Assembly (NCBI GenBank): GCA_023248535.1
Contig: JAHFEJ010000002.1
Coordinates: 2,714-66,713 of the forward strand
Length of the DNA: 64,000 nt
Direction of reading: 5' to 3'
Source: Nitrospinales bacterium
GTDB taxonomy: Bacteria; Nitrospinota_A; UBA7883; JACRGQ01
Part shown: one piece after another, positions 1 through 64,000 of the stretch
Layout: every line of letters begins with the position of its first letter
How positions within the stretch are numbered: position 1 is the first letter of the stretch
Made by a program: the position numbers and the translations under genes
The notes under the pieces: model-generated
The model's input: only the letters and a program-made list of their open reading frames with translations
The model's database searches: none
What the model was told of the DNA's origin: nothing

Positions 1-87
1 AATGAATATTTTCAGGTTGTTAGCGAAAACGTACTTGGAGAAACTACCTCCCCCTGAGACGCTGCCAAACAACTGGCCGGGTCTTTT

Positions 88-510
88 TCAAATTGCCTGG
101 ATCTGGGGATCGGGGAAGGCCGCCCCCGCAGTTTTTTTGAGTCCCTCATCTATCCGGCTGCACAATTCCTCTTTATGGAACGGCTTCACCATGTAGCCCT
201 GTATTCCCAGCTTCATGCAATCGACGATGCTCTCCTTGTCCGAAAGCGCGGTGAGCATGATGACCACCGTTTTCTTGGGTTTTTTTTCGTTTTTTTCATG
301 CAGGCGGATTTCCTTCAGGGCGGTATATCCCGATACGAGCGGCATCATGATATCCAGAAGGATAACGTCGGGCCCCCACTTGTAATAAAGGTCCAACGCC
401 TCCTGTCCGTTGACCGCCGGGCGTTTTGAGTAAAGCTCGCTGCTCAATGCCTCGTCGATCATGATCTGCGATACTTTGGAATCGTCCGCTATGAGCACTT
501 TTAATTTCAT
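88..510 (-). CDS. Single-domain CheY-like response regulator (REC domain only)
   Basis: 140 aa. Conserved DD...D...K receiver pattern (LIADDS, LLDIMMP, MVKPF). Immediately downstream of the hybrid HK and probably in the same operon. Confidence 0.85.
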   Translation of the reverse strand: MKLKVLIADDSKVSQIMIDEALSSELYSKRPAVNGQEALDLYYKWGPDVILLDIMMPLVSGYTALKEIRLHEKNEKKPKKTVVIMLTALSDKESIVDCMKLGIQGYMVKPFHKEELCSRIDEGLKKTAGAAFPDPQIQAI

Positions 511-2777
511 CAGCCATATCCGTTCAAATGGTCATTTTGCGTTGAAGTTTTGGGTAAGGTGAAGAAAAAGACGCTTCCCGAACCTACTTTGCTTTCCACC
601 CCTATTTCGCCGCCATGCGCATTGACGATTTTATGCGCGATGGCCAGGCCAAGGCCGGTGCTCTTTTCGTTCCCGGTCGGACGGACGGTTGTCCTGCTAA
701 ACGGCTTGAACAGCCGGGGTTGTTCCTCCGCGGGGATGCCGACCCCCTCGTCCCGTATGGAAACCTTTACAAAGGAGCCGGCGTTTTCAACGAGGACATG
801 GATATGTTTATTCGGCATGGTGAACTTGATGGCGTTACTGAGCAGGTTGTCTATAACCTGCTCCATTTTGTGTTTGTCCATATCGACAATCGTTCCGCGG
901 GAAAGCGAACAGGTGATCGCGATTTCTTTCTGTTTCGCGACAACATCGGCCAGATTCACCCGGTTTTGGACAACCGGCGCGAGGTCCAAAGGCCTCCGTT
1001 GCAGTAAAACGGCGCCGACCTCGATCTTGGAAATATCAAGCAGGTCTTCAAGAAGTTTCAACATCCCGTCGCTGGCATCGATGATGATCTCGAGGAATTT
1101 CTTTGCCGTTGCGGCATCATGGTCGCCTTCATGCAGGAGCCGCGCATATCCCTGTATGGAGGAAAGCGGGTTGCGCAGGTCATGCGCGGCGATGCTGAGA
1201 AATTTGTCCTTCTCCGCATTTACCGCCCTCAATCCCTCCTTCTCTTTCAGGAGTTCTTCATACAGTTCCTTGTTCCTCAGGTGGGTGCCGATCCTTGCCA
1301 GCAGTTCGGATTCGTCGAACGGTTTCACGATGTAATCGTTGGCCCCCGCGGCCAGGCCGTGGAGCACATCCGACTTGTTTGAAGACGCCGTCACCATAAT
1401 GATCGGCACATGACGGTACTCCTTCATCTCCCTGACCCGCGCCGTGAGCGCGAAGCCGTCCATCTTCGGCATGAAGCAGTCGGTGACGATGATGTCCGGC
1501 TTGAACCCCGGAAGGAGCTTAAGGGCCGCCTCGCCGTCCGGCGCCATTTCCACGTTATAGCCGTTTTTCTTGAAAAAATACCTCATGATGTGGCGGGTGA
1601 CGCCGCTGTCGTCCGCCACGAGGATTTTTTCCTTCTTGATGATCTTCCGCGCCTCAACGAGCATCCGGAGAAACCCGGTCAGGCGGCCCGGAGTGAACGG
1701 CTTGGTGAAATACTCCACCGCGCCCGCCTCGAATCCCTTTATCCTCAAAGTCGGCGTATCGCTTGCCGTGATGATCAGCACCGGGATGTTTTCGGTGACG
1801 GGGTCTTCCTTCAGCCGCTTGCACGCCTCAAGGCCGCCCATGACCGGCATCTCCACGTCCATGGTGATAATATCCGGCTTTATCAGCCTCGCTTTTTCCA
1901 CGGCATCAAGGCCGTTCTCCGCCTTGTAAATGTTGCTCCACGTCGACGAGAGTTCCATGTGAATGACCGCCCGCGCCCCGGCGCTGTCGTCCACTATCAG
2001 TATTTTTTCCGGCTTTTTTTCGGACTCCTCCCTTTCAAGCTGGAAAAGCACGTTTATCAATTCGCTTTCAATAACCGGCTTTTTGAGGAAGTGGTTGACG
2101 CCGGACTCGAAAGCATTTTCTATATTCTGCGGGGTTACGTCGCTTGAGATGATTATCGTGCGGACATTGGCCGTCAGGTGGTCGGTAAGGACGTTATGGC
2201 ACAACGTGTAACCGTCCATGTCGGCCAGCAGAACGCTCGTCATCAGAATGTCCGGCTTGGCGTTCCGCGCCGTTTCCAGCGCATCTTTTCCCATCGTGGC
2301 GTGTAAGACGGTATAGCCCCATTTGCCAAGCCACTTATCAAGTATCCGGGAGACCGTCGGCGACGGGTCGCAGATCAGTATCCTCTTGAGCTTGTGCCGT
2401 TTTTCGTTATAGCTCATGACCTCCTGGTGCAATATCCCTTCGGTTATGAACTTTTGCTGGACGAATATGTCGCCGATGCGGACTTTCCGGCGCGTCCGTA
2501 TGTCGAGCAGGTATTTGAGCTGGCTTGAGGTCAGATAGCCGAGCGACACCGCCGCTTCGCCAAACATAACGTCGGGCTTGCCTTCTAGGTAATCGCTTAT
2601 CTCGTTCACTTTTTCCGGTGAGAGGTAATTCACTTCTACCGCGATCTCTCCCAGGAGCCGGTGCTTGTTCTGCACCCTTTGGGCGAACTCATGCTGTTCT
2701 TTGGTGATCAGCCCCTTGCTGACGAGATGTTCGCCGAATCCCACGTGGTTTCCCTTCCCGATAAAAGCCGCGATCAT
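510..2777 (-). CDS. Hybrid sensor histidine kinase: N-terminal tandem MshEN/T2SSE_N-like motifs, three REC domains, HisKA and HATPase_c
   Basis: 755 aa. Four copies of a ~24-aa xGExxVxxGLITxxQ motif at the N-terminus. Three receiver modules (KRILICD.., KILIVDDS.., KILVADDS..). H-box AHDLRNPLSSIQGY and G-box GLGLAIAHKIV. Confidence 0.85.
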   Translation of the reverse strand: MIAAFIGKGNHVGFGEHLVSKGLITKEQHEFAQRVQNKHRLLGEIAVEVNYLSPEKVNEISDYLEGKPDVMFGEAAVSLGYLTSSQLKYLLDIRTRRKVRIGDIFVQQKFITEGILHQEVMSYNEKRHKLKRILICDPSPTVSRILDKWLGKWGYTVLHATMGKDALETARNAKPDILMTSVLLADMDGYTLCHNVLTDHLTANVRTIIISSDVTPQNIENAFESGVNHFLKKPVIESELINVLFQLEREESEKKPEKILIVDDSAGARAVIHMELSSTWSNIYKAENGLDAVEKARLIKPDIITMDVEMPVMGGLEACKRLKEDPVTENIPVLIITASDTPTLRIKGFEAGAVEYFTKPFTPGRLTGFLRMLVEARKIIKKEKILVADDSGVTRHIMRYFFKKNGYNVEMAPDGEAALKLLPGFKPDIIVTDCFMPKMDGFALTARVREMKEYRHVPIIMVTASSNKSDVLHGLAAGANDYIVKPFDESELLARIGTHLRNKELYEELLKEKEGLRAVNAEKDKFLSIAAHDLRNPLSSIQGYARLLHEGDHDAATAKKFLEIIIDASDGMLKLLEDLLDISKIEVGAVLLQRRPLDLAPVVQNRVNLADVVAKQKEIAITCSLSRGTIVDMDKHKMEQVIDNLLSNAIKFTMPNKHIHVLVENAGSFVKVSIRDEGVGIPAEEQPRLFKPFSRTTVRPTGNEKSTGLGLAIAHKIVNAHGGEIGVESKVGSGSVFFFTLPKTSTQNDHLNGYG

Positions 2778-2876
2778 TTTAGTCCACTTTCATTGTAGCT
2801 ATTTGTGCTATTTCATTCCATTCTATTTTTCGCCATAGCCGCACCCCGATAAATCTAAAAAGATACATTTTACCCC

Positions 2877-2992
2877 GTTTCCGAAATTGGAAATGATACG
2901 CATATGTTTATCGCTTTGCTTTTCACCCATATTCAAGGCTGATTGCATTTTTTTTTGTTTGCACAAAAAAGTGCGTTTCCAATTTCGGTCCG
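2877..2992. promoter_or_regulatory. AT-rich promoter region of the HK operon containing the 13-bp inverted repeat GAAATTGGAAA(C/T)G
   Basis: CCGAAATTGGAAATG at about 2877-2891 and its reverse complement CGTTTCCAATTTCGG at about 2978-2992. Lies in the intergenic spacer upstream of the minus-strand HK start. Confidence 0.3.
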
Positions 2993-3206
2993 GGACAAAC
3001 CCGGGGATCGGTTTTCCGGCGTTTTCCGTGTATTACGCTATTCCACACGCCAGCCGTGTTAAAAAACGTCCTTCAACTTCGGATTCCGGGTTTTATCTTC
3101 CTTCGTATTCATAAAGACGAAGGGGGGTTCAGGCTGAATGCGGCGGAACTATTTCTGGCCGTGGTAGCCGTAGACGCGGTAGAGGGTGAATTGGCGCACC
3201 GGCTTA

Positions 3207-5780
3207 TTATGCGCGGAATTTGATCTTTACGCGTTTTCTGGCAAGCAGGGCGGAGAGGATAAGCATTGCCATGATTCCCAATAAAACGCCAGGATATGCG
3301 GCGCAATAAACTATCGGGAGCAAAAGCGCCATGACCACATTTTTCGCCAATCCATTATTCCGGATTTTATCCGCAAGCGCCGGTGAATAGCGGTTATACA
3401 TTTCCACGAACATCCTTCCCGGCACGTTGGTAAGCAAATGATCGTCCCTGAACCGCTTCAGCACCGTTACATGCCAATCCATATTGTTTCCGTAGGCCGC
3501 TGTTGCTATAAAGCAGCCGGATTTGCCGCCTCCTCCAGCCGAGGCAGTAGTGACGGTAGTTGCCGGGGGGGACGCTGTTGCAGCCGCCGGCGTTCCGTAA
3601 CGAAAGAGTCCTTCCCCCTGGGTTGCCGCATAAAGCACCTTGCCGTCCGCGGATATCGCCATTGACTTAACGGCCCTCGTGGATAATCCGGTCATGGCGC
3701 TGTCCGGGAACGGAGCCCATGTTTCCCCGCCATCGGCCGACATATAAACGCCAGAGGTCCAATCGCCCGCATAAACCGCCGCCGAACCAGCGGGGGCCAC
3801 CACTATCCCCCGCACCTGCGGATTCGCGGAAGAAAACCCGGTGTTTTTCGGCCCCGCCCACGTCGCGCCGCCATCGGCACTTTTGAAAATCCCCACCTTC
3901 TCGCTCGCGGCGAACAGGATCAACGGGTTGGATGGGTCGATGGCGACCGCGCGGATATCCGCGTTACCCAGGCCGTTGAGTTGCGACCAGCTGGAGGCTC
4001 CGTCCGAGGTTGAAAACATGCCGCCGGTGGTGGCCGCGAAGGCTTTTTTGGGATCGGCCGCGCCCACAACGATCATGTTTATATTTTTACCGTCGAGGAC
4101 GGAAGGCTTTGCGGCCCAAGTGGCACCCGCATCGGAGGAAACATAAGTAACGGTTCCCACCGGGACGGTGGTATCGACCGTATTCCGGTCTTTTGCCAGC
4201 CCGGCGTACACGATTCTTGTGTCGGAAGGGGCAAAGGCAAGCGCCTTGAAACCCTGCCGCGTGAGCGAACTGCCGGCGTTCGCGGATGGATGCCTCAGCA
4301 CCTCCGTGAATGTTGCGCCGCTATCAATACTCCTGAAGATCACGCCTTGATGTTCATCGGTAACGATAATGATCGCGGTGTCATCCGGTTTTTGCCGTAT
4401 GGAATACCATTCAGGAATCCCGGATGCGCCGCCCGTTGCAATTCCGGTCCAATCATCCCCGCCGTTTGCGCTTTTGAATGGGCCGCTCCTCCCGATTACA
4501 TAAACAAGGCCGCTGGTTGTCGGATCGACATCCACGCCGTGCAAATCCGCGCCGGTATATCCCTTGCTCCACGCCACCCATGTATTCGCTCCATCGGTGG
4601 ACTTAAAAAGGCCGCCGCCGTAAGCGTTGGCGTACAGGGTATTGGCATCGTCATAGGAGACGGTTACGTCTATCGGCACTCCGGCCCGTATCCCGGCCGG
4701 ACCCCAAATCCCCCCCGAATTCCGGAGGGTGCTCCATGTTGTTCCCCCATCCTGGCTGCGATAGAAAGCGACCGAGCTTCCGGCGTAAACGATCAACGGA
4801 TTGGACGTGCTGAAATTGACGGTGGTGAGAATATCGTTTGATACCACCTTTGTCCATGCACCGCCCCCGTTCGCCGTTTTGAACAGGCCGCTGATGAAAC
4901 CGCCGCCGGAATCCGCGGAACAGGCGTTGTTACCGGTGGCCGCAAAAAGAATGTCGGGGTTCGACGGGTGCATCCGGAGGCTGCCCACGTAAAGATCGGC
5001 AAGGCCGGTGTTTACGGCATTCCACGTCGTTCCGCCGTCGGCGCTTTTTATCACGCCGACCCCGCCCCTGATGCCGTTGGTGCAATCCGAATTATTCGCT
5101 TCCCTGTCGAAAATACCCGTTGATGCATAAAGCATGTTCGGGTCGGCCGGATTGATAATCAGATAGCGGGCGAGGTTATCACCTTTCCATATTTTGACCC
5201 AATTGGCTCCTCCGTCCACGGTTTTGTAAATTCTTCCTTTCGTCCGGTTGAACTCTTTTCCGTTCACCGCCGTCGGCACTTCCGCCATTGCATATACCGT
5301 ATTGGAATTCCCGCTTTGTATGGTAAATCCCCTGAATACCAGCCCTATGTCGGTTTCCAGGCTGATACCGTTGACCATCAGGCTCCAGGTAACTCCCGCA
5401 TCGGCGGACTTATACACCCCAAAATCGGCCCCCTGCCCCTGTGTACCGGCCCAGACTATGTTGGGATCATTGGGATCTATTGTGAGGCTGAAAATAGGAA
5501 CGGAATTGCCGCTGGAACCGGATCGGATAAGAATGCCTGAATTGCTGCTGACCCATGTGGCCCCCGTATTGGAGCTTCTGTTGACGCCGCTCCAGTTGTC
5601 GGTAACCAACATGATGTTTTTTGTGGAAGGGTTGATCCGTATATCGTAACCAAGGCCGCCTATCGGCCCGCCCGTCTTTACCCAGGAACCGGCGTGGCTG
5701 GCGGCAGGGGCAAGGGATAAGGCGAAGAGGCACGACAGGGCCCCAATGCCGAAACCCCGCATCCTATTCACAAAGCGCAA
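3207..5780 (-). CDS. Secreted BNR/Asp-box repeat protein (sortilin/Ycf48-like beta-propeller) with a C-terminal CFIATAAYG motif, TM helix and basic tail
   Basis: 857 aa. Signal peptide. More than 12 S/T-x-D-G-G-x-T/A-W Asp-box repeats. C-terminus GCFIATAAYGN followed by a hydrophobic helix and RKRVKIKFRA. An alternative start at MRGFG (5762) would abut the upstream gene. Confidence 0.75.
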   Translation of the reverse strand: MRFVNRMRGFGIGALSCLFALSLAPAASHAGSWVKTGGPIGGLGYDIRINPSTKNIMLVTDNWSGVNRSSNTGATWVSSNSGILIRSGSSGNSVPIFSLTIDPNDPNIVWAGTQGQGADFGVYKSADAGVTWSLMVNGISLETDIGLVFRGFTIQSGNSNTVYAMAEVPTAVNGKEFNRTKGRIYKTVDGGANWVKIWKGDNLARYLIINPADPNMLYASTGIFDREANNSDCTNGIRGGVGVIKSADGGTTWNAVNTGLADLYVGSLRMHPSNPDILFAATGNNACSADSGGGFISGLFKTANGGGAWTKVVSNDILTTVNFSTSNPLIVYAGSSVAFYRSQDGGTTWSTLRNSGGIWGPAGIRAGVPIDVTVSYDDANTLYANAYGGGLFKSTDGANTWVAWSKGYTGADLHGVDVDPTTSGLVYVIGRSGPFKSANGGDDWTGIATGGASGIPEWYSIRQKPDDTAIIIVTDEHQGVIFRSIDSGATFTEVLRHPSANAGSSLTRQGFKALAFAPSDTRIVYAGLAKDRNTVDTTVPVGTVTYVSSDAGATWAAKPSVLDGKNINMIVVGAADPKKAFAATTGGMFSTSDGASSWSQLNGLGNADIRAVAIDPSNPLILFAASEKVGIFKSADGGATWAGPKNTGFSSANPQVRGIVVAPAGSAAVYAGDWTSGVYMSADGGETWAPFPDSAMTGLSTRAVKSMAISADGKVLYAATQGEGLFRYGTPAAATASPPATTVTTASAGGGGKSGCFIATAAYGNNMDWHVTVLKRFRDDHLLTNVPGRMFVEMYNRYSPALADKIRNNGLAKNVVMALLLPIVYCAAYPGVLLGIMAMLILSALLARKRVKIKFRA

Positions 5781-7413
5781 TTTCCTTACTCCAGAGTTCC
5801 AGGTCTGTTAAAGGCCACCCTTTGGAATCCATCCACTGTTTGAACGCCCTTCGGTAGATCAGCTTCACCTTTACTGTACTACAACCTGATTTTTTGGGCT
5901 TGAATAAATATCGGGAAGAATCGCTTCCGCCCGCCGGTATGCGGTTGTCCGAAACTATTCTGGTCTGCCTCCAGTGGGGGGCTGGCGACCGGTAATTCGG
6001 ATTGACCTTGCCCGGATATTCCGCTGCGGCATCCCCCAGTATTTTTGCAAACCCCTTTCCCGGCAACCCGGCATAATCGCCGTTTATCTCGGATCCGATG
6101 CCGCCCCAATCCGGCACCACCGGGCCTCCGGCAAATTCCAGTTTTTTTCCGCCGCCGTCGTTGGCCGCCACCAGCAATATCAGGTTGCGCATCGGCACCC
6201 CCGTCGGGAAGTGGTGCCCGGCTTTTTCATTCGTTATCGTCACGTCGACCGTCAGGCCGTTTTTATTTTTTTCAGCGGCGACGTTAATTTTCAAAGCGCT
6301 GGCAATAAAGCGGGCATCGCGCGAACCGGGCATGTTGTGGGTGGATATGGTTTTTGGATCCCTGCTTACGCCGCCTTTCCCTGGAGGAACGATAAAGACT
6401 GATTTCATGCCGGGCGCCATGTGGCAATCCTGGCACTCCGTTCCTCGGGCGGGATAGGGGCTTTTAAGCCATTCATCGTACTCGGAGTAAACAGGCGTTC
6501 CCCAGAAACTGGCGCTGTGGCACGGGGCGCAAAACCGGCTTTTCGTATAGAGGGAGGAGTAGGTATCAGGCCCCGCCGTCACGTCGTCAAGAGGCCCATA
6601 GAACAGTTGTTCGCCGGGGGGAGGACGATTAAAACGCATCGATAACACCCCCGGATACCCGCCGCCATGAATATCGGTCCCTTTGATCTTGTGGCAGAAA
6701 TCGCATGGTATCCCTTCTCGCGCGGCGCCTTTTATGTTGTTAAGATCCGTATTCCAGGGATCGGCCATCGCCGCAACGGGTGCATGGCAGGTGGCGCAAT
6801 TCCCCGCCGAGCCGGGAAAATCGAGCCGGTATCCGGGATATATTCCATTATTGCCTTTGGCATCAGTCCCGTTGTACATATCCAGCAACAGCGGGTTTCG
6901 CGCGGACATGGAATGGGCGCTTGCCCGCCACTCTGGCACAGTTGTGTTTTCGTGGCAGTTTGAGCAGTTATTTTCAAACCTGCTTCTCTGTTTTTTGTTG
7001 CCGGTCATAAAGGAGAAGGCCCGGCCTATCCCGATGGAGATTTTTTCCATGAGGGTTGGCGGTTCGGGTGAAACCCACTGGTAATCCTTTGTATCGGCAA
7101 ACGGAATGGGGTGCAGATGGATCACCGCATTCCCGGAATTTTCGGCAGTTTCGGTTCCGGCAATGAGATACCCCTCTTTCCATGCGCTAACCGTTATGTT
7201 GCCGGCGGGCGTATTTTCCAGCGTAAACATACCTTTGGCATCGGTCACTGTTTGTATTCGAGCGGCCCGCATGCGAACTGCGGCACGCGGGGCCGGCACA
7301 CCGCCCTCGGTAAGAACGATCCCCGTTACCTGCCGCGCCAACGCAAAATCACCGGGGAAGCAAATAAAGGCAAACGAAAAAATAACAAGGCATTTCATGG
7401 CGGCGTTGATCAT
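5764..7413 (-). CDS. Pentaheme c-type cytochrome with an N-terminal carboxypeptidase-regulatory-like domain
   Basis: 549 aa. Signal peptide. Five CxxCH motifs (CSNCH, CATCH, CDFCH, CAPCH, CQDCH). Its stop overlaps the start of the BNR protein. Confidence 0.8.
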   Translation of the reverse strand: MINAAMKCLVIFSFAFICFPGDFALARQVTGIVLTEGGVPAPRAAVRMRAARIQTVTDAKGMFTLENTPAGNITVSAWKEGYLIAGTETAENSGNAVIHLHPIPFADTKDYQWVSPEPPTLMEKISIGIGRAFSFMTGNKKQRSRFENNCSNCHENTTVPEWRASAHSMSARNPLLLDMYNGTDAKGNNGIYPGYRLDFPGSAGNCATCHAPVAAMADPWNTDLNNIKGAAREGIPCDFCHKIKGTDIHGGGYPGVLSMRFNRPPPGEQLFYGPLDDVTAGPDTYSSLYTKSRFCAPCHSASFWGTPVYSEYDEWLKSPYPARGTECQDCHMAPGMKSVFIVPPGKGGVSRDPKTISTHNMPGSRDARFIASALKINVAAEKNKNGLTVDVTITNEKAGHHFPTGVPMRNLILLVAANDGGGKKLEFAGGPVVPDWGGIGSEINGDYAGLPGKGFAKILGDAAAEYPGKVNPNYRSPAPHWRQTRIVSDNRIPAGGSDSSRYLFKPKKSGCSTVKVKLIYRRAFKQWMDSKGWPLTDLELWSKEIALCE

Positions 7414-7487
7414 GCCTGTATTTTATCTTCCTTCCGTTTACCTGTTCGCAATCTAAATTTGCTTGCAACATGGCGGGAGAAGAGACG

Positions 7488-8978
7488 TTATTTTTGGCCG
7501 TGGTAGCCGTAGACGCGGTAGAGAACGAACTGGCGCACCGGCTGGCCGCCGCGGCTGATGGTGAGTTCTTTCGCCACTTCGGCCCGGTCAAAGAGGTAGA
7601 ACGCGTCCGGCGGCTCCTCGAAACGGTTGTCCGCCACGAAGATGAAATCGGCCCCGGCGGGGGGGATTTTGTCGGGGAAAAAGTCGAACTGGTCGGTCGA
7701 TCCGTTGAGGCAGTAGACAGGCAGTTTGTTGAGCGTGGCGAAATCGAGCTGCGAGCACATCACCCAGTGGTGGGCCATCACGAATTTTCCCTGTGCGCCG
7801 GGGAGTTTTGCGTACTCTTCTTCCACGGCCTTTCCCACTTCGGGCCAGCCGTACAGCTCGTTGATGATGTCGTATTTCGGCTTGAGCGGCAGGATGGGAT
7901 AAAACACGTGGATGTAAAAAGTCGCCACCAGCGCGGCGGAAAGCCCGATGGCGGCATAGCTGAATTTTTTCCACTGTTCCCGCCGCGTGGCCAGATAGTG
8001 TCCCCACGCGATGTAGAGCGTAAGGTAGCCGAAGGCGGCCCAGTGCGGCTCGGAGGTATGCGACCAGAGGCCGATGTAGTAGAAAAAAACAAGCGGCGGC
8101 GCGCCAAGCCAGAAGAGCGGCGCGAAGCGCATGTCGCGTCCGGCAAAGAGCGATTTGCCGGCGCGGTACGCCGCGTAGCAAAGCCCCAGCCAGATGAGCG
8201 GCGACATGTACAGCCCCTGCCCGCCGATGAACTGGCCGCTGTGATCCCACCCGAAATGCTCTTCCACGTTGCGGTCCACCAGGTGGAACTTGAACGACGG
8301 GAAGTTGTTGATGATATTCCAGGCGATCACCGGCGCGAAGGCCAAAAGCCCCAGCACGCCGCCGAGGTAGATGTGCGGCTTTTTGAGGTGATGGCGCAAC
8401 GCGGGGTGGAAGCCGAGCATCAGCAGGGTGGAGGGAACCAGCGGCGCCAACATGTATTTCCCCAGCAGCCCCGCGCCGATGGCAAGACCGGCGGGGTACC
8501 ACAGAAGCGGCCTGTCTTCGCGCACCGCTTTCGCCGCGATGTTCACGAAAAGCATCCAGAAAAATGCGGCGGGGATGTCCGGCACCATCTGCAGGGCGCC
8601 GAAGGCGAATAGCGGCGTCACGTTGAACAGCAGCAGCGCCCAGAAACCGGTCTCGCGGTTGCCGAATATTTCATAGGCGGTTTTATAAATGAGCCAGCAG
8701 ACGCCGACGAAGATGATGGCCGAGGGGAAGCGCACGCAGAACGGCGAATCGCCGTGTACGGCGGTGGATAGCCGGATGAGCCACGCCACCAGCGGCGGGT
8801 GATCGTAGTAGCTCAGGTCCATGTGGCGCGACCATGTCCAGTAGTACGATTCGCTGTCGCCCAGGCCGGTTTGTCCCATTATCGCCATGTGGCAAAGGGT
8901 AAACGCGGTTACGAGGATGATGGAGCGGGTGCGCCAGACTATGCCGGACCGGCCCTGTTCTGAATTCATGGTGTCCAT
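7488..8978 (-). CDS. GT39/ArnT-PMT family membrane glycosyltransferase (undecaprenyl- or dolichyl-phosphate sugar transferase-like)
   Basis: About 496 aa polytopic membrane protein with the conserved YYDHPPL motif. Start ATG at 8978 chosen just downstream of the lpxI stop; the ORF track extends to 9017. Confidence 0.7.
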   Translation of the reverse strand: MDTMNSEQGRSGIVWRTRSIILVTAFTLCHMAIMGQTGLGDSESYYWTWSRHMDLSYYDHPPLVAWLIRLSTAVHGDSPFCVRFPSAIIFVGVCWLIYKTAYEIFGNRETGFWALLLFNVTPLFAFGALQMVPDIPAAFFWMLFVNIAAKAVREDRPLLWYPAGLAIGAGLLGKYMLAPLVPSTLLMLGFHPALRHHLKKPHIYLGGVLGLLAFAPVIAWNIINNFPSFKFHLVDRNVEEHFGWDHSGQFIGGQGLYMSPLIWLGLCYAAYRAGKSLFAGRDMRFAPLFWLGAPPLVFFYYIGLWSHTSEPHWAAFGYLTLYIAWGHYLATRREQWKKFSYAAIGLSAALVATFYIHVFYPILPLKPKYDIINELYGWPEVGKAVEEEYAKLPGAQGKFVMAHHWVMCSQLDFATLNKLPVYCLNGSTDQFDFFPDKIPPAGADFIFVADNRFEEPPDAFYLFDRAEVAKELTISRGGQPVRQFVLYRVYGYHGQK

Positions 8979-8980
8979 CA

Positions 8981-9778
8981 CTATACGGCGGCCAGTACGA
9001 TGTTGTGTTTGTCGCAATACGCGGCGACGGCGGGGAGATCGATAACCACCACGCCGCCCGCTTCAACGGCCAGCGCGGACGCGCCGTATTCCGCCAGCAG
9101 TTGAACGGTCCGGTTCCCCACCGAGGGGATGTCGTACCGGAGGTCCTGATTCGGGCGGCTGGATTTGATCATCACCGCCCCTTTCCCCCCCAGTTCGCAG
9201 CCGCGCCGGATCGCCGCATCGGTTCCCTCCACCGCTTCCACGGCAAGAACCACGCCATCTTTAACGATGATGGTTTGGCCGATCTCTTTTCCCGCAAGAT
9301 CGCGGCAGAGGGTCATGGACCGGGCAAATTCTTCAGCCATCGCCCCGGACGGGGCGGTTTTTCCCAGCACCCCTTTTTGCGGGATGAGCGCCGGCAGCCA
9401 ATCGGTCTGTTTGGCCACGGTCATCCCCTCCCCTTCCAGTTCGTTGATGATGGCGGTCATGATGGAGCTATCGTCCTTTTGAAGGAGGCGTCCCATCAAT
9501 TTCACGGCGCGCAGGTCGAACTTGAGGTTTTGAAAGACGGATACCTTCTCGATCTTTCCGATGAGCACCACTTCGGAGACGCCGGCATCCTTAAAGACAT
9601 TGATCACTTTGTCGGTCTGACCGAGGCCGCAACGGTGAACCGCCGCCATGCCCTCCAGGGCGTCGGCCGATTCCGGCTGGAAGGCGACGGCGACAACGGC
9701 GCGGCCCCGTTCCCGCGCGGTTTCGCAGACGATGCGGGGGAGCGAACCGGCTCCGGCGATAAGGCCGAGGGGGGCCAT
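8981..9778 (-). CDS. lpxI: UDP-2,3-diacylglucosamine hydrolase LpxI (DUF1009)
   Basis: 265 aa. Begins MAPLGLIAGAGSLP and has the family-typical GTDAAIRRG segment. Sits in a lipid A gene neighbourhood. Confidence 0.75.
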   Translation of the reverse strand: MAPLGLIAGAGSLPRIVCETARERGRAVVAVAFQPESADALEGMAAVHRCGLGQTDKVINVFKDAGVSEVVLIGKIEKVSVFQNLKFDLRAVKLMGRLLQKDDSSIMTAIINELEGEGMTVAKQTDWLPALIPQKGVLGKTAPSGAMAEEFARSMTLCRDLAGKEIGQTIIVKDGVVLAVEAVEGTDAAIRRGCELGGKGAVMIKSSRPNQDLRYDIPSVGNRTVQLLAEYGASALAVEAGGVVVIDLPAVAAYCDKHNIVLAAV

Positions 9779-10747
9779 TTATTGCCCGCCGCGGCAAAGT
9801 TCGAGTATCCGAAGCGCCATCTCGAGCGAGCGGAGTTCGTCTTTCACGCTCACCCGGCGGTCGGCTTCCCCTTTCGCGCAGGCGATGAGGTGGCGCAGTT
9901 CGAGGCGGAGCGGATTGTCGCGGTGGACGAATATCTTTTCGGAGGTCAACTCTTCCCGGTATTTCAGCTCTTGCCGGTTCACCTCGGTGGCGGCGCGGGC
10001 GAGCCGGTGGACGTGGATCTCCTGGTCGGCGAAATTGAGGCTGACGAAGTGCTCCTTGCAGGAGATGTTCATCAAGCGCGTTTTGAACTGCGTCACCCGG
10101 CTGGCGGTGAATGTGGCCAAGGTGCCGTTGGCGAATTTCACCTGCACGTCCACCGCGTCTTCCATTTGGGAAAATACCTTGGTTCCAATGACGTGTATCT
10201 GCGCCGGTTCGGCGTTGACGAGGCCGAGCACGATGTCGATATCGTGGATCATCAGGTCCAGCACCACGCTGTCGTCCTTCACCCGCGGATCGAACGGCCC
10301 CATCCGGCTGCACTGGATGAGCAGCGGCTCCGGCGCGAGCTTGTGCAGTTCCTGCACCGCGCCGTTAAAGCGCTCTATGTGCCCCACATGCAACACCACC
10401 CCCCTGGCGGCGGCCAGATCGAACAGCTCCTTGGCCTGTTGGTAATTGTTGGTGACCGGTTTTTCGATGATGGCGTGTTTGCCCGCGCCAAGCACCGCCA
10501 TGCCGACGGCGTGGTGCAGGGGGGTGGGCACCGCCACGCAGACCACATCCACATGGGGGAGCATGTCGAGGTAATCGCCAAAGTATTTAACGCGGTATTT
10601 TTCGGCGACAGCCCGGCCCCGCACGGGGCTCACGTCCGACACGGCGGCCAGCTGCACTTCCGGCATTTCGGACAGGACGTTGACGTGGAACTGCCCCATC
10701 CGTCCGGTGCCGATAACCCCTACGCGCGGCTTCCCTTCGATTTGCAT
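9779..10747 (-). CDS. Gfo/Idh/MocA family NAD(P)-dependent oxidoreductase
   Basis: 322 aa. Rossmann GxGxxG (VGVIGTGRMG) and the EKP motif (AIIEKP). Translationally abutting lpxI. A GnnA-like role is only an inference. Confidence 0.8.
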   Translation of the reverse strand: MQIEGKPRVGVIGTGRMGQFHVNVLSEMPEVQLAAVSDVSPVRGRAVAEKYRVKYFGDYLDMLPHVDVVCVAVPTPLHHAVGMAVLGAGKHAIIEKPVTNNYQQAKELFDLAAARGVVLHVGHIERFNGAVQELHKLAPEPLLIQCSRMGPFDPRVKDDSVVLDLMIHDIDIVLGLVNAEPAQIHVIGTKVFSQMEDAVDVQVKFANGTLATFTASRVTQFKTRLMNISCKEHFVSLNFADQEIHVHRLARAATEVNRQELKYREELTSEKIFVHRDNPLRLELRHLIACAKGEADRRVSVKDELRSLEMALRILELCRGGQ

Positions 10748-10840
10748 ATGGGTGGGATTATAACACCGCCGCGCGGAAAGAAAATAAGCTGATTATGCGC
10801 GTACGCATTCGGCTCTTCCGGCATTCCGGTGGATGAATTT

Positions 10841-10908
10841 AACCACTGAGGCACATGAGTCACAGAGGGATAAAGAGCGGGAGATTTTTTCTCCGTGGCT
10901 CTGTGGTT
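10841..10908. repeat. Palindromic intergenic element copy A (family TIR AACCACAGAGGCACAGAG / CTCTGTGCCTCTGTGGTT)
   Basis: AACCACTGAGGCACATGAGTCACAGAG...CTCCGTGGCTCTGTGGTT with a short unique core. Intergenic. Confidence 0.7.
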
Positions 10909-10925
10909 ATTATAAACAGCCTAAA

Positions 10926-11333
10926 TTACTTCACGCCTTTGGCGATCAAATGCTCCACATAAAGCAGGTCCGTCTTGAGAATGTGTTTGTACAGCCAGTC
11001 TTTCAGGAAATCCATGACCGCCATTGACAAAACGGTTTTGCCGCTGGTGAAATTGTTCAGCACGTCGGTGGCCTGTTTCGCCAGATCGTCGTGTTCCTTC
11101 TTGTGCGCGTCGTAACCGGAAAAGGCGTACTTTTTCATGTAGTCCTCTTCAATGGCGAAATGCGAGGCGGTGTAATTCACCAGTTCGGCAAGCACCTTCC
11201 CCATGACCTCTTTGCTTTTTCCGTGCAACATCGAGTCATGCAGTTCGTTAACCATCCCGAACAGCTTTTTGTGTTGATCGTCGATGCTTTTAATTTTGAC
11301 GCTGTACTTCTCGTCCCAAGGAATAAACGCCAT
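10926..11333 (-). CDS. Bacteriohemerythrin (hemerythrin HHE cation-binding domain)
   Basis: 135 aa. His/Asp/Glu ligand pattern (HF..E, H..EH, H..D) typical of hemerythrins. Confidence 0.75.
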   Translation of the reverse strand: MAFIPWDEKYSVKIKSIDDQHKKLFGMVNELHDSMLHGKSKEVMGKVLAELVNYTASHFAIEEDYMKKYAFSGYDAHKKEHDDLAKQATDVLNNFTSGKTVLSMAVMDFLKDWLYKHILKTDLLYVEHLIAKGVK

Positions 11334-11436
11334 AAATACCTCCAGTTAGCAGAATTTTATGTAACTATTTACAACACCCTATTGAAAGGCTAACATGAAA
11401 GAGTAATGGGGTCAAGTAGCTCCCGTACGCTGTGGA

Positions 11437-12087
11437 TTATGCGCGCTTGGGAAGGCGGCGGTTGCGGAAGAATTCCACCACGGCGGGGATGAAGGAGACA
11501 ACGATAATGCCGATGACAACCAGGCCGAAATGGCTCTTCACCGCCGGGATGTTGCCGAAAAAGTAGCCGCCATAGAGCAGCAGGCCTATCCAGGCGATAC
11601 AGCCCGCGACGGAATAGACGATGAATTTGGGGTAGTTCATCGCCCCGATGCCGGCGACGAACGGCACGAAGGTGCGGAAGAGCGGCATAAAGCGGGCCAG
11701 TATCACCGCTTTGGCGCCGTGCATTTCATAAAAAAGCTTTGTCCGTTCAAGATATTCCTCTTTCAGGAACGGTACCCAGCGCCATTTGAACACCTTGGGG
11801 CCGATGATGTCGCCGAGGGCGTAGTTGGTGATGTTCCCCAGCGTGGCCGCCACCGCCAGGGAAAAAAACAGCGTTTCGTGCGACAGGGCGCCCCCCGCCG
11901 CCAACGCGCCGAGGGCGAAGAGCAGCGAATCGCCGGGGAGGAATGGCGTCACCACCAGGCCGGTTTCGGCGAAGATGATGAGGAAGAGGATGCCGTAAGT
12001 CCACGCGCCGTACTCTTGCGCCAGTGTGCCCAGGTGCTGGTCGATATGCATGATGAACGGCACGAGGCTGGTGATGAATTCCATCAT
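11437..12087 (-). CDS. DedA/SNARE-associated family inner membrane protein
   Basis: 216 aa. DedA signature FAETGLVVTPFLPGDSLL and multiple TM helices. Confidence 0.85.
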   Translation of the reverse strand: MMEFITSLVPFIMHIDQHLGTLAQEYGAWTYGILFLIIFAETGLVVTPFLPGDSLLFALGALAAGGALSHETLFFSLAVAATLGNITNYALGDIIGPKVFKWRWVPFLKEEYLERTKLFYEMHGAKAVILARFMPLFRTFVPFVAGIGAMNYPKFIVYSVAGCIAWIGLLLYGGYFFGNIPAVKSHFGLVVIGIIVVSFIPAVVEFFRNRRLPKRA

Positions 12088-12089
12088 CA

Positions 12090-12182
12090 GTGATTCCCGC
12101 CTGCCAGCGTTTCCTTCAACTGGTCGAGATCATGGATGACGAGGATGCGCTCGGCAACATTTTCGATGAGTTTCAACATGGA
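12090..12182 (-). CDS. Possible 30-aa leader peptide translationally coupled to dedA
   Basis: MLKLIENVAERILVIHDLDQLKETLAGGNH. GGGAGAG Shine-Dalgarno 8 nt upstream. Its TGA overlaps the dedA ATG (ATGATGG). Confidence 0.3.
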
Positions 12183-12380
12183 TTGCAGTCTCTCCCAAGA
12201 TTCAGGTTTTCAGATTTGGAATTGTAGCTGATTTTCCGGTTAACCATGTCCTGTTTTTTGCCGCTGCAGGAAAGCCGAAGCTTAATACCCTGTCCTGAAT
12301 TAAAACAGCTGTCTCTGGCCTTATTGTAGACATTTCGTTGCGTGAGTATTTGAACATGTTGTATTGGCAGGCGTTATATG

Positions 12381-12398
12381 CTGGCATGAAGAATGCTT
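12381..12398 (+). promoter_or_regulatory. Candidate sigma-54 (-24/-12) promoter CTGGCATGAAGAATGCTT
   Basis: GG and GC dinucleotides at the canonical 12-nt spacing (TGGCAT-N5-ATGCT). About 65 nt upstream of the lipoprotein start. Confidence 0.25.
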
Positions 12399-12462
12399 TT
12401 ATAAGTGGTCAAGTATGGAAAATCACACGATCTTAACTATAACCTCTGAGAGAGAAAAGAAT

Positions 12463-13098
12463 ATGACGAAGAGTTTTTATCGCCGTGGCTCGCTGTTTTT
12501 TGCCGGATTAGCCATGATTTGGCTTTTCGCCGCGTGCGGCTCGGCGGCGACCAAGAATGGTGGGGAAAGCGGCGGCGGTGGAAACAATGAGGTTGAGGCG
12601 ACATCGAGCAATGAGACATCGCATGCCCAAACCAGTGGCACTGATACCACGGGTGAGCTGAATATTACAACCAGCACCAATACCAGCACGAATACCGCCA
12701 CCACCACAACCACCGCCACTTCCACCACCACCACAACTGCCGGCCAGACCGCGGTTTATACGGTGGCTTTTACCGTCAGCGCGGCGCCGGCCACCATCAC
12801 CTCCGCCACCACGCCGACCTTCACCTGGATCCCGGCTTCGCCCGCTTATAAGGTGTATGTGACATTGGCCGGTTCCACCACCATCAAGTGGGGCCTTAAG
12901 TGCGCCACCGGCACCAATTGCATCAACAGCCCGGTCAATCTGGGCGATCAATCCGTCACTGGCGCAACGGCTACGCCGGTTGGCGCCACACCGGCGGCCA
13001 CCACATTGGCGGCCGGCACCTATAACGTTGTTGTAGAAACCGCCAGCACCACCGGCACCATCTCGCAGGCCGGGTGGGTGGCGTTCACCGTTCAATAA
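12463..13098 (+). CDS. Thr/Ser-rich low-complexity lipoprotein
   Basis: Lipobox LFAAC. Poly-T/S linker (TTSTNTSTNTATTTTTATSTTTTT) followed by a beta-rich C-terminal domain. Good RBS (GAGAGAGAAAAG) before the ATG at 12463. Confidence 0.6.
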   Translation: MTKSFYRRGSLFFAGLAMIWLFAACGSAATKNGGESGGGGNNEVEATSSNETSHAQTSGTDTTGELNITTSTNTSTNTATTTTTATSTTTTTAGQTAVYTVAFTVSAAPATITSATTPTFTWIPASPAYKVYVTLAGSTTIKWGLKCATGTNCINSPVNLGDQSVTGATATPVGATPAATTLAAGTYNVVVETASTTGTISQAGWVAFTVQ

Positions 13099-13116
13099 GT
13101 TCTCTACCTCCTCCCC

Positions 13117-13157
13117 GCCCGCCGGATTCCTCCCACCGGAACCGGCGGGTTTTTTTT
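13117..13157 (+). terminator. Rho-independent terminator
   Basis: CCCGCCGG...CCGGCGGG stem followed by TTTTTTTT. Confidence 0.7.
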
Positions 13158-13194
13158 ACGCGCGGCGCGTGGATGGGAGAGCATTGGAGGGAAT

Positions 13195-13290
13195 GAACCA
13201 CAGAGGCGCGGAGACACTGAGAAACAGCGTGTTCAGGAGTGGCGTTAAGAAACCAGTTTTTAACTCTGTGCCTCTGGGGCTCTGTGGTTA
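13195..13290. repeat. Palindromic intergenic element copy B
   Basis: AACCACAGAGGCGCGGAGACACTGAG...CTCTGTGCCTCTGGGGCTCTGTGGTT. Confidence 0.7.
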
Positions 13291-13323
13291 TATGTATGCG
13301 GGAAGAGTCACAGAGAAGCGCGT

Positions 13324-14121
13324 TTAAGCGTCCGCCGCTACGCGGCTGGTGCCGCCCACGATGAAACCCCGTTTGCTTGCATTGATGAAATCGAGGATTT
13401 TCCGCACGGATCCGCTTTCGTCCGGCAGGGCCGCAAGCTCTTCCTTGGCTATTTTCAGGTTTCCCCGTTTGGCAAAAAGGATTTTGAACGCCTGTTTTAT
13501 CTCCGCCCGCGCCCCGTCTGAAAAGCCCTTCCGCTTCAGACCCACCATGTTGAAGGTGCGGATATGCGCGGGATTCCCCTGGGCCACCATGTAGGGAACC
13601 ACGTCCTGCAGGATGAGCGCGGCCCCCCCGATCATCGCGTATTCGCCCAGCCGGACAAACTGGTGGATGCCCGCATGCCCGCCGATGATAACGTGGTTAT
13701 GCACCGTTACGTGGCCGGCAAGCCCGGCGTAAGTGGTGATGATCACGTTGTCGCCGATGGCGCAGTCGTGCCCGATGTGCGTATTGGTCATGATCATGCA
13801 ATCGTCGCCAACCGCCGTGACACCGTTCTCGTCCTTGCTGCGGTGGATGCTGACGAGTTCCCGTATGTCGTTGTTTTGGCCGATCCGGACGAGTGACGGG
13901 ACCTCCTTCCAGATCAGCATCTGCGGGTTGCCGCCGATGATCGATCCGGCCCCTATCCTTGTTCCTTCGCCGATGCGCGCGTGATCCAGCCACGTTTGGG
14001 GGCCGATGACGCAGCGGGGGCCGATCTCGACGTTCGCCCCGATGACGGCAAAGGGGCCGACCGTGGCGGTGGCGTCTATCCGCGCGTCTTTATGGATGAC
14101 GGCCGAGGGATGGATGCTCAT
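13324..14121 (-). CDS. lpxA: Acyl-ACP--UDP-GlcNAc O-acyltransferase LpxA
   Basis: Left-handed beta-helix hexapeptide repeats. [15 protein letters not shown] start. An ATGA overlap couples it to fabZ. Confidence 0.9.
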   Translation of the reverse strand: MSIHPSAVIHKDARIDATATVGPFAVIGANVEIGPRCVIGPQTWLDHARIGEGTRIGAGSIIGGNPQMLIWKEVPSLVRIGQNNDIRELVSIHRSKDENGVTAVGDDCMIMTNTHIGHDCAIGDNVIITTYAGLAGHVTVHNHVIIGGHAGIHQFVRLGEYAMIGGAALILQDVVPYMVAQGNPAHIRTFNMVGLKRKGFSDGARAEIKQAFKILFAKRGNLKIAKEELAALPDESGSVRKILDFINASKRGFIVGGTSRVAADA

Positions 14122-14558
14122 TCTTCGACGCTCAACACGGCGGTGATATCGGCCTTGCAGGCAAGCTCGTCCCCCACATGCGCGGTTCCCGACAGCCACC
14201 AGATGCGCTGGCGGGTCTTTGTCACCTTCAGCTCGAGGATGAGGGTATCCCCCGGAACGACCTGGCGCTTGAATTTCGCCCCATCGATCCCGGCGAAGAG
14301 CAGGATCTTTCTGCCGGGGAGGTCTTTGATGGATTTGATGGCGAGGTAAGCACCGGCCTGCGCCATCGCCTCTATCATCAGCACGCCCGGCATGATCGGC
14401 TTCCCCGGGAAGTGGCCGTTGAAGAACGGCTCGTTCATGGTGACGTTTTTGATGGCCTTGACGGATTCATTCTCCTTCATCTCCAGCACCCGGTCGATCA
14501 GCAGGAACGGGTAGCGGTGCGGGATGGTTTCCATTATGTCGTTGATATCCATGTCCAT
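14118..14558 (-). CDS. fabZ: 3-hydroxyacyl-ACP dehydratase FabZ
   Basis: 146 aa hotdog fold. [12 protein letters not shown] active-site motif. Confidence 0.92.
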
Positions 14559-14564
14559 GAACGG

Positions 14565-15566
14565 TCATTCCCCTTTCTTCTCAAGCGCCGTAAGGCGGCG
14601 CAATATTTCAGGTCCGCGGCGGTAGGCCACTTCGGCCCGCCGCCATTCGTTGATCGGCATTGCGTAGCCGCCGCCGAAGATGCCGGGGCCGATGTCGCCG
14701 GTGACGCCGGTTTTTCCCGCGATGAATGTGTTATCGGCGATGGTGATGTGGTCGGCCATGCCGACCAGCCCGCCGATGGTGACGTGTTTGCCGATGGTGA
14801 CGGAACCGGCGATACCGCATCCGGCGGCGATGACGGTGTGATCGCCGATGACGCAGTTGTGGCCGATCTGCACCAGGTTGTCGATCTTCACCCCGTCGCC
14901 GATGACCGTCTCGTCCAGCATCGCGCGGTCGATGCAGCTGTTCGCGCCGATCTCCACGTCGTCCCCGATCCGCACGCGGCCAATGTGGCTAACTTTAATG
15001 CGGCGGCCCCCCTCGCCGGTAAGGAACTTGAAGCCGTCCGCCCCGATGACCGCCCCGGCGTGGATGATGGCCCGCTTGCCGATGGCGGTATGGGGATAGA
15101 TGGTGACGTTGGGATGGATGACGCTGTTATCGCCGATCGCGGTGCTTTCCCCGATGGAGGCGGATTGATGGATGACGACGTTATCTCCCAGCCGCGATCC
15201 CGCGCCGATGCTGGCGTAGGGGCCGACGTGGCATCCGTGGCCCAGCTTGGCTTCCAGGTGGACGGTGGCGGTGGGATGAATCCCGGGGGCCGGTTTTTTC
15301 GCGGGGTGCAAGGCGTCCATCGCCGTGGCGAAGGCAATGGCGGGATTTTTTACTTCGATGACATTGATCCCCTCCAGCCTCATGCCGGGGGAAACAATGG
15401 CGCAGGCGGGACGCCGTCCGCCGAGTTGGGGGACGAACTTTTTATCTTCGAGGAATACAATGCCCCCCGGCCCCGCATTGGCGAGCGACGAACAGCGGGC
15501 GGCTTCCTGTTCCGGGTCGCCGACGAGCGTTCCCCCCACCAGCGCGGCAATCTCCTTTAATCGCAT
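14565..15566 (-). CDS. lpxD: UDP-3-O-(3-hydroxyacyl)glucosamine N-acyltransferase LpxD
   Basis: 333 aa. N-terminal LpxD domain followed by hexapeptide repeats. Canonical lpxD-fabZ-lpxA order. Confidence 0.9.
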
Positions 15567-15624
15567 GGCGTCATTGTATAGCGGCCCCCCGCCAAAAAAA
15601 AGTGCTTCTCCGGCTTATGAATAT

Positions 15625-15718
15625 AACCACAGAGGCCCAGAGGCACAGAGCCGCAAAAAAGATTTTTGATGTCATTCACCAACAAGCTGTTTCTCCGTGC
15701 CTCCGTGGCTCTGTGGTT
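15625..15718. repeat. Palindromic intergenic element copy C
   Basis: AACCACAGAGGCCCAGAGGCACAGAG...CTCCGTGCCTCCGTGGCTCTGTGGTT. Confidence 0.7.
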
Positions 15719-15780
15719 TTTTGTCTCTAAAAAGCGGGGATTCCTTGCAAGGTTGCGCCGCCGCGCTTACACTTGAGGCG

Positions 15781-17223
15781 ATGACGCAAAAAATACTTTT
15801 CGTCGCGCCGCCGACAAACGCCACGAAACAGCTTACGCCCGACCTCGGCATCGGCTTCCTGGCATCCGCCCTGCGCGATGCGGGGTTTTCGGTCGATTTC
15901 ATCGATGTGCGCCGCGACGGTTTCTCCCGCGCGGCATTTATCCAGCGGCTGCGGCGCGAGCCGTACCTCTTCGTGGGGGTGAAGGTTTTTTCCACTTCGC
16001 TGCCGGAAGCGAACGAAGTGCTGAACGCCGTGCGCGAGGCGTTGCCGCAAACGAAGATCGTCATCGGCGGCCCCCACCCCACCTACGCGCCGGTTGACGC
16101 GCTGAAAAGCTGCCCCGCCGCCGACGTTGGCATCATCGGCGAAGGGGATGTGGCGGTGGTTGCGCTGGCCAATGCCTTCGCACAGGGGAACAGCGTCGCC
16201 GACATCGAGGCCATCGCGTTCCGCGACGGCAGCACGATACGGGTGAATGGGCGAAAGTCGTTCCTCGATCTCGAACGGCTGCCGATCCCGGCGTGGGATC
16301 TCATCGATCCGCGCCGTTATGTGGGCCACGAAGACCTCTGGTTCTTCAGCAAGGGGAAAGTGACCGCGCCGATATCGGTCGGCCGCGGCTGCCCGTTCAA
16401 GTGCACCTTCTGTTCCGATTTCATCGTGGCGGGGCGCAACGTCCGCTACCGCCCCGTTGAAAAGGTGATGGACGAGATCGCGCTGCTGGTGAACGAATAC
16501 GGCGTCGACGAGATACACCTCACCGATTCCATTTTCACCATCAACAAAAAGTACGTCTACTCCTTCTGCGAGAACTTGCAAAAACGGAACCTGAAAATCC
16601 ACTGGGCCACCCCTTATGGCACGCGGCTGGATACGCTGGATGTGGAACTGCTGGGCGCGATGGAGCAGGCGGGCTGCTACGGCACCTCCGTCGGCATAGA
16701 GGCGGGCAGCGACCCGATGCTGGCCTTCATGAAAAAGGGGGTTACGGTGGCGCTGGTGGAGGAAAAAATCGCGCTCATCAAGACGAATACCAAGTGGCTG
16801 GTGCAGGGGTTCTTCATTTTAGGCTATCCCACTGAAACGCGCGAAACGATGCGCGCGACCATCGATCTGGCCTGCCGCCTGCCGCTCGATATGGCGGTCT
16901 TTGCGCCGTTCCGCGCCACGCCGGGAACGGAAGTGGCGGCCTACCTCGCCGCGAACGAGCCGGAGTTCACCCCCAAATGGGGAAACCAAACCGTTGAGCA
17001 ACTTGTTTACCACCCGCGCGGCATCGGCGTGGAAGAGCTGGAGCAGTGGCATCGCCGCGCGTACCGCGCGTTCTACTTCCGCCCGCGGGTGGCGTGGCGC
17101 TATCTGATGATGATACGCGGTAAGAAGGAGCTGCGGCTCCTCGCCACCAAATTCAAGAACCGCATCTTCCGCCGCGCATCAGTTGAGGCGGATTCCACCT
17201 CTCCTCCCGTCTGGGCCTCGTGA
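15781..17223 (+). CDS. B12-binding domain radical SAM protein (class B)
   Basis: N-terminal cobalamin-binding-like domain. CPFKCTFC (CxxxCxxC) radical SAM motif. Confidence 0.8.
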   Translation: MTQKILFVAPPTNATKQLTPDLGIGFLASALRDAGFSVDFIDVRRDGFSRAAFIQRLRREPYLFVGVKVFSTSLPEANEVLNAVREALPQTKIVIGGPHPTYAPVDALKSCPAADVGIIGEGDVAVVALANAFAQGNSVADIEAIAFRDGSTIRVNGRKSFLDLERLPIPAWDLIDPRRYVGHEDLWFFSKGKVTAPISVGRGCPFKCTFCSDFIVAGRNVRYRPVEKVMDEIALLVNEYGVDEIHLTDSIFTINKKYVYSFCENLQKRNLKIHWATPYGTRLDTLDVELLGAMEQAGCYGTSVGIEAGSDPMLAFMKKGVTVALVEEKIALIKTNTKWLVQGFFILGYPTETRETMRATIDLACRLPLDMAVFAPFRATPGTEVAAYLAANEPEFTPKWGNQTVEQLVYHPRGIGVEELEQWHRRAYRAFYFRPRVAWRYLMMIRGKKELRLLATKFKNRIFRRASVEADSTSPPVWAS

Positions 17224-17224
17224 T
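17206..17224. repeat. 19-bp direct repeat DR1 (CCCGTCTGGGCCTCGTGAT) at the 3' end of the radical SAM gene
   Basis: Identical copy at 17957-17975. The flanking CCTCC context is also duplicated. Confidence 0.8.
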
Positions 17225-17276
17225 GGTATATTTCATGGTATGGATTGTATAAAGCCCCGATAAAGGGAATGGCATA

Positions 17277-17606
17277 ATGAGATTGCCAAAGGAAGTTATC
17301 ATTCCGGATGAAAAGCTCACGCGCTATCTTCTTGTTCCCCGGAATTGGGATGACAAGTCCAAATATCTTGCCCAAGCCGGATTCACCCAACGCAACCCGG
17401 ACGATCTGAAAGAGGCATTGACGGCTCTTGCGGCAACGTCGGAAACCGTGCAAGATGGTACAAATGAGTATGGTGAATTTCTGCGGACCGATGGCGCGTT
17501 AACGGGCCCGAACGGACGCGAACTTCCCGTAGCCGCCATTTGGCTGCGCTGGCGTATGGATGGGAGCGTCCATTTTGTGACCTTAAAACCGAGAAAGGAA
17601 AAATAG
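17277..17606 (+). CDS. DUF6883-like protein
   Basis: 109 aa. KLTRYLL...KSKYLAQAGFT pattern typical of DUF6883 partners of DUF4926. Confidence 0.55.
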   Translation: MRLPKEVIIPDEKLTRYLLVPRNWDDKSKYLAQAGFTQRNPDDLKEALTALAATSETVQDGTNEYGEFLRTDGALTGPNGRELPVAAIWLRWRMDGSVHFVTLKPRKEK

Positions 17607-17608
17607 CC

Positions 17609-17857
17609 ATGGGAATCGCGCTTTACCAGCGGGTGGCTTTGGCCGTTGACGAGCCGGAGCTGAACCTCAAAAAAGGGGATGTCGCCATGCTTGTTGATCA
17701 TGTTCCGCATCCTTCCGGCGGGGAAAATGGTTATGTATTGGAAATATTCAATGCGCTGGGCGAGTCCATCACCACTGTAACCGTAAGGGAATCCCATGTT
17801 GAACCGTTGCAGGCGGATGAGGTATTAAGCGTCCGCCATATGGCGAAGGTGGGATAA
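17609..17857 (+). CDS. DUF4926-like small protein
   Basis: 82 aa. KKGDVAMLV...YVLEIFNALGESITTVTV...LQAD pattern. Starts 2 nt after the DUF6883 stop. Confidence 0.55.
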   Translation: MGIALYQRVALAVDEPELNLKKGDVAMLVDHVPHPSGGENGYVLEIFNALGESITTVTVRESHVEPLQADEVLSVRHMAKVG

Positions 17858-17956
17858 AGTTTAGGATCTGTTTTATGAGCTGTGTAAGTAGCCATTGTTA
17901 CGGTGGCCGTCAAACGGCATGCCTAAGTTGTCAACCTGTAACCTGCCCTCCCTCCC

Positions 17957-17975
17957 CCCGTCTGGGCCTCGTGAT
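17957..17975. repeat. 19-bp direct repeat DR2 (CCCGTCTGGGCCTCGTGAT)
   Basis: Exact duplicate of 17206-17224. Closes the DUF6883/DUF4926 cassette. Confidence 0.8.
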
Positions 17976-18006
17976 ATAATTTCTCCCAATTCATAAGGAG
18001 AAAAGG

Positions 18007-18747
18007 ATGTCGTCAGCTTTATGGTTTGTGGCGGTCTTCAGCGCGGCGGTGATTGTGCATGAATTGGGACATTTTTTGGCCGCCCGCCGTTGCGGCTTGC
18101 TGGTGGGGGAATTCGCCATCGGCTTTCCCTTCAGCCCGCGTGTTATCACCCTCTTCAGCCACCGCGAGACCGAATTCACCATCCGGCTGTTGCCAATCGG
18201 CGGCTTTATCGGTTTTTCCGGCGGGGACGAGCCGGGCGGATTTGGCGCTCTTTCATCACGGCAAAAACTTGTTGTTATCGCCGCCGGACCGGTTTTTAAT
18301 ATCGTTTTCGCGGGAATTCTCTTCCCCCTCTATTTCATGTTCCATGCCGGGATGCCGCTTCTCGCGGCGGTGGCAAAGTCGGCCGTCCTCATGCAAACCG
18401 CGTTCATAGGCACAGGCCAGTTTCTGTTTCATCTCGTCAGCACCGGCTCGCTGGATGGGCTTGCAGGGCCGGTCGGCATAGCGTCGATGGCCGGCGCTGC
18501 GGCTCTGGCGGGGGTTTGGAGCATCATTTATTTCGTGGCGGTGTTAAGCCTGAGCCTTGGCATTATGAATTTCCTGCCGCTTCCGGCGCTGGATGGCGGC
18601 CAGATCGTCATGCTCGCCGCCGAACGCCTCAAAGGCTCGCCGTTCAGCGAACGGACGCTTGCATTGGTCAATAACGCGGGGATGGCCCTGCTGCTTCTGC
18701 TTTCGGCGGTGGTGACGGTAAAGGACGTAGCCGCCCTGTTGGCGTAG
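18007..18747 (+). CDS. M50 family site-2 protease-like membrane metalloprotease (no PDZ domain)
   Basis: HELGH zinc motif in TM1. NFLPLPALDGG second motif. Confidence 0.8.
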   Translation: MSSALWFVAVFSAAVIVHELGHFLAARRCGLLVGEFAIGFPFSPRVITLFSHRETEFTIRLLPIGGFIGFSGGDEPGGFGALSSRQKLVVIAAGPVFNIVFAGILFPLYFMFHAGMPLLAAVAKSAVLMQTAFIGTGQFLFHLVSTGSLDGLAGPVGIASMAGAAALAGVWSIIYFVAVLSLSLGIMNFLPLPALDGGQIVMLAAERLKGSPFSERTLALVNNAGMALLLLLSAVVTVKDVAALLA

Positions 18748-18779
18748 CAATCTCACGATAAGCTTTATCGGCAGTATGG

Positions 18780-19844
18780 TTAGCGGTGCGCGAGGATGGC
18801 GTGCAGGGCGGCGGCGAGGGTGGCCATCTCTTCATCGGTGCCGATGGTGATGCGGAGGAAATCGGCAAGGCGCGGCTTGTTCCAGTAGCGCACAAGGATA
18901 TTTTTGGCGCGCAGCGCGTCGTACAGTTCCTGCCCGCCGTGGCGCGGGTGGCGGGCGAAGACGAAGTTCGCCTTTGACGGCAGCACTTCAAAGCCGAGTT
19001 GTTGCAGGGTGACGACCGTTGCTTCCCGCGTCTTGATGATGGCGGCGCGGCATTTTTCAAAATATTCTTTGTCATCCATCGCGGCGGCGGCCCCGGCAAT
19101 GGCAAGCCTGTCCATCGTGTACGAGTTGAACGAGTTTTTCACCGCCTCCATGCCGGTTATCAGTTCGGCGTGGCCGACGGCGAACCCGGCTCGCAGCCCC
19201 GCCAGCGAGCGGGATTTTGAAAAAGTCTGCGTCACCAGCAGGTTCGGGTATTTGCTCACCAAGGGTATCGCGCTCTCGCCGCCGAAATCGACGTATGCCT
19301 CGTCCACCAACACCACCGTATCGGCGTTGCGTTTCAGCAGCGCGTCGATCTCGGCTACCGCAGTGAAGCAGCCGGTCGGGGCGTTCGGGTTGGGGAATAG
19401 CACGCCGCCGTTTTGGGCGGGGGCGCGGCTGAGGTCGATCTGCCAATCGTCGGCGATGGGAAACGTTTTGAACGGTACGCCAAAAAGTTCGCAGTAGACC
19501 GGATAAAAACTATAGGTGATATCGGGGAACACCAGCGGCAGTTTGTTGCGGAAAAAGGCGAGGAACGCGACCGCCAGCACCTCGTCCGAGCCGTTCCCGG
19601 CAAAGACGTTTTCGGCCCTAACTCCATAATAACGGGCTATAGCGGTTTTCATCGCCGATGCGTCCGGGTCGGGATAGAGCCGCAGCCCCGCGTCCGCCGC
19701 CTCTTTAATGGTGGCGATGGCGCGCGGCGAAGGGGGATAGGGGTTTTCGTTGGTGTTGAGCTTGATGACGCTCCCCTCTTTCGGCTGTTCCCCCGGCACG
19801 TAGGGTTTGAGGGTTCGCAACCCCTCGCTCCAAAACCTGTTCAT
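18780..19844 (-). CDS. hisC: Histidinol-phosphate aminotransferase
   Basis: Class II aminotransferase. NTNENPYPPSP motif and PLP lysine motif FSKSRSLAGLR. Start MNRFWS at 19844. Confidence 0.8.
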   Translation of the reverse strand: MNRFWSEGLRTLKPYVPGEQPKEGSVIKLNTNENPYPPSPRAIATIKEAADAGLRLYPDPDASAMKTAIARYYGVRAENVFAGNGSDEVLAVAFLAFFRNKLPLVFPDITYSFYPVYCELFGVPFKTFPIADDWQIDLSRAPAQNGGVLFPNPNAPTGCFTAVAEIDALLKRNADTVVLVDEAYVDFGGESAIPLVSKYPNLLVTQTFSKSRSLAGLRAGFAVGHAELITGMEAVKNSFNSYTMDRLAIAGAAAAMDDKEYFEKCRAAIIKTREATVVTLQQLGFEVLPSKANFVFARHPRHGGQELYDALRAKNILVRYWNKPRLADFLRITIGTDEEMATLAAALHAILAHR

Positions 19845-19924
19845 GGGGAGCAATTGTAGCAACTGCGGGCAGAAGGTGGAAGGACGGGTTTGCCTGTGGG
19901 CGTTCCTTGGTGGCCCAGCTAATT

Positions 19925-20260
19925 TTATTTCCCGGCAAACTTTTCCAATGTTGCGACCAGCGGCGGTAAGTCGGCGGTAACGGTGTCCCACACCACGTTC
20001 TGATCGATATCGAAGTATGCGTGAATAAGCCGGTTTCGCATTGTGATGATATCTTTCCACGGGATGTCCGGCAGTTCATTACGGCTTTCGGCGGATATTT
20101 TTGAGGCCGCCTCCCCGATGATTTCAATCGACTTAACGAGTGACAGCAGAAGCATCCTATCGGTTTGCAGCTCTTCCCTTGTTCTGCCTTTGATGAACCT
20201 TATGGCATCAAGCGCGCCATCGCGCATGTGCTGAAGCCGTATCAGGTCATCCCTTTTCAT
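19925..20260 (-). CDS. hepT: HepT-like (DUF86) toxin of a HepT/MntA TA pair
   Basis: 111 aa. Rx4HxY motif (RNRLIHAY). Confidence 0.8.
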   Translation of the reverse strand: MKRDDLIRLQHMRDGALDAIRFIKGRTREELQTDRMLLLSLVKSIEIIGEAASKISAESRNELPDIPWKDIITMRNRLIHAYFDIDQNVVWDTVTADLPPLVATLEKFAGK

Positions 20261-20546
20261 ATACTACTTCGGCTTCGGCCAAAACTTCCTGGCGGAAGTA
20301 TCGGCTTAAATCCATCGGCGTCCTGAGGTCGGCCTTTTTGCCGATGATCCCGGAAAGCTCGTTCTCGATATGCGCCATACGGATGAGGCCGATTTTGGCA
20401 TCAGGCTCGAAAGTCACCAGAAAGTCCACATCACCCTCTTCGCGCACACCGCCCTTGATGGCGGAACCGAACACCGCCAGCCGGGCGATATTGTTTTTCC
20501 GGCAGAAATCGGCGATTTCCTTCAGGGGTATGGCAACACTTATCAT
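20247..20546 (-). CDS. mntA: MntA-like nucleotidyltransferase antitoxin
   Basis: 99 aa. NTase GS motif (FGSAIKG) and DVD. Overlaps hepT by 14 nt. The rest of the 303-aa track ORF is the wrong frame. Confidence 0.75.
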   Translation of the reverse strand: MISVAIPLKEIADFCRKNNIARLAVFGSAIKGGVREEGDVDFLVTFEPDAKIGLIRMAHIENELSGIIGKKADLRTPMDLSRYFRQEVLAEAEVVYEKG

Positions 20547-20678
20547 ACGGGTGATTATACCGCTTTTTATGCCCTTTGAGAGCGGGCCTATAGCCAAGTC
20601 TGATGACCGGCCAATTTTATTTTTCCACCTCCCGGCACTATAATCTTCCATAAACCTGCTATACGGGAGACCCCCATT

Positions 20679-21113
20679 ATGCCGCTGGTGTTTAAAGACC
20701 GCTACGAGATTGACGATTCGTTCGGCCGTCTTGACTTCGACCAGCTGGAGCAGTGGCTTTCCAACACCTACTGGAGTCCCGGCATAAGGAAAGACGAGAT
20801 CATCAAGGGGACACGGCACTCCTCCATCGCAGTCGGCTGTTATTTGGACGGGCGGCAGGTGGGCTTCCTGCGGGTGGTGAGCGATAAGACCCGCTTTGGA
20901 TATTTTCTCGACGTGTATGTGGACGAGGCGCACCGGAAGAAAGGCTTGGCGCAGGCGATGATGCGATTTGTTTTTGACCATCCCGATTTTGCGGATGTCT
21001 ATATTTGGTTGCTGATCACCAAGGATGCCCACGGCGTGTACTCGAAACTGGGGTTTACGCCGGTGCCGGAACCTCAAAATTGCATGGGGATCAAAAAACC
21101 GCGCAACCGGTGA
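20679..21113 (+). CDS. GNAT family N-acetyltransferase
   Basis: 144 aa. Acetyl-CoA binding motif A-like region (HRKKGLAQAMM). Confidence 0.75.
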   Translation: MPLVFKDRYEIDDSFGRLDFDQLEQWLSNTYWSPGIRKDEIIKGTRHSSIAVGCYLDGRQVGFLRVVSDKTRFGYFLDVYVDEAHRKKGLAQAMMRFVFDHPDFADVYIWLLITKDAHGVYSKLGFTPVPEPQNCMGIKKPRNR

Positions 21114-21223
21114 TGATCGATTCGGGCGAAAAAAAAAGGGGTGCGGTCGCGCACTCAAGAATTACGCCTCTGGCTACTTGAATCCCCGCGCTCACCGCTC
21201 CCCTGCAATAAAAAACGACGCGC

Positions 21224-21421
21224 TTATGCGCCTACCTTCACCCGCTCCCCTTTAAGCTGTTCCGGCATCTGCTTGTCACGCGGCGCAGCCGCCCCCAGCT
21301 TTTCTTTCGACTTCAATTCCGACTTGTAGCTTCCCCCGCCCGGCTCATGCCGTTGGGCGGCCCTTTTGGATGAGGTGCGCGATTCGGCGGCGCGTGAGGC
21401 CTGTGCTCTTTCAGCTTTCAT
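21224..21421 (-). CDS. Small basic disordered protein (65 aa)
   Basis: Strong SD (GAGGAGGG) 7 nt upstream of the ATG. K/R/E-rich low-complexity sequence. Confidence 0.4.
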   Translation of the reverse strand: MKAERAQASRAAESRTSSKRAAQRHEPGGGSYKSELKSKEKLGAAAPRDKQMPEQLKGERVKVGA

Positions 21422-21712
21422 TATCGTCCCTCCTCAATCGATGAGTTTCCGGCCGGCGGCATCAGGCAACGCCTGTTCAGCCCCGGACACCGGTTTTTCA
21501 CCTGATTAAAGTCTAGACCCGGTTCCCCATCCTGTCAAACGGCGGCGGCTTTATTCTCTATAGTAAAGCGGGGGAGTTCGGGCTTGACCTTCCCGCCGCG
21601 CTATGGTTTTCTACCGGCTACACGCGTGCCCGGCACCGTGTAAAAAGGGGAAAACGCAGCGCCGCTGCATAAAGATATTAATCTTTCGTTTAGGGGAATA
21701 GGGAATCCAGAC

Positions 21713-23725
<2,013 letters not shown>

Positions 23726-23745
23726 GCGATAAAAGAAACTTTAAA

Positions 23746-23781
23746 ACCCGCCGCGCATCCCGCGCGGCGGGTTTTTTTTTG
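23746..23781 (+). terminator. Rho-independent terminator of hppA
   Basis: CCCGCCGCGC...GCGCGGCGGG stem plus T9. Confidence 0.8.
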
Positions 23782-23867
23782 AGCTGAAATTCTTTAATCT
23801 TTGTGGCTCTGATACTTCTGTCTCTTCCCCGGTAGCGGCGGCACTCCTGCCGCCGATTGACGCCGGG

Positions 23868-24060
23868 TAGGTACACAATTTATTGTGTACATTGGCGCAA
23901 CGCGCCAAGAAATCCCGGCCCCTTGGGCCGATGTACATGCTGAGAGCATGTACCCACCAAAGCTTCCGGGTGGGTACACATTTAAATGTGTACATTGGCG
24001 CAGCGCGCCAAGAGTGGTCACGCCTCACGGCATGATGTACCCAATAAATTGGGTACCCAC
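23868..24060. repeat. Palindrome-dense block: two ~50-bp direct repeats, each built from GTACACAWTTWAWTGTGTAC and TTGGCGCARCGCGCCAA palindromes, plus further GTAC-core palindromes
   Basis: Seen directly. Additional palindromes ATGTACATGCTGAGAGCATGTAC and GTACCCAATAAATTGGGTAC. ATCGGCCC-N4-GGGCCGAT hairpins flank the block. Confidence 0.6.
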
Positions 24061-24096
24061 CAAGAATTATGATCGGCCCTTACGGGGCCGATGGGG

Positions 24097-24150
24097 GAAG
24101 CTTTGAAAATATTTCTGGATCCCGGCTCAAGGCCGGGATGACAAAAAATC
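24097..24150 (+). other. Conserved motif AGCTTTGAAAATATTTCTGG + variable hairpin + GATGACA (copy 1 of 3)
   Basis: 22-nt identity with the copies at 48459 and 48589. Stem sequences differ but remain complementary. Confidence 0.55.
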
Positions 24151-24281
24151 GGCCCATGCGGGCCGATTGTGCGACAGGAATGTCGCACCTACCAAGGCCG
24201 ACGACACACTGGAAAGTGTGTCCTACCGGGGGAATGCCATTCACTTCAGCTTTGATATATGGATTTGATTTAGGCCAGCGA

Positions 24282-25256
24282 TCAGCGGGCGAGGGCGAAC
24301 GCGCTGTCGATGGCGAAGAGCATCGATGACGGATCGGCCTTCCCCTTCCCGGCGATGTCGAACGCCGTGCCGTGATCCACCGATGTGCGGATGAACGGCA
24401 GGCCGAGCGTGATGTTGGCGCACTCGCCGAACGACACCGCCTTGATGGCGACCAGCCCCTGATCGTGGTACATGGCCAGAAACGCGCCGTAGCGGTCGCG
24501 TACGCGCGGGGCAAAGCTGGTATCGGCGGGTAGCGGCCCCTCCGCATCGATCCCCGCCTTATGCGCCGCCGCGATGGCAGGGGCGATGATGCGCGCCTCC
24601 TCGCCGCCAAACAGTCCGCCGTCGGATGCGTGCGGATTAAGGCCGCAGACCCCTATCGGTTTTTTCAGGCGCAGCGATTTGTGCATGAGGGCCAGCTTTT
24701 CCAGTATCGCCTTTTGCGTCACCCCTTTGATGGCGTCGCGCAACGACAGGTGGGTGGTGAGCACCACCACTTTCATGGCGGGCGAGGCGAGCATCATGGC
24801 GTATTGTTTGCTGCTTGAAAGGGCCGCGAGCATTTCGGTATGCCCCGGATACGGGATGCCCGCCAGCGCCAGCGCTTTTTTGTGTATTGGCGCGGTGATG
24901 ATGCCGCGCAGTTCCCCCTTCAGCGAAAGTTCCACCCCGGCGGCGATGTAGACGGCGGCGGCCCGCCCGGCGGCGCGGTCGATCTTTCCCGCCGCCACCC
25001 CTTTTGCGGGGAGCGCGTGCATCTCCAAAAACGCCGCGTGGCCTGCGGGCGGCAGGTGGCGTGGGTCGTAAGGTGAAAGCTTCACGGCGCGCAAATAGCG
25101 CGATGCGGTGCGCGTAAGCGCCACACGGTCGGCAATCAGCACCAGCTGCCGCCGCCGTGCTGGCGGAACCAGCGCCAGCGCCTTCAGGGAAACTTCGGGG
25201 CCTACCCCGGCGGGGTCTCCCACCGTGATGGCGAACCGCATCGATTTCTTTCCCAT
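24282..25256 (-). CDS. pdxA: 4-hydroxythreonine-4-phosphate dehydrogenase
   Basis: 324 aa. PdxA family motifs (ITVGDPAGVGPE, HTEML, DHGTAFDIAGKG). Confidence 0.88.
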   Translation of the reverse strand: MGKKSMRFAITVGDPAGVGPEVSLKALALVPPARRRQLVLIADRVALTRTASRYLRAVKLSPYDPRHLPPAGHAAFLEMHALPAKGVAAGKIDRAAGRAAAVYIAAGVELSLKGELRGIITAPIHKKALALAGIPYPGHTEMLAALSSSKQYAMMLASPAMKVVVLTTHLSLRDAIKGVTQKAILEKLALMHKSLRLKKPIGVCGLNPHASDGGLFGGEEARIIAPAIAAAHKAGIDAEGPLPADTSFAPRVRDRYGAFLAMYHDQGLVAIKAVSFGECANITLGLPFIRTSVDHGTAFDIAGKGKADPSSMLFAIDSAFALAR

Positions 25257-25312
25257 TTCATTATTCTATCCCATTCCGGCCTGCCATCATCCGGTGAGGA
25301 TGTGGTAAAACT

Positions 25313-28249
25313 GTGCGGATGGAGACCATCACCCGCATCGCGCGCGACGGCAAACTGCACAACCTCGCCCCGCGCTGGATCGAGCGCGCCGCCCGCGCCT
25401 CCTTCGCGCCGGAGCTGGCGATGGTCAATTTCTCCCGCTTCATCGAAAAGGTGGAAGAACGCAATCCGCAGCTGCTCGCCCATTTCACCAAGCGGAACAT
25501 CCCGTGGATCGCCGCGCTGTTTTCCGGCAGCCAGGCGCTCACCGATATGGCGATGCGCGACCCGGAACTGCTCTTCTGGTGCCTCCAGCCGGGGGTGCTG
25601 CACTCCATCCGCTTCAAGCGCGACATGCGCCACGAGCGGTGGCTGATGTTCGAGCGCTGCGCCGGCCCGAAGGAGGCGCTTATCCACTTCAGAAACCGCG
25701 AACTGCTCCGCATCGGCTGGCGCGACCTGTTGAAGTGGGCCGGCACGGTGGAAACCATCGAAGACCTGTCGCGGCTGGCCGACATGGCCATTGAAGGGGC
25801 GATGACCGCCGCCGAAGGGGAAATGACCGAACGCTTCGGCCGCCCGCTGCACGCCGATGGCGCGCCGGGGCGCTTCATCGTGCTCGGCATGGGGAAGCTG
25901 GGCGGGCGCGAACTCAACTTCAGCTCCGATATCGACCTGATCTATTTCCACGATGACGACGAGGGGGAGACGGAGGGGGGCGCCGGGAAAACCGGGATGG
26001 AGCGCCAAAAAATAAGCCTGCGCGAATACTGGACGCGGATGGCGCAGCGGATGACCAGCCTGCTCAACGATGTCGGGCCGCAGGGGAACGTGTACCGCGT
26101 GGACATGAATCTCCGTCCCGAGGGGAGCCGCGGCCCGCTGACCTGTTCGCTGGCGGCGGCGGAGTTTTACTATGAATCGTGGGGCCAGCCGTGGGAACGG
26201 CAGATGATGGTCAAGGCCCGCGTGGTGGCCGGAAGCGAAAGCCTCGGCGACGAGTTTCACGCCATGATCCGCCCGTTCGTCTACCGCAAGTCGATCGATT
26301 TTTCAGCCTTGCGCGACATCCAGGCGATGAAGGAAAAAGTGGACAAGCAGTTGAAGACCGGCAAGGACCGCTACCGCCACAACGTGAAGCTGGGCAAAGG
26401 GGGCATCCGCGAGATCGAGTTCGTCATACAGGCGTACCAGCTGATATACGGCGGCAAGATGCCCTGGTTCGCCGAGACCAATTCGCTGAAGGCGCTGCAC
26501 CGCATCTTCGAGCGGGGGCTGATGGGGTACGCCCACTACGCCACGCTGGCCGACGCGCTTCTGTTCCTGCGCGACCTGGAAAACCGGATGCAGATCGCCT
26601 ATGGCCGGCAGGTGCAGATACTTCCCGAAGGGGACGGCCTGAAAGAGCTGGCGCTGAAAATGAACCTGGCCGGGCCGGAACAGCTGATGGCGGAATATGA
26701 ACGGCACACCGCCGGGGCCTATACCATTTTCACCGGCTTCTTCAAGGAAGAGGCCGGGGTGGATGAAACTCCCGCCGACCTCTTCCTCGATATCGACAAC
26801 GAAGAGGCCGCGCTGCCCCAACTGGCCGGGATGAAGTTCAAGGATCCGCAAGCGGCCCTCAACGCGCTGCTGCACATACGCGATGGCGAGCCGTTCAACC
26901 ATCCGTCCAACAAAAGCCGCAAGATCTTCATGCGGATACTCCCCGCTCTTATCAAAACCGCCGCCGCCCTGCCGCTGAAGGACCGCACCATCCAAAACCT
27001 CGACCGGTTTTTTTCCGCGCATCCGGGGCGCGAGGCGCATTACGAAATTTTCGAGCAGTTCCCGCCGTCCATCGACATCCTGCTCAAAACGCTCGGCCTG
27101 GCGCAAAACCTCGCCGACAGCACCCTGATACAGCACGACATGATAGACATCCTCAGCCAGGGGTACGAACCGGTGCGGCCCGAACCGCTGGCCGCCATCC
27201 CCGCCGAAATGCGCAGTTACGACCAACAGCTCGATTGGCTGCGCAGGGAGCGCAATTCCGAAAGCCTCCGCATCGGCATCGCCTACCTTACCTCGCATCA
27301 CGACCAGGCCCGGCTGATGGGGGACCTCACCCGTCTGGCGGCGTCGTTTGTCCAGCGCTGCCTCGACCTCATCGATGAACAGATGGGGCGGCAGGGGGAA
27401 GCGTTCGGCGGCAGGCTGGCCGTGATAGGCCTGGGCAAGATGGGGCGGCGCGCGCTCACGTACGGCTCCGACCTCGACATGATGTTCTTCTTCGACGACG
27501 GCGGCGTGAAGCCGATGGAATGCCTGACCTATTACACCACCCTGGCGCGGCGGCTGCTGGCGGCCGTGGGGGGCATTTCGCAGTACGGCCAGGCCTACCG
27601 CGTCGATCTCCGCCTGCGCCCCGAAGGGGAAAAGGGGAACATGGTCATCACCGTGGCCGCCGCGCGGGAATATTACGCCACCCGCGGCCAGTTGTGGGAG
27701 CGGATGGCGCTTACCGGCGCGCGGGCCATCGCGGGGGATACCGCCTTTGGCGCCGGGGCGCTTGCCGCTTTGGACGATTTCGTGTACGCCCCCGGCCTGT
27801 CGGCGGCCGATGCGGCGCTGATGGAAAAAATGAAGAAAAAAATGGAGCGCGAAAAAATACGCGACAAGAAAAAGATAGCCATCAAATACGGCCCCGGCGG
27901 CATCGTGGATATTGAGTTCTTCGCGCAGAAGATCAAGCTTGCCCGCGTGAAAGACGTTCCCGCCCTGCGGATGTGCAACACGCTGGAGACGCTCCTCATG
28001 GCGCGCGGCGGCGGCTGGGTGGGCGGCGATATCGACGGCATCATCGCCTCGTACAAACTGCTGCGCCGCGTGGAGATACACATGCGGATGGAATACGGGC
28101 GCGGCGCGGAAACGCTGCCCGAATCGCCGGAGGAGATGAAAATCCTCGAGGAGATACTCTCCCCCTTTGAACAGCTTGGCGGCCCGCTGGCCGATACGAT
28201 GGACGCGGCGATGGCGCGGGCGCATAAGGCCATAGCCGCCGCGTCATGA
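25313..28249 (+). CDS. glnE: Bifunctional glutamine synthetase adenylyltransferase/adenylyl-removing enzyme
   Basis: 978 aa. Two GlnE nucleotidyltransferase domains (..GKLGGRELNFSSDIDLIYF.. and ..GKMGRRALTYGSDLDMMFF..). Confidence 0.88.
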   Translation: MRMETITRIARDGKLHNLAPRWIERAARASFAPELAMVNFSRFIEKVEERNPQLLAHFTKRNIPWIAALFSGSQALTDMAMRDPELLFWCLQPGVLHSIRFKRDMRHERWLMFERCAGPKEALIHFRNRELLRIGWRDLLKWAGTVETIEDLSRLADMAIEGAMTAAEGEMTERFGRPLHADGAPGRFIVLGMGKLGGRELNFSSDIDLIYFHDDDEGETEGGAGKTGMERQKISLREYWTRMAQRMTSLLNDVGPQGNVYRVDMNLRPEGSRGPLTCSLAAAEFYYESWGQPWERQMMVKARVVAGSESLGDEFHAMIRPFVYRKSIDFSALRDIQAMKEKVDKQLKTGKDRYRHNVKLGKGGIREIEFVIQAYQLIYGGKMPWFAETNSLKALHRIFERGLMGYAHYATLADALLFLRDLENRMQIAYGRQVQILPEGDGLKELALKMNLAGPEQLMAEYERHTAGAYTIFTGFFKEEAGVDETPADLFLDIDNEEAALPQLAGMKFKDPQAALNALLHIRDGEPFNHPSNKSRKIFMRILPALIKTAAALPLKDRTIQNLDRFFSAHPGREAHYEIFEQFPPSIDILLKTLGLAQNLADSTLIQHDMIDILSQGYEPVRPEPLAAIPAEMRSYDQQLDWLRRERNSESLRIGIAYLTSHHDQARLMGDLTRLAASFVQRCLDLIDEQMGRQGEAFGGRLAVIGLGKMGRRALTYGSDLDMMFFFDDGGVKPMECLTYYTTLARRLLAAVGGISQYGQAYRVDLRLRPEGEKGNMVITVAAAREYYATRGQLWERMALTGARAIAGDTAFGAGALAALDDFVYAPGLSAADAALMEKMKKKMEREKIRDKKKIAIKYGPGGIVDIEFFAQKIKLARVKDVPALRMCNTLETLLMARGGGWVGGDIDGIIASYKLLRRVEIHMRMEYGRGAETLPESPEEMKILEEILSPFEQLGGPLADTMDAAMARAHKAIAAAS

Positions 28250-29349
28250 ACATCAGCGAGGCCGATGCCCGTATCGCCCTCAACGCGCTTTCCAACATCG
28301 GCCCCGCCAATTTCCACCACCTGCTGGCGCGCTTCGGTTCCGCCGCCGCCGCGCTGGCCGCCGATGCCGGTGCGCTTGAGGGAACTCCCGGCATCGGCCC
28401 CAAGGCGGCCGCCCAGATAGCGGCGTGCGACGGCGCAAAGACCGCCGCGCGCGAACGGGCCGCCGCGGAAAAGCAGGGGGTGGCCATCGCCACGCTGTTG
28501 GACGATTCCTATCCGGCCAACCTGAAAATGGCGCACACGCCGCCGCCGGTGCTCTACATCGCCGGAGAAATCCGGCGCGAAGACGCGCTGGCGGTGGCGG
28601 TGATCGGCACCCGCAGCCCGTCCCCCTATGGCCGGATCGCCGTTGAAAACTTCACCGCCATGCTGGCGAAGCGCGGCCTCGCCATTATCAGCGGCATGGC
28701 GCGCGGCATCGATACGATGGCCCACCGCGCCGCGCTGGAGGCGGGCGGCCGCACCATCGCGGTGCTGGGCAGCGGCCTGGACCGGTGCTATCCGCCGGAA
28801 AACGGCGAGCTGTTCAAACAGATCGCCCGATCAGGGGCGGTCATCTCGCAATTCCCCTTCGGCGCGGAGCCGGACAAGCGGAACTTTCCCATACGCAACC
28901 GCATCATCAGCGGCCTTTCGCTGGGCGTGCTGGTGATCGAAGCGGGCGAAAAGAGCGGCACCATGAGCACCGCCTACGGCGCGCTGGACGAGGGACGCGA
29001 GGTTTTTGCCGTGCCGGGGCGCATCGATTCCCCCAAGTCGATCGGCTGCAACCGGTTGCTCCAGAAAGGGGCCAAGCTGGTCATATCGCCGGACGACGTG
29101 GTGAACGAGTTTCCCCCGGAAGTGCGGGCGGCGCTTGCCGCCCCCTCCGCGGGTGAAGTGCGCGCGCCGCTTTCACCGGACGCGGCGCGGATCGTGGCCC
29201 TCCTCGGCGACGGCGAACGGCATGTGGACTATCTGGTGGAAGGGATCGGCCTGCCGAGCGGCGTGGTGCTCGGCATCCTGCTGGAGATGGAACTGCGCGG
29301 CACGGTGCGGCAACTGCCGGGAAAACTGTTCGCCCTGCTGAAAAAATAA
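28246..29349 (+). CDS. dprA: DNA processing protein DprA (Smf)
   Basis: 367 aa. Rossmann-like DprA core (AVIGTRSPSPYG, GMARGIDTMAHRAAL). ATGA overlap with glnE. Confidence 0.85.
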   Translation: MNISEADARIALNALSNIGPANFHHLLARFGSAAAALAADAGALEGTPGIGPKAAAQIAACDGAKTAARERAAAEKQGVAIATLLDDSYPANLKMAHTPPPVLYIAGEIRREDALAVAVIGTRSPSPYGRIAVENFTAMLAKRGLAIISGMARGIDTMAHRAALEAGGRTIAVLGSGLDRCYPPENGELFKQIARSGAVISQFPFGAEPDKRNFPIRNRIISGLSLGVLVIEAGEKSGTMSTAYGALDEGREVFAVPGRIDSPKSIGCNRLLQKGAKLVISPDDVVNEFPPEVRAALAAPSAGEVRAPLSPDAARIVALLGDGERHVDYLVEGIGLPSGVVLGILLEMELRGTVRQLPGKLFALLKK

Positions 29350-29356
29350 AAATCTT

Positions 29357-29425
29357 TTTCCCGCTGTCATCCCGGCCGGAGTTTACCCCCGCGAAGGCGG
29401 GGGCGGGGATGACAGCGGGAAAATA
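29357..29425. terminator. Bidirectional terminator: 18-bp perfect inverted repeat TTTTCCCGCTGTCATCCC...GGGATGACAGCGGGAAAA with a nested hairpin
   Basis: Between the convergent dprA and OMP genes. A/T tracts on both sides. Confidence 0.7.
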
Positions 29426-29447
29426 TTCTCCGCTATGCCAGGAACGC

Positions 29448-30239
29448 CTAGAACGACGCGCCGATGGCCGCGTACGGGCCGCTGAAACTGATGCTGGTCT
29501 TGAGGTTGTCGGTATCCAGCGTGATCTTCTGCGAGCTGTAGCCAAGCGCCAGATAGAGCACCGGTACCGGATGAATCCCCACTTCCACGCCCCAGTCGGT
29601 GATGCTGTTGCTCCCGGCGCTCAGGGTTTTATATTGCGCGTTGAAGGAAAGGAAATGGATGGGATAGACGCCGAGGCCGACATAGAGCATGGGAACCGGG
29701 ATCGAGGCGGTTTTTTCCTCCGTCTTGTTCGCCACGCCCGCCACGGTGCCGGTCAGCTTGCCGCTGAACGACAGCGAGCGGATGTTGATGCCGATCTCCG
29801 GATCGATAATGCCGGCGGTGGCCGTTTTGATTAACGGTATGTCGTAGAAAAGGCCGAAATCGACCGCGTTCAACGTCAGCTCCGTGTGGATGAGCGTGTT
29901 GGCCTGGAAGGTTTGGCCGCCGTACGTGAGCGCCGCCGTGCCGGTCTTGTCCCCCGAAAAACTCATCGGCAGGTAGCTGATGTAGAAATTGGGGATGATC
30001 GGGATGGCGTGCTTGATCTTAAGCTGCCCCGTGATGTCGCCGTGATCGCCCAGATTCAGGGTGTCTTTAAGGTTCGCGGAAGTCGCCGCCGACGATCCGC
30101 CGCCAACCTCCACCGTGCCGGACGGGGAGCGGGTGGTGGAACCCACGCTGAGGCTGACGTCCAGTCCCGGCAGCGCGTACGCGCGCGGAACGGCGGTCAG
30201 CGTCAAAATGCAAAATGCAAAAAATACTTTTTTAAACAC
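29448..30239 (-). CDS. Outer-membrane beta-barrel protein (OmpW/OmpA-like, 8-10 strands)
   Basis: Signal peptide. Alternating amphipathic strands. C-terminal aromatic residue (…AIGASF). Confidence 0.65.
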   Translation of the reverse strand: MFKKVFFAFCILTLTAVPRAYALPGLDVSLSVGSTTRSPSGTVEVGGGSSAATSANLKDTLNLGDHGDITGQLKIKHAIPIIPNFYISYLPMSFSGDKTGTAALTYGGQTFQANTLIHTELTLNAVDFGLFYDIPLIKTATAGIIDPEIGINIRSLSFSGKLTGTVAGVANKTEEKTASIPVPMLYVGLGVYPIHFLSFNAQYKTLSAGSNSITDWGVEVGIHPVPVLYLALGYSSQKITLDTDNLKTSISFSGPYAAIGASF

Positions 30240-30332
30240 GTTATTCTCCTAATCGCCAATTACCGGTGAATTACTTTCCCACTTGTCATTGCGTATCATA
30301 TCCCCAAAAGAGCGCTCCGGGAAAGCTTTCGC

Positions 30333-30851
30333 TTACAGCGCGGCGGGCATTTCATCCAGATCGCCGATCTCGTGAAACTCCGCCGCCAGGGTTTTCAGAT
30401 CGACTGTCGCCACGGTCGCCTTCCCGCTCAGCCAGCCCCCCCCTTCGCCGGGATTGAGCGTAAGCCGCCCGCCGTCGTGGGATGCGCGCGGTTTGTGCGT
30501 GTGGCCGTAAAGGATGAGGTCGTGCCGCGCGGCGCGCCGCAGCCCTTCCACCCGGTCCGGCTCGTGCAGCATTACGATCTTCCGGCCGCCAAGCTCCACC
30601 TCCATCGGCATGTCGCCCAGCGTCCATCCGTGCTCCGCCGCGAGCGCGCGCAGGCCTTTTTTCTCGCCGTCGTTGTTGCCGTACACGAGGTAGAGTTTCG
30701 GCTTCAACTCCTTGAACGGCAGCAGCGCGAAAGGGGCCACGAAGTCGCCGCAGTGCAGAACGGCATCCACCCCCGCGTTGTTGAAGTGGCGCACCGCGGC
30801 CTCGATCTTGGGCACGTTGTCATGCGTGTCGGATATCACGCCTATTTTCAT
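30333..30851 (-). CDS. YfcE-like metallophosphoesterase
   Basis: MKIGVISDTHDN, GD.V and GHTH motifs of calcineurin-like phosphoesterases. Confidence 0.8.
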   Translation of the reverse strand: MKIGVISDTHDNVPKIEAAVRHFNNAGVDAVLHCGDFVAPFALLPFKELKPKLYLVYGNNDGEKKGLRALAAEHGWTLGDMPMEVELGGRKIVMLHEPDRVEGLRRAARHDLILYGHTHKPRASHDGGRLTLNPGEGGGWLSGKATVATVDLKTLAAEFHEIGDLDEMPAAL

Positions 30852-31068
30852 GGTCATTCTCCGGTTGCGGATTTTTCCCATTATACATCACCCGAAAAAC
30901 CGGTCTTTTATAGACAATATGCCTTTACACACATAATTTTGTTGATGTTAACCGTGTTATATGCTAGATTTCGCCGCTTACATGGACATGTGGAAAACCG
31001 GTTCGTCGGCGCGCGGTGTGCCGGCAAACGTGACCGGACGGAACAATTTTTTGAGGAAAAAAGAAAAA

Positions 31069-31326
31069 ATGTTTAAGAAATTTGGCCTTTTGGCAGTGGT
31101 CGTGATGTTCGCGGGCGCGCTTGCAGTTCTTCCGGCTTGCGAGAAGAAAGAAGAAGCCCCGGCAGCTCCGGCCCCGGCGGCAGCCCCGGCTCCCGAAGCA
31201 GCCCCGGCAGCGGCTCCGGCTCCCGAAGCAGCCCCGGCAGCGGCTCCGGCTCCTGAAGCAGCCCCGGCAGCAGCCCCGGCCCCCGCAGCGGCACCGGCTC
31301 CGGCAGCAGCCCCGGCCCACAAGTAA
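31069..31326 (+). CDS. Small Ala/Pro-repeat lipoprotein
   Basis: Lipobox LPAC. Three 30-bp tandem nucleotide repeats encoding APEAAPAAAP. Confidence 0.6.
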   Translation: MFKKFGLLAVVVMFAGALAVLPACEKKEEAPAAPAPAAAPAPEAAPAAAPAPEAAPAAAPAPEAAPAAAPAPAAAPAPAAAPAHK

Positions 31327-31340
31327 GCCGATCCTTAAAA

Positions 31341-31369
31341 AGGGGGCGGATTTCCGCCCCCTTTTTTTT
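31341..31369 (+). terminator. Rho-independent terminator
   Basis: AGGGGGCGGA TTTC CGCCCCCT followed by T9. Confidence 0.85.
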
Positions 31370-31586
31370 CGCCTAATTTCAGCAATCAGCGTCTTTCCAT
31401 GCGCCATTACCGCACCGTTATATAATCATCCTGTGAACAATGCCGCCCGCGCGGAAATCTTTGGCGAAAAACTGCGCGCCGAAAACGGCGTGGCCGCGGC
31501 GATGGGCTTTATTGAAGACGCGCTCGCCAAGGCTTCCCGCCTCTATAAGGAGCCTTAAAATTGTATTAACAATAAGATGTTTCTAT

Positions 31587-31713
31587 AACCACAGAGACAC
31601 ACGAGACACAGAGAAAAACATCATCTTTTTTCCCCTTTTACGAAGGAGGGGAAAGAGGGGAATGCAACGGGTAAAAGACCCTTCCCCGTCTGTGCCTCCG
31701 TGCCTCTGTGGTT
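31587..31713. repeat. Palindromic intergenic element copy D
   Basis: AACCACAGAGACACACGAGACACAGAG...CTGTGCCTCCGTGCCTCTGTGGTT. The core contains a CCCCTTTTACGAAGGAGGGG hairpin. Confidence 0.7.
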
Positions 31714-31789
31714 TGTCCCATTATTTTTTGCCTGAATTATTTTGAGACCCTTGATAATTCTTCCCTCCGCAAACAAAGCGGGATAAATT

Positions 31790-33157
31790 ATGCGGATGAA
31801 TCTTGACGATACCATCGCCGCCATCGCCACCCCCGCGGGCGAAGGGGGGCTGGGGGTGATACGCGTTTCAGGCCCCAGCGCCCACCGCATCGCCGCCCCG
31901 CTTTTTTTCCGCAAAGGGGGAAAGCCGGGCGATCCGCTGGAATCGCACCGGCTTTACTTCGGCACGCTGCTCGGCGCGGCGGGGCCGGTGGACGAGGTCT
32001 GCGTGGTCTACATGCGATCGCCGCGCAGCTACACGCGGCAGGATATGGTGGAGATAAGCTGCCACGGCTCCCCCGCCGTGTTGCGCCGCGCCCTCAACAC
32101 GCTGCTGGAGGCCGGCGCGCGGATGGCCGAGCCGGGGGAATTCACCAAGCGGGCGTTTTTGAGCGGGCGCATCGACCTCAGCCAGGCCGAGGGGATCATC
32201 GATCTCATCAAGGCCCGCAGCGAGGGCGCGGCCCGCGCCGCGTTCGGGCTGATGCAGGGGGGGCTGTCGCAACGGATAGAGGCGGTGCGCCAAAAACTGG
32301 TATGGACCCTTTCGCACCTTGAAGCGTCCATCGATTTTCCCGACGAGGAGTTCATCACCGCCACCGATGACGAGCTGCGCAAAACGCTCACCGAGGCCGC
32401 GCGCCGACTGGACATCTTGATAAAAAGCTACGACGGCGGACGGTTTTTAAAGCACGGGCTTTCGCTTGCCATCATCGGCAAACCCAACGCGGGCAAATCA
32501 TCGCTGCTCAACGCGCTGCTGGAGGAAGAGCGGGCCATCGTGGCCGAAATCCCCGGTACTACGCGCGATCTCATCCGCGCCGAGGGGGAACTGGCCGGAC
32601 TGAAAGTGGAACTGATAGACACGGCGGGGCTGAACCCCGCGCCGGATGAGGTGGAAGCCGAGGGGATCCGCCGCGCATTGAAAGCCGCCGAGGGAGCCGA
32701 CGCGGTCATCGGCCTGTTCGACGGCGCGCGCGCATGGGAAGAAAGCGATACGAAAGTGTTGGAGGTGCTGAAAAAAGCGCGGCTCCATCTGGCGGTGATA
32801 AACAAGGCCGATATGCCGCAGCTTATCGCGTGGCCCGACGCCGCCCTGGCGCCGGTCAAAATATCGGTGAAAGAGATGCGCGGCCTCGACCAGCTTCTGA
32901 CAAAAATTGCGGCCTTCGCGCACGATGCTCAGGCGCTCAATCACGAAGAGCCGGTGGTGACGCGGGCGCGCCACCGCGAAATATTTTGCCGCATCGCCGG
33001 CGATTTGCGCCGCGCCGCCGATGAAATCGCGGCGGGGCGCGAACTGGCAGCCGCCAGCGTGTGGGACGCGCTGGAAGAGATAAAGCGGTTCACCGGTGAG
33101 TCGTACACCGAAGAGGTGCTTTCGGCCATCTTTGACGAATTCTGCGTGGGCAAGTGA
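31790..33157 (+). CDS. mnmE: tRNA modification GTPase MnmE
   Basis: 455 aa. G-domain GKPNAGKSSLLNAL. C-terminal C(V)GK motif. Confidence 0.9.
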   Translation: MRMNLDDTIAAIATPAGEGGLGVIRVSGPSAHRIAAPLFFRKGGKPGDPLESHRLYFGTLLGAAGPVDEVCVVYMRSPRSYTRQDMVEISCHGSPAVLRRALNTLLEAGARMAEPGEFTKRAFLSGRIDLSQAEGIIDLIKARSEGAARAAFGLMQGGLSQRIEAVRQKLVWTLSHLEASIDFPDEEFITATDDELRKTLTEAARRLDILIKSYDGGRFLKHGLSLAIIGKPNAGKSSLLNALLEEERAIVAEIPGTTRDLIRAEGELAGLKVELIDTAGLNPAPDEVEAEGIRRALKAAEGADAVIGLFDGARAWEESDTKVLEVLKKARLHLAVINKADMPQLIAWPDAALAPVKISVKEMRGLDQLLTKIAAFAHDAQALNHEEPVVTRARHREIFCRIAGDLRRAADEIAAGRELAAASVWDALEEIKRFTGESYTEEVLSAIFDEFCVGK

Positions 33158-33189
33158 AGCTATTGATCCCCGCATTTATAATGTCCCAT

Positions 33190-33240
33190 ACATGGGTGGC
33201 GCGGACACTCTTGTCCGCGTTGTGCCCGCAAGGGCACAAC
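33190..33240. other. Paired hairpins GGACACTCTTGTCC + GTGCCCGCAAGGGCAC (recurs at 48397-48430)
   Basis: The same two-hairpin arrangement with small substitutions occurs in a second intergenic region. Confidence 0.4.
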
Positions 33241-33347
33241 TGTTTAATTGCCGCGCGGGTATTGCGCGCCCTGCCGGACGCGCCACGGGCAAGAGTGCCC
33301 GTGCCACCAAATGCAACTTTCTTAAATAAAACATTATTTAACGCCCA

Positions 33348-35216
33348 ATGGCTATGAAGCGGTTTGACGTTATCGTGGCCGGGGGCGGCCACGCCGGATG
33401 CGAAGCGGCGCACGCCGCCGCGCGCCTCGGCTGCGCCACCGCGATGGTCGTCACCGACAGGCTCTCCATCGCCCGGATGAGCTGCAACCCCGCCATCGGC
33501 GGTCCCGGCAAAAGCCAGATCGTGCGCGAGATAGACGCGCTGGGCGGCCTGATGGCGCGCGTAACCGACCGCGCCGGGCTGCAATGGCGCACCCTCAACG
33601 GCGCCAAAGGGGCCGCCGTCCGCGCCTGCCGGGCGCAGGCCGACACCATCGAATACGAAACGGCGATGCGGGAAGAGCTGGCCGCCACGCCAAACCTTTC
33701 CATCATCGAAGGAACTGTAAAAGATATTCTGGCAAAGGACGGCGCGGTGCGCGGCGTTCTTTTGCTTTCTGGAGATGAGCTGGCGGCCAATGCGGTGATT
33801 CTATGCACCGGCACGTTCCTCAACGGCCTGTTGCACACCGGCCTTACGCAAACACCGGGGGGGCGCGTGGGCGAGGGGCCGTCGGCGCACCTTTCCGATT
33901 CGCTTAAAAAACTTGGCCTCACGCTTGGCCGCCTGAAAACCGGCACCCCCGCGCGGCTGCACAAGGATTCCATCAACTGGGATGCGGCCCAAGAACAGCC
34001 GGGCGACACGCCGCCGCCGCCGATGTCGTACTTCACCAAAAAGATCGGGCGCGAACAGTTGCCCTGCCACATCACCCACACCAACGCCCGCACGCACGAG
34101 ATCATCCGCACCGGGTTTGGCCGCTCGCCGCTGTTCACCGGCGTGATACAAGGGGTGGGGCCGCGCTACTGTCCCAGCATAGAGGACAAAGTGGTGCGCT
34201 TTCCCGAACGGCTTTCGCATCACATCTTCCTCGAGCCGGTCTCGCGCCACAACGATGAAATCTACCCCAATGGCATATCCACCTCTCTGCCGGAGGACAT
34301 TCAGGACGAATTCCTCCGCTCCATCCCCGGCCTCGAAGAGGTAAAGGTCATCCGCTACGGCTACGCGGTGGAATACGATTTTGTGCCGCCAACGCAAACC
34401 TACCCCACGCTGGAATCGAAGGCGGTGGGCGGCCTCTATCTGGCGGGACAGATCAACGGCACCAGCGGATACGAGGAGGCGGCGGGGCAAGGGCTGTTGG
34501 CCGGCATCAACGCCGCCCGCAAGGTGCGCGGCGAAGAGCCGGTCATTTTGTCACGCGCTGAAAGCTACATCGGCGTGATGGTGGACGACCTCACCACCCT
34601 CGGCACCGAAGAGCCGTACCGCATGTTCACCAGCCGCGCCGAACACCGCTTGGTGATGCGGCAGGATAACGCCGACCAGCGGCTGTGCGAACTGGGCCGC
34701 ATCATCGGCCTGTTGCGAGAAGAACAGTATCGGGAATATCGGGAAAGGCAGGGGCGGATTCAATCGCTGGTGAAGCGGTTGCGGGGGGAGTTTCTCAATC
34801 CCACGCCGGAAACAATGACTTTGCTGCGCAATAGCGGACTCCCGCCGGTGGAGATGTCCATCGGCATCGCTCAATACATGAAACGCCCTGATGTGGCGCT
34901 GAAACGCGACTCCGTCTTTGGCGATCTGGCGGCATTCGACGATGCCGACATCGAGCGGGCCGAAACGGAGATAAAATACGAAGGGTACATCGCCCGGCAA
35001 AACCGCTGGATAGAGCAGATGGGGAAGATTGAGAACATGCCGCTGGAAAAAGAAATGAATTACATCGGCATCTCCGGCCTCTCCGTCGAGCTGCAACAAA
35101 AGTTGGAAAAGGTGAAACCGCTCACCTTCGGTCGGGCGTCGCGCATCGCCGGCATGACCCCTGCCGCGCTCTCCATCTTGATGATCCATCTCAAAACACG
35201 GGGACGAAATGTTTAG
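33348..35216 (+). CDS. mnmG: tRNA uridine 5-carboxymethylaminomethyl modification enzyme MnmG (GidA)
   Basis: 622 aa. FAD-binding DVIVAGGGHAGCEAA. Conserved GidA C-terminal domain. Confidence 0.92.
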   Translation: MAMKRFDVIVAGGGHAGCEAAHAAARLGCATAMVVTDRLSIARMSCNPAIGGPGKSQIVREIDALGGLMARVTDRAGLQWRTLNGAKGAAVRACRAQADTIEYETAMREELAATPNLSIIEGTVKDILAKDGAVRGVLLLSGDELAANAVILCTGTFLNGLLHTGLTQTPGGRVGEGPSAHLSDSLKKLGLTLGRLKTGTPARLHKDSINWDAAQEQPGDTPPPPMSYFTKKIGREQLPCHITHTNARTHEIIRTGFGRSPLFTGVIQGVGPRYCPSIEDKVVRFPERLSHHIFLEPVSRHNDEIYPNGISTSLPEDIQDEFLRSIPGLEEVKVIRYGYAVEYDFVPPTQTYPTLESKAVGGLYLAGQINGTSGYEEAAGQGLLAGINAARKVRGEEPVILSRAESYIGVMVDDLTTLGTEEPYRMFTSRAEHRLVMRQDNADQRLCELGRIIGLLREEQYREYRERQGRIQSLVKRLRGEFLNPTPETMTLLRNSGLPPVEMSIGIAQYMKRPDVALKRDSVFGDLAAFDDADIERAETEIKYEGYIARQNRWIEQMGKIENMPLEKEMNYIGISGLSVELQQKLEKVKPLTFGRASRIAGMTPAALSILMIHLKTRGRNV

Positions 35217-35219
35217 AGT

Positions 35220-35558
35220 AACCACAGAGGCACAGAGACACAGACGGGAAAGGTGCGGCATAACCCGAAAGGTTGTCATACTGAGGGAGCGCTGGCGACC
35301 GAAGTATCTCTTTCCGGCAAGAGCGCTGAAGGTTTTCTCTGTGTCTCCGTGCCTCAGTGGTGATTTCTCATTTTCATATCGGCACCATAATGTTTGGAAT
35401 AACCACCGAGACACAGAGCCACAGACGGGAAAGGGGCGGCATAACTTGGAAGGTTGTCATACTGAGGGAGCACTGGCGACCGAAGTATCTCTTTCCGGCA
35501 AGAGCGCTGAAGGTTTTCTCCGTGCCTCCGTGCCTCTGTGTCTCCGTGCCTCTGTGTT
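35220..35558. repeat. Tandem pair of palindromic elements (E1 35220-35362, E2 35401-35558) sharing an ~95-bp conserved core
   Basis: Both copies carry GACGGGAAAGG(T/G)GCGGCATAAC...GGTTGTCATACTGAGGGAGC(G/A)CTGGCGACCGAAGTATCTCTTTCCGGCAAGAGCGCTGAAGGTTTTCTC between the family TIRs. About 90% identity. Lies between mnmG and rsmG. Confidence 0.8.
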
Positions 35559-35590
35559 TATTTTTTCCCTACGCATGATGCAAGGTTGCC

Positions 35591-36139
35591 ATGACAGATA
35601 AACTCATCACGCGCTATCTGGACGAGCTTTACCGCTGGAATGAAAAGGTGAACCTCACCTCTGTCGCGCGGGAAAAGGCCCACGCGGTGCTCATCGAGCC
35701 GTCGTTCGCGATGGCGGAGTTCTTTCCGCCGGGGGATACGCTGGAGATTTTCGACATCGGCAGCGGCGGCGGACTTCCCGCCATCCCGCTCGCCGTGCGC
35801 CATCCGCGGCACCGTTTCACTCTGGTGGAATCGGACCGGAAGAAGGCGGTTTTTTTACAGCACGCCGCCGGTCTGCTGGGATTGAAAAACGTGCGGGTGC
35901 TGAACGAGCGGAGCGAAAAGGTTTCGCAAGACCCCGCTTGCCGCGGAACCGCCGATGTTGTAACCTCGCGCGCCGTGAAGAGGGAAGATGTTTTTGCCGC
36001 CGCCGACGGCCTGTTGAAACCATCGGGCCGCGTCATCATCCACCACACCCCCGACGCCCCGGAAGTGGCCTCCGGTTACCACCTTTACGGCAAAATCCCC
36101 TCCGCCGACTGCTTCACCCGCCATCTCACCGCCCCATAA
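35591..36139 (+). CDS. rsmG: 16S rRNA (guanine527-N7)-methyltransferase RsmG (GidB)
   Basis: 182 aa. SAM-binding DIGSGGGLP motif. Conserved mnmG-rsmG synteny. Confidence 0.88.
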   Translation: MTDKLITRYLDELYRWNEKVNLTSVAREKAHAVLIEPSFAMAEFFPPGDTLEIFDIGSGGGLPAIPLAVRHPRHRFTLVESDRKKAVFLQHAAGLLGLKNVRVLNERSEKVSQDPACRGTADVVTSRAVKREDVFAAADGLLKPSGRVIIHHTPDAPEVASGYHLYGKIPSADCFTRHLTAP

Positions 36140-36539
36140 ATGCCACTATCCGCTTTACCAATAACGGCGTTTTTTTAATCTGGCATTCCCAAATCACAAG
36201 CGTTTTCCAACCCTGTTTTTTCAGCGCTAGAAGGTTTTTTTGGTCACGTTCTTTGTTTCTTGATAACTTTGCCTTCCAATACTTGATATTCGATTTTGGC
36301 ATGTGTGCGATGCCACATTGATTACTTTCATGTGTGTGCCAAAAGCATCCATGGACGAAAATGGCTTTTTTTCCGCTTCTAAACACCAAGTCCGGCTTGC
36401 CGGGCAAATCGGAAGCATGAAGGCGGTAACGGTAACCAAGTTGATAAACGGTTTTTCTTACGGCGATTTCAGGCTTCATCCCCTTGCCCCGGATGCGCCG
36501 CATGTTCTCGCTTCGCGCGTCGGGGGTGAGCTTATCCAT
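36126..36539 (-). CDS. vsr: Very-short-patch repair endonuclease
   Basis: 137 aa. Vsr motifs (PDLVF, FVHGCFWH). 8-nt overlap with the HNH gene. Confidence 0.88.
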   Translation of the reverse strand: MDKLTPDARSENMRRIRGKGMKPEIAVRKTVYQLGYRYRLHASDLPGKPDLVFRSGKKAIFVHGCFWHTHESNQCGIAHMPKSNIKYWKAKLSRNKERDQKNLLALKKQGWKTLVIWECQIKKTPLLVKRIVAFMGR

Positions 36540-37125
36540 CCTTCAGTTGTTTTTTGGCATCCTTGGGAAACTTGCCGATAAGCCAATTCAATACTGAAAT
36601 CTGATCAGTGGCCGGTGCTCTGCGGATTTGCGCCAACAATTTGCTGGCCGAAGGACGCTCAAGCGTAATATTGGCCGCCCCTTCATTGCAGACGGAACAA
36701 ATGGCGCGCAGGTTGGATGGATCGTCATCGCCACCTAATGATTTATCTTTAACGTGGCCTATGTGCAACCGGGTCTTGCGGGTGGGGTCATAAGGATGGG
36801 GTTCTCCGGCTGCCGCCCCGCACATCTGGCAGGTATACCCGTTTCGATCCAGAACAAGGGCGCGGGTTTCTTTTGATATTTCGCGGGCAAAGGCGGGCAC
36901 CGGCTTGGGGTTCTCAAGCAGATAGTCCCCCGGTTTCAAATTGCTCCGGTCATTGTGGGTCAGTATTTGGTATCCCTCTTCCGTGCGCAGTTCCCGGACT
37001 CTCCTTGCCCACTCGCTGGTGTTGCCCGCGATTTTTCTTAATTCATCCGAAGACATGACTTTGCCTATATTTTTCAGAAAATGTGCCCGGAGTTTCGCCC
37101 TCGCGCCATTTGATTTCTTTTTCAT
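36532..37125 (-). CDS. HNH nuclease, putative restriction endonuclease of a Type II R-M system
   Basis: 197 aa. CxxC...HIGH...N...CxxC HNH core (CQMCG, HIGHVKDKS, CSVCN). Sandwiched between the m5C MTase and vsr. Confidence 0.65.
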   Translation of the reverse strand: MKKKSNGARAKLRAHFLKNIGKVMSSDELRKIAGNTSEWARRVRELRTEEGYQILTHNDRSNLKPGDYLLENPKPVPAFAREISKETRALVLDRNGYTCQMCGAAAGEPHPYDPTRKTRLHIGHVKDKSLGGDDDPSNLRAICSVCNEGAANITLERPSASKLLAQIRRAPATDQISVLNWLIGKFPKDAKKQLKDG

Positions 37126-37129
37126 AATC

Positions 37130-38083
37130 TTAGCTTGCCACCTGAACCAATTGCCGCCTGGTCAGGCACTTTACCAACTGTTGTGCAACTGCGTGAGCCA
37201 CCGGAGAGGGAAAAGCGTTTCCCACTTGACGGTAGGCGGGGGTTTTTTTTCCATGAAATTGCCAGTCATCCGGGAAACCTTGTATGCGTGCCACCATTCG
37301 CACCGTCAGCCGGGGCATGCCGATAAAATCCTTGGCCGGGGCTTCATCCACAATGCCCCGGCCATCGACCCCCAATGCGGCCCACGCTTTTCTTGCCCTT
37401 GTCGGCCCCAAATCCGGCCCGCCATGCTTAAGGGAACCGCCAACTATCGTTGGCGCGATCTCATTGGCTTGTTTGGCCCAGTTTTTTGCGCCCTTCCATC
37501 CATTGAAGGCCATAAGGTCATATAGCGTTTCGCCAACAGTGGGGGGATGGGCCGATAATCTGAAAGGCCACGAAAAATTTTCCCATAAGTCAGATTTAAG
37601 GGCCACAAAGATAACGCGGGGCCGCAACTGCGGCACCCCGAAATCACTGGCATTGAGCAAAGCCCAATCGGTTTTATAACCAAGTTTTTTTAGTTCTTTG
37701 GCGACGTACAGGCGGTAATCCTGAAAGACGGCGTCCAGTATTCCCCGGACATTTTCAATCATTACCGCGCGAGGCCTGATTTCATCAACCAGCCTGATGG
37801 CGGCTGGAAAAAGATTGCGTTCATCATCTTCGCCCAATTGCTTTCCCGCCTTTGAAAACGGAGGACAGGGCAACCCCCCGGCGAACAGATCAACCCCTTT
37901 GTACGGCTTGCCGTTAAACTCCTTGATATTTTCCTGCAAGACGTTCCACTGAGGGCGGTTAAGCGTTAGGGTGTTGCAAGCGTTTTTATCAAGTTCGACA
38001 AGAGCCTGATGATCGAAGCCGGCTTTTTCAAGCCCAATAGCTTGTCCCCCCGCCCCGGCGCATACCTCAACTGAAGTCAGCAT
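37130..38083 (-). CDS. DNA (cytosine-5)-methyltransferase
   Basis: 317 aa. Motif I (EVCAGAGG), motif IV (GLPCPPFS), motif VI (ENV) and motif X. Confidence 0.9.
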   Translation of the reverse strand: MLTSVEVCAGAGGQAIGLEKAGFDHQALVELDKNACNTLTLNRPQWNVLQENIKEFNGKPYKGVDLFAGGLPCPPFSKAGKQLGEDDERNLFPAAIRLVDEIRPRAVMIENVRGILDAVFQDYRLYVAKELKKLGYKTDWALLNASDFGVPQLRPRVIFVALKSDLWENFSWPFRLSAHPPTVGETLYDLMAFNGWKGAKNWAKQANEIAPTIVGGSLKHGGPDLGPTRARKAWAALGVDGRGIVDEAPAKDFIGMPRLTVRMVARIQGFPDDWQFHGKKTPAYRQVGNAFPSPVAHAVAQQLVKCLTRRQLVQVAS

Positions 38084-38123
38084 ATTGGCAATATTCTAAC
38101 AGCATTTTCATTTTACCGCCTCG

Positions 38124-38357
38124 CTACGGATGGGATGTGCCGGGATTGGGAGGCTTTTGCCGCTGCTCGAAGGCGAGGCAGGATGACCCGGAATTTTGCA
38201 GCACATCCAGCTGCGGCCTCCGTTTGCTCTTGAAACCGATCGCGCGGCAGCCATGGGGAAAATTCACGTCCCAGGTGATGTGGTAGTAGGCGCATTGCAA
38301 ACAGTTGGGTGCCTGCTCCTTTGCCTGCTTTTTCGGTTTTGTCATCGGCCCTGCCAT
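38124..38357 (-). CDS. Small Cys-containing hypothetical protein (~77 aa)
   Basis: AAGGAGA Shine-Dalgarno 6 nt before ATG 38357. Cys/His pattern CLQCAYYH...HGC...C. Directly upstream of the R-M operon. Confidence 0.4.
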   Translation of the reverse strand: MAGPMTKPKKQAKEQAPNCLQCAYYHITWDVNFPHGCRAIGFKSKRRPQLDVLQNSGSSCLAFEQRQKPPNPGTSHP

Positions 38358-38675
38358 TCTCCTTGCCCGGCGTAAATTTATCTGTCCAACTATAGACCGT
38401 CCCCCCATGCGAAACAAAGATGGATAGTCAACACCGCTTGGCGGTTTTGGCGGAATTGGGAGAATTGGCGCTTCGGCAACCGGGCTGACGGGCAGTCTCA
38501 CCCGGCGAGCGAGGCGTTTTTCACCAGGCCGCGATGCGGTGGATTTGGCGCGCTTGGCGTTTTTGCACGAAAAGCATGAAGAATCCGCCCCGAAAAAAGC
38601 GGTAGAAATCCCCCTCCTCCCAAAATCCCAAAAATAATGTTCCCCCCTCCGCTCCGCGCGCGGTAAAATCGACCC

Positions 38676-39257
38676 ATGTTGCTAATGATCGATAACTACG
38701 ATTCTTTCACCTACAACCTCGTTCAGTATTTCCTGGAACTGGGGCAGACGGTGGAGACCTTCCGTAACGATGCCATCTCCATCGCCGATATAGAGGCGCT
38801 GAAACCCGAATACATCGTCATCTCCCCCGGTCCCTGCACCCCAAACGAGGCCGGCATATCGCTTGCCGTGGTGGAAAAGCTGCAGGGAAAGTACCCGATA
38901 CTGGGGGTCTGCCTTGGTCATCAGTCGATTTGCCAGGCCTTTGGCGGAAAGATCGTAAAAGCCAAAAAACTGATGCACGGAAAAACATCGAACATCATTC
39001 ACGACCGAAGAACCATTTTTTCAAACATTCCCAGCCCCTTTACTGCCACCCGATATCACTCGCTGGTGGCCGAAAGGGAGGGCCTGCCTGAAGACCTTGA
39101 GATATCGGCCTACGATGACGAACTCCATGAAATCATGGCCGTCCGGCACAAGACACTCCCCATAGAGGGGGTGCAGTTCCACCCGGAATCTATACTTACT
39201 GATCACGGAAAAAGTATTATAAGTAACTTTTTGACTATATATGGGTCAAAAGCATGA
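38676..39257 (+). CDS. trpG: Anthranilate/aminodeoxychorismate synthase glutamine amidotransferase component
   Basis: 193 aa class I GATase. Catalytic GVCLGHQ Cys and HPES His/Glu. Confidence 0.88.
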
Positions 39258-40267
39258 TAAAAGAAGCAATTTCAAAGATTATTGCCAGCCAAGACCTGCC
39301 AGAGGCGGAGATGGTTCAGGTCATGGAAGAGATCATGACCGGGGCAGCCACCCCCGCCCAGATCGGCGCTTTTCTCATCGCTCTTCGGATAAAAGGGGAG
39401 ACGGTGGACGAGATAACCGGTGCTGCGTGGGTGATGCGGGAGAAAGCGGTGAAGATCGACACGCCCGCTGGCAAAACGGTCGTTGATACCTGCGGCACCG
39501 GCGGAGATTCATCCGGGACGTTCAACATCTCCACCACAGCCGCTTTCATCACCGCTGGCGCGGGATTGGTCGTGGCGAAACATGGGAACAAATCGGTCTC
39601 CAGTAAATCGGGCAGCGCCGATCTTTTGCAAGCCCTCGGCATTAACATCGAAGCCGAGCAGAGCCGCGTGGAAGAGTGCCTGCGGCAGTGCGGAATAGGC
39701 TTTCTTTTTGCCCCGATGATGCATGGAGCGATGAAATACGCCATCGGCCCTCGCAGAGAGATAGGGGTGAGAACAATATTCAATCTGCTGGGTCCGCTCA
39801 CCAATCCGGCCGGTGCCGAAAACCAGGTGATCGGGGTTTATTCCGATACCCTTACCGAGCCATTGGCCAACGTGTTGAAAAGGTTGGGATCAAAGCATGT
39901 TTTTGTGGTACACGGACACGATGGTTTGGATGAATTGACCCTCACGGCCAAAAGCCGGGTGAGCGAGCTGAAAGATGGAAAAGTAACGACTTATGATTTC
40001 GATCCGCGGGAATACGGCTTTTCTTATTGCAGTCCGGCGGATTTAAAAGGGGAAGACCCGCAAGCCAACGCCAAAATCACCCTTGGAATCCTGAAAGGGG
40101 AAGAAAAGGGGCCAAAAAGGGACATTTCGGTTTTGAATGCGGCTTTTTCAATTGTGGCCGGGGGCAAGGCGAATAGTATTAAAGATGGGGTGGAACTTGC
40201 AAAAACATCCATCGCATCTGGTGCAGCACTGTCGAAACTGGAAGAGATGAGACGCCTTACGAATTAG
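39254..40267 (+). CDS. trpD: Anthranilate phosphoribosyltransferase
   Basis: 337 aa. GTGGD and KHGN motifs. ATGA overlap with trpG. Confidence 0.9.
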
Positions 40268-40269
40268 CG

Positions 40270-41225
40270 CACTCCGTCTGGCATGCTTGCAATATATAAT
40301 AGCCCCACGTTAGATATATGGCCTTTACGACTTATTTATACAACGCAATTTTCTATAAACCCTTACAGTTAGATCACTGTATCCTGTGTTGGCCATACAT
40401 GCCCGTACACTATAAGGCGCAATACTAAATTATTCATGGTCATTTGTATATTTCAATACACATGGCATTTTTAGAAGTTTTTGATACTTAGGCACATTTC
40501 TTTGCCCACCGTAATTGCAATGTAAGTCTTATATCATACATTAATACCATTTATATAACATTTCATGCGACTGACCAAAGAGACAGTATATACGGTGACA
40601 ACTTTTATATATAAAACTCCAGAATTGGCACTCCGATGTCGAGTGAAGACCAATATTCATTGCCGATAGGATAGCCGAACTCATGCATATGCTAGCTGAA
40701 ATATATTTTTTCAATGTTGAGGTCACTTTTCAGCACTTGGGTGCACTTATTAGCCCATAGCAGCGTGGCTCCAGATGCAGATCGCTACGTCTGGATTTTT
40801 GGCAATGGGCCGATCTGAAACCAGCTTAGCCGTCATGGAAAACTGAAATATGTCAACATATTCCATTAATGTCTTCGCGTGATCTTCGACCTTCCTCTTT
40901 GTTAGTTTGAGCCAAACTTCCTCGGTTATTGCCATAATTTTTATTAGAAAACCGAGCCTTCATCGCCCAAGATGCCTTGAGAGCGGTGTGGATTTATTGA
41001 AAGATCAGAATTGCTGACCAATCGGTATGTAACATTCACGTATTGATACACGTAATGTCGCAACGCCCATAATAATAACATATAGCCTGTAAATATGCCT
41101 GAAAAATTGATTTAGGCTCTTGCCATTCAACTGTTTTCCCAATGAAAAATTAAATTTCAGCCCATTATTCCAATATTTATACCAGCAAAATATTGATTAC
41201 AGGGTATCACCGTCTTATATCTTCC
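40270..41225. other. ~950-bp AT-rich (about 40% GC) non-coding island
   Basis: Sharp compositional drop against ~65% flanks. Only short, poorly supported ORFs. Confidence 0.7.
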
Positions 41226-41227
41226 TC

Positions 41228-43789
41228 ATGATGGATTTTAACAGGTTTACGATCAAGGCCTCGGAAGCGATACAAGGAGCGATGCAGCTTGCAGGGAGCC
41301 TATCCCACCAGGCGGTCACCCCCCTACACCTCCTCCTTAGCCTCATAAAGCAGGACGGGGGACTGGTGCCGAACATCCTTACCCGGCTTGAGGTTTCCCC
41401 CGAAAAGCTTGCCGGGGAGATAAAAAGTGCACTGGAGTCCCTGCCGCGCGTCACCGGTGTTGAGGGCGCCTACCTTTCCCCCGAAGCCAAGAAGGCGCTT
41501 GAGGCGGCGGAATCGGAGGCGGCCCAGCTTCACGACGAATACCTGAGCACCGAGCACTTGCTCTTGGGGGTTCTTGATCAGCCCTCGGTGAAAAAGCTGC
41601 TCAAGATCACGCGTGACGAGGTTTTGAAAGCACTGGCCTCTATCAGGGGAAGCCAGCGTGTGACCGACGCCGACCCGGAAGGAAAATACCAGGCCCTTGA
41701 AAAATACACCGCCGATCTCACCCGGCAGGCGGCCCAAAACAAAATAGACCCTGTGGTTGGCCGCGAAGACGAGATCCGCCGGATGATGCAGATTCTCAGC
41801 CGCCGCACCAAGAACAACCCCTGCCTGGTTGGGGAACCGGGAACCGGCAAAACCGCCATCGTGGAGGGTTTGGCCCGAAAAATAATCGAAGGGGACGTTC
41901 CCAACACAATTAAAAACAAACGGTTACTCTCGCTTGATATGGGGGCGCTCATCGCCGGCACCAAATACCGGGGCGAGTTTGAAGACCGTCTGAAAGCGGT
42001 CATAAAGGAGATTGAGTCGGCCGAGGGGGAGGTGATCCTCTTCATCGACGAATTGCACACCATCGTGGGGGCTGGCGCGGCGGAAGGCTCGATGGACGCG
42101 GGCAACCTGCTGAAACCGGCCCTTGCGCGGGGCAAGCTCCACACCATCGGCGCCACCACGTTGAAAGAGTACCGCAAACATATCGAAAAAGATGCCGCCC
42201 TGGAGCGCCGCTTCCAGCCCGTGATGGTGGAAGAGCCATCCGTAAAAGACGCCATCTCGATTCTGCGCGGCATCAAGGAGAAATATGAACTGCATCATGG
42301 CGTGCGCATCCGTGATAACGCCATCGTGGCGGCGGCAACCCTTTCCGCCCGCTATATCACCGACCGCTTTCTGCCTGATAAGGCCATTGACCTGATGGAC
42401 GAGGCGGCCAGCGGCCTCAAAATGGACCTTGAAAGCCGTCCCGCCGAGCTGGATCGGCTCGACCGGAAAATACGCCAGATGGAGATCGAGCGCGCCGCCC
42501 TGAAAAAAGAATCCGACGAGGCGAGCAAAAAGAGGCTGCAAGAGCTGGAAAAGGAGCTTTCGCTATCCGCCGAGGAATTGAAGACGGTCGAGCTGCAATG
42601 GCAAAACGAAAAAGGGGTTATCGACGCCATCAAGGGGGCGAAAGAGGAGATCGGCCGCCTGAAAGACGGGGCGGAAAAGGCCGAGCGGACGGGCGAACTG
42701 CAAAAGGTCGCCGAGATCCGCTACGCCAAAATCCCCGAACAGGAAAAACTGATGCGCGAGACGCAGGCAAAGCTGGCCGCGCTGCATACAAACCGCTCCA
42801 TCCTCCGCGAAGAGGTGACGGAAGAGGATATCGCCGCGGTGGTTTCCCGATGGACGGGCATCCCCGTCACCCGGATGTTGACGGAAGAGAGCCAAAAACT
42901 CGCGCACCTTGAAGAATCCCTTGCCCGGCGGGTGGTCGGCCAAAAACCGGCTATTAAGGCAGTGAGCAACGCGGTGCGCCGCAGCCGCGCCGGGTTGCAG
43001 GAAGAGGGGCGGCCGATGGGGAGCTTCATCTTCCTGGGGCCAACCGGCGTGGGAAAGACCGAGCTGGCCAAGGCGCTGGCGGAGTTTTTATTCAACGACG
43101 AGCGGAACATTATCCGCGTCGATATGAGCGAATATATGGAAAAACACGCCGTGGCGCGGCTGATCGGCTCGCCCCCCGGCTATGTGGGATACGAGGAGGG
43201 GGGGCAGCTCACCGAAGCGGTGCGCCGCCATCCCTACAGCATTATGCTGTTCGACGAAATTGAAAAAGCCCACTCCGATGTTTTCAACCTGCTGCTGCAG
43301 GTGCTGGACGAAGGGCGGCTCACCGATGGCAAGGGGCGGACGGTCGATTTCCGCAACACGGTGTTGATAATGACCTCGAACATCGCGGCGGAGCAGATAG
43401 CCGAGTTTAGGGACGACCCCGGGCGGCAGCGCGAAGAGGTCTTCGCGGCGCTGCGGCGGCTCTTCCGGCCCGAGTTCCTCAACCGCATCGACGACACCAT
43501 CATCTTCCAGCACCTCGGGCGCGAAGAGCTGGCCGAGATCGTCCGGATACAGGTGGAGAGGGTGGCGAAACGGCTGGAGCAAAAGAAGATCGCCCTGCGC
43601 CTCACCAAGCGCGCCACCGGCCAGCTTGCCGTAGCGGGTTACGATCCTGCATTTGGCGCGCGCCCCCTCAAGCGGGTCATCCAGAACGAGATACTGGACG
43701 AGTTGGCGTTGCGTATTGTGGAAGGAAAAATTGCTGAAGGGAATGACGTGACCATAGACTACAAAGACGGATGGGTGATAACCGTTTAG
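41228..43789 (+). CDS. clpB: Chaperone ClpB (AAA+ disaggregase)
   Basis: Two AAA+ modules ([16 protein letters not shown]), the middle coiled-coil domain and a Clp N domain. Confidence 0.93.
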
Positions 43790-43909
43790 CCGGTTTTTCT
43801 TCCGGTTCCATTTCGATTTCCTTTTTCGATGGATCGAAAAAATAGGATAAACTGGACGCGTGTTCTTCAAAATGCTAAACGCGCAATACACTATCGAGGG
43901 GAACGTGAA

Positions 43910-44344
43910 ATGACACAGCCGGACAACGTATCCAGGCTTGATCTCAACGCCATGAAGGCCAATCAGGCCGTTATCATTACTTTGTTATTGGCCGCTTTTT
44001 TTCTGAACCTGCCGTGGCTGGTGCTGTTCGTGGGTGCCGTGATGGCAATAGGCACCGTGGCCGGTGTTCCCGGATTCAAGCCCATCTACCGGTATTGTTT
44101 TATCCCGCTGAACGTTGTTAAGCCACACATTGTTGACGGCAACCGCGAAGGCCCCCGCTTCGCTCAGGGAACCGGCGCCGTCTGCGCCGTGGCCGGGGCG
44201 GCGCTGCTATACGCGGGGTATGGGTATGCGGGATGGGGGCTTGCCTGGCTTGTTATCGTGCTGGCCGCGGTGAATCTCTTCACGGGATTCTGCGCCGGTT
44301 GCTCGCTCTATTACTGGATAAAAAAGATAAAGCCGAATGGCTGA
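43910..44344 (+). CDS. DUF4395-like small membrane protein
   Basis: About 144 aa. Four TM segments. C-terminal CAGCSLYY. Confidence 0.5.
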   Translation: MTQPDNVSRLDLNAMKANQAVIITLLLAAFFLNLPWLVLFVGAVMAIGTVAGVPGFKPIYRYCFIPLNVVKPHIVDGNREGPRFAQGTGAVCAVAGAALLYAGYGYAGWGLAWLVIVLAAVNLFTGFCAGCSLYYWIKKIKPNG

Positions 44345-44430
44345 TTACAGCGGAACTATTCGCCACATGGCGCGGGCAAGCCGTACTGCGGAGTTTGTCC
44401 GCCATAACGGCTTGCACGCGATAAAAGAAA

Positions 44431-44826
44431 CTATATTGCCTTAAGAACCTTTTTCGTGCTGGCCAGAACTTCTTTCTTCAACTGGGCCATTTTCGGGTTC
44501 TTCTTTATCAGCCCGAGTATTATGTTGGCATCCAGCACTTCAACGCGAACCTTGCCGGCCTTGTCTTCCCGCACCACGAAATTGCACGGCATCAAAAGCC
44601 CGATGGAAGGTTCCGCATCCAATGCCCGCGCGGCAAACGGGGGATTGCATGCACCGAGTATGAGGTACTTGGGTATATCCTTGTTTATTTTTTCCTTCAT
44701 GATCTTGCAGACGTCCATTTCGGTCAGCACGCCCCAGCTGCCGGCCTGAAGCGCCGCCCTGGTCTTTTTAACCGCATCGTCGAAAGACATCTTCACTACT
44801 TTTCCGAACCCGTAATTTTTTGTCAT
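44431..44826 (-). CDS. DUF302 domain protein
   Basis: 131 aa. Strong SD AAGGAGGGG before ATG 44826. Confidence 0.6.
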   Translation of the reverse strand: MTKNYGFGKVVKMSFDDAVKKTRAALQAGSWGVLTEMDVCKIMKEKINKDIPKYLILGACNPPFAARALDAEPSIGLLMPCNFVVREDKAGKVRVEVLDANIILGLIKKNPKMAQLKKEVLASTKKVLKAI

Positions 44827-45035
44827 AAAGAACCCCTCCTTTGTGAATAAGCCAAAAACCCCAACACCCTGCACTGAGGAATAATTGTACCGTAAAAGAT
44901 AACGGTCATCCACTGCGGGCGAAACCCCGGCCCGCGAAAACCGGCGGCGCTGAACGGACGGGGAAACTGTCTTTTTAACCATACCTTAACAAAAAGGCCA
45001 TCAAAGTTTCACCGACACCGCCGTATCATGGCGGC

Positions 45036-45776
45036 ATGACCAAAGAAATGCTTGAGCGCCAGCATGCAAGCCTCTCCCTCGTCACCCACGACCTGAAATC
45101 GCCGATGGTCGCCATCATCGGCTGTTCCCGATTCCTGATGCGCGACATGAAAAACAAGCCGCACGACCCCAATTGGCTCCTTATGGTGGAGCGGATGGTG
45201 AAGGCGGGGGAGGGAATGCTGGTGCTCATCGAAACCATCCTTGCTATGGGAAAAATGGAAGCGGGGAAAGAACACGTCGAGCCAACTTGGACTGCGGATA
45301 TTGCCGATGAATTGCGGGAAACCGTTAAAACGTTCGAGTACGAAGCGGCGGCGAAAAATATTCGCCTGATGGTCGATACACCAACGCCGCTGCCGCCAGT
45401 TTTTTGGGATATAATGCGGTTGCGCCACCACGTTTTCAACAACATTATCTCAAACGCCCTCAAATTCACCCCTGCGGATGGCAACGTAACCCTTTCGGCA
45501 AGGCAGCGGGAAAATCTGGTGGAAATCCGCGTTGCCGATACCGGCCCTGGCATCGCGCCGGAAGAGCAGGAAAAAATATTCTCCCGGTTCGAGCAGGGGA
45601 GCATGACCACACAACGGGTATTCAACGGGTCAGGCCTGGGCCTCTACAACGCCCGCCTGTTTGTGGACCGGCACGGCGGGACAATTGCCGTGGAAAACTC
45701 CAACGAAATGGGGACGGTCATCCTCATCACGCTGCCGCTGGTGAAGGCCGATGCTCCCGTCCCCGCAATGGCGTAA
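45036..45776 (+). CDS. Cytoplasmic sensor histidine kinase (HisKA + HATPase_c)
   Basis: 246 aa. H-box THDLKSPM. N, G1 and G2 boxes present. No TM segment. Confidence 0.8.
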   Translation: MTKEMLERQHASLSLVTHDLKSPMVAIIGCSRFLMRDMKNKPHDPNWLLMVERMVKAGEGMLVLIETILAMGKMEAGKEHVEPTWTADIADELRETVKTFEYEAAAKNIRLMVDTPTPLPPVFWDIMRLRHHVFNNIISNALKFTPADGNVTLSARQRENLVEIRVADTGPGIAPEEQEKIFSRFEQGSMTTQRVFNGSGLGLYNARLFVDRHGGTIAVENSNEMGTVILITLPLVKADAPVPAMA

Positions 45777-45870
45777 CGCAAATCCATCCTGTTGGCCATC
45801 AAGGGCGGAGTGCCGGAAGCGGGCGATTATGAAAAGGGATGACCTTGTTGGAAAAGTCCGCCGGGAAATA

Positions 45871-45891
45871 AAATTGGCTGGCCACCAAGGA
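45871..45891. repeat. Direct repeat of the tRNA-Gln 3' end (AAATTGGCTGGCCACCAAGGA)
   Basis: Identical to 46029-46049. A further inverted partial copy TTCGAATCCTTGGTG lies at 46002-46016. Confidence 0.75.
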
Positions 45892-46032
45892 ACGCCCACA
45901 GGCGCGGTCGCATCACGCTCCCGCTTTGCGGGCCGCCTTGCTTGCTATGCCGGACATCCTGTCCGTCATGCGCTCCCTAACCGGTCACGCCGCGCGCTTG
46001 CTTCGAATCCTTGGTGCAAGTTATGGAAAAAT

Positions 46033-46106
46033 TGGCTGGCCACCAAGGATTCGAACCTCGATAGGCAGATCCAGAATCTGCTGTCCTACCATTAGACGAG
46101 TGGCCA
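46033..46106 (-). tRNA. tRNA-Gln (anticodon CUG)
   Basis: Manual fold: U1-A72 acceptor (TGGCCAC/GTGGCCA), D-arm GTCT/GGAC, anticodon stem GCAGA/TCTGC with loop TTCTGGA, T-arm CGAGG-TTCGAAT-CCTTG, discriminator G, encoded CCA. Confidence 0.85.
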
Positions 46107-46121
46107 ATTATGCGGTCAATG

Positions 46122-46325
46122 TCACTCGGAGAGGGGGTCGTCCTTCCCGTCCGCCGCCTCTTCCTGGTGGCGGTGGCACGAGTTCAGGATGAATTCCTCG
46201 GCGCTCATCAGTGCGCCTTTCACGTCATACAGGGAAAGGTGTGGATACCGCGTTATCACCAGCTCGGCAACTTCCTTAGCCAGGAAGATCCGCGCGGTAT
46301 CGTTGTCCCTGTTCCGATTATGCAT
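46122..46325 (-). CDS. Hypothetical 67-aa protein
   Basis: ORF next to the tRNA. No recognisable motifs. Confidence 0.3.
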   Translation of the reverse strand: MHNRNRDNDTARIFLAKEVAELVITRYPHLSLYDVKGALMSAEEFILNSCHRHQEEAADGKDDPLSE

Positions 46326-46398
46326 GCTCTCCTCAGTCCGGTATTTATATCAAATGCCGAAGGCGAAATCAAACAAATGCGTTTTTGGGGCGGCTGAA

Positions 46399-47394
46399 TC
46401 AGCGGGGCAACGGCTCCACAGTGACGCCACCGGGCGGCGCGGACGCCGGGGGGGCCGCATCAAGCTCGCGCAACCGGAGTTCCATCTGTTGCGCTTCGTA
46501 CTCGTAGCGGTTGGCGCGGTATCCGTCCCGCGCAGTGGTGAAAGATACCTTCGCCTTTGCTGTATCCCCCAATGCGATGTAAAGCCGCCCGAAATATTCG
46601 TTAGCGGCGGCTTCCCAATAGCCGTCCTTCGCACTTTTGATCTTCGCCAGCCCCTGCGTCAGTTTCGCCTCCGCCCCGGCGAAATCCAGCTGCGCCAGCA
46701 GAACATTCCCCGTATTTAGCAACGCAATGCCGGCGGTCAGGGGATTTTTCAGCCTTTCTCCCAGCACGGCGGCGCGGCTATAGGCATCCAGCGCGTCGGC
46801 ATAATCCTTTTTGTCGAAAAGGATCGTTCCCATGTTGTTGAGCGCGGTGCCAGCCGCCGCTACCTCCCCTTCGTCCACGGCGCGGCGGTAATATTCCAGC
46901 GCCTTTTCGATTTCCCCCCGCTCGCGGAAAAGCGACGCCATATTCGCCAGGGTCAGGCCTCGCGTCCGCATATCCTGCGTGACGATGGCGTAGGCCAGGG
47001 CGGTATCGTAGCGTTCCAGCGCCTTGACGTAATCCTTTTCCTTTTGCAGCAGCTGGCCGAGGTCGCTGTTGAGAACCATCGTCTGATTTGGCGTATCGGC
47101 CAGTGGCAGGGCCGCCCGCAGCTGTTCCATCGCTTTAGCGGTCATTCCTGCGCCGGCATAGGCCCTGCCAAGGCAGTGGCGCGATTCGAAATAGTCGCCT
47201 TTCGCTTCCACCGCTTGTTGTCCGGCGGCGATGGCGGCGGAGAAATTTTTCTTCTCCAGCGCTTCGGCGCAGGTGGCGGCCTCTTTTTTGTACACCGGCG
47301 TGAAAAAGCTGATCGCACAGGCGGGGGCCGGGCGAACCAGCAGCAAAGCCAGTGCGGCGGCGAACAGTAATCCATGCCGTTTCATGGAATCCAT
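46399..47394 (-). CDS. Secreted tetratricopeptide-repeat protein
   Basis: Signal peptide MKRHGLLFAAALALLLVRPAPACA. At least six TPR-like helical pairs. Confidence 0.7.
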   Translation of the reverse strand: MDSMKRHGLLFAAALALLLVRPAPACAISFFTPVYKKEAATCAEALEKKNFSAAIAAGQQAVEAKGDYFESRHCLGRAYAGAGMTAKAMEQLRAALPLADTPNQTMVLNSDLGQLLQKEKDYVKALERYDTALAYAIVTQDMRTRGLTLANMASLFRERGEIEKALEYYRRAVDEGEVAAAGTALNNMGTILFDKKDYADALDAYSRAAVLGERLKNPLTAGIALLNTGNVLLAQLDFAGAEAKLTQGLAKIKSAKDGYWEAAANEYFGRLYIALGDTAKAKVSFTTARDGYRANRYEYEAQQMELRLRELDAAPPASAPPGGVTVEPLPR

Positions 47395-47458
47395 TTTGCG
47401 GCGAAACCCTTCTACTTGCAAATTTCCCCTGTTTGGCCGATGCTGGATGCAACATAGT

Positions 47459-48367
47459 ATGAACGGCGGCAAAACCAAAATCATCGCGGCATTCGCGGCG
47501 GTCTACATTCTTTGGGGTTCCACCTACCTCGCCATCCGCTTCGCCATAGAAACCCTTCCGCCATTCTTGATGTCCGGCGTCCGCTTTGTCATCGCCGGGG
47601 GGCTGCTCTTCGGCTTCATGGCGATGAAGGGGGAGAAGTGCCCCACGTCGCGGCAGTGGCGGTCCACCGTTATCATTGGCGGATTGCTGCTGCTCGGCGG
47701 CAACGGCGGCGTTGTTTACGCGGAAGAGCGGGGAGTGGCATCCGGCCTCACCGCGTTGCTGGTGGCTACGGTGCCCATCTGGATGGCGCTGCTCGACTGG
47801 AAAAGCAGGGGCCGCCTCAATCCCGGCGCGTGGGTGAGCGCGGGACTGGCGCTCGGCTTTGCGGGGGTTGCGCTGCTGGTGCTGCAAAACGGCGTGGTGG
47901 CGGTGCACATCGATCCCGTCGGGCTGGCATCGCTGGTGGCGGCGTCGGTGGCGTGGGCATACGGCAGCATTTGGGCGCGCACCGCCGATCTGCCCCGGTC
48001 ATCGCTGCAAACCACCGGCATGCAGCTGCTGATGGGCGGGCTGTGGCTCTGCATCGCGGGGTTGCTGAAAGGGGAAGCGGCGCATGTGGAGGCGGCGGAG
48101 TGGAGCCTCCGCTCGGTCGGTGCGTTTTTTTATCTTATCTTTTTCGGCTCCATCATTGGCTACAGCGCGTATGTGTATATATTGAAGATGAGCACTCCGG
48201 CCAAGGCGGGAACGTATGCCTATATCAATCCTGCCATCGCGGTGTTTTTGGGCTGGGCGCTGGCGGGGGAAAAGGTGACCGGCGTTACGATACTGGCCGC
48301 GATGATCATCATCTTCTCGGTGGCGCTCATTACCATCCGTCCGCGCGAAGCCCCCGCAAGGGAGTAG
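47459..48367 (+). CDS. EamA/DMT family transporter
   Basis: 10-TM drug/metabolite transporter with two EamA repeats. Confidence 0.75.
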   Translation: MNGGKTKIIAAFAAVYILWGSTYLAIRFAIETLPPFLMSGVRFVIAGGLLFGFMAMKGEKCPTSRQWRSTVIIGGLLLLGGNGGVVYAEERGVASGLTALLVATVPIWMALLDWKSRGRLNPGAWVSAGLALGFAGVALLVLQNGVVAVHIDPVGLASLVAASVAWAYGSIWARTADLPRSSLQTTGMQLLMGGLWLCIAGLLKGEAAHVEAAEWSLRSVGAFFYLIFFGSIIGYSAYVYILKMSTPAKAGTYAYINPAIAVFLGWALAGEKVTGVTILAAMIIIFSVALITIRPREAPARE

Positions 48368-48458
48368 GCAGGTAGGCGCCCCTTCCGGGTGGGACGGACA
48401 CTCCTGTCCGTCATTGGCCCGCGAGGGCCAACAAAGCATTGCCGCTGCCGCGGCGATA

Positions 48459-48512
48459 AGAGAGCTTTGAAAATATTTCTGGATCCCCGTTTTCACGGGG
48501 ATGACAGGAAAA
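48459..48512 (+). other. Conserved motif AGCTTTGAAAATATTTCTGG + hairpin + GATGACAGG (copy 2)
   Basis: Stem CCCCG/CGGGG here. Stems are CCCGGC/GCCGGG in copy 1 and TGCCGGA/TCCGGCA in copy 3. Confidence 0.55.
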
Positions 48513-48588
48513 TCATTTTTCGGGGACAGCGCCGCCGCAATGGGGGTAATATGACGCGATAATAATATCGTGTTATTAACGCTACTTA

Positions 48589-48643
48589 AGAAAGCTTTGA
48601 AAATATTTCTGGGTGCCGGATCGGTGTCCGGCATGACAGAAAT
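48589..48643 (+). other. Conserved motif copy 3, immediately 5' of cbiR-like gene
   Basis: Ends 12 nt before the RBS/start of the gene at 48658. Confidence 0.55.
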
Positions 48644-48657
48644 CGAAAGGAACCGTG

Positions 48658-49461
48658 ATGCCGTTTGCCGGCAATCCGCTGCATGCCTATCGCGGCGCGC
48701 TGGACGCCTATCCGGTCAGGTTCGGCGTGTCGTCGTTCGTCTGGCCCGCGGGTTACGCCGAAAACGTCACGCGCCTGAAAGGCATTTTTGCCGAAGTACA
48801 ACTGCTGGCCTACGAATCACAGGATAAATCGCCGATCAGCGGCGACGAGTTGCGCCAGCTGGCGGCGCTCAAAGACGGTGGTTTTTCCTATTCGCTCCAC
48901 CTGCCAAGCCCCAGCCGGCTGACCGCGTCCGGCGGCGACGGGGAGGCGGTCATCATCAAGGCGATAGAAACCTTCGCCCCCGCCGGAATTGGCAACTATG
49001 TGCTGCACATGGAGCAAACCGGCTGCTTCGATCTGCCGCTGGCCGCAAAACGGCTGGAGCGCATCCTGAAAAAAACCGGCGTCGCGCCGGAACATATCTG
49101 CGTGGAGAACACCATCGGCACCCCCTTTACCCCGGTCTGGGCGGCCGTGAAAGGGCTGGGCGTTTCGGTCTGCTTCGACATCGGCCACCACTTATATGAA
49201 AAGGGCGATCCGCTCGCCTTCATCGATACCTACGGCCAACATATACGGATGTGCCACATCCATGGCGTGGCGGAGCGCGACCACCGCCCGCTTTCGGCCA
49301 TTCCCGAAGAAACGCTGACCGCCGTTCTTGCCGCCGTGGCCGATTGCAAACCCGCCGGAGCGGTCATCATAGAGAACTTTTCGGTGGGGGATGTGGTGGA
49401 ATCGGTCCGCTGCCTGGCCCACGGCGCGCGGCGTTTATTACCAAGGGAGGTGCGGGCATGA
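48658..49461 (+). CDS. Xylose-isomerase-like TIM-barrel (AP endonuclease 2 superfamily) protein, CbiR-like
   Basis: 267 aa sugar-phosphate isomerase/epimerase fold. ATGA-coupled to cobU. Its position in the cob cluster matches the described cobamide-remodelling enzyme CbiR. Confidence 0.55.
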   Translation: MPFAGNPLHAYRGALDAYPVRFGVSSFVWPAGYAENVTRLKGIFAEVQLLAYESQDKSPISGDELRQLAALKDGGFSYSLHLPSPSRLTASGGDGEAVIIKAIETFAPAGIGNYVLHMEQTGCFDLPLAAKRLERILKKTGVAPEHICVENTIGTPFTPVWAAVKGLGVSVCFDIGHHLYEKGDPLAFIDTYGQHIRMCHIHGVAERDHRPLSAIPEETLTAVLAAVADCKPAGAVIIENFSVGDVVESVRCLAHGARRLLPREVRA

Positions 49462-49982
49462 AAACGCTGATCACCGGCGGGGCGCGCAGCGGCAAAAGCG
49501 CCCACGCCCTTTTGCTGGCGGAGCGATCGCCCGGCGCGAAAATATTCATCGCCACCGCCGAGGCGCACGACGCGGAGATGCGTGCCCGCATCGTGAAACA
49601 CAAGGCCGAGCGCGGCCCCGGCTGGATAACCGTGGAAGAGCCGCTGAACGTGGCGGAAGCGGTGACGGCGCACGGCGCGGCAGGAAATATTATTGTGTTA
49701 GACTGTTTGACGCTTTGGGCCAGCAACCTGCTGGAACAGGCTGATGACGCCGCATTCGCCCGCAATGCGGATGAGCTGGCCGCCGCGGCGGCCGGCGTCG
49801 CGGCGGCGGTGATCGTGGTGACGAACGAGGTGGGGCTGGGCATCGTGCCGGGCGACCCGCTGTCGCGCGCCTACCGCGACCGATTGGGACTGGTTAACGC
49901 CCGGCTGGCGGCAGTGTGCGGCCGGGTAATATTGATGGTGGCGGGACTGCCGCTCATGATTAAAGGGGAAATGAAACCATGA
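49458..49982 (+). CDS. cobU: Adenosylcobinamide kinase / adenosylcobinamide-phosphate guanylyltransferase
   Basis: 174 aa. P-loop GGARSGKS. Confidence 0.88.
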   Translation: MKTLITGGARSGKSAHALLLAERSPGAKIFIATAEAHDAEMRARIVKHKAERGPGWITVEEPLNVAEAVTAHGAAGNIIVLDCLTLWASNLLEQADDAAFARNADELAAAAAGVAAAVIVVTNEVGLGIVPGDPLSRAYRDRLGLVNARLAAVCGRVILMVAGLPLMIKGEMKP

Positions 49983-51031
49983 AACGGATAGAGCAATACA
50001 TCGCCGCCATCGAGCCGGTGAACACCGCGCGGGATGCTGAAATTCAGACGCACCTCGACAATCTCACCAAGCCGCTCGGCTCGCTGGGGCGCTTGGAGGA
50101 TCTCGCCGCCCGCTACATCAGGGCCACGGATACTTTCCCCCCTCGGCTGAAAAAAAAGGCTATCTACATCATGGCGGCCGACCACGGCGTCTGCGCCGAA
50201 GGGGTGAGCGCGTTCCCGGCGGAAGTGACGCCGCAGATGGTGCTGAACTTCCTGCGCGGCGGCGCCGCCATCAACGTGCTGGCGCGCCACACCGGCTGCG
50301 AAACGGTGGTGGTGGACATGGGGGTCAATTACGATTTTGAAAAAACGCCGGGGCTGATCAACCTGAAGGTCGCCAAAGGATCAAAAAACATCGCCAAAGA
50401 AGCGGCGATGACCGAAAAGGAACTGGAACAGGCCATCTTCGCCGGTATCGGCCTTGCCGAAGAAGCGGCGAAGAACGGCGTTGATATCATCGGCACGGGG
50501 GACATGGGGATCGGCAACACCACCCCCTCCACCGCGCTGTATGCCGCCATGCTGGGGTTGGACCCGGAGGCCATCACCGGTCCCGGCACCGGGCTGGATG
50601 CCGCCGGGGTCGCGCGCAAGGTTGAAGTCCTCAAGCGCATCCTCGCGCTGCACGCGCCGTTCGCCTCGCCGCTTGACGCGCTGCGCAAAGTGGGCGGGCT
50701 GGAGATCGCCGGGCTTACCGGCCTTATCCTCGGCGCGGCGAAACACAAGATACCGGTGGTGGTGGACGGTTTCATCTCGATGGCGGCCGCCATCGTCGCC
50801 ATCCGCAGCGCCCCGCCCATCCATCAGCGCGTATTCTTCGCGCATCTTTCCGCCGAACGCGGGCACCGCCGCATCTGCGAAGAGGTGGGGGTGAAACCGA
50901 TCCTCGATCTCGATATGCGGCTGGGAGAGGGAACCGGCGCCGCGCTTGCCATAGGCATCGTGGAAGCCTCCGTGAAGATATACAACGAAATGGCCACCTT
51001 CGGCAGCGCTGGCGTTTCCACCGCGCTATGA
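49979..51031 (+). CDS. cobT: Nicotinate-nucleotide--dimethylbenzimidazole phosphoribosyltransferase
   Basis: 350 aa. CobT motifs (GDMGIGNTT, GLDAAG). Confidence 0.9.
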   Translation: MKRIEQYIAAIEPVNTARDAEIQTHLDNLTKPLGSLGRLEDLAARYIRATDTFPPRLKKKAIYIMAADHGVCAEGVSAFPAEVTPQMVLNFLRGGAAINVLARHTGCETVVVDMGVNYDFEKTPGLINLKVAKGSKNIAKEAAMTEKELEQAIFAGIGLAEEAAKNGVDIIGTGDMGIGNTTPSTALYAAMLGLDPEAITGPGTGLDAAGVARKVEVLKRILALHAPFASPLDALRKVGGLEIAGLTGLILGAAKHKIPVVVDGFISMAAAIVAIRSAPPIHQRVFFAHLSAERGHRRICEEVGVKPILDLDMRLGEGTGAALAIGIVEASVKIYNEMATFGSAGVSTAL

Positions 51032-51053
51032 GCGGCGGCGCGCGTTTCCGCCG

Positions 51054-51782
51054 ATGCTGAAACCGCTGCACCTGGCCTTTACGTTCCTTACCCGCCTGCC
51101 GCTGCCGCAGGTAAAGGAATACGGCGCGGCCGATTTCGGCGCGTCGTTCGCTTTCTTTCCGCTGGTGGGGGCCGCCATCGGTGGCATGGCGGCGGCGGCC
51201 GCATACGGCCTCATGAAGGCGGGGGCCGATCCGCGCATCGCCGCTTTCACCGCGTTGCTGTTGCTGACACTGCTCACCGGCGGGTTGCATCTCGACGGTT
51301 TGGCCGACTCGGCGGATGGCCTGCTGAGCGGCAAAGGGCCGCAGCGCGCGCTGGAGATCATGAAGGAGCCGTTCACCGGCCCGTTCGGCTACACAGCGAT
51401 TTTCCTCGTACTCATCGGCAAGTTCACGGCGCTCTGGCTGATCTGCGAACAGGGGCGCTTTGAAACCATCGCCGTGGCGCTCGCCTTTTCGCGCTGGAGC
51501 ATGACCGTGGCCGCCTTCAACGCCCGCTACCCGCGCGCCACCGGCACCGGCGCGGCATTTGTTGGAACCTTTTCGGCGGCGACGGTGCTTGCCGCCACGG
51601 CAATTCTTTTAGCGGCGGGGTTCTGTACCGCGCCGGCGAAACTGGCGCTCTTCGCGGGGGCGGCGGCGGCCACCGCGCTGGCGCTGCGGAAGTTTGCCGA
51701 GCGGAAAATCGGCGGCGTGACCGGCGACATCCTTGGCGCGGTGAACGAAACCGCCGAGACGCTCCTCCTGCTGATAGCCTGA
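51054..51782 (+). CDS. cobS: Adenosylcobinamide-GDP ribazoletransferase (cobalamin synthase)
   Basis: 242 aa polytopic membrane protein. GGLHLDGLADSADG motif. Confidence 0.88.
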   Translation: MLKPLHLAFTFLTRLPLPQVKEYGAADFGASFAFFPLVGAAIGGMAAAAAYGLMKAGADPRIAAFTALLLLTLLTGGLHLDGLADSADGLLSGKGPQRALEIMKEPFTGPFGYTAIFLVLIGKFTALWLICEQGRFETIAVALAFSRWSMTVAAFNARYPRATGTGAAFVGTFSAATVLAATAILLAAGFCTAPAKLALFAGAAAATALALRKFAERKIGGVTGDILGAVNETAETLLLLIA

Positions 51783-51946
51783 CGCTTTGCGCTGTTCCGG
51801 GAAATTATTTTGTAATTTCCCGTGCGGTTGATAGTAGAATCCATCCCTTACGTATTTTTTACGTTAAAGTTTGCCACGGAATATTGTTTAGCCGAGCGTG
51901 TTGCGCGGCAGTTCCGCGGAAATGATTTACACCTTGGAGGATTCGC

Positions 51947-52141
51947 ATGAAAAAGTTCCTGACTATCGCTTTCGTGGCCGTTGCTTTCACCTGCTTCACC
52001 GCCCCGGCGTTCGCTGAAGAAGTCAAAGCCGAAGTGAAGGCCGATGCCAAAGCCGACAAAAAAGCGGCCAAGAAAGCCGGCAAAGCGGAAGCGAAGGCTG
52101 AAGTGAAGGCCGAAGAAAAGAAAGCCGAAGAAAAGAAATAA
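51947..52141 (+). CDS. Small secreted Lys/Ala/Glu-rich repeat protein (64 aa)
   Basis: Signal peptide. AEVKA/KADKK repeats. GGAGG RBS. Followed by a strong terminator. Confidence 0.55.
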   Translation: MKKFLTIAFVAVAFTCFTAPAFAEEVKAEVKADAKADKKAAKKAGKAEAKAEVKAEEKKAEEKK

Positions 52142-52165
52142 CCCTCTTTTCGCTGTCTGATTTTA

Positions 52166-52203
52166 CGCCCCGGACCGGCCAACCGCCGCCGGGGCTTTTT
52201 TTT
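52166..52203 (+). terminator. Rho-independent terminator
   Basis: GCCCCGG...CCGGGGC stem followed by T9. Confidence 0.8.
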
Positions 52204-52327
52204 GATAGCGCTGTTTTCAACCGGTGGTTGTTACCACCGGAGACAGATTTTTTCGCCCATTCGTACAAAGTGCAAATATGTTTGGCGGGTGGCCGGACGG
52301 CGCGGTAGACTGCTCCCCATAAACCCG

Positions 52328-53299
52328 ATGAAAAAAATATTCCGGCTTGCGATAGTTGCGGCGCTGATCGCCCTTGCGCCGCCAATGCCGGACGAGGCCC
52401 ACGCCACACAGATATTCGCCGACCAGACCGGTAAAAACTGCGATTACTGCCACATCGGCCGTCCCGACAACCTTGAGTTCACCACCGACGGCAACCTCTT
52501 CGTCCAGAACTATTACCGGCTTCCCGGCGTGGGCGATGGCGCATCGAAGACCGGCCTCGCCGCCGCGCTTGAACGTAAAATCCGCCATCTGCTTTTGGCG
52601 GTTCATGCCGCCGCGGCGGTGGCGCTGGCGGGGACGGCCATCTTTTTCGGCTTTGTGCCGCGGCCGTTGGCGCATGAAGACCTTCCCCAGGGCGAACGCA
52701 AATTCATTTGGACATCGATGGGCCTCGCCATCCTCTGTGGCGGGCTGCTGGTGCCTTTCGTCTACCAGCCGGAGGCCGATTTCTGGCATTCCACCTACGG
52801 CACTTTTCTGGGGCTGAAGATTGTCCTCACCAACCTGCTGGTGTTGCTGATGACGGCCCGGCTGATTGTGGCGCGCCAAACGGCGGGGATCCGCAAAGAG
52901 GCCGGGCTGTTTCTTGCATTGCCCCATTTTTCCCTATCCCAGGCGTTTTCACCCGCCGATCTCAGGCATTTCAACGGCCGTAAGGGACGCCGCGCGCTGA
53001 TCGCCTATCAAGGGAAGGTGTACGATGTCACCGATGCGCGCCACTGGAACGACGGGATCCACATGAACAAGCACGCCGCCGGCGCCGATCTGACCGGCGC
53101 CATCGCCGCCGCGCCGCATGGCGAGGCGGTGCTTCGCGCAGCGAAAGAGGTGGGAACGTACAACCCATCGCTAACCACGCCGGGTTGCGGCGAGTTGCGG
53201 CGGCTCGATGCCCATCTGCGGCGGTTCAATACTTTCTCCCGCGCTTCCGCGGCGGTGGCCGCGGCGCTGGCGGTCACGCTGGCCTTCTGGCATCAATAA
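52328..53299 (+). CDS. Membrane protein fusing an N-terminal mono-heme c-type cytochrome (CDYCH), a multi-TM core and a C-terminal cytochrome b5-like heme/steroid-binding domain
   Basis: Signal peptide. Single CxxCH. At least four TM helices. C-terminal HFNGRKG...AYQGKVYDVTD...W..G.H...H motif of the cyt b5 family. Confidence 0.6.
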   Translation: MKKIFRLAIVAALIALAPPMPDEAHATQIFADQTGKNCDYCHIGRPDNLEFTTDGNLFVQNYYRLPGVGDGASKTGLAAALERKIRHLLLAVHAAAAVALAGTAIFFGFVPRPLAHEDLPQGERKFIWTSMGLAILCGGLLVPFVYQPEADFWHSTYGTFLGLKIVLTNLLVLLMTARLIVARQTAGIRKEAGLFLALPHFSLSQAFSPADLRHFNGRKGRRALIAYQGKVYDVTDARHWNDGIHMNKHAAGADLTGAIAAAPHGEAVLRAAKEVGTYNPSLTTPGCGELRRLDAHLRRFNTFSRASAAVAAALAVTLAFWHQ

Positions 53300-53362
53300 C
53301 CCCATCCGCCGCCGGGGCGGTTCCTGTGTTACAATCAGCAAAATTGCCATAAAAATGCAGTA

Positions 53363-53707
53363 TTGGGGGAATTAATGGAAACGTATTACAATCCCGCGGA
53401 CCTTGGAAAATTTGGCGACATGGGGAAGGATGCCCCGGAGCTGTGGAATGCTTTCATGCAGTGGTACGGCAAGGTTTTTGCCGAGGGGGAACTCACCGCG
53501 CGTGAGAAATCGCTCATCGCCTTGGCGGTCGCCCACGCCGTGCAGTGCCCCTATTGTATCGACGCCTACACCAAGGACTGCCTTGAAAAAGGCTCCAACA
53601 CCGGCCAGATGACCGAGGCAATCCACGTGGCGGCCGCCATACGGGGGGGGGCCTCGATGGTGCACGGAGTGCAAATGCGCAACGCTGCGGAAAAACTATC
53701 GTTTTAA
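53363..53707 (+). CDS. AhpD-like (carboxymuconolactone decarboxylase family) CxxC redox protein, partner of the ArsS-type radical SAM enzyme
   Basis: 114 aa. CPYC motif within an AhpD core. 3 nt upstream of the radical SAM gene. Confidence 0.65.
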   Translation: MGELMETYYNPADLGKFGDMGKDAPELWNAFMQWYGKVFAEGELTAREKSLIALAVAHAVQCPYCIDAYTKDCLEKGSNTGQMTEAIHVAAAIRGGASMVHGVQMRNAAEKLSF

Positions 53708-53709
53708 CG

Positions 53710-54678
53710 ATGCCCGCCACCATTACTCCATTCGACGACGCGCTTAAATCGTGCGGGCTTTACCCGTTGCGCGCCGACGGCATCGCCACCCTGCAGATGA
53801 ATTTGGGCAAAAAATGCAACCAGGCATGCAACCACTGCCACGTCGAGGCGGGGCCGAACCGCACCGAAATGATGGGGGAAGCCGTGATGGACCGCTGCAT
53901 CGCCCTGCTGGAAAGCGAGCGGATACCGGTGCTGGATATCACCGGTGGCGCGCCGGAACTGCACCCGTGCTACCGGGCGTTTGTCGAACGCGCCCGCGCC
54001 ACCGGCGCAACCGTCATGACGCGGTGCAACCTCACCATATTGCGCGAACCGGGGATGGACGACCTTCCCGCGTTTTGGAAGGCGCATAACGTAGCCATCG
54101 TCGTATCGCTCCCCTACTTCCGCCGCGAAGAGACCGATGCGGTGCGCGGCAAGGGGGTTTTTGAAAAATCGGTGGAAGCCCTCAAGCGGCTGAACGAAAT
54201 CGGTTATGGCGTCGAGGGGAGCGGCCTTTCGCTGAACCTCGTTTACAACCCGGCCGGGGCGTTCCTCCCCGCGCCGCAGGAGGCGATAGAGGGGCAATTC
54301 CGCGCGGAATTGAAGAAAAACCACGGCATTTCCTTTAATCACCTGTTCGCCTTGACCAACATGCCAATCGCGCGTTTTAAGGACCACCTCATCCGCAAAA
54401 ACACGCACGAGGGTTATCTGCAACGCCTCGCGGGGGCGTTCAACCCCGGCGCGGCTGAAAACGTGATGTGCCGGTCGATGATCTCGGTTGGATGGGACGG
54501 ATTTTTATTCGACTGCGATTTCAACCAGATGCTCAACCTGCGCGTCAATCACGGCGCACCCTTCCACATCAACGATTGGAACCGGCACGCCCTCGCGGGA
54601 CGGCAGATCGTCACCGGCCCGCACTGCTACGGCTGCACCGCCGGGCAAGGCTCCAGTTGCGGCGGAAAGACTTCTTGA
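53710..54678 (+). CDS. Radical SAM/Cys-rich domain protein of the ArsS (arsenosugar biosynthesis) family
   Basis: CNQACNHC (CxxxCxxC) near the N-terminus. C-terminal Cys cluster CYGCTAGQGSSCGG. Confidence 0.65.
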   Translation: MPATITPFDDALKSCGLYPLRADGIATLQMNLGKKCNQACNHCHVEAGPNRTEMMGEAVMDRCIALLESERIPVLDITGGAPELHPCYRAFVERARATGATVMTRCNLTILREPGMDDLPAFWKAHNVAIVVSLPYFRREETDAVRGKGVFEKSVEALKRLNEIGYGVEGSGLSLNLVYNPAGAFLPAPQEAIEGQFRAELKKNHGISFNHLFALTNMPIARFKDHLIRKNTHEGYLQRLAGAFNPGAAENVMCRSMISVGWDGFLFDCDFNQMLNLRVNHGAPFHINDWNRHALAGRQIVTGPHCYGCTAGQGSSCGGKTS

Positions 54679-54683
54679 AGCGG

Positions 54684-55178
54684 GTGCTCCCCTTTTTTCT
54701 GGCCGCCCTCATGACCGCCGGATGCAGTTACCATCTTGCGGGGCAAGGGAGCAGCCTGCCTGAAAACATCAAAAGCATTGCCATCCCCGTTTTTGAAAAC
54801 GACGTGCAGCAGCCGAACCTCGATATCGCCGTTACGCGCGCCGTGACGGAAACATTCATCAGGGACGGACGACTGGCGGTGGTTGACGGCGGGGCCGACA
54901 GCCTGCTGCTGGGCACCATTAAAAGCTACGCGCTGGAACCGGTGGCTTTTGACACCCTCAACCGGGTTACCCAGTACCGCGTTAAATTGATGGTGAAGGT
55001 CAAATTCACCGATAACACCGGCAAAGGGCTGTCGCTGGAGCGCGACCTGCGGGTGCAGTGGGATTATAATGTTGGCACAGCCATTCCGGTGGCCGAAACC
55101 GCGCGGAACCAGGCGGTTTTGGAAGCGGCCGGCTATCTGGGCGACCGGATCGCCGGCATGATCCTCGACGGTTTTTAA
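54684..55178 (+). CDS. lptE: LptE-like LPS-assembly lipoprotein
   Basis: Lipobox LMTAGC. About 165 aa, the size and pattern of LptE/RlpB. Start codon uncertain: TTG 54675 or GTG 54684, overlapping the upstream stop. Confidence 0.5.
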   Translation: MLPFFLAALMTAGCSYHLAGQGSSLPENIKSIAIPVFENDVQQPNLDIAVTRAVTETFIRDGRLAVVDGGADSLLLGTIKSYALEPVAFDTLNRVTQYRVKLMVKVKFTDNTGKGLSLERDLRVQWDYNVGTAIPVAETARNQAVLEAAGYLGDRIAGMILDGF

Positions 55179-55339
55179 CGGCAAGGAGCGGCGCCATTTC
55201 CCACACTGTCTACGGCAACATATCGGGGCTGCCCCATGCGGCCCTCAAAAGCCTCGAACGCGTTTACCGGCGTAAAATTCCCGCCGGGCAGCTCATTACC
55301 GATGAACTCCTGCTGTACATCGCCAAGCTTTCCTCGGAG

Positions 55340-56833
55340 TTGGGGCGGCAGATAGCCCTGCTGATCGACCGCAAAGGGAAAATCACGCACGTCATTGCGG
55401 GCAACGACCATCAGATCGTCATCCCCAATTTGGGACAGCGCCGCGTGGCCGGCAAACGGCTGGCCGGATACCGTTGTGTGCATACCCACCTGAAAGGGGA
55501 GCCGGTCACGCGGGACGACCTGAACGACCTTCTGCTGCTGCGGCTCGACGCGATGGCCGCCATCGACGTGCGCCCGGACGGCACGGCGGGAAAACTGCAC
55601 CTCGCCCACATCGAAGCGGGCGAAGAGGACCGCTATGCCTCGCACGGCGGGCTTACCCACCCACGGGCCGAAGAGCTGTATCAGGGGCTGATAGAGCGGG
55701 TGGAGCGCGAACTGGAAAAGACCGTCATCGTAAAAAAGGTGGAGACGGAACAGAGCGCGCTGCTGATACACGTCTCGGGCAAGCCGAAGCTGCAAATGGA
55801 CATATCGCTGGACGAGCTGGCCGAATTGGCCCGCAGCGCGGGGATCGCCGTGGCGGGACGGGTGACGCAGCGTCGCGACGTGCCCGATCCGAAATTCCTG
55901 ATGGGGCACGGCAAAATGCAGGAGTTCATGATCAAGGCGCTCTCGCTGGGGGTGGACATGGTGATATTCGATACCGAGCTGACCCCCGCGCAGATAAAGG
56001 CGATTTCCGATTTCACCGACCTGGAAGTGCTCGACCGCACCCAGCTTATCCTCGGCATCTTCGAGAAGCGCGCCACCAGCCGCGACGGCAAGGTGCGCGT
56101 GCAACTGGCGCAGATGAAATACCTGCTCCCCCGGCTGGGCGCGAAAGAATCGGCCCTCTCGCGCATTCGCGGCGGCATCGGCCTGCGCGGTCCCGGCGAA
56201 ACCACCGCCGAAACGCAGCGCCGCCACCTGCAGGGGCGCATCGCCCAGTTTGAAAAGGAACTGGAGAACCTGAAGAACCGCCGCGAACAGAAGCGGAAGA
56301 AACGCGGCCGCTCCGAGGTGAAAACCGTTTCGATACTCGGCTATACCAACGCGGGCAAATCGACGCTCCTCAACCGCCTCACCGGCAGCGACCTGCTGGT
56401 GAAAGACCTTCTCTTCTCCACGCTCGACCCCGCGACCCGGCGGCTCTGGCTGCCGAACGGCAAAGAGGTGGTCATCAGCGATACGGTGGGGCTGATCCGC
56501 AACATGCCCGAATCGCTGCGCGGCGTGTTCCGCGCCACGCTGGAGGAGCTGGCCGAATCCGACCTGCTCATCAACCTGGCAGACATCTCGAACCCCGAAC
56601 TGGATGCACACATGAAAGTCACCGAAGAGATCATCGAGGATATCGGCCTGGCGGAAATTCCCGTCATCACGGTTTTCAACAAAATAGAACTGGCCGACGC
56701 CGAACAGGCCCAAAACATCTGCCGCCGCCACGGCGCGCTCGGCCTCAGCGCCGTCACCGGCGAGGGGCTGGACGAGCTGAAACAGAAGATCAGCGGTGCG
56801 CTCTTTACATTCCCGGGATCAAAGGAGCCATAA
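55340..56833 (+). CDS. hflX: GTPase HflX
   Basis: HflX N-terminal and GTPase domains (GYTNAGKSTLLN, DTVGLI, NKID). Apparent TTG start. Unusual ~100-aa N-terminal extension. Confidence 0.8.
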   Translation: MGRQIALLIDRKGKITHVIAGNDHQIVIPNLGQRRVAGKRLAGYRCVHTHLKGEPVTRDDLNDLLLLRLDAMAAIDVRPDGTAGKLHLAHIEAGEEDRYASHGGLTHPRAEELYQGLIERVERELEKTVIVKKVETEQSALLIHVSGKPKLQMDISLDELAELARSAGIAVAGRVTQRRDVPDPKFLMGHGKMQEFMIKALSLGVDMVIFDTELTPAQIKAISDFTDLEVLDRTQLILGIFEKRATSRDGKVRVQLAQMKYLLPRLGAKESALSRIRGGIGLRGPGETTAETQRRHLQGRIAQFEKELENLKNRREQKRKKRGRSEVKTVSILGYTNAGKSTLLNRLTGSDLLVKDLLFSTLDPATRRLWLPNGKEVVISDTVGLIRNMPESLRGVFRATLEELAESDLLINLADISNPELDAHMKVTEEIIEDIGLAEIPVITVFNKIELADAEQAQNICRRHGALGLSAVTGEGLDELKQKISGALFTFPGSKEP

Positions 56834-56952
56834 ACCACCGAGTCGCAGAGGCACAGAGTTGGAAAACAAGACTCTTATTGCCATCATATTGATATGCTAT
56901 TTCTCCGTGTCTCTGTGTCTCTGTGTCTCTGTGTCTCTGTGTCTCAGTGGTT
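56833..56952. repeat. Palindromic intergenic element copy F with an internal (TCTCTGTG)x5 microsatellite
   Basis: AAACCACCGAGTCGCAGAGGCACAGAG...(GTCTCTGT)n...CTCAGTGGTT. Confidence 0.7.
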
Positions 56953-57043
56953 AAATCCTTCCTGCCGCCGCGCCATTTCCCTTGCGCCGCCGCGCCGTAT
57001 CATTTACCCTTTTCTTAAACAATAACCATAAAGGCAATCCCCA

Positions 57044-57883
57044 TTGAAAAACGAAACGGAATCCCCTTTGCCCGATAACCTGAACGTGGAACAGATACGC
57101 GCCTTCGCGCAACAGGGGGATGTGAACGCGCAATTCCTCATGGCCGAAATGTTACGCACCGGCGAAGGGGTGGAACAGGATTTGATGGAATCGGCCCGCT
57201 GGTTCCGCGCCGCCGCTCATCAGGGGCACGCGTGGGCCGCCAACAATCTCGCGCTGATGCTTCACAACGGGGCGGGGGTGAAACAGGATGCAACCGAGGC
57301 CGCCGAGTGGTTTAAAAAGGCCGCCGAGCAGGGCCTTCCCGAAGCGCAAAGCAACCTCGCGCTGATGCATTGCGCCGGCCACGGCGCGCGGCAGGATTAT
57401 AAAGAGGCAAAGCGGCTGTTCAAGCTCGCCGCCGATGCGGGATTGGCCGAGGCGCAAAACTCGCTCGGCGGCCTGTACTTCAACGGTAACGGGGTTGAAC
57501 AAAGCTATCTCGAGGCGGCCCGCTGGTACGAAGAAGCGGCGGGGAACGGCCACGCCGGGGCCGCCTACAACCTCGCGCTGATGTTCTATAACGGCCACGG
57601 GGTGCGGCAGGATTTCAACCGCGCCACTTCGCTGTTCGAGGAAGCGGCGGAAGGGGGCGTTGCCGAGGCGGCGTACAACATCGGCGTGATGTACCAGAAC
57701 GGCGTCGGCGTGCCGGCCAACGACGAGCGGGCGGTGGAATGGTTTTATAAATCGGGGCAGATATACCTTGCCCACGGCATGCGCGAACCGGCCAGCGAAG
57801 CCGCCAGCGCAATCGAAAGCTCCGTCGCGGGGCATCCGCTGGCCCAAAAGCTGCTCGCCGAAATTTATGGGGACGAGGCATGA
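57044..57883 (+). CDS. Sel1-like repeat (SLR) protein
   Basis: Seven 36-aa Sel1 repeats. No signal peptide. Confidence 0.8.
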   Translation: MKNETESPLPDNLNVEQIRAFAQQGDVNAQFLMAEMLRTGEGVEQDLMESARWFRAAAHQGHAWAANNLALMLHNGAGVKQDATEAAEWFKKAAEQGLPEAQSNLALMHCAGHGARQDYKEAKRLFKLAADAGLAEAQNSLGGLYFNGNGVEQSYLEAARWYEEAAGNGHAGAAYNLALMFYNGHGVRQDFNRATSLFEEAAEGGVAEAAYNIGVMYQNGVGVPANDERAVEWFYKSGQIYLAHGMREPASEAASAIESSVAGHPLAQKLLAEIYGDEA

Positions 57884-58221
57884 GCGAACCGCTTACGCTC
57901 CCCAAATCGCTTGCCGCTTACGGCAGCGAAGCATTCGCCGAAACACTGGCACATGAACTGCTGGATAACCTCTGGAAACTGCCGCTGGAAAAGCTCTGCA
58001 AAAAAGGGGGCTGGCCTTACAAGGACGGCCCGTTCTCGCTGTATGAAATCGACGTGAAAGATGAAGGCGGTGCGCTGCATATTGCCTGCGGCGTCAGCTT
58101 CGAAGAGGCCGTCCCTTCCTGCTGCGCGGGCGGCGGCATCACCGACACCCACATGGGCAACCTCTCGCTCACCATCAACAAATCCACCGCCCTCGCCGAA
58201 GCCAAAGTTGCCGAACTTTAG
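57880..58221 (+). CDS. Hypothetical 113-aa protein translationally coupled to the Sel1 protein
   Basis: ATGA overlap. CCAGGG Cys pair. No recognised domain. Confidence 0.45.
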   Translation: MSEPLTLPKSLAAYGSEAFAETLAHELLDNLWKLPLEKLCKKGGWPYKDGPFSLYEIDVKDEGGALHIACGVSFEEAVPSCCAGGGITDTHMGNLSLTINKSTALAEAKVAEL

Positions 58222-58249
58222 ATTATTTGTGAATTAGTGCGAAGGCCTT

Positions 58250-59059
58250 TTAAAGCCCTACACTAAATAAGTGAGCCATTCTTTTCCCTTTTGCAGAGAA
58301 TACATAGCCGTTCCCATTATCATAAATAATGTTGGCAAGTTGATATTTTTGGATTTCGTCTGCGCTTAAATTCCTACCTCCGTCCTGCAAGACATCATCG
58401 ATTACCTTATTAAACCCATTGAAGAAGTCTACCGTTTTTAACCGGTGGTATTCGGAATCGTTAGCATCAGTCCGACCGGAATCAGGCACCTTGTCTACCT
58501 TCTCCTCATTCCTTTTTTTGCTCTGCTGGCCTACTTCATCTGCCTTTAGCGCCAAGTCGGAAGTGGCCTGAGGATTGGCGGCCATCTCTAAGCTTTTTAT
58601 TTTGTTATTAAGCACTTCAATTGTGGCGTCTTTTTCTTTGATCATGCTTGCCACTTCATGTTTTACCCGTTCCATTTGGACGCGAATTTCATCAGCAGCT
58701 TCTTCTGTTAATAGCTGCTTTTTCTCCTTCTCCTGCTTTATTTTCAACAGTTCTTCCGCTCTATCTTTTGCAAAGGAATATGCCCATTTGGACGGAAAGG
58801 GATATACGAAAATAAAAAACATTGCGGAAATTAAGGGCCCAAAGAACAAATGGATAAACCCTTCCCATGATAATGTCATATAAGAAAATGATTCTATGTT
58901 GGTTATTCGGGCCGAAGCAGTTTCATCACCAATGAACAAAAGCGCGAGAACCTTCCAGTTAATAACTCCCCACGAAAGGATAAAGGCCCCCGACAAAGGG
59001 CTTACAACCCTATCGTAAAGAATAGCCTTGAACGACTTGCTTAATTCTTCAAGCATGGC
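58250..59059 (-). CDS. Membrane-anchored coiled-coil protein of unknown function (low-GC island)
   Basis: Two N-terminal TM helices, a ~100-aa K/E-rich coiled coil and a ~70-aa C-terminal domain. GC about 45%. Confidence 0.5.
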   Translation of the reverse strand, partial: AMLEELSKSFKAILYDRVVSPLSGAFILSWGVINWKVLALLFIGDETASARITNIESFSYMTLSWEGFIHLFFGPLISAMFFIFVYPFPSKWAYSFAKDRAEELLKIKQEKEKKQLLTEEAADEIRVQMERVKHEVASMIKEKDATIEVLNNKIKSLEMAANPQATSDLALKADEVGQQSKKRNEEKVDKVPDSGRTDANDSEYHRLKTVDFFNGFNKVIDDVLQDGGRNLSADEIQKYQLANIIYDNGNGYVFSAKGKRMAHLFSVGL

Positions 59060-59072
59060 TTGACCGAGATGT

Positions 59073-59321
59073 TCATATATCGGCGAATTCTTCGACGGGG
59101 ACGTTAATCTCCTTTGACGCCTTTTTTTTGGAATGGCTGATCTCCTCGAAGGCATGTTCGATTTTTTTCAGGGTTGCGGCTTCATAGTACCGCTCGCCGC
59201 AGAAATCGCATTCTTCGCACGGCACCTCGTTGACGACGAAAAAGCGGCTGCCGCTTTTATAGATGTACTGCGCCTTTTTTGCCGTGAAATTTTTGTTTCC
59301 GCAAAAATTACATGTTTTCAT
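59073..59321 (-). CDS. YgiT-type zinc-finger protein (MqsA-like antitoxin zinc ribbon, no HTH)
   Basis: CxxCG...(28 aa)...CxxCDFCGE pattern (CNFCGN ... CEECDFCGERYY). Confidence 0.6.
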   Translation of the reverse strand: MKTCNFCGNKNFTAKKAQYIYKSGSRFFVVNEVPCEECDFCGERYYEAATLKKIEHAFEEISHSKKKASKEINVPVEEFADI

Positions 59322-59323
59322 GC

Positions 59324-59629
59324 CTACCCTCTTTCCAGGGGATTAATAAACTTTGGTGGCTTCGGGATATACACTGTTATCATCACCGGCCATTCGCCGC
59401 GGCGGCCACAAACAACGTGTACCGGTTTCCCCTGTTTCGTGTAACCGGCTACAAGACAGCTTTCACCGCGGCCCGTATCTTCATAATACTCCAAAAGAAT
59501 GCCGGAAAGCAGGGCATCCTCGATTTCCAGAAATGTTAGCGAATCGTTATGCCGTTCTTCATCGGCATGTTTGGAAACATAATATTGCCCTGCCCTTACC
59601 TGCTCCTTTATCCAATCAAGGGATAGCAT
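59324..59629 (-). CDS. DUF4258-like small protein (toxin-like partner of YgiT/DUF2283 antitoxins)
   Basis: 101 aa. ESCLVAGYTKQGKPVHVVCG...ITVY pattern of DUF4258. ATG overlaps the TAA of the upstream gltS-like gene (TAATG). Confidence 0.55.
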   Translation of the reverse strand: MLSLDWIKEQVRAGQYYVSKHADEERHNDSLTFLEIEDALLSGILLEYYEDTGRGESCLVAGYTKQGKPVHVVCGRRGEWPVMITVYIPKPPKFINPLERG

Positions 59630-61302
59630 TACGTTTCCTTCCGTAAAGCGGGGCGGGGGAAGAGGTCGGCGCAGTTGCGCACGGTGTAATCGGCATCCTT
59701 GAACACCACATGCGAGCGGGTGAATTGCGTGGGCGAGGTGAGGCCGCAGGCGGCCGCGGTGGTGAACAGCCCCGCCCGTACCGTGATGAGGTAGTTCACC
59801 ACGCGGTACATTTTCTCCTCTACAAACAGCGCGCGCTGCATGGCGGGGTCGGTGGTGGCCACGCCGACGGGACACTCGTTCGAGTGGCATTTTTCCGTCA
59901 TGATGCAACCCAGCGTTATCATAAACGCGCGCGCGGCGGCGATGAGGTCGGCCCCCAGCGCCAGGGCTATCGCCTGTTCGTCCGGCAGGTGCAGGCGGCC
60001 CGATGCGATCAGCTTCACCTTGTCCCTCAGGCCGTAGGCGCGGAGCGTATCGTCCGCAATCACGATTGCGGAGTAGACCGGCAGGCCGAGGCTGTCGGCC
60101 ATCTCTTTGTACGTCGCGCCCGATCCCCCTTCGGCTCCATCCACCGTGATGAAATCCGGTCCCGTGCCACGGCGGTGGAACTCGGCGCAGAATTCCTCCA
60201 GACCGCCGCGCCCGCCGATGACCAGCTTCACCCCCACCGGCAGTCCTGCGGTTTCGCGCACCCGTTCGATGAAATCGAAAAGCTGCGGCACGTTGTCGAT
60301 GCCGGGAATGCGGTTGGGGCTGTCGACCGGCTTGTACGGCTCCACGTTGCGTATCGCGGCGATCTCGGCGGTGACTTTGCTGCCCTCCACATGGCCGCCC
60401 CGTATCTTGGCCCCCTGCATCAGCTTGATTTCAATCGCGCGCACTTGCGGTATGCGGGCTTTTTCTCGCAGCAGTTCCCAATCCATCTGTCCGTGTTTGT
60501 CGCGCACGCCGAAAAGTCCCGCGCCGATCTGGAAAACAATGTCGCCTCCCCCCAGCAGGTGATACGGGCTGATTCCCCCTTCGCCGGTGTTCAGCCACGA
60601 TCCGCCAGCCATGCCGACGCCCCGGCTGAGGGCCGACACGGCGTTGGGCCCCAGCGCGCCGTAGCTCATGCCGCTGGTGCCGACAAGTCCCTTCAGCCGC
60701 CACGGCCTTTTTGCGCCGGAGCCGACGGTGAGGGCGTCTTCGTCCGCCAGCAGCCAGGGACGCACGCTCTCTTCCTTCACTTTTTCAAAGCGTATGAACA
60801 GGGTGTCGGCGTCGATGGCGTATTTGCGGGTGGGGATGGCGGCGGGTTGATCGACCGCCATCTCTCCGAGGAGCGGCGGAAAGAGGGTATTTTGCAGGTA
60901 GAGTCCCGGCGCGGCGAAATCGCGCTTGCTGCCGTAGCTGATCAGCGTGTTGAGGTATTTCGAGGCCTTTACGATGGCGATGAACTTCACCCGGCTGATC
61001 GGCTTGCCGGCGTTGTCGTCGTCGGTGATGTAAAAGCGAAGCTCCGGGCCGATTTTTTCGATGACGTAGCGGAGGATGCCGAGGAACCAGTGCTTGCCCC
61101 GCAGCAGCGAGCTTTGCGTCTGCCGCCGGTTGCGCAGGTACAGCCACGCGGTGAACGCCAGCGGCACAAAGAACATGATGCAAAGGATGACGAAACTGGC
61201 GATTGTCAGAATGTGATTGATGATGTCCACCGCGCCCCCCCTTGATACTGCCCGTGTAATGCCGACACCTGCATTGTAGTGAATCGGCATGAAGAACCGC
61301 AA
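59629..61302 (-). CDS. FMN-binding glutamate synthase family protein (GltS FMN domain-like) with an N-terminal TM anchor
   Basis: Conserved GltB domain-2 motifs (GEGG, GAEGGSGA, ASGR). Precise start uncertain. Confidence 0.75.
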   Translation of the reverse strand: MRFFMPIHYNAGVGITRAVSRGGAVDIINHILTIASFVILCIMFFVPLAFTAWLYLRNRRQTQSSLLRGKHWFLGILRYVIEKIGPELRFYITDDDNAGKPISRVKFIAIVKASKYLNTLISYGSKRDFAAPGLYLQNTLFPPLLGEMAVDQPAAIPTRKYAIDADTLFIRFEKVKEESVRPWLLADEDALTVGSGAKRPWRLKGLVGTSGMSYGALGPNAVSALSRGVGMAGGSWLNTGEGGISPYHLLGGGDIVFQIGAGLFGVRDKHGQMDWELLREKARIPQVRAIEIKLMQGAKIRGGHVEGSKVTAEIAAIRNVEPYKPVDSPNRIPGIDNVPQLFDFIERVRETAGLPVGVKLVIGGRGGLEEFCAEFHRRGTGPDFITVDGAEGGSGATYKEMADSLGLPVYSAIVIADDTLRAYGLRDKVKLIASGRLHLPDEQAIALALGADLIAAARAFMITLGCIMTEKCHSNECPVGVATTDPAMQRALFVEEKMYRVVNYLITVRAGLFTTAAACGLTSPTQFTRSHVVFKDADYTVRNCADLFPRPALRKET

Positions 61303-61339
61303 CTATCGCGCGGTGCGCGGCGGGGGTACAATCGGCTTG

Positions 61340-62035
61340 ATGGCAAAAAAGGAGACGGCCGCGCAACGCGCCGAAGGGATCATTGCAAAACTGCGCGCCC
61401 TTTCAAAGCCGGAAAATCTGATTGGGATGGCGCGGTACGGCATCGTGCCCAAAAACGGGCTGGGGGTGAGCATTCCCCATTTGCGAAGCATCGCGAAGGA
61501 GTGCGGAAAAAACCATGCGCTGGCGCAAAAACTCTGGGCCAGCGGCATCCACGACGTGCGGATACTCGCCGCGTTGGTGGACGAGCCGGAGAAAGTTTCT
61601 CCCGCGCAGATGGACCGCTGGGTGAAAACATTTTACTCGTGGGATGTTTGCGATCAGGTCTGCGGCAACCTTTTTGACAAAACCCCATATGCATACGATA
61701 AAGCGCGTGTGTGGCGCCGCGATCCCCGCGAATACGTCAAACGCGCGGGATTTGTGTTGATGGCGGTGTTGGCGGTTCACGACAAGCGGGCGGATGATGC
61801 GCAGTTCATCGAGTTCCTGCCGATGATACGCGAAGGGGCCGAAGACGGGCGGAATTTTGTGAAGAAGGCGGTGAACTGGGCGTTGCGGCAGATCGGCAAG
61901 CGGAATCCGGCCTTGCGGAAAAAAGCGTTGGCGTTGGCGGCGGAACTTGCGGCATCGCCCGATGCGGCACCGCGCTGGGTGGGGCGCGGCGCGTTGCGGG
62001 AATTGAAGAGCATATCGCTGGGGGGGGGGAAGTAA
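61340..62035 (+). CDS. DNA alkylation repair protein (AlkD/AlkC HEAT-like repeat family)
   Basis: 232 aa. PF08713-like pattern (KLRALSKPEN, WDVCDQ). Confidence 0.7.
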   Translation: MAKKETAAQRAEGIIAKLRALSKPENLIGMARYGIVPKNGLGVSIPHLRSIAKECGKNHALAQKLWASGIHDVRILAALVDEPEKVSPAQMDRWVKTFYSWDVCDQVCGNLFDKTPYAYDKARVWRRDPREYVKRAGFVLMAVLAVHDKRADDAQFIEFLPMIREGAEDGRNFVKKAVNWALRQIGKRNPALRKKALALAAELAASPDAAPRWVGRGALRELKSISLGGGK

Positions 62036-62096
62036 GGGGGTAAAGCGGAAACCGGCTTTGGGAGGTTAATTCAAAACCGGCTTCCGCGGGTGTGGT

Positions 62097-62264
62097 TTAA
62101 TTAAGGCTGAGTTCAAGGTTGCGGCGGAGATCGGTATAAGTCTCCTGCGCCAACTGCTCGGCGTTGGCCTGATCGGCTTCCAGCTTCCGCGCTTCGTCAA
62201 GAAGGATGCTTATCAGCTCGCCGTGGCTTCTTTCCAGCAACTTCAACATATTTTCTTTAGTCAT
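62097..62264 (-). CDS. Small helical hypothetical protein (55 aa)
   Basis: ORF only. No signature. Confidence 0.25.
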   Translation of the reverse strand: MTKENMLKLLERSHGELISILLDEARKLEADQANAEQLAQETYTDLRRNLELSLN

Positions 62265-62497
62265 TTTTTTGTCTCCTGCACATATGAATAACAAGTCCCG
62301 TGCCAGAGCGGATAAATGACAGTCATGTTTATAAGTAATTGATATATATTGGCTGTTAATGTGGACTTTCCCCAGCCAGTCATCTCTTTGACGCCAACGA
62401 AAGCCTCGGACAGCGTCAACAACCCAGCAAGGATTGCCGGACAAGGCACTTTTTGCCGTGCTGTTTGCGCTTTGTAAACTGTGGATAAAGGATGGGT

Positions 62498-63322
62498 TCA
62501 GCGGCTGATGGCGACGCCGAAGCCGTAGCGGGTGGAACTGTGGTTGTAATCGATCAAGCTTTCGCCATAACCGTCCCACACTTGGAAAAAGAGATCCATA
62601 TTCCCCATGAAGTGATAGTTAACGTCGATCTGCACGTTGCCGTATTCCCATACCCGCCCCTTGCGCACGATGAATGCCCACTGCATCCATTTTTGGTCCA
62701 GGGTTATGGAGAGCTCGTTGTTCCCCTGATAATCGCGGATGTCGGCGTTTTCGGTTGAGCCGTATGCGTACCACCACTTCAGCGCGACAACGAGCGTTTT
62801 AAAATTCAGAGGGAGCTTTGCCGGATCGTCGATCACCATGCGCGGCTCCCAATAGACGCGGTTCCAGCTGCGCGATTCCGGGCCGTCGCGCCCGTTCGAT
62901 TCGTGCTCGAACAGCCCCACTTTTCCCCAGCGCCAGATGCCGGAACCGTGATTGGTGTAGTCCAAGTAAAATTCCGGGTTGTAGTTTGTTTCGCGGAACG
63001 GGAGGGAGGGGGCGGTGACGCTCCAGAACGATTTTTGCGTATAGCCGAAATACATGTTTTTGCAGAGGTGCTGTTTGATGCTCAATTGATATTTGACGTA
63101 ATCGATCATGCCGTCAACCGCGTTTGGCGTTCCCCCCTGATCGAGGAGGAGGTAGTTCCTCTTATGCGGCTTTATCCCCCAATCTTCGCTGGCCGGGATT
63201 TGGTCCCCGGCCGTTGCGTCGCTTTTGCACAGGTTGTAGAGGAAGTCAGCCGGGTCTTCGGCGCGGGCGGTGGAAGGAAAGATGAGCGCCACGGCCGCGA
63301 GGAACAAAAGCAGCCGTTTCAT
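62498..63322 (-). CDS. pldA: Outer-membrane phospholipase A1
   Basis: Signal peptide. YTQKS and HESNG catalytic motifs. Confidence 0.85.
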   Translation of the reverse strand: MKRLLLFLAAVALIFPSTARAEDPADFLYNLCKSDATAGDQIPASEDWGIKPHKRNYLLLDQGGTPNAVDGMIDYVKYQLSIKQHLCKNMYFGYTQKSFWSVTAPSLPFRETNYNPEFYLDYTNHGSGIWRWGKVGLFEHESNGRDGPESRSWNRVYWEPRMVIDDPAKLPLNFKTLVVALKWWYAYGSTENADIRDYQGNNELSITLDQKWMQWAFIVRKGRVWEYGNVQIDVNYHFMGNMDLFFQVWDGYGESLIDYNHSSTRYGFGVAISR

Positions 63323-63326
63323 GCGG

Positions 63327-64000
63327 CTATTTTTCAAGAATCCATCGCAAAAGGTTGGTGTAAAAAACGTCGCGGTCTTTCAACATGCGGGGGAACGTGC
63401 GCTTGGTTTCGGCCACCAGCTGCTCTTTTGCGCGCATGCCCCGTTCGCGCAGCAGCTCGGGCAGGTACTCTTCGCTCCAGCCGCGCACGTCGGCTTCTTC
63501 CACTTCGGGGTGGAATTGCAGGGCCAGCATGTTGCCGTGCCGGAACGCCTGATTGGCGCAGGCCTCGCTCCGGGCCAGATGCGCCGCCCCTTTGGGAATG
63601 GCGAAGGTATCGCCATGCCACTGGAATACGTTCAGCGTTTCCGGCAGGCCGGCCAGAAGCGGCTCATGTTTCCCCGCATCGGTGAGCGTGACCGGCATCC
63701 AGCCGATTTCCTTGATGGGGTTTTTCGTCACCTTTGCGCCGAGCGCGCGGGCGATCATCTGGCCACCGAGGCAGAAGCCGACGACTTTATGTTTCTTTTT
63801 CGCGGCGTCCTGCAGCAGGCGCAACTCATCGGCAAGGAAGGGGTGTTTGTCTTCCTCGTAGACGTTCATCGGCCCCCCCATGATGAGCATCACGCCGTAG
63901 CCGTCTGCCGTGGCGGGGCACGGTTCCCCTTTGGAAAGGTCGATGTCGTCGATGGCGAAGCCGTTGCGTTTTAAAAACTCCCCGAACGTGCCGGGGCTTT
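63327..64000 (-). CDS. Class I glutamine amidotransferase-like protein (5'-truncated by the window edge)
   Basis: GFCLGGQ nucleophile elbow and HPE motif. The reading frame continues past position 64000. Confidence 0.75.
   Translation of the reverse strand, partial: SPGTFGEFLKRNGFAIDDIDLSKGEPCPATADGYGVMLIMGGPMNVYEEDKHPFLADELRLLQDAAKKKHKVVGFCLGGQMIARALGAKVTKNPIKEIGWMPVTLTDAGKHEPLLAGLPETLNVFQWHGDTFAIPKGAAHLARSEACANQAFRHGNMLALQFHPEVEEADVRGWSEEYLPELLRERGMRAKEQLVAETKRTFPRMLKDRDVFYTNLLRWILEK

What the first reader, a model, noticed from the sequence alone, without database searches (positions are those of the whole stretch)
3207..7413. Overlapping genes for a pentaheme cytochrome c and a large BNR-propeller surface protein with a CFIATAAYG C-terminal tail
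The cytochrome has five CxxCH motifs and a carboxypeptidase-regulatory-like N-terminal domain. Its stop overlaps the start of an 857-aa Asp-box (BNR) beta-propeller protein. That protein ends with GCFIATAAYG, a single TM helix and a basic tail, a candidate C-terminal sorting or anchoring signal. Together they look like a cell-surface redox/binding module, possibly for an extracellular substrate or electron acceptor.
Basis: partly seen in the sequence, partly recalled or inferred. Interest (0 to 1): 0.5.

Follow-up and report, generated by a model that had tools for sequence, protein, structure and literature searches.

The report
Membrane-anchored propeller with pentaheme cytochrome partner
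Two tightly coupled genes encode a secreted five-heme cytochrome and a large double-propeller protein with a known but uncharacterised C-terminal membrane anchor (CFI-box); the pair recurs, unstudied, in many bacterial phyla, so it is a real and widespread redox module of unknown substrate, not a one-off oddity.

Summary
On the minus strand, 5764-7413 encodes a 549-aa secreted protein with five CxxCH motifs and a CarboxypepD_reg domain. Next to it, 3207-5762 (or 5780) encodes an 851/857-aa BNR protein ending in GCFIATAAYG, a TM helix and a basic tail.

The tail is not new. It matches NCBIfam NF041770 (CFI-box-CTERM) at 81 bits against a cutoff of 40. The family has about 14,000 clusters at 50% identity, on unrelated secreted passenger proteins. 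AlphaFold2 predicts a compact four-helix domain followed by a TM helix (pLDDT 92). It has no solved structural relative, and no gene recurs next to it in 80 loci.

The cytochrome belongs to the pentaheme 'PHC' family (T. tepidum c552, ExtKL/MccSep). It lacks MccSep's catalytic Cys and Sec. An invariant Tyr (120/120) sits where c552 has Cys.

The BNR protein is predicted as a GH74-like tandem seven-bladed propeller. Its catalytic Asp pair could not be confirmed.

The pair is strongly co-conserved: 50 of 64 informative genomes, and 4 of 4 in the reverse direction. It occurs in both gene orders, across many phyla, with coupled junctions. The propeller carries the lineage-specific anchor (CFI-box, T9SS, SLH and others).

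Best reading: an extracytoplasmic, membrane-tethered redox module of unknown substrate. Moderately interesting; a new variant of known kinds.

The parts
5764..7413 (-). Gene for a secreted pentaheme c-type cytochrome (549 aa) of the PHC family, with an N-terminal CarboxypepD_reg domain
   Evidence: ORF. Five CxxCH. Pfam and NCBIfam hits. 540 or more homologues. The family profile matches PDB 5ZE8 at E = 2e-18 and MccSep 9WT8/9 at E = 5e-7.
7336..7413 (-). Signal peptide of the cytochrome (aa 1-26, MINAAMKCLVIFSFAFICFPGDFALA|RQ)
   Evidence: Read from the sequence. No predictor was run.
7156..7332 (-). CarboxypepD_reg Ig-like domain (aa 28-86)
   Evidence: PF13620, 33.9 bits against a cutoff of 32.3. 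The profile also hits SusC N-terminal domains in the PDB.
6409..6987 (-). Heme-binding cap holding the five CxxCH motifs (codons at 6952-6966, 6784-6798, 6691-6705, 6517-6531 and 6421-6435)
   Evidence: Aligned to the heme cap of c552 and MccSep.
6487..6489 (-). Codon for Tyr309. It is invariant in 120/120 homologues and sits where T. tepidum c552 has Cys (GVPLC against GVPIY). MccSep's heme-2 ligand Cys239 aligns one residue earlier, to Val308.
   Evidence: The role of Cys239 is taken from bioRxiv 10.1101/2025.11.18.688581.
6184..6219 (-). GHHFPTGVPMRN motif (aa 399-410) at the start of the C-terminal Ig-like stem. It aligns to the loop that carries Sec325 in MccSep; this protein has Val406 there.
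5767..6321 (-). C-terminal domain of the cytochrome (aa ~365-549), inferred to be the Ig-like beta-sandwich stem. Invariant residues: N395, G399, H400, P403, R409, W481, D489, R491.
   Evidence: The fold is inferred from the MccSep description and was not modelled here.
5760..5766 (-). Stop/start junction TAG-G-ATG (alternative TTG start at 5780), giving translational coupling
   Evidence: The same tight junctions occur in homologous pairs.
3207..5762 (-). Gene for the BNR/Asp-box tandem-propeller protein with a CFI-box-CTERM anchor (851 aa from ATG, 857 aa from TTG at 5780)
5691..5762 (-). Signal peptide of the BNR protein (MRGFGIGALSCLFALSLAPAASHA|GS)
   Evidence: Read from the sequence. Predicted as an N-terminal helix in the model.
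3588..5684 (-). Tandem seven-bladed beta-propeller core (aa 27-725 of the 851-aa form), GH74-like fold
   Evidence: AF2 pLDDT is mostly above 90 across the core. Foldseek top hits are all GH74 enzymes, E down to 5e-30, TM 0.54-0.64. 48% mean column identity among homologues, with many invariant residues.
3516..3587 (-). Low-complexity Ala/Thr/Pro/Gly linker ending in GGGGKSG
   Evidence: Sequence. pLDDT below 50. Gly-rich linkers precede the motif family-wide, 46% Gly in the 10 residues upstream.
3309..3515 (-). CFI-box-CTERM domain (CFIATAAYG ... LLPIV), 69 aa
   Evidence: NF041770, 81.1 bits against a cutoff of 40. Family alignment A3. AF2 pLDDT 91.8, helices at tail residues 6-12, 18-31, 35-56 and 59-77.
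3210..3308 (-). TM helix (about 3240-3296) and basic cytoplasmic tail RKRVKIKFRA (3210-3239)
   Evidence: Sequence. AF2 helix at tail residues 79-105. Family-wide there is an uncharacterised hydrophobic run of about 19 uncharged residues and about 4 K/R in the last 15 residues.

Best explanation
The two genes form a self-contained, translationally coupled cassette for an extracytoplasmic two-protein redox module.

Shown:
- Both proteins have N-terminal signal-peptide-like segments.
- The first is a five-heme c-type cytochrome of the PHC family (relatives: T. tepidum c552, ExtKL/MccSep), with an extra N-terminal Ig-like CarboxypepD_reg domain.
- The second is predicted as two seven-bladed Asp-box propellers arranged as in GH74 enzymes.
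- It ends in a flexible linker, a CFI-box-CTERM domain, a TM helix and a basic tail.
- The pair is co-conserved across many phyla, and the propeller is the partner that carries the lineage-specific anchor.

Inferred:
- The CFI-box is a permanent, folded membrane anchor. Its helical bundle would lie at the outer face of the cytoplasmic membrane, with the TM helix crossing and the basic tail inside. In this two-membrane organism the propeller would therefore be tethered in the periplasm.
- The cytochrome has no anchor of its own. It would dock on the propeller at 1:1 stoichiometry (from the coupled translation) and act as the redox-active subunit. It would move electrons between the periplasmic pool and a substrate or partner held by the propeller cleft.
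- The catalytic Cys/Sec pair of MccSep is replaced by an invariant Tyr and a non-conserved residue. The chemistry is therefore not MccSep-type polysulfide reduction. Heme 2 is probably either Tyr-ligated or adjacent to Tyr, or a plain electron-transfer heme.

The substrate is not identified. My best guess is a polymeric or particulate redox substrate.
For: Domain identity.

PHC homology: the family profile matches 5ZE8 at E = 2e-18 and 9WT8/9WT9 at E = 5e-7, including the GHxxPTGxPxRN motif. The family is described in PMC11976967 and bioRxiv 10.1101/2025.11.18.688581.

Active-site difference: Y309 is invariant in 120/120, there is no Cys at 308-310, and position 406 is S/N/V/Q. Only four (near-)invariant non-motif His (H167, H359, H400, H401) serve five hemes.

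Propeller fold: AF2 pLDDT 84.7 overall, with the core mostly above 90. GH74 enzymes are the top 25 Foldseek hits.

Co-conservation:
- At least 570 species genomes encode the cytochrome.
- The propeller lies within 1.5 kb in 44 of 64 informative loci and within 6 kb in 50 of 64. It occurs in both gene orders, on the same strand in 48 of 49 full-length cases.
- No third gene is conserved.
- In the reverse test, 4 of 4 propeller homologues have the cytochrome immediately upstream with junctions of -8 to +3 nt and unrelated flanks.

Anchor on the propeller: CFI-box here and in L002. T9SS, SLH, PKD and other domains occur elsewhere. In T9SS lineages the propeller has Por_Secre_tail in 4 of 4 pairs and the cytochrome in 1 of 4.

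CFI-box as a folded anchor:
- pLDDT 91.8, five helices.
- 14,138 clusters match, and the motif Cys lies 80-130 aa from the C-terminus in 142 of 146.
- Passengers span 102 Pfam families in 78 proteins.
- No gene recurs in more than 2 of 80 neighbourhoods.

Two-membrane envelope: lpxA, lpxD, lpxI, lptE and an outer-membrane beta-barrel gene.
Against: - No physical interaction between the two proteins was tested; a multimer prediction was not possible.
- In 14 of 64 informative loci the cytochrome occurs without the propeller, next to other partners such as CCP/MauG di-heme proteins. The cytochrome can therefore work with other proteins and may be a generic electron shuttle.
- In three of four T9SS lineages only the propeller has the export tag. 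There the two proteins might end up in different compartments.
- Both proteins have very many invariant polar residues. That would also fit a catalytic propeller.
- Whether the CFI-box is cleaved or its Cys modified is unknown. 3 of 39 family tails lack the TM helix, which does not fit a simple TM-anchor role.
- Signal peptides and topology were judged by eye, not with a predictor.
Confidence: 0.5

Rival explanations
1. The CFI-box is a true sorting signal. An unlinked sortase-like enzyme would recognise and cleave the CFIATAAYG region, or modify its Cys. The propeller, with the cytochrome riding along, would then be transferred to the outer membrane, cell wall or cell surface.
For: - The layout resembles known C-terminal sorting signals: a Gly-rich linker, a near-invariant motif with an invariant Cys, a hydrophobic helix and a basic tail, at the extreme C-terminus of very diverse secreted proteins.
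- NCBI named it '-CTERM'.
- In other lineages the homologous propeller carries genuine surface-sorting domains such as T9SS and SLH.
- Substrates of exosortase-type systems are usually scattered in the genome, so the lack of a neighbouring enzyme is weak evidence against.
Against: - About 55 conserved residues separate the motif from the TM helix. Together they are predicted, with high confidence, to form one compact helical domain, unlike the short linear LPXTG, PEP or GlyGly signals.
- No candidate enzyme was found in 64 kb here or in 80 other loci.
- No literature exists on any processing.
Confidence: 0.2
2. The propeller is the catalytic subunit, a GH74-like glycan-cleaving or glycan-binding enzyme or another propeller enzyme. 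The cytochrome only supplies or removes electrons, or senses redox state.
For: - The top structural matches are all GH74 xyloglucanases.
- NCBIfam F510_1955 'glycosylhydrolase' just reaches its cutoff, 177.6 against 175.
- The core is unusually conserved, at 48% mean column identity with invariant D40, R42, D55, N56, R144, R199, D219, R263, D365 and a Cys pair.
- Some homologues add carbohydrate-type modules such as PF06439 and Laminin_G_3.
Against: - Identity to GH74 is only 15-17%.
- The GH74 N-terminal catalytic Asp aligns to the invariant Asn56, not to an Asp; Asp55 is one residue off.
- The second catalytic Asp could not be located.
- The F510_1955 score is the sum of five repeat matches to a 246-aa model.
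- Hydrolases need no electron carrier, yet the pairing with a pentaheme cytochrome is conserved across anaerobes and aerobes.
Confidence: 0.15
3. The cytochrome is an MccSep/ExtKL-type polysulfide reductase, and the module serves sulfur respiration.
For: The best NCBIfam hit is ExtKL. The profile matches the MccSep crystal-structure sequences. MccSep is a five-heme polysulfide reductase with the same cap and Ig-stem layout.
Against: - The score is 49.6 bits against a cutoff of 250.
- Both defining catalytic residues are absent in all 120 homologues: Cys239 corresponds to Val308 or Tyr309, and Sec325 to Val406 or other residues.
- MccSep genes sit in porin-cytochrome clusters, not beside a BNR propeller.
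Confidence: 0.04
4. The two genes are neighbours without a functional link.
For: 14 of 64 informative loci have the cytochrome without the propeller. BNR propellers are a very large family.
Against: Adjacency holds in 44 of 64 loci across more than 10 phyla, in both gene orders, almost always on the same strand. The reverse test gave 4 of 4 with coupled junctions and otherwise unrelated neighbourhoods.
Confidence: 0.04

Closest known systems
NCBIfam NF041770, CFI-box-CTERM domain
   Same: The tail matches the full 69-position model at 81 bits against a cutoff of 40. It has the same motif, position and linker/TM/basic-tail layout as thousands of family members. Close homologues are already named 'CFI-box-CTERM domain-containing protein' by NCBI.
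   Different: Nothing differs at the sequence level; it is a plain member. The family has no published function, structure or processing enzyme that I could find.
PHC pentaheme cytochromes: T. tepidum cytochrome c552 (PDB 5ZE8) and ExtKL/MccSep (PDB 9WT8/9WT9; NCBIfam NF040886)
   Same: Five CxxCH motifs in the same order. It is homologous over the heme cap and the start of the Ig-like stem, including the GHxxPTGxPxRN motif. It is exported.
   Different: - It has an extra N-terminal CarboxypepD_reg domain.
- An invariant Tyr309 replaces the Cys of c552, and MccSep's Cys239 aligns to Val308.
- There is no Sec or Cys at the MccSep 325 position.
- It falls far below the ExtKL cutoff.
- Its conserved partner is a BNR propeller, not a porin or rhodanese cluster.
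Glycoside hydrolase family 74 (xyloglucanases such as 2CN3, 1SQJ, 6P2N)
   Same: The predicted fold is a tandem of two seven-bladed Asp-box propellers. GH74 enzymes are the best structural matches (E about 1e-29, TM 0.54-0.64).
   Different: - Identity is 15-17%.
- The first catalytic Asp aligns to the invariant Asn56, and the second could not be placed.
- It is paired with a cytochrome and membrane-anchored, and no carbohydrate-binding module is present in this copy.
NHL-repeat beta-propeller proteins in extracellular-electron-transfer cytochrome clusters (Geobacter, Desulfovibrio ferrophilus, Ca. Tenderia)
   Same: A secreted beta-propeller without cofactor motifs, encoded beside multiheme cytochromes. 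Such proteins have been proposed to stabilise or anchor outer cytochrome complexes.
   Different: The repeat family differs (Asp-box/BNR, 2 x 7 blades, against six- or seven-bladed NHL). This is a two-gene cassette and not a large cytochrome island, and the cytochrome family differs (PHC).
C-terminal sorting signals handled by sortase-like enzymes (LPXTG/sortase, PEP-CTERM/exosortase, GlyGly-CTERM/rhombosortase, PGF-CTERM/archaeosortase)
   Same: A signature motif, then a hydrophobic helix, then a basic cluster, at the extreme C-terminus of diverse secreted proteins.
   Different: The motif lies about 55 residues from the TM helix and is part of a predicted folded helical domain. No partner enzyme is known or was found.

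Membership tests
NCBIfam NF041770 CFI-box-CTERM | HMM score at or above the curated cutoff (40 bits) over the whole model | tested here: met
   81.1 bits in the full protein and 85.7 bits for the tail alone, model positions 1-69 of 69.
NCBIfam NF041770 CFI-box-CTERM | Located at the extreme C-terminus, with the CFIATAA[YF]G motif after a Gly-rich linker, followed by a hydrophobic helix and a basic tail | tested here: met
   The motif Cys is 102 residues from the C-terminus, equal to the family median of 102. The linker is GGGGKSG and the tail is RKRVKIKFRA.
NCBIfam NF041770 CFI-box-CTERM | A cognate processing or sorting enzyme | tested here: inconclusive
   None is known to me. None was found in the window. 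No gene family recurs in more than 2 of 80 CFI-box neighbourhoods. A genome-wide phylogenetic profile was not possible.
MccSep / ExtKL (NF040886) | HMM score at or above the cutoff (250 bits) | tested here: not met
   49.6 bits, a partial match to model positions 173-335.
MccSep / ExtKL (NF040886) | Five CxxCH heme-binding motifs | tested here: met
   Conserved in 111 of 120 homologues.
MccSep / ExtKL (NF040886) | Conserved Cys (C239) as distal ligand of heme 2 | tested here: not met
   It aligns to Val308, next to Tyr309. There is no Cys at 308-310 in any of 120 homologues, and Tyr309 is invariant.
MccSep / ExtKL (NF040886) | Sec or Cys at position 325 in the D-G-U-P loop of the Ig-like domain | tested here: not met
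   It aligns to Val406. The family has S/N/V/Q there and never Cys, and there is no in-frame TGA because the ORF is continuous.
PHC pentaheme cytochrome superfamily (c552 of T. tepidum, 5ZE8) | Sequence homology across the heme cap and the Ig-like stem | tested here: met
   The profile matches 5ZE8 at E = 2e-18 in two stretches covering profile positions 134-241 and 280-417.
PHC pentaheme cytochrome superfamily (c552 of T. tepidum, 5ZE8) | Cap plus Ig-like stem three-dimensional fold with a Y-shaped heme arrangement | not tested
The fold is inferred from sequence homology only.
Glycoside hydrolase family 74 | Tandem seven-bladed beta-propeller fold with an inter-domain cleft | tested here: met
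   Foldseek gives GH74 structures at ranks 1-25, E 5e-30 to 5e-22, TM 0.54-0.64 for most of them, over about 800 columns. The model's core pLDDT is above 90.
Glycoside hydrolase family 74 | N-terminal catalytic Asp (D35 in OXG-RCBH, D70 in C. thermocellum Xgh74A, motif R-[TA]-D-I-G-G) | tested here: inconclusive
   In the in-register HMMER alignment the catalytic Asp falls on the invariant Asn56, with the invariant Asp55 one residue earlier. The position was identified from the 2CN3 (mutant, RAAIGG) against 2CN2 (RADIGG) sequences. At 15% identity a one-residue shift cannot be excluded.
Glycoside hydrolase family 74 | C-terminal catalytic Asp (D465 in OXG-RCBH, D480 in Xgh74A) | not testable with these tools
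   No alignment covering that region was obtained.
Sortilin / Vps10 ten-bladed propeller | Ten-bladed single-propeller fold | tested here: not met
   The Pfam PF15902 hits are repeat-level only. Structural TM to sortilin ectodomains is about 0.2.
Sortase-type C-terminal sorting signals (LPXTG, PEP-CTERM, GlyGly-CTERM, PGF-CTERM) | A short signature motif immediately before the TM helix, plus a dedicated transpeptidase or protease | tested here: not met
   No NCBIfam model for those signals matched. The motif is separated from the TM helix by a roughly 55-residue conserved helical region. No partner enzyme was found.

The most novel reading that the evidence does not exclude
The cassette encodes a so far unrecognised, phylogenetically widespread extracytoplasmic oxidoreductase. 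In it, a PHC-type pentaheme cytochrome has replaced the sulfur-chemistry Cys/Sec site with an invariant Tyr at heme 2 (His/Tyr ligation, or a Tyr-assisted open heme). It works together with a GH74-like double propeller, which binds a polymeric or particulate substrate such as a mineral oxide, sulfur or polysulfide, humic material or a glycan. Separately, the CFI-box may be a new kind of self-sufficient folded tail anchor whose invariant Cys is covalently modified.
Probability: 0.2. Interest if true: 0.75.

Novelty: new variant of a known kind. Interest (0 to 1): 0.42.

Why it matters
The flagged C-terminal motif is already catalogued, so it is not a discovery in itself. However, nothing is published about what the CFI-box does, and it ends about 14,000 protein clusters.

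The more useful result is the cassette. A PHC-type pentaheme cytochrome and a GH74-like double propeller travel together as a coupled two-gene unit. At least 570 species-level genomes encode a relative of the cytochrome. The phyla include Chloroflexota, Acidobacteriota, Bacteroidota, Ignavibacteriota, Desulfobacterota, Nitrospinota, Nitrospirota and Planctomycetota. I found no description of the pairing in the literature.

The only characterised relatives of the cytochrome are a polysulfide reductase and a sulfur-bacterium cytochrome of unknown role. This branch has swapped their reactive Cys for an invariant Tyr. If the module proves to be an enzyme or an electron conduit for an environmental substrate, it would add a common, overlooked element to models of microbial extracellular or periplasmic redox metabolism. 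It also gives a concrete, testable pair for biochemical work.

Tried and rejected
1. MccSep-type polysulfide reductase: rejected, because the catalytic Cys and Sec are absent in all 120 homologues.
2. Sortilin/Vps10 ten-bladed fold, suggested by the Pfam name: rejected by the structure comparison.
3. F510_1955 'glycosylhydrolase' equivalog: the score just reaches the cutoff, but only by summing five repeat matches to a 246-aa model. I do not accept it as membership.
4. Locating the second GH74 catalytic Asp by sequence search with the first blades of the second propeller: this gave no GH74 alignment in register.
5. Word-indexed homologue search with the tail alone: it found only 3 proteins and was uninformative. 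The exhaustive search was needed.
6. Literature searches for 'CFI-box', 'FIATAAYG', and BNR + multiheme + propeller: zero papers.
8. A linked sorting enzyme, sought by clustering the neighbours of 80 CFI-box genes: nothing recurs.
9. A third conserved gene in the cassette: none.
10. Promoter and terminator scans around the pair: not above the shuffled expectation.
11. Rfam: only one tRNA in the window, far from the pair.
The taxon is therefore inferred only from the nearest homologues (Nitrospinae and Manganitrophaceae MAGs).
13. Look-ups meant to annotate the rest of the window returned only short contigs, or nothing at all.

Full report
**1. Observation**

ORF 5764-7413 encodes 549 aa. It has exactly five CxxCH motifs, at aa 150, 206, 237, 295 and 327. 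It has a Pfam CarboxypepD_reg domain at aa 28-86 and a signal-peptide-like N-terminus.

ORF 3207-5780 encodes 857 aa from a TTG start. It has 12 Asp-box-like motifs, BNR and Sortilin-Vps10 repeat hits, and the C-terminal sequence GCFIATAAYG followed further on by a hydrophobic helix and RKRVKIKFRA.

Two details need correcting:
- The 17-nt overlap depends on the TTG start. The public gene call for the identical contig (ENA ERZ27280116, 156,950 bp) starts at the ATG six codons later, giving 851 aa. The junction is then TAG-G-ATG.
- The TM helix does not follow the motif directly. About 55 conserved residues lie between them.

**2. The C-terminal tail**

The tail matches NCBIfam NF041770, 'CFI-box-CTERM domain-containing protein', over the full 69-position model. 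It scores 81 bits against a curated cutoff of 40. No Pfam model covers it. Close homologues of this protein are already named that way by NCBI.

An exhaustive phmmer search of 1.84 billion cluster representatives found 14,138 matches at E <= 1e-3 and 3,467 at E <= 1e-10. The host proteins range from 118 to 3,263 aa.

Among the best 150 matches, 146 have the motif. In 142 of those, the motif Cys lies 80-130 residues from the C-terminus (median 102). The ten residues upstream are 46% Gly, and the last 15 residues hold about four Lys/Arg.

The few 'internal' copies look like fused gene calls.

The passengers are very diverse. Among 78 hosts there are 102 Pfam families, mostly Ig-like, DUF11, choice-of-anchor-D-type, fn3, propeller, beta-helix and peptidase modules typical of secreted or surface proteins.

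With an alignment of 39 tails, AlphaFold2 predicts the 106-residue tail with pLDDT 91.8 and pTM 0.72. It forms helices at residues 6-12, 18-31, 35-56 and 59-77, then a long helix at 79-105 that contains the TM segment.

I fetched 80 metagenomic loci encoding CFI-box tails (at least 575 exist) and clustered their neighbours. No gene family occurs in more than two loci.

The window holds only this one CFI-box. The genes I could annotate in it are housekeeping genes, with no sortase-like enzyme among them.

The library holds no paper mentioning the domain or the motif.

I conclude that the motif is a known, very common C-terminal module. Its predicted folded nature, together with the lack of a linked enzyme, favours a permanent anchor over a cleaved signal. 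This is not proven. The invariant single Cys and the three tails that lack a TM helix remain unexplained.

**3. The cytochrome**

It has at least 540 homologues. At least 570 species-level genomes encode a relative. They span Chloroflexota (many Anaerolineae), Acidobacteriota, KSB1, Bacteroidota, Ignavibacteriota, Desulfobacterota, Nitrospinota, Nitrospirota, Planctomycetota, Actinomycetota, Deinococcota and others. The nearest is a Nitrospinae MAG at 55% identity.

A profile of 28 members matches two sets of PDB sequences:
- the pentaheme cytochrome c552 of Thermochromatium tepidum (5ZE8, E = 2e-18);
- the 'multiheme cytochrome c selenoprotein' MccSep (9WT8/9WT9, E = 5e-7).

These belong to the pentaheme 'PHC' family, which includes ExtKL (PMC11976967).

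MccSep is reported as a periplasmic polysulfide reductase. [quoted passage not shown] The other four hemes are bis-His (bioRxiv 10.1101/2025.11.18.688581).

In the alignments, Sec325 corresponds to Val406 here. Cys239 corresponds to Val308, next to Tyr309. The c552 sequence has GVPLC where this family has GVPIY.

Across 120 homologues:
- Tyr309 is invariant.
- No Cys occurs at 308-310.
- Position 406 is S/N/V/Q.
- The only (near-)invariant His residues outside the heme motifs are H167, H359, H400 and H401. That is four distal ligands for five hemes, the same count as in MccSep.

This is therefore a distinct Tyr-type branch of the PHC family and not an MccSep-type enzyme. Its NCBIfam ExtKL score is 49.6 against a cutoff of 250.

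**4. The propeller**

The family core is highly conserved, at 48% mean column identity, with many invariant polar residues and a Cys pair.

AlphaFold2 gives pLDDT 84.7 overall. The core (27-725) is mostly above 90, and the linker and tail are low in this run.

The 25 best Foldseek hits in the PDB are all GH74 xyloglucanases, which have tandem seven-bladed propellers (E down to 5e-30, TM 0.54-0.64 for most, 15-17% identity). Sortilin scores TM of about 0.2.

In the only in-register sequence alignment, the first GH74 catalytic Asp falls on the invariant Asn56. I identified that Asp from the mutant and wild-type pair 2CN3/2CN2 and from D35 of OXG-RCBH. The invariant Asp55 lies one residue earlier. 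The second catalytic Asp could not be placed.

The fold is therefore GH74-like, but GH74 membership is unproven.

**5. Co-conservation**

I analysed 80 genomic loci around cytochrome homologues:
- 43 have the propeller within 1.5 kb on the same strand: 17 downstream, as here, and 26 upstream.
- 1 has it within 1.5 kb on the opposite strand.
- 5 have it 1.5-5.8 kb upstream.
- 1 is cut at the contig edge.
- 14 lack it despite at least 3 kb of flank on both sides.
- 16 are too short to judge.

That makes 50 of 64 informative loci with the propeller. No other gene is broadly conserved.

Where the propeller is missing, the neighbours are CCP/MauG-type di-heme proteins, a YVTN-propeller-CCP fusion, or a roughly 1,370-aa secreted protein.

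In the reverse direction, I looked up four propeller homologues on long contigs. All four have the CarboxypepD_reg cytochrome gene immediately upstream, with junctions of -8 to +3 nt and otherwise unrelated neighbourhoods.

The C-terminal end of the propeller varies by lineage. It is a CFI-box here, in the Nitrospinae locus L002 and in a few close relatives. Elsewhere it is a T9SS sorting domain, SLH, PKD, DUF1080, choice-of-anchor D or another domain. In four T9SS-bearing lineages the propeller has the sorting domain in four of four pairs, and the cytochrome in one of four.

**6. Interpretation**

The pair is a self-contained, translationally coupled cassette for an extracytoplasmic redox module. 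The propeller is the anchored subunit, and the PHC cytochrome is the redox-active subunit.

This organism has an outer membrane: lpxA, lpxD, lpxI, lptE and an outer-membrane beta-barrel gene are present. An uncleaved CFI-box and TM anchor would therefore place the module on the periplasmic face of the inner membrane, not on the cell surface.

The function and substrate are not established. The nearest functional analogies are:
- PHC cytochromes in sulfur and electron-transfer chemistry;
- cofactor-less NHL propellers that accompany extracellular multiheme cytochromes.

**7. Verdict**

The tail is already known as a curated domain. The cytochrome-propeller cassette is an undescribed but widespread variant of known kinds.

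Noticed in passing
window 88-2777 (-), and L001 17618-21454 (just beyond the left edge of the window): Directly downstream of the pair lie a hybrid histidine kinase with several receiver domains and a single-domain response regulator. After them comes a 1,278-aa NHL-repeat protein. NHL propellers are recurrent partners of extracellular multiheme cytochromes.
   Followed up: no
L004, L008, L010, L011, L017, L020 (CCP-like); L032, L039, L066, L073, L075, L076 (YVTN-CCP fusion); L019, L024, L032, L039, L041, L045, L047, L060, L064, L080 (~1,370-aa protein): Where the BNR propeller is absent, the same cytochrome family sits next to one of three partners: a CCP/MauG-type di-heme protein, a YVTN-propeller fused to a CCP-like di-heme domain, or a very large secreted protein. 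The cytochrome may therefore serve several alternative partners.
   Followed up: partly
cytochrome homologues P0001-P0120: Five of the 120 homologues have CxxCM in place of the first CxxCH. Four are about 950 aa long with 11 CxxCH motifs, which looks like a fusion with a further multiheme domain.
   Followed up: no
alignment A3 (CFI-box tails): Three of the 39 CFI-box tails end right after the conserved helical domain, with no TM helix or basic tail. The family has a single invariant Cys, which cannot form a disulfide within the domain.
   Followed up: no
window 36126-38083 (-), inside the low-GC stretch at about 36-42 kb: A cluster of Vsr endonuclease, HNH nuclease and a cytosine DNA methylase sits where GC drops to 0.47-0.54, against about 0.6 elsewhere. 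It could be a small mobile restriction-modification or repair island.
   Followed up: no
window 12364-13098 (+): A 244-aa ORF with a lipoprotein-like N-terminus and a long Thr/Ala/Ser-rich low-complexity region. It has no Pfam hit on record (227-aa gene call in L001).
   Followed up: no
L164 1285-9569, compared with window 10926-11333 and 15697-17223: A distant locus carrying the cassette (P0141) also has a B12-binding radical SAM gene and a hemerythrin gene beside it, as this window does within about 8 kb. This is either residual synteny or coincidence.
   Followed up: no
window ~52200-55200 (+) (= L083): A run of genes: a weak Cyt-b5-like protein with one CxxCH, a CMD-family protein, a radical SAM protein with DUF3641, and LptE.
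   Followed up: no
window 29448-30239 (-): An outer-membrane beta-barrel protein of family TIGR04219 ('OMP_w_GlyGly'), at 132.5 bits against a cutoff of 105. It supports a two-membrane envelope.
   Followed up: partly

Follow-up and report, generated by a model that had tools for sequence, protein, structure and literature searches.

The seven-copy repeat family that had been predicted in the intergenic spacers of the window (the whole 64-kb stretch of DNA that was analysed) is genuine. We interpret its members, with a probability of roughly 0.55, as capped octamer-array foldback elements, i.e. non-autonomous, hairpin-forming interspersed repeats of a REP/BIME-like kind; on our best reading, they are neither classical MITEs, nor canonical terminators, nor small-RNA genes. 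What the original prediction missed is that the arms are octamer arrays, that the family ranges over several phyla, that phages carry it and that it had already been recorded in Geobacter metallireducens.

Capped octamer arrays in intergenic spacers

The 18-mer AACCACAGAGGCACAGAG, allowing up to three mismatches, matched the window 20 times compared to 0 matches in 100 dinucleotide-preserving shuffles, and every cluster of at least two CACNGAG/CTCNGTG units lay inside the seven elements, so that no window copy had been missed. All seven were found at their predicted positions or 1-2 nt away, and their strictly intergenic placement holds as well, since 7/7 lie outside genes by Pfam-supported gene calls; an ORF that apparently overlaps element C is spurious, arising from GTG codons within the arm. 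No transposase gene accompanies them, as had been noted: when compared to Pfam, the ~45 gene-sized ORFs of the window are housekeeping genes or lack a match.

Each copy pairs two tandem arrays in inverted orientation, built from the unit CAC-R-R-A-G-R, which in the window takes the form CAC-R-GAG-R, with two to three units in the left arm and two to six complementary units in the right arm. The shared imperfect terminal inverted repeats of the original prediction are thus real as inverted ends, but not as single 18-mers, being period-8 tandem arrays of variable length. The arrays are capped by AACCAC...GTGGTT in the window; across the family, the terminal consensus is TT[A/C]ACCAC...GTGGT[T/G]AA (151 ends), with TTCACCAC...GTGGTGAA as the family consensus. 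At the inner junction, one side is rich in purines and the other in pyrimidines (GAGAAA...TTTCTC), and the flanks show a weak bias towards A on one side and towards T on the other. Cores vary across the family and sometimes hold a nested element; those of the window span 21-90 nt between the inner array ends and are unrelated to each other except in E and F. The integron attC pattern (RYYYAAC...GTTRRRY) was considered and rejected, as the family consensus does not fit it and, by eye, only the left end of A and the right end of G do.

Taken alone, an arm is the direct tandem array (CACRGAGR)n and lacks self-complementarity, and the hairpin, whose stem of 20-50 bp is broken at every eighth base, therefore needs both arms. 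In both arms, conservation covers seven of the eight positions of the unit, and the eighth is free: the arms do not maintain complementarity at this unit-separating base (0.37-0.47 observed versus 0.39-0.41 expected), and owing to this lack of covariation, recognition of the heptamer sequence fits at least as well as plain selection for a hairpin. Capped in the same way, solo arrays occur about as often as inverted pairs, which a pure foldback-hairpin model leaves unexplained. Arm length shifts in steps of 8 nt, and the sixfold (TCTCTGTG) run in element G is a sign of slippage.

Lineage-specific gain of whole elements

The seven elements, none of which is assigned a strand, form strong hairpins (fold z -3 to -7 in six of the seven). 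Element A (10841..10908, 68 nt; left arm AACCACTGAGGCACATGAGTCACAGAGG, core ~21 nt, right arm CTCCGTGGCTCTGTGGTT) lies between the stop of a hemerythrin gene (10926, - strand) and the start of a GFO/IDH/MocA gene (10747, - strand), with a predicted RNA fold of -24.9 kcal/mol (z -3.1 on the + strand and -4.0 on the - strand). Element B (13196..13289, 94 nt; three units per arm, core 41 nt; z -3.4 and -4.3) lies between a conserved bidirectional terminator and the stop of lpxA (13324, - strand), and element C (15625..15718, 94 nt; three units per arm, core 41 nt; z -5.3 and -6.9) occupies the divergent spacer between lpxD (- strand) and a B12-binding radical-SAM gene (+ strand). Element D (31587..31713, 127 nt; three units per arm; -58.7 kcal/mol, z -6.9), whose 73-nt core has strong internal hairpins of its own, has the stop of a Pro/Ala-rich ORF 28 nt before it and mnmE 76 nt after it. 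Element E (35220..35362, 143 nt; three units per arm, core 90 nt; -66.5 kcal/mol, z -5.4) begins 3 nt past the mnmG stop, and its tandem duplicate F (35401..35559, 159 nt), in which the right arm has grown to five units and the outer cap is degenerate (GTGTTT), ends 31 nt ahead of rsmG. The first base of element G (56833..56952, 120 nt; left arm three units, right arm six; -47.9 kcal/mol, z -6.8) is the final base of the hflX stop codon, and a Sel1-repeat gene follows after 91 nt. A five-unit microsatellite had been ascribed to the sixth copy; F has 4.9 mixed octamer units, and the near-perfect (TCTCTGTG) run, six units long, belongs to the right arm of the seventh copy, G (56902-56949).

We compared these sites with ~81 kb from five relatives, the Nitrospinota-like MAGs closest to the window organism (L122, L135, L136, L140 and L142), including four orthologous spacers. 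Although their proteins are 80-90% identical to those of the window organism, the relatives contain 0 CACNGAG arrays, versus 7 in the 64-kb window, with clean absences at sites A, B and E/F. At site A, L140 and L142 have a canonical intrinsic terminator in place of the element; at site B, both lack the element and conserve the adjoining terminator, and the core of B has no homology to their spacer. The spacer of element C holds a degenerate CACGAAT/CACAAAG-type array hairpin in L140 and a HEPN/NTase gene pair in L142. At the E/F site, mnmG overlaps rsmG in L135, leaving no spacer, and the spacer of 192 nt in L122 and L136 is unrelated. The window copies are thus lineage-specific gains. As cores recur as subfamilies in other contigs (L011/L015, L048, L060 and L008/L019) and the core of B is non-homologous to the relatives' spacer, arms and core travel together; judged from these sequence comparisons, the window lineage gained whole units in spacers that hold no such unit in its relatives. 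The relatives' spacers have diverged to the point that no exact empty/filled-site junction can be defined, and apart from E/F, the window copies share their arms only, so that copying and pasting from a master element is not shown within this genome.

The octamer family in other phyla and in phages

In G. metallireducens, the same octamer pairs were reported in 2009 as "class 2 putative global-regulator sites" (Aklujkar, BMC Microbiol 9:109, PMC2700814). That report gives three or so tandem repeats of TCTCCGTS[Y], paired on opposite strands at variable distance and described as unique compared to G. sulfurreducens, and presents them solely through an alignment in the supplement (Additional file 8), with a guessed IHF/HU-type regulator (PMC2700814). 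The right arms of the window elements read (N)CTC[C/T]GTG at period 8, repeated two to six times, and 7/7 copies are intergenic inverted pairs around cores of 21-90 nt; matched in this way to the published consensus and description, the window arrays are members of the same family. They differ in being mostly of the CACAGAG variant, in their AACCAC cap and in having up to six units per arm, whereas the class-2 account makes no reference to a hairpin or foldback nature, a cap, solo arrays, phage carriage or cross-phylum spread (PMC2700814). Each of the G. metallireducens pairs listed has at least one gene 3' end adjacent to it.

Octamer arrays occur in more than 240 phage and metagenome stretches, comprising at least 120 phage-contig stretches that encode portal, terminase and capsid proteins and at least 120 metagenome stretches, and CACRGAG arrays are also found in Nostocales plasmids and a Thiodictyon plasmid. 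The family hence spans several phyla as well as genuine phage genomes: it is spread over Desulfobacterota, Nitrospinota-like bacteria, Cyanobacteria, Gammaproteobacteria and many phages. Few parts of bacterial genomes are understood as poorly as short interspersed repeats, and this family is unnamed, is missing from Rfam and is mentioned only once, in passing, in the literature searched. Its signature, a cap followed by octamers at period 8, is simple and searchable, and as G. metallireducens is culturable and genetically manipulable, the function of the arrays is directly testable there. In practice, the repeats break short-read assemblies, as in the Logan contig L001, which stops inside element F, and give rise to false GTG start codons in gene calls, and they serve as landing sites for IS110-family (bridge-RNA) recombinases.

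Resemblance to known repeats

The expectation of a non-autonomous, palindromic intergenic family with REP/BIME-like behaviour was borne out by the lineage-specific gains, the location 3' of stop codons and the IS110-family insertions. Like REP/BIME/REPIN sequences, the octamer elements are extragenic, high-copy and hairpin-forming, are arranged as inverted doublets whose linkers vary, combine with other motifs into mosaics (octamer arrays in L003), lack target-site duplications and sit close behind stops. They also share a visitor: IS110-family insertion sequences, which reportedly target REPs, insert into octamer elements as well, with transposases within arms or core in L175 and L242, within a neighbouring array type in L164 and beside class-1 arrays in Geobacter. 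A REP, however, is itself an imperfect palindrome of 20-40 bp tagged by GTAG or CGTC, whereas the octamer arm is not a palindrome and carries ACCAC/GTGGT at its outer end. Bacterial MITEs (e.g. Correia/NEMIS, ERIC, RUP and Nezha) are likewise small, non-coding, intergenic and co-transcribable, with terminal inverted repeats, and fold into long hairpins, but they have target-site duplications and a conserved core derived from a parent IS, neither of which is seen in octamer elements. Failing these defining features of REPs and MITEs, the octamer family is probably spread by an enzyme that is not one of the usual suspects.

The foldback (FB) transposons of Drosophila and other eukaryotes have inverted arms of short tandem repeats, whose length varies from arm to arm and from copy to copy, around heterogeneous centres; they are kilobase-scale and make target-site duplications. 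By analogy, and with no homology implied, they may be regarded as the closest architectural counterpart of the capped octamer arrays. The short tandemly repeated repetitive (STRR) heptamers of Nostocales and the TAACTGA heptamer arrays resemble the octamers as intergenic tandem arrays of 7-8 nt, with two to six or more units, and in their patchiness across phyla, but they differ in unit and period and consist of direct repeats that mostly stand shortly before start codons, whereas the octamers form capped inverted pairs behind stops. For the TAACTGA heptamers, a range over Beggiatoaceae, Cyanobacteria and Bacteroidetes has been described, the patchiness of which suggests horizontal spread (MacGregor 2015, PMC4679880).

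Proposed mode of spread and alternative explanations

If the foldback-element reading holds, the elements would spread in trans through an enzyme encoded elsewhere that acts without staggered cuts; an HUH/RAYT-like single-strand transposase acting on hairpin and cap is the most economical guess, and phages may carry the family between hosts. Once transcribed, the 20-50-bp stem would act in REP-like fashion, as a 3' hairpin that blocks exonucleases or as an RNase III cutting site, and could uncouple the expression of neighbouring cistrons without being a true terminator. Against this reading stands that no mobilising gene was found in the window or as a gene-sized insert between arms in 120 metagenome stretches, and that the RNA-level role has no positive sequence signal, the sense strand showing no excess of G-U-type mismatches (32 versus 48).

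A bolder reading, which we consider unlikely, takes solo and paired capped arrays alike as cross-phylum, phage-borne recognition sites for one sequence-specific machine, be it a single-strand transposase of a new kind or a protein that binds DNA or RNA and recognises heptamers with a period of 8 nt. This machine might both create and lengthen the arrays and govern how flanking cistrons are expressed, e.g. phage capsid genes. Other array types of 7-9 nt are nested with octamer arrays (GTTGCTYN, AAGTTGGT, CGCAGATN and AATTTGNA), and these, together with STRR and TAACTGA arrays, might then be sister systems that share its mechanism.

The arrays could instead be sites for a sequence-specific protein, such as a nucleoid-associated protein, a global regulator or an RNA- or single-strand-binding protein, in which case each CAC-R-R-A-G heptamer would provide a single contact and symmetric or looped complexes would form at inverted pairs. 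The conserved seven positions and free, non-covarying eighth, the variable number of units, the variable distance between paired arrays and the capped solo arrays all favour such a role, as proposed by Aklujkar et al. (IHF/HU guess; PMC2700814). We nevertheless rate it as rather improbable, given the patchy range. [quoted passage not shown] Moreover, the flanking genes have no functional theme, the arrays follow stop codons rather than occupying promoter regions, they are present in phage structural modules, and no candidate protein was identified.

The position of the elements bears on whether they are transcription terminators, or replacements for them, whether evolved at gene ends or recruited to them. 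Copies come to lie about 4-20 nt past a stop codon (the median is ~12 nt for the phage set and 17 nt for the metagenome set, which is independent of it), their stems are very stable, element A stands where two relatives have a canonical intrinsic terminator, and the weakly A-rich/T-rich flanks recall bidirectional terminators. Yet a directional U-tract is absent, with 3.62 T per 10 nt both downstream and upstream of the hairpin and 19 versus 16 elements with at least five T; a simple terminator scan (10000-17000) flagged none of the full hairpins. Elements of the phage set lie between divergent genes in 8/60 cases and between convergent genes in 2/60, in line with the background intergenic mix. 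The insertion of element B took place upstream of a terminator that has stayed conserved, E, F and G occupy the short codirectional spacers mnmG-rsmG and hflX-Sel1, and one Geobacter pair is situated between the pdh E1 alpha and beta genes. The suggestion that the elements act as terminators is accordingly not upheld, and we regard it as improbable.

It is even harder to maintain that they are classical MITEs, i.e. internally deleted derivatives of a DDE-transposase IS with the arrays as terminal inverted repeats, even though they are small, non-coding and multi-copy, end in inverted repeats and are lineage-specific in their presence. Among 76 elements, no target-site duplication was detected at offsets 0-11 and lengths 2-8, nor any exact duplication of 5 or 8 nt; outside the cap and its TT/AA flank, flank identity is ~25%, the chance level, and at nearer offsets it reflects the palindromic cap alone. 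Insertion thus leaves no target-site duplication. No arm pairs lie 300-5000 bp apart in 120 metagenome stretches, the 240 fetched stretches contain no full-length element or parent IS with the same ends, and the 64-kb window has no RAYT (Y1 transposase) gene. The only recurrent nearby transposase is of the IS110 family, whose copies interrupt the elements instead of being bounded by them, the cores within one genome are unrelated, and the arms are low-complexity tandem arrays of variable length rather than a fixed terminal inverted repeat. A MITE family in the strict sense, as first envisaged, is therefore very doubtful.

Least probable of all is the idea that the cores, above all the E/F core (94% identical between copies, with a multi-stem fold), are small-RNA genes insulated by hairpin arms, since Rfam covariance models match no element at gathering score or E<=10, the E/F core has no further copy in any DNA fetched, the remaining five copies have unrelated cores and 211 aligned ends show no promoter consensus upstream of the caps. 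The predicted tandem pair between mnmG and rsmG is itself well founded, with 152 nt at 91% identity and a period of 181 bp. It reflects a single segmental tandem duplication (35208..35540, + strand; 181-bp period, 1.8 copies, 91% identity, TRF score 575, family D4) that runs on through the arms and takes in 12 nt of the upstream flank of each element, and this accounts for the shared core without a small RNA. Whole elements can thus duplicate in tandem, as in E/F.

Seven intergenic elements built from octamer arrays

The window contains seven intergenic hairpin repeats with shared ends, as the original prediction held: allowing up to three mismatches, AACCACAGAGGCACAGAG has 20 matches in the window versus none in 100 dinucleotide-preserving shuffles, and all 20 lie within the seven elements (A to G), to which the clusters of the heptamers CACNGAG and CTCNGTG in the window are likewise confined. 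Pfam-supported gene calls place all seven in spacers, in agreement with the strictly intergenic location proposed: A (10841-10908) between hemerythrin and GFO/IDH/MocA oxidoreductase genes, B (13196-13289) 3' of lpxA, C (15625-15718) between lpxD and a B12-binding radical-SAM (rSAM) gene, D (31587-31713) ahead of mnmE, E (35220-35362) and F (35401-35559) between mnmG and rsmG, and G (56833-56952) immediately 3' of hflX. No transposase or integrase was detected among the ~45 gene-sized ORFs of the window scanned against Pfam, which bears out the predicted lack of an accompanying transposase. An ORF without Pfam match just upstream of D (31121-31558) consists largely of Pro/Ala-rich repeats with a 30-nt period (TRF 31171-31298, 4.3 copies).

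The shared ends, originally described as imperfect terminal inverted repeats, are indeed inverted, but they are tandem arrays of period 8 rather than a unitary repeat. Left arms comprise two to three copies of CAC-R-GAG-R and right arms two to six copies of its complement. A cap (AACCAC...GTGGTT) forms the outer ends, the inner ends lead into GAGAAA...TTTCTC, and the cores between the arms measure 21-90 nt and are, when compared within the window, mutually unrelated except in E and F. The predicted RNA folds of A to G are long stems broken at about every eighth position, with energies of -21 to -66 kcal/mol and z-scores of -3 to -7 in six of the seven elements; F, folded in trimmed form, gave -1.3. 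A near-perfect microsatellite (TCTCTGTG x6.0, 56902-56949) lies in G, the seventh copy, and not in the sixth, F, as first reported.

The tandem copies E and F, correctly noted to share a ~90%-identical core, stem from a tandem duplication with a 181-bp period (35208-35540; 1.8 copies, 91% identity), which takes in 12 nt of the upstream flank of both. Judged from their sequence, E and F are not two separate insertions. The duplication suffices to explain the conserved core, and the suggestion that this core encodes a small RNA was not sustained: Rfam gave no match for it even at E<=10, and no further copy occurs in any fetched sequence.

GTG codons within CTCNGTG arms give rise, every 8 nt, to false upstream start codons (at 15697-15780 in the window and in many of the fetched loci), ORF starts being placed at -22, -14 and -6 from the end of the element. 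Judged by its 480-aa orthologues, the rSAM ORF of the window was assigned 28 codons too many. The sole other assembly of the window region, a Logan contig from SRR14366785 (L001, 1-100), ends exactly inside the right arm of F, indicating that these repeats fragment short-read assemblies.

The elements were gained relative to close relatives

Protein identities to named Nitrospinota MAGs (MnmG ~66%, LpxD 58-80%) place the organism nearby. Five loci from relatives (L122, L135, L136, L140 and L142; ~81 kb in total, 80-91% protein identity to the window) contain no CACNGAG array, versus seven in the 64-kb window. At the E/F site, mnmE, mnmG and rsmG overlap without spacers in L135, and the spacer present in L122 and L136, 192 nt long, is unrelated. 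Element B is missing from L140 and L142, the adjoining bidirectional terminator being kept in all three genomes, and at site A these two relatives carry a textbook intrinsic terminator 3' of the hemerythrin gene where the window has element A instead. Site C is occupied by a HEPN/nucleotidyltransferase gene pair in L142 and, in the rSAM-lpxD spacer of L140 (9690-9815; GCA_040961205.1, JBFONK010000645.1), by a decayed array hairpin with a cap as in the family (AACCAC...GTGGTG) and CACGAAT/CACAAAG units, which marks this spacer as one where the wider family has landed repeatedly. Comparison of the orthologous sites A, B, C and E/F thus indicates that whole units, arms and core together, were gained; the relatives' spacers are too diverged for exact empty-site insertion junctions.

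The mnmE-mnmG spacer of the window (33158-33347, 190 nt) contains roughly four stem-loops, small, GC-rich and different in kind, for example GCGCGGACACTCTTGTCCGCG and GTGCCCGCAAGGGCAC, and is also a lineage-specific gain, because the two genes overlap in L135. In L122 and L136, the 192 nt between mnmG and rsmG are filled with small hairpins resembling these.

A widespread family recorded once before

Scans of IMG/VR and JGI metagenomes with three consecutive units (CACNGAGNCACNGAGNCACNGAG) returned at least 120 stretches each, including at least 69 inverted pairs with the window architecture in IMG/VR and at least 60 in the JGI stretches, on contigs of 36-72% G+C among the matches listed. The IMG/VR contigs are real phages, with portal, large terminase, major capsid and tail tube genes recurring near the arrays (among the matches listed). 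BLAST of the consensus arm found solo arrays, that is, single arms without an inverted partner, in PLSDB plasmids of Nostocales (Anabaena cylindrica, Calothrix, Nostoc) and a full pair in a Candidatus Thiodictyon syntrophicum plasmid, 24 nt 3' of the fmdC stop codon; it gave no real match in the annotated phage collection.

In Geobacter metallireducens, the class-2 sites, which form 21 pairs (Aklujkar 2009, PMC2700814), are described as three tandem TCTCCGTS[Y] octamers each, on opposite strands at variable distance, present in this species and absent from G. sulfurreducens; as described there, their unit and architecture are identical to those of the window elements, and IHF/HU-type proteins were offered as a guess at what they bind. 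The literature searched contained no further mention of class-2 sites, exact-sequence searches found none of the 15-mers in print, and searches for "octamer repeat" phrases found nothing matching. The one earlier record of the family, in Geobacter (2009), did not characterise it. With the window comes one more host lineage; new here are also the cap, CAC-R-R-A-G-R as consensus of the unit, the existence of a solo form, the lack of target-site duplications, the placement rule behind stop codons, phage carriage, cross-phylum spread and targeting by IS110.

The consensus properties come from 76 pairs, of which seven lie in the window and 69 on phage contigs among the matches listed. Both ends are symmetric, an A-rich tract being followed by TT[C/A]ACCAC-R-GAG-R-CAC-R-GAG, and Watson-Crick complementarity between the arms is ~85%. 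The proposed search for target-site duplications found none in these 76 pairs at offsets of 0 to 11 and lengths of 2 to 8. The sense strand shows no enrichment of G-U-type mismatches (32 versus 48 in pairs among the matches listed), so no RNA-specific signature was seen. A cap-anchored scan (TTCACCAC-N5-CAC-N5-CAC) recovered two main unit types among the matches listed, RGAG (34 arrays) and RAAG (10 arrays), and their occurrence under one cap defines the unit as CAC-R-R-A-G-R.

Cores often hold nested inverted arrays of other 7-9-nt units (phage contigs L008, L019, L021, L034, L048 and L051), and spacers may be wholly mosaic, with several array and hairpin types. In phage contig L003 (3560-3850 and 7340-7720), such a composite, with a capped CACGGAG array followed by a AAGTTGGTAA array, ATCTGCG arrays and several GGCTAAAGCC stem-loops, is present twice in inverted orientation 3.5 kb apart.

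Elements lie just behind stop codons

The placement of pairs mirrors the general composition of intergenic spacers: 50 lie between codirectional genes, 8 between divergent and 2 between convergent ones, versus 292, 42 and 34 in the background (phage set, among the matches listed). Where an outer end faces a gene 3' end, its median distance to the stop codon is ~12 nt, and 46 of 60 such ends are within 40 nt (phage set, among the matches listed); the median in an independent metagenome set is 17 nt (among the matches listed). In the Geobacter table, at least one gene 3' end adjoins every class-2 pair listed (PMC2700814).

A terminator function, raised as a possibility in the original prediction, was not borne out, as T content is equal on both sides of the stem (3.62 per 10 nt downstream versus 3.62 upstream, among the matches listed) and the elements are thus not canonical intrinsic terminators. 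We also rejected a promoter or small-RNA reading: 211 aligned ends (among the matches listed) show an A-rich tract and TT with no -35 or -10 consensus; -10-like or GAAT-like motifs occur immediately 5' of AACCAC in several window copies. Shine-Dalgarno or anti-Shine-Dalgarno mimicry (GGAGG within CACGGAGG, CCTCC within the opposite arm) holds for the G variant only; the more frequent CACAGAG and CACRAAG units lack it. Some solo arrays hint at a stop codon in the cap (TAA/TGA/TAG-CCAC), but none occurs in TTCACCAC, the most frequent cap. A sense-strand bias of solo arrays on phage contigs (31 versus 14) was not replicated in the independent metagenome set (10 versus 16; both among the matches listed) and was set aside. 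Major-capsid genes adjoin arrays in 9 of 19 cases versus 191 of 1003 for other phage genes (Fisher p = 0.005, post hoc, among the matches listed), which hints weakly at a role in segmental mRNA stability.

IS110-family insertion sequences interrupt the elements

REPs are reportedly targets of insertion sequences. Those targeting REPs include members of the IS110 family. An IS110-family transposase was the only recurrent mobile-element protein near arrays, at four metagenome loci (among the matches listed). The insertion sequence lies in the core between both arms in L175 (whole locus), within the left arm behind the first unit in L242 (~30-1720), and within an array of a different unit, GTTGATGG, in L164 (~500-2260); L175 and L244 share the junction sequences TATGAAGCC ... 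GGCTTCATAGA. These insertion sequences interrupt octamer-array elements and are not bounded by them. In the account of G. metallireducens, ISGme8, annotated as IS110 family, lies at a fixed distance from adjoining class-1 (GTTGCTYN) arrays (PMC2700814).

In the JGI metagenome stretches among the matches listed, no arm pairs lie 300-5000 bp apart, leaving no candidate autonomous parent. Clustered proteins near arrays proved no better source of one: they are phage structural proteins, and in metagenomes only the IS110 transposases that interrupt elements (among the matches listed).

Interpretation

The best-supported reading, with a probability of roughly 0.55, is that A to G belong to a non-autonomous foldback-type interspersed repeat with REP/BIME-like behaviour. 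Like REP/BIME sequences, the family was gained by lineage, is multi-copy, lacks target-site duplications, occupies positions close behind stop codons, builds mosaics and serves as a target of insertion sequences; unlike REPs, its arms are not palindromes and carry no GTAG or CGTC tag. The non-autonomous and REP/BIME-like character originally suggested is in keeping with this reading. The defining features of MITEs are lacking too, as neither target-site duplications nor a parent insertion sequence were seen.

The main rival, in which a sequence-specific protein recognises the heptamers, would account for a free eighth base (a purine in ~90% of units, with complementarity between arms of 0.37-0.47 versus 0.39-0.41 expected and hence not maintained, among the matches listed), for solo arrays with a canonical cap, about as frequent as pairs (among the matches listed), and for the variable spacing; we nevertheless consider it unlikely, given the patchy distribution, the positioning of arrays behind stop codons and the failure to find a candidate protein. 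The terminator, classical MITE and small-RNA readings each fail a direct test.

As a foldback-type repeat, the family would be mobilised in trans by an enzyme acting on hairpin and cap without staggered cuts, phages may carry it between phyla, and the 3' hairpin could act at the RNA level. Its class, REP/MITE-like hairpin repeats, is ordinary, its architecture and breadth are unusual, and it is testable in a culturable host.

Other features of the window

Directly after rsmG, the minus strand (36126-38083) encodes a Vsr very-short-patch endonuclease, an HNH endonuclease and a C5 DNA methylase, a block with which a stretch of low GC begins (0.53 in the bins from 36 to 44 kb versus ~0.61 in neighbouring bins). 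The trio occurs at another site in L140, adjoining a PMT glycosyltransferase gene, and is missing from the rsmG site of L135, so that it looks like a mobile methylase/repair island. A 31-nt motif (AAGCTTTGAAAATATTTCTGGATCCC...), unrelated to the octamer family, is present in three copies of 87-100% identity (24098-24128, 48462-48492 and 48592-48622) and may serve as a common regulatory or promoter sequence. An inverted repeat of ~55 nt (19892-19948 and 45848-45903) has arms 26 kb apart, with 34 nt at 91% and 41 nt at 80% complementarity, the second lying ~130 nt from tRNA-Gln(CTG) (46033-46106). Finally, a 55-nt direct repeat (91% identity) lies just past the stop of a BNR/sortilin-like gene (3150-3204) and at the 3' end of a PMT_2 glycosyltransferase gene (7489-7543).

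Follow-up and report, generated by a model that had tools for sequence, protein, structure and literature searches.

An old open question is how toxin-antitoxin modules on chromosomes, and small defence modules, can move without mobility genes of their own. It is raised again by a 727-bp, two-gene cassette that is flanked by direct repeats and lies between a B12-binding radical SAM gene (rSAM) and a gene of the site-2 protease family (M50) in a metagenome-assembled genome (MAG) of Nitrospinota. We analysed a 64-kb stretch of DNA containing this locus (64,000 nucleotides; hereafter the window) and compared it with orthologous loci and with homologous cassettes elsewhere, numbered L001 and onward; all data are metagenome assemblies. 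The locus contains the following features.

15781-17223, + strand: rSAM, 480 aa, the target gene (Pfam B12-binding 81 bits, Radical_SAM 63.5 bits)
17201-17224, + strand: direct repeat copy 1, CTCCTCCCGTCTGGGCCTCGTGAT
17224-17232, + strand: extended -10-like motif at the left junction, TGGTATATT
17225-17276, + strand: cassette leader, 52 nt, GC 0.385
17277-17606, + strand: DUF6883 gene, 109 aa (Pfam 47.4 bits, cut-off 27; GC3 0.54)
17609-17857, + strand: DUF4926 gene, 82 aa (Pfam 32.7 bits, cut-off 29.1; GC3 0.58)
17858-17951, + strand: cassette trailer, 94 nt
17952-17975, + strand: direct repeat copy 2, CTCCCCCCGTCTGGGCCTCGTGAT
17972-17980, + strand: perfect extended -10 element (TGnTATAAT), TGATATAAT
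17976-18006, + strand: ancestral spacer 5' of M50 with the ribosome-binding site AAGGAGAA
18007-18747, + strand: M50, the intact downstream neighbour (Pfam Peptidase_M50 171 bits)

The genes called by Pfam in this neighbourhood were lpxA, fabZ, lpxD, rSAM, M50, aminotransferase, HepT/MNT and GNAT. No integrase or transposase was called within ~4 kb upstream or ~6 kb downstream of the cassette, and further open reading frames tested negative, in agreement with an earlier note on this DNA that had reported no integrase.

The repeats were examined in the whole window. The 19-mer CCCGTCTGGGCCTCGTGAT occurs identically at 17206-17224 and 17957-17975, both on the + strand, as the earlier note had reported. 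A third copy was absent from the 64-kb window with up to 3 mismatches allowed (expected number 0.03), and none of 100 shuffles contained two or more copies. A chance origin of the 19-mer, or its being a genome-wide REP sequence, which the note had also considered, was rejected on these counts in the window. The extended repeat is 24 nt long with 23/24 identity between the copies, and may reach ~32 nt if an indel is allowed for and the ATA(A)TTTC beyond it is included. Copy 1 is coding and comprises the last 7 codons of rSAM (SPPVWAS), the TGA stop codon and one further T, and its previous assignment to the end of this gene was thereby borne out. The sequence is single-copy in relatives, and the rSAM reading frame and stop codon are intact despite the insertion. 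Copy 2 is non-coding. No inverted-repeat arms and no dif- or attC-like structure were found in the repeat.

The DUF6883 and DUF4926 genes are the sole genes between the repeats. The repeats had been described as bracketing exactly these two reading frames, which holds for the genes and leaves out the leader and the trailer that also lie inside. The leader is without homology to the empty site described below. The trailer is without similarity to rSAM tails (local alignments were not significant), has no Rfam match and, together with the repeat, folds no better than shuffles (z-score 0.56). A search of the trailer for an attC-like or terminator structure returned none. A longer hidden duplication was also considered and rejected, since the segments AAC... 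and GCCTAA...GTAACCT located 5' of copy 2, when compared with the rSAM tails of relatives, were not significant against shuffles.

An empty site with one repeat copy, which the earlier note had proposed as a check, was found in L010, where a single rSAM tail, GTCTGGGCATCGTGAT, is followed by a 32-nt spacer and then by M50. This arrangement is colinear with copy 2 and its downstream sequence in the window, and both window copies align to the single tail. By direct reading, counted from the base after the stop, 27 of the 32 bases of the stop-to-start spacer match L010. The L010 empty site therefore indicates that an insert of 727 bp, lower in GC, was placed directly behind ...GTGAT and that the target was duplicated. 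The alignment shows a duplication of at least 24 nt, made up of the last 7 rSAM codons, the stop codon and the first bases of the putative M50 extended -10. The rSAM orthologues of L001, L002, L005, L010, L096 and L097 share 86-89% nucleotide identity, and the locus supplies a clean occupied/empty pair at this distance; because the empty-site relatives are just 86-89% identical, the comparison falls short of a near-isogenic before/after pair and gives no date for the event. The whole structure is 100% identical in an independent Logan assembly contig, L004, which was possibly built from the same reads.

At the orthologous locus, the pair was found in the window only (and in L004, with the same sequence) and was absent from all 12 other orthologous loci (L001, L002, L005-L010 and L096-L099), which display four different arrangements. 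M50 has orthologues with 88% amino acid identity in L010, where the gene immediately follows rSAM, and in L005-L009, where it comes behind rSAM-SHOCT. In the more distant relatives L001 and L002, M50 is absent too, and the local history therefore took two steps or more. An inversion or a paralogue of M50 was considered and rejected: the 246-aa open reading frame after hisC in L001 encodes a histidine kinase (window 45036-45776) and has no relation to M50. Other relatives carry different small genes in the same rSAM-M50 spacer, and this junction is a hot spot. Searches around the SHOCT gene (L005, L096), the MNT-HEPN pair (L096), the 183-aa open reading frame (L098) and the HepT/MNT pair of the window gave no flanking repeat.

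We next turn to the cargo. DUF4926 lies immediately 3' of DUF6883 in 81 of 84 loci, starting 0-30 nt past the DUF6883 stop codon, and in the remaining 3 the contig ends first. The pairing, previously described as recurrent adjacency, is obligate by this count. The AlphaFold model of DUF6883 (pLDDT 93.4) contains three helices followed by a four-stranded sheet, and the top Foldseek matches were four CdiA-CT chains of PDB 6CP9 (TM 0.70-0.75, probability 1.0), with weaker matches to RelE and HigB2. Sequence identity between 6CP9 and the window DUF6883 is just 18-19%. DUF6883 has been classed as BECR-Tox3, with the downstream DUF4926 as its proposed partner (bioRxiv 10.64898/2026.08.28.747851). 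From its modelled fold, DUF6883 is predicted to be a BECR-fold RNase toxin, and DUF4926 is predicted to be its cognate immunity or antitoxin protein; the single-sequence model of DUF4926 (pLDDT 64) was too poor for a structure search. PADLOC, NCBIfam and PHROGs gave no informative match for either protein. The suggestion that the cargo is toxin-antitoxin-like was thus strengthened by the resemblance of the DUF6883 model to the CdiA-CT tRNase toxin and by the invariable adjacency of DUF4926.

The pair resembles CdiA-CT/CdiI of Klebsiella pneumoniae 342 (PDB 6CP9) and BECR-Tox3 in its predicted fold and in its order, with the toxin first and the small partner second. Unlike CdiA-CT, the window DUF6883 is a stand-alone protein of 109 aa that is not fused to CdiA, MuF or any other delivery domain, which suggests that it would act within the cell, as a type II toxin-antitoxin module does, and not as a secreted effector. 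The composition of the cassette is foreign: its GC is 0.508 versus 0.581 for the window, and GC3 of its two genes is 0.54 and 0.58 versus 0.80 for rSAM, 0.70 for M50 and 0.78 for hisC. The closest homologues of the pair (73-83% amino acid identity) are found in unrelated contexts.

Candidate expression signals were found at both cassette ends. At the left junction, TGNTATATT has its sole occurrence on the + strand of the window, and the motif TGGTATATT may be the promoter of the cassette; a simple promoter scan that requires a -35 box found nothing there. At the right end, TGATATAAT is the sole perfect extended -10 (TGnTATAAT) on the window + strand. In every M50-type relative it overlaps the stop codon of rSAM, with the same position in L005-L010, L096 and L097, and it is presumed to be the promoter of M50.

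Flanking duplications were also found around homologous cassettes in unrelated genomes. In L020, the two sides of the cassette carry identical 46-nt copies of the moaC 3' end, and the downstream copy keeps the ATGA overlap with the next gene. In L012, ~91 nt of the hsdR 5' end is duplicated with 88% identity. An exact flanking direct repeat of at least 19 nt was detected in 4 of 42 non-cyanobacterial clusters versus none of 66 pseudo-cassettes (Fisher p 0.02, a value built on few events), and in inverted orientation such a repeat was detected in none of the 42. The other 38 clusters are without a flanking repeat. One locus included in these statistics, L050, is not clean, as it lies in a complex region with a remnant second cassette and a transposase-like fragment, and the 13-nt repeat core of L016 is borderline. 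The flanking repeat of L070 was a coordinate artefact. The cyanobacterial cases were set aside because local repeats are common there; the repeat-flanked loci L058-61, L080-82 and L089-94 were discarded, since pseudo-cassettes in the same HIP1-rich loci give repeats of at least 17 nt. Flanking repeats, leaders and trailers are not conserved among the homologous cassettes.

A different cargo was found at the other side of the same target gene. In the sister genome L097, an unrelated DUF2513-DarT-Macro (DarT/DarG) insert is located at the 5' end of rSAM and is flanked by a 57-nt duplication (54/57 identical) of the rSAM promoter, the ATG and 5 codons. The sequence duplicated in L097 is single-copy in the window, L001 and L005. 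Across the sister cases, the length of the duplication varies from 24 to ~91 nt from locus to locus.

These results suggest that the 727 bp are probably a horizontally acquired addiction-type cassette that was inserted by long, variable target duplication without a sequence-specific recombinase. The cassette (17225-17951) entered the ancestral junction of rSAM stop, promoter-spacer and M50 immediately after ...GTGAT, presumably with neither a cassette-encoded nor another sequence-specific recombinase. Two independent illegitimate joints could have tied the incoming DNA to mutually offset chromosome positions, such as points on the two sister duplexes or at a staggered break, and the distance between these positions would have become the duplication. 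Selection would then retain only those events in which the duplicate gives the upstream gene back its 3' end and the downstream gene its expression signals, and the insert would afterwards be kept stable through post-segregational killing by the toxin. Transcription of the cassette probably starts at TGGTATATT or reads through from rSAM, and that of M50 probably starts at the retained TGATATAAT. The earlier note had offered either a site-specific or a target-duplicating mechanism; only the latter fits, and the former is unsupported because homologous cassettes lack conserved ends and either carry unrelated, differently sized repeats or have no flanking repeat.

Insertion with long target duplication has been described for restriction-modification units (Nobusato et al. 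2000, Gene 259:99; PMC2853133), where in one case a 46-bp repeat overlaps 15 bp of a gene 3' end and where the repeats often span start or stop sites (PMC2853133). The cassette matches this insertion mode, so far described mainly for restriction-modification genes, with a repeat of 24 nt that is below the 30-bp criterion for a 'long' duplication (Furuta, Abe & Kobayashi 2010; PMC2853133). Like those units, it is a small addiction-type unit without a mobility gene and with an atypical composition; its repeats align to one empty-site copy, vary in length by locus and span the start or stop of a neighbour that stays intact, and insertion into operon-like structures has been described for those units. 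Unlike them, it carries a predicted RNase toxin/immunity pair (DarT/DarG in L097) and no DNA-cleaving system, and it was found in a Nitrospinota MAG. For restriction-modification units, the authors suggested that insertion is driven by double-strand breaks that the restriction enzyme makes in the chromosome, a driver that is inapplicable here because the cargo is a predicted RNase toxin. The biochemical mechanism has never been demonstrated in this literature, and reviews mention the mode for restriction-modification systems only, not for classical toxin-antitoxin systems.

Several other explanations were weighed. One, which we consider unlikely, is that the primary duplication took place in a related genome, and that a looped-out circle made of the cassette and one rSAM tail was integrated here by a RecA-mediated single crossover (Campbell-type) within a homologous stretch of at least 24 nt. 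RecA-mediated recombination needs a minimum of homology that is about the size of the exact blocks seen, which are 19 nt in the window and 26 nt in L012. By direct reading, the hsdR-derived copies of L012 differ at 13 sites, 12 of which are synonymous, and this suggests two functional alleles rather than decay in place. A cycle of repeat-mediated release and re-entry has been hypothesised for restriction-modification units in the literature on insertion with long target duplication. However, a primary target-duplicating event is still required, so that this explanation extends insertion by target duplication rather than replacing it. Moreover, no other genome was found to have the pair at the rSAM-M50 junction, and the two copies in L097 each have their own derived changes relative to relatives, as for duplication in place.

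It is improbable that a tyrosine or serine recombinase, encoded elsewhere or on a helper, recombined a circular cassette whose 24-nt core was attP-like with the rSAM 3' end as attB. Genomic islands integrate at the 3' ends of tRNA genes, and a gene 3' end duplicated as direct repeats is the classical sign of attL/attR; a core of 24 nt is typical in length, and the lone mismatch between the copies could reflect an element-borne copy. Elsewhere in the window, an att-like duplicate of the tRNA-Gln 3' end is present, and integrases have therefore acted on this genome. The cassette is like islands and prophages at gene 3' ends in that its repeats duplicate the target 3' end and leave the gene intact; unlike them, it measures 727 bp with two genes, and neither a cognate integrase nor a shared conserved att core was found. 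No recombinase is encoded in or near it, the homologous cassettes lie at unrelated sites with repeats of 46 or ~91 nt or none, and the DarT/DarG cargo has the same architecture with yet another repeat.

Integron cassettes and Xer-dependent (pdif/xrs) modules often carry toxin-antitoxin genes and have their recombinase encoded elsewhere, and their boundaries are conserved structured sites, either attC hairpins or 28-bp XerC/D sites. The present cassette is like them in being a promoter-poor unit of one or two genes with short bounding repeats, and unlike them in that the repeat consists of ordinary target sequence (the end of a coding region with its stop), is unstructured and differs from locus to locus. 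The 24-nt repeat is within the range of att cores and of the 27-28 bp target duplications of IS1202-subgroup insertion sequences (bioRxiv 10.1101/2022.12.17.520857). The cassette shares an unusually long target duplication of similar size with this subgroup and its non-autonomous derivatives; unlike them, it has no transposase. No terminal inverted repeats that could pair the two cassette ends were found, and the duplication length among the sister cases is not fixed, whereas terminal inverted repeats and a fixed duplication length characterise transposons and MITEs.

The cassette could also be ancestral, with the 'empty site' being a scar left in the relatives by precise deletion between the repeats, which we regard as very improbable. 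Recombination between the 24-nt repeats would yield exactly the L010 arrangement, and for this reason the empty site alone gives no polarity. Against this explanation, all twelve other orthologous loci, in their four arrangements, lack the pair, GC3 of the pair is 0.2-0.25 under that of its neighbours, its closest homologues are in unrelated contexts, and the repeat itself must stem from an insertion anyway. Finally, the repeat could be due to chance, be a dispersed REP-like element or stem from the misassembly of two genomes that share a 24-mer, as the C-rich low-complexity flanks and the use of metagenome assemblies might suggest. This is hardly credible given the two copies against 0.03 expected and the 0/100 shuffles, the register of the repeat with the gene end and the empty site, the identical structure in a second assembly (L004, possibly from the same reads) and the need for a chimera to have one and the same 24-mer at each end of the foreign DNA.

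Insertion by target duplication leaves a footprint, a locus-specific duplication of a neighbour's end, that recurs with homologous cassettes in unrelated genomes and with DarT/DarG at the other side of rSAM. This recurrence across cargoes suggests that the long-target-duplication class extends beyond restriction-modification and argues against cargo-made double-strand breaks as the cause. We tentatively propose, as a possibility, that insertion with long, variable duplication works generally and independently of the cargo, and that addiction and defence modules that lack mobility genes enter gene junctions in this way. If so, its cargoes so far would be the DUF6883-DUF4926 RNase toxin/immunity pair and the DNA ADP-ribosylating DarT/DarG, and the cargo-made DNA breakage proposed for restriction-modification systems would not be required. 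The duplication would give the newcomer a copy of resident expression signals and leave both neighbours intact, and the repeats could later permit loop-out and re-entry as circles. As a candidate design rule, the duplicate carries the stop or start of the neighbour together with a promoter or ribosome-binding site; the insert would therefore leave the operon undisturbed and may be expressed straight away. The DUF6883-DUF4926 family would provide a multi-instance dataset for finding the responsible host pathway, and in practice such repeats could delimit recently acquired toxin-antitoxin and defence cassettes in MAGs. As for other vehicles of the pair, GenBank phages and IMG/VR gave no match for phage carriage, and the pair was found on 9 cyanobacterial plasmids, 8 of which are mobilizable or conjugative.

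As the earlier note had described, the 19-mer CCCGTCTGGGCCTCGTGAT stands at 17206-17224 and again at 17957-17975, and a search of the 64-kb window allowing up to three mismatches found no third copy (0.03 expected by chance). The repeat extends to 24 nt, of which 23 are identical (17201-17224 versus 17952-17975, offset 751 nt), and the upstream copy, copy 1, comprises the last seven codons (SPPVWAS) and TGA stop of the B12-binding radical SAM gene, rSAM, plus one extra base. The two copies bracket both cassette ORFs together with a leader and a trailer. The core reading of that note was correct, and the feature is real. The order of features is as follows.

15781-17223, rSAM, B12-binding radical SAM gene
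17201-17224, copy 1 of the repeat
between copy 1 and DUF6883, leader, 52 nt
17277-17606, DUF6883, above the Pfam gathering threshold
17609-17857, DUF4926, above the Pfam gathering threshold
between DUF4926 and copy 2, trailer, 94 nt
17952-17975, copy 2 of the repeat
18007-18747, M50 site-2-protease gene, beginning 31 bases past copy 2
downstream of M50, hisC, histidinol-phosphate-aminotransferase-like gene, convergent

The cassette segment is foreign by composition: its GC content is 0.508 versus 0.581 for the window, and GC3 is 0.54 and 0.58 in its two genes versus 0.80 in rSAM, 0.70 in M50 and 0.78 in hisC.

Its relatives, which carry the names Nitrospinales or Nitrospinota, suggest that the window belongs to a Nitrospinota-like MAG. 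Thirteen orthologous loci were compared over rSAM, M50 and hisC (86-89% nucleotide identity to the window). They sort into five arrangements.

L001 and L002: rSAM ending in GGGCCTAA, terminator hairpin, convergent hisC; no M50, no cassette
L098 and L099: rSAM, unrelated low-GC ORF of 183 aa, hisC
L010: rSAM ending in GTCTGGGCATCGTGAT, 32-nt spacer, M50
L005-L009, L096 and L097: rSAM, 74-aa SHOCT gene, M50
window and L004: rSAM, DUF6883, DUF4926, second rSAM tail, spacer, M50

L004, a contig from an independent Logan assembly, matches the window at 100% across 5.9 kb and may derive from the same reads. L010, with its single rSAM tail, is an empty site with one repeat copy, of the kind that the earlier note had proposed looking for. 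From copy 2 onward the window (CCCGTCTGGGCCTCGTGAT/ATAATTTCTCCCAATTCATAAGGAGAAAAGGATG) is colinear with L010 (TCCGTCTGGGCATCGTGAT/ATAATTTTCGCCAATTCATAAGGAGAACATGATG), and both have a stop-to-start spacer of 32 nt, in which 27 bases are identical, indicating that the ancestral junction was L010-like and that 727 bp (17225-17951) entered directly after GTGAT, whereby at least 24 nt of target were duplicated. In both copies homology to the M50-less relatives ends at GGGCCT and the following CGTGAT is common to the two, so the rSAM/M50 junction predates the duplication. Local alignments of the trailer with the rSAM tails of all relatives were no better than shuffles, so the duplication extends no further leftward. 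The presence or absence of M50 itself is delimited on the left precisely by the last rSAM codon (GGGCCT; window 17219), and a terminator hairpin, GAGAGAACCTTTTTGTAAAAAGGCTCTCTC, stands in its place in the M50-less genomes (compared at L001 4555-4625). At the right boundary (18750-18800) it is the window that has 21 extra nt, which lengthen the hisC 3' end.

In all M50-type relatives the rSAM stop codon sits inside TGATATAAT, a perfect extended -10 element (TGnTATAAT), which occurs once on the window + strand, at 17972 in copy 2. At the left junction, GTGAT/GGTATATTT forms TGGTATATT at 17224, the sole TGNTATATT on that strand. Either the duplication was originally ~8 nt longer (ATAATTTC versus ATA-TTTC, with a 3-nt indel) or a similar element was brought in by the cassette. 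Under both readings rSAM retains its full ORF and stop, M50 would retain the ribosome-binding site and the presumed promoter, and a promoter for the cassette is plausible at the left junction. A simple -35/-10 scan found nothing. Leader positions 17233-17245 (CATGGTATGGATT) match 12 of 13 nt of SHOCT codons 6-10 in relatives (L005 ~7745-7757; p = 0.017, uncorrected, 16 tests), a match that is either fortuitous or a remnant left by a previous occupant.

DUF6883 homologues occur in many phyla (52-83% identity), and DUF4926 follows directly in 81 of 84 loci, the contig ending first in the other three, which bears out the recurrent adjacency claimed for the pair. An AlphaFold model of DUF6883, made from 40 homologues (pLDDT 93.4), has three helices and then an antiparallel sheet of four strands. 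In the PDB it strongly matched only the four chains of 6CP9 (TM 0.70-0.75, probability 1.0), the CdiA-CT toxin of Klebsiella pneumoniae 342 bound to its immunity protein; the toxins RelE and HigB2 ranked lower. A 2026 preprint (bioRxiv 10.64898/2026.08.28.747851) independently describes DUF6883 as a BECR-fold RNase family, 'BECR-Tox3', with the conserved downstream DUF4926 as the likely immunity gene. PADLOC, NCBIfam and PHROGs gave no useful match for the cassette proteins. Nine plasmids of cyanobacteria carry the pair, and eight of the nine are mobilizable or conjugative; phage records and IMG/VR did not contain it as a stand-alone gene. From sequence and model we conclude that it is a predicted toxin-first toxin/immunity module, type II toxin-antitoxin-like.

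The cassette contains no recombinase gene and none was called nearby, in agreement with the reported lack of an integrase; its ends bear no inverted repeats, and the trailer has no Rfam match and no more structure than shuffles (z 0.56). The closest homologous cassettes (L012-L017) sit between unrelated housekeeping genes, with leaders and trailers not conserved, and several homologous cassettes bear their own flanking direct repeats derived from the local target. At L020, 46 nt of the moaC 3' end are duplicated exactly; the upstream moaC copy gains a new three-codon tail, and the downstream copy retains both the original tail and the ATGA by which it overlaps a macro-domain gene. At L012, ~91 nt of the hsdR 5' end, plus ~12 nt upstream, are duplicated upstream of the cassette (88% identical; 946-1036 versus 1664-1754). 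By direct reading 12 of the 13 differences are synonymous, so the copies probably passed through different functional alleles, and the upstream stub seems to derive from another hsdR allele, itself functional, and not to have decayed in place.

L050 carries, at 700-1000 upstream of an intact pair, a remnant in which a DUF6883 fragment (EDGRND.GAFYRVEG) is fused to a DUF4926 C-terminus (ANEVLSVRQLVKAA, stop), which suggests tandem cassettes and decay. Its 50-nt repeat falls in part within a small ORF on the downstream side (start 1663; region 1660-1900) that looks transposase-like by eye. In cyanobacterial L090 (2346-2465; also L089 and L094), a 39-aa hydrophobic ORF (MMGATYLVIIVTTLTAVVFSAFVFVDIMIKW...) lies upstream of DUF6883 within 22-nt flanking repeats.

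Fifty independent clusters were usable for statistics, and cyanobacterial loci were left out because their HIP1-rich local repeats yield false positives. An exact flanking direct repeat of at least 19 nt was present in 4 of 42 non-cyanobacterial clusters versus 0 of 66 pseudo-cassettes set at other positions of these loci (Fisher p = 0.02), and in none of the 42 in inverted orientation. With blastn-short, repeat cases scored 40-94 bits versus at most 30 bits for the best mis-paired or inverted comparison.

The same footprint recurs with cargo unrelated to the DUF6883 pair. In L097 an insert of DUF2513, DarT and macro-domain DarG separates lpxD from the orthologous rSAM, and a 57-nt direct repeat stands on either side of it (54/57; 1634-1690 and 3961-4017, ~ window 15727-15797). 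This repeat, single-copy in the window, L001 and L005, holds the promoter-like TTGCAA-17-TACACT of rSAM, its ATG and five codons, and the upstream copy closes as a 6-codon stub (MAGKIL, stop). Comparative support is unusually good, and the opposite end of this rSAM gene supplies a second example.

Insertion with target duplication via illegitimate joints is probably the overall explanation; we are more confident of the duplication itself than of the pathway. The comparisons show a foreign insert, its exact boundaries, a single-copy empty site, no recombination-site features and a recurring footprint, from which the pathway of joining, the part played by selection, the use of the promoters and the addiction are inferred. 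Incoming cassette DNA, plausibly plasmid-derived, would form two independent illegitimate joints with the chromosome, either on sister duplexes or at staggered breaks, at positions ~24 nt apart, and this offset would become the duplication. Only neutral offsets would survive, with the rSAM end rebuilt and the M50 promoter and ribosome-binding site preserved, and the toxin's addictive property may then fix the insert. That a circle with one repeat re-entered by Campbell-type integration, really an addition to this model, is unlikely, and the synonymous differences at L012 agree with such later spread by homologous recombination. The earlier note had left open a site-specific or a target-duplicating mechanism. 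The second stands, given the L010 empty site. The first is not supported, because the repeats are locus-specific, 24 to ~91 nt long and target-derived, with differing cargoes; these features also rule out a fixed-stagger transposase and, as cassette ends are not conserved in homologues, make a site-specific recombinase acting in trans quite improbable. That the cassette was ancestral at the junction and lost in relatives is very hard to credit. Chance or artefact can practically be dismissed; two 19-mer copies were reached in 0 of 100 dinucleotide shuffles.

This footprint is the 'insertion with long target duplication' described for restriction-modification units (Nobusato et al. 2000; Furuta et al. 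2010, PMC2853133), one example being a 46-bp repeat that overlaps 15 bp of the HI0105 3' end (PMC2853133). A later review mentions it for restriction-modification systems only, and the literature searched held no description for classical toxin-antitoxin modules. In contrast to that class, the cargo here is a predicted RNase toxin/immunity pair, with DarTG next door in L097, the repeat of 24 nt is under Furuta's 30-bp cut-off, and the phylum of the host is new. The duplications of IS1202-type elements measure 27-28 bp (bioRxiv 10.1101/2022.12.17.520857), but these elements have inverted repeats and a transposase, both missing from the cassette, and integron and Xer (pdif) cassettes are bounded by conserved, structured sites that it lacks; none of these fits. 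Rather than a novel type of element, the insert represents a known, mechanistically unsolved insertion mode, with a cargo and in a phylum that are new for it.

The rSAM 3' junction is a hot spot for small cargo. The 74-aa SHOCT gene occupies the rSAM-M50 spacer in six relatives (L005 7714-7938, L096 6480-6704, L097 5480-5704); no target duplication was detected at its entry, approximately between ATTCATAA and GGAG. The 183-aa ORF of L098/L099, which lack M50 there, has an R-x4-H motif (RDRLLH). At 15620-15720 the lpxD-rSAM spacer holds two inverted arms of ~26 nt each, imperfectly matched (AACCACAGAGGCCCAGAGGCACAGAG ... CTCCGTGCCTCCGTGGCTCTGTGGTT); this spacer is occupied by MNT+HEPN in L096 and DarTG in L097; a similar kind of repeat (AACCGCCGAGGGCGCAAAGGACGCAGAGG) surrounds a small ORF downstream of rSAM in L003.

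Beside hisC, at an inversion breakpoint, lie a HepT (HEPN RNase)/MNT nucleotidyltransferase toxin-antitoxin pair (19925-20600, minus strand) and a GNAT gene (20679-21113), all missing at this position in L001, L002, L005 and L096; a search for direct repeats flanking the pair gave none. The 26-kb segment concerned is inverted relative to L001, L002 and L005, where the histidine kinase (window 45036-45776) directly follows hisC. Its ends carry a ~57-nt inverted repeat (93% identical; 19892-19948 and 45848-45903) that includes TGGCTGGCCACCAAGGA, a near-copy of the tRNA-Gln 3' end (46033-46106, minus strand), and looks like either an att-type duplicate with inversion between the copies or an inversion-associated duplication.
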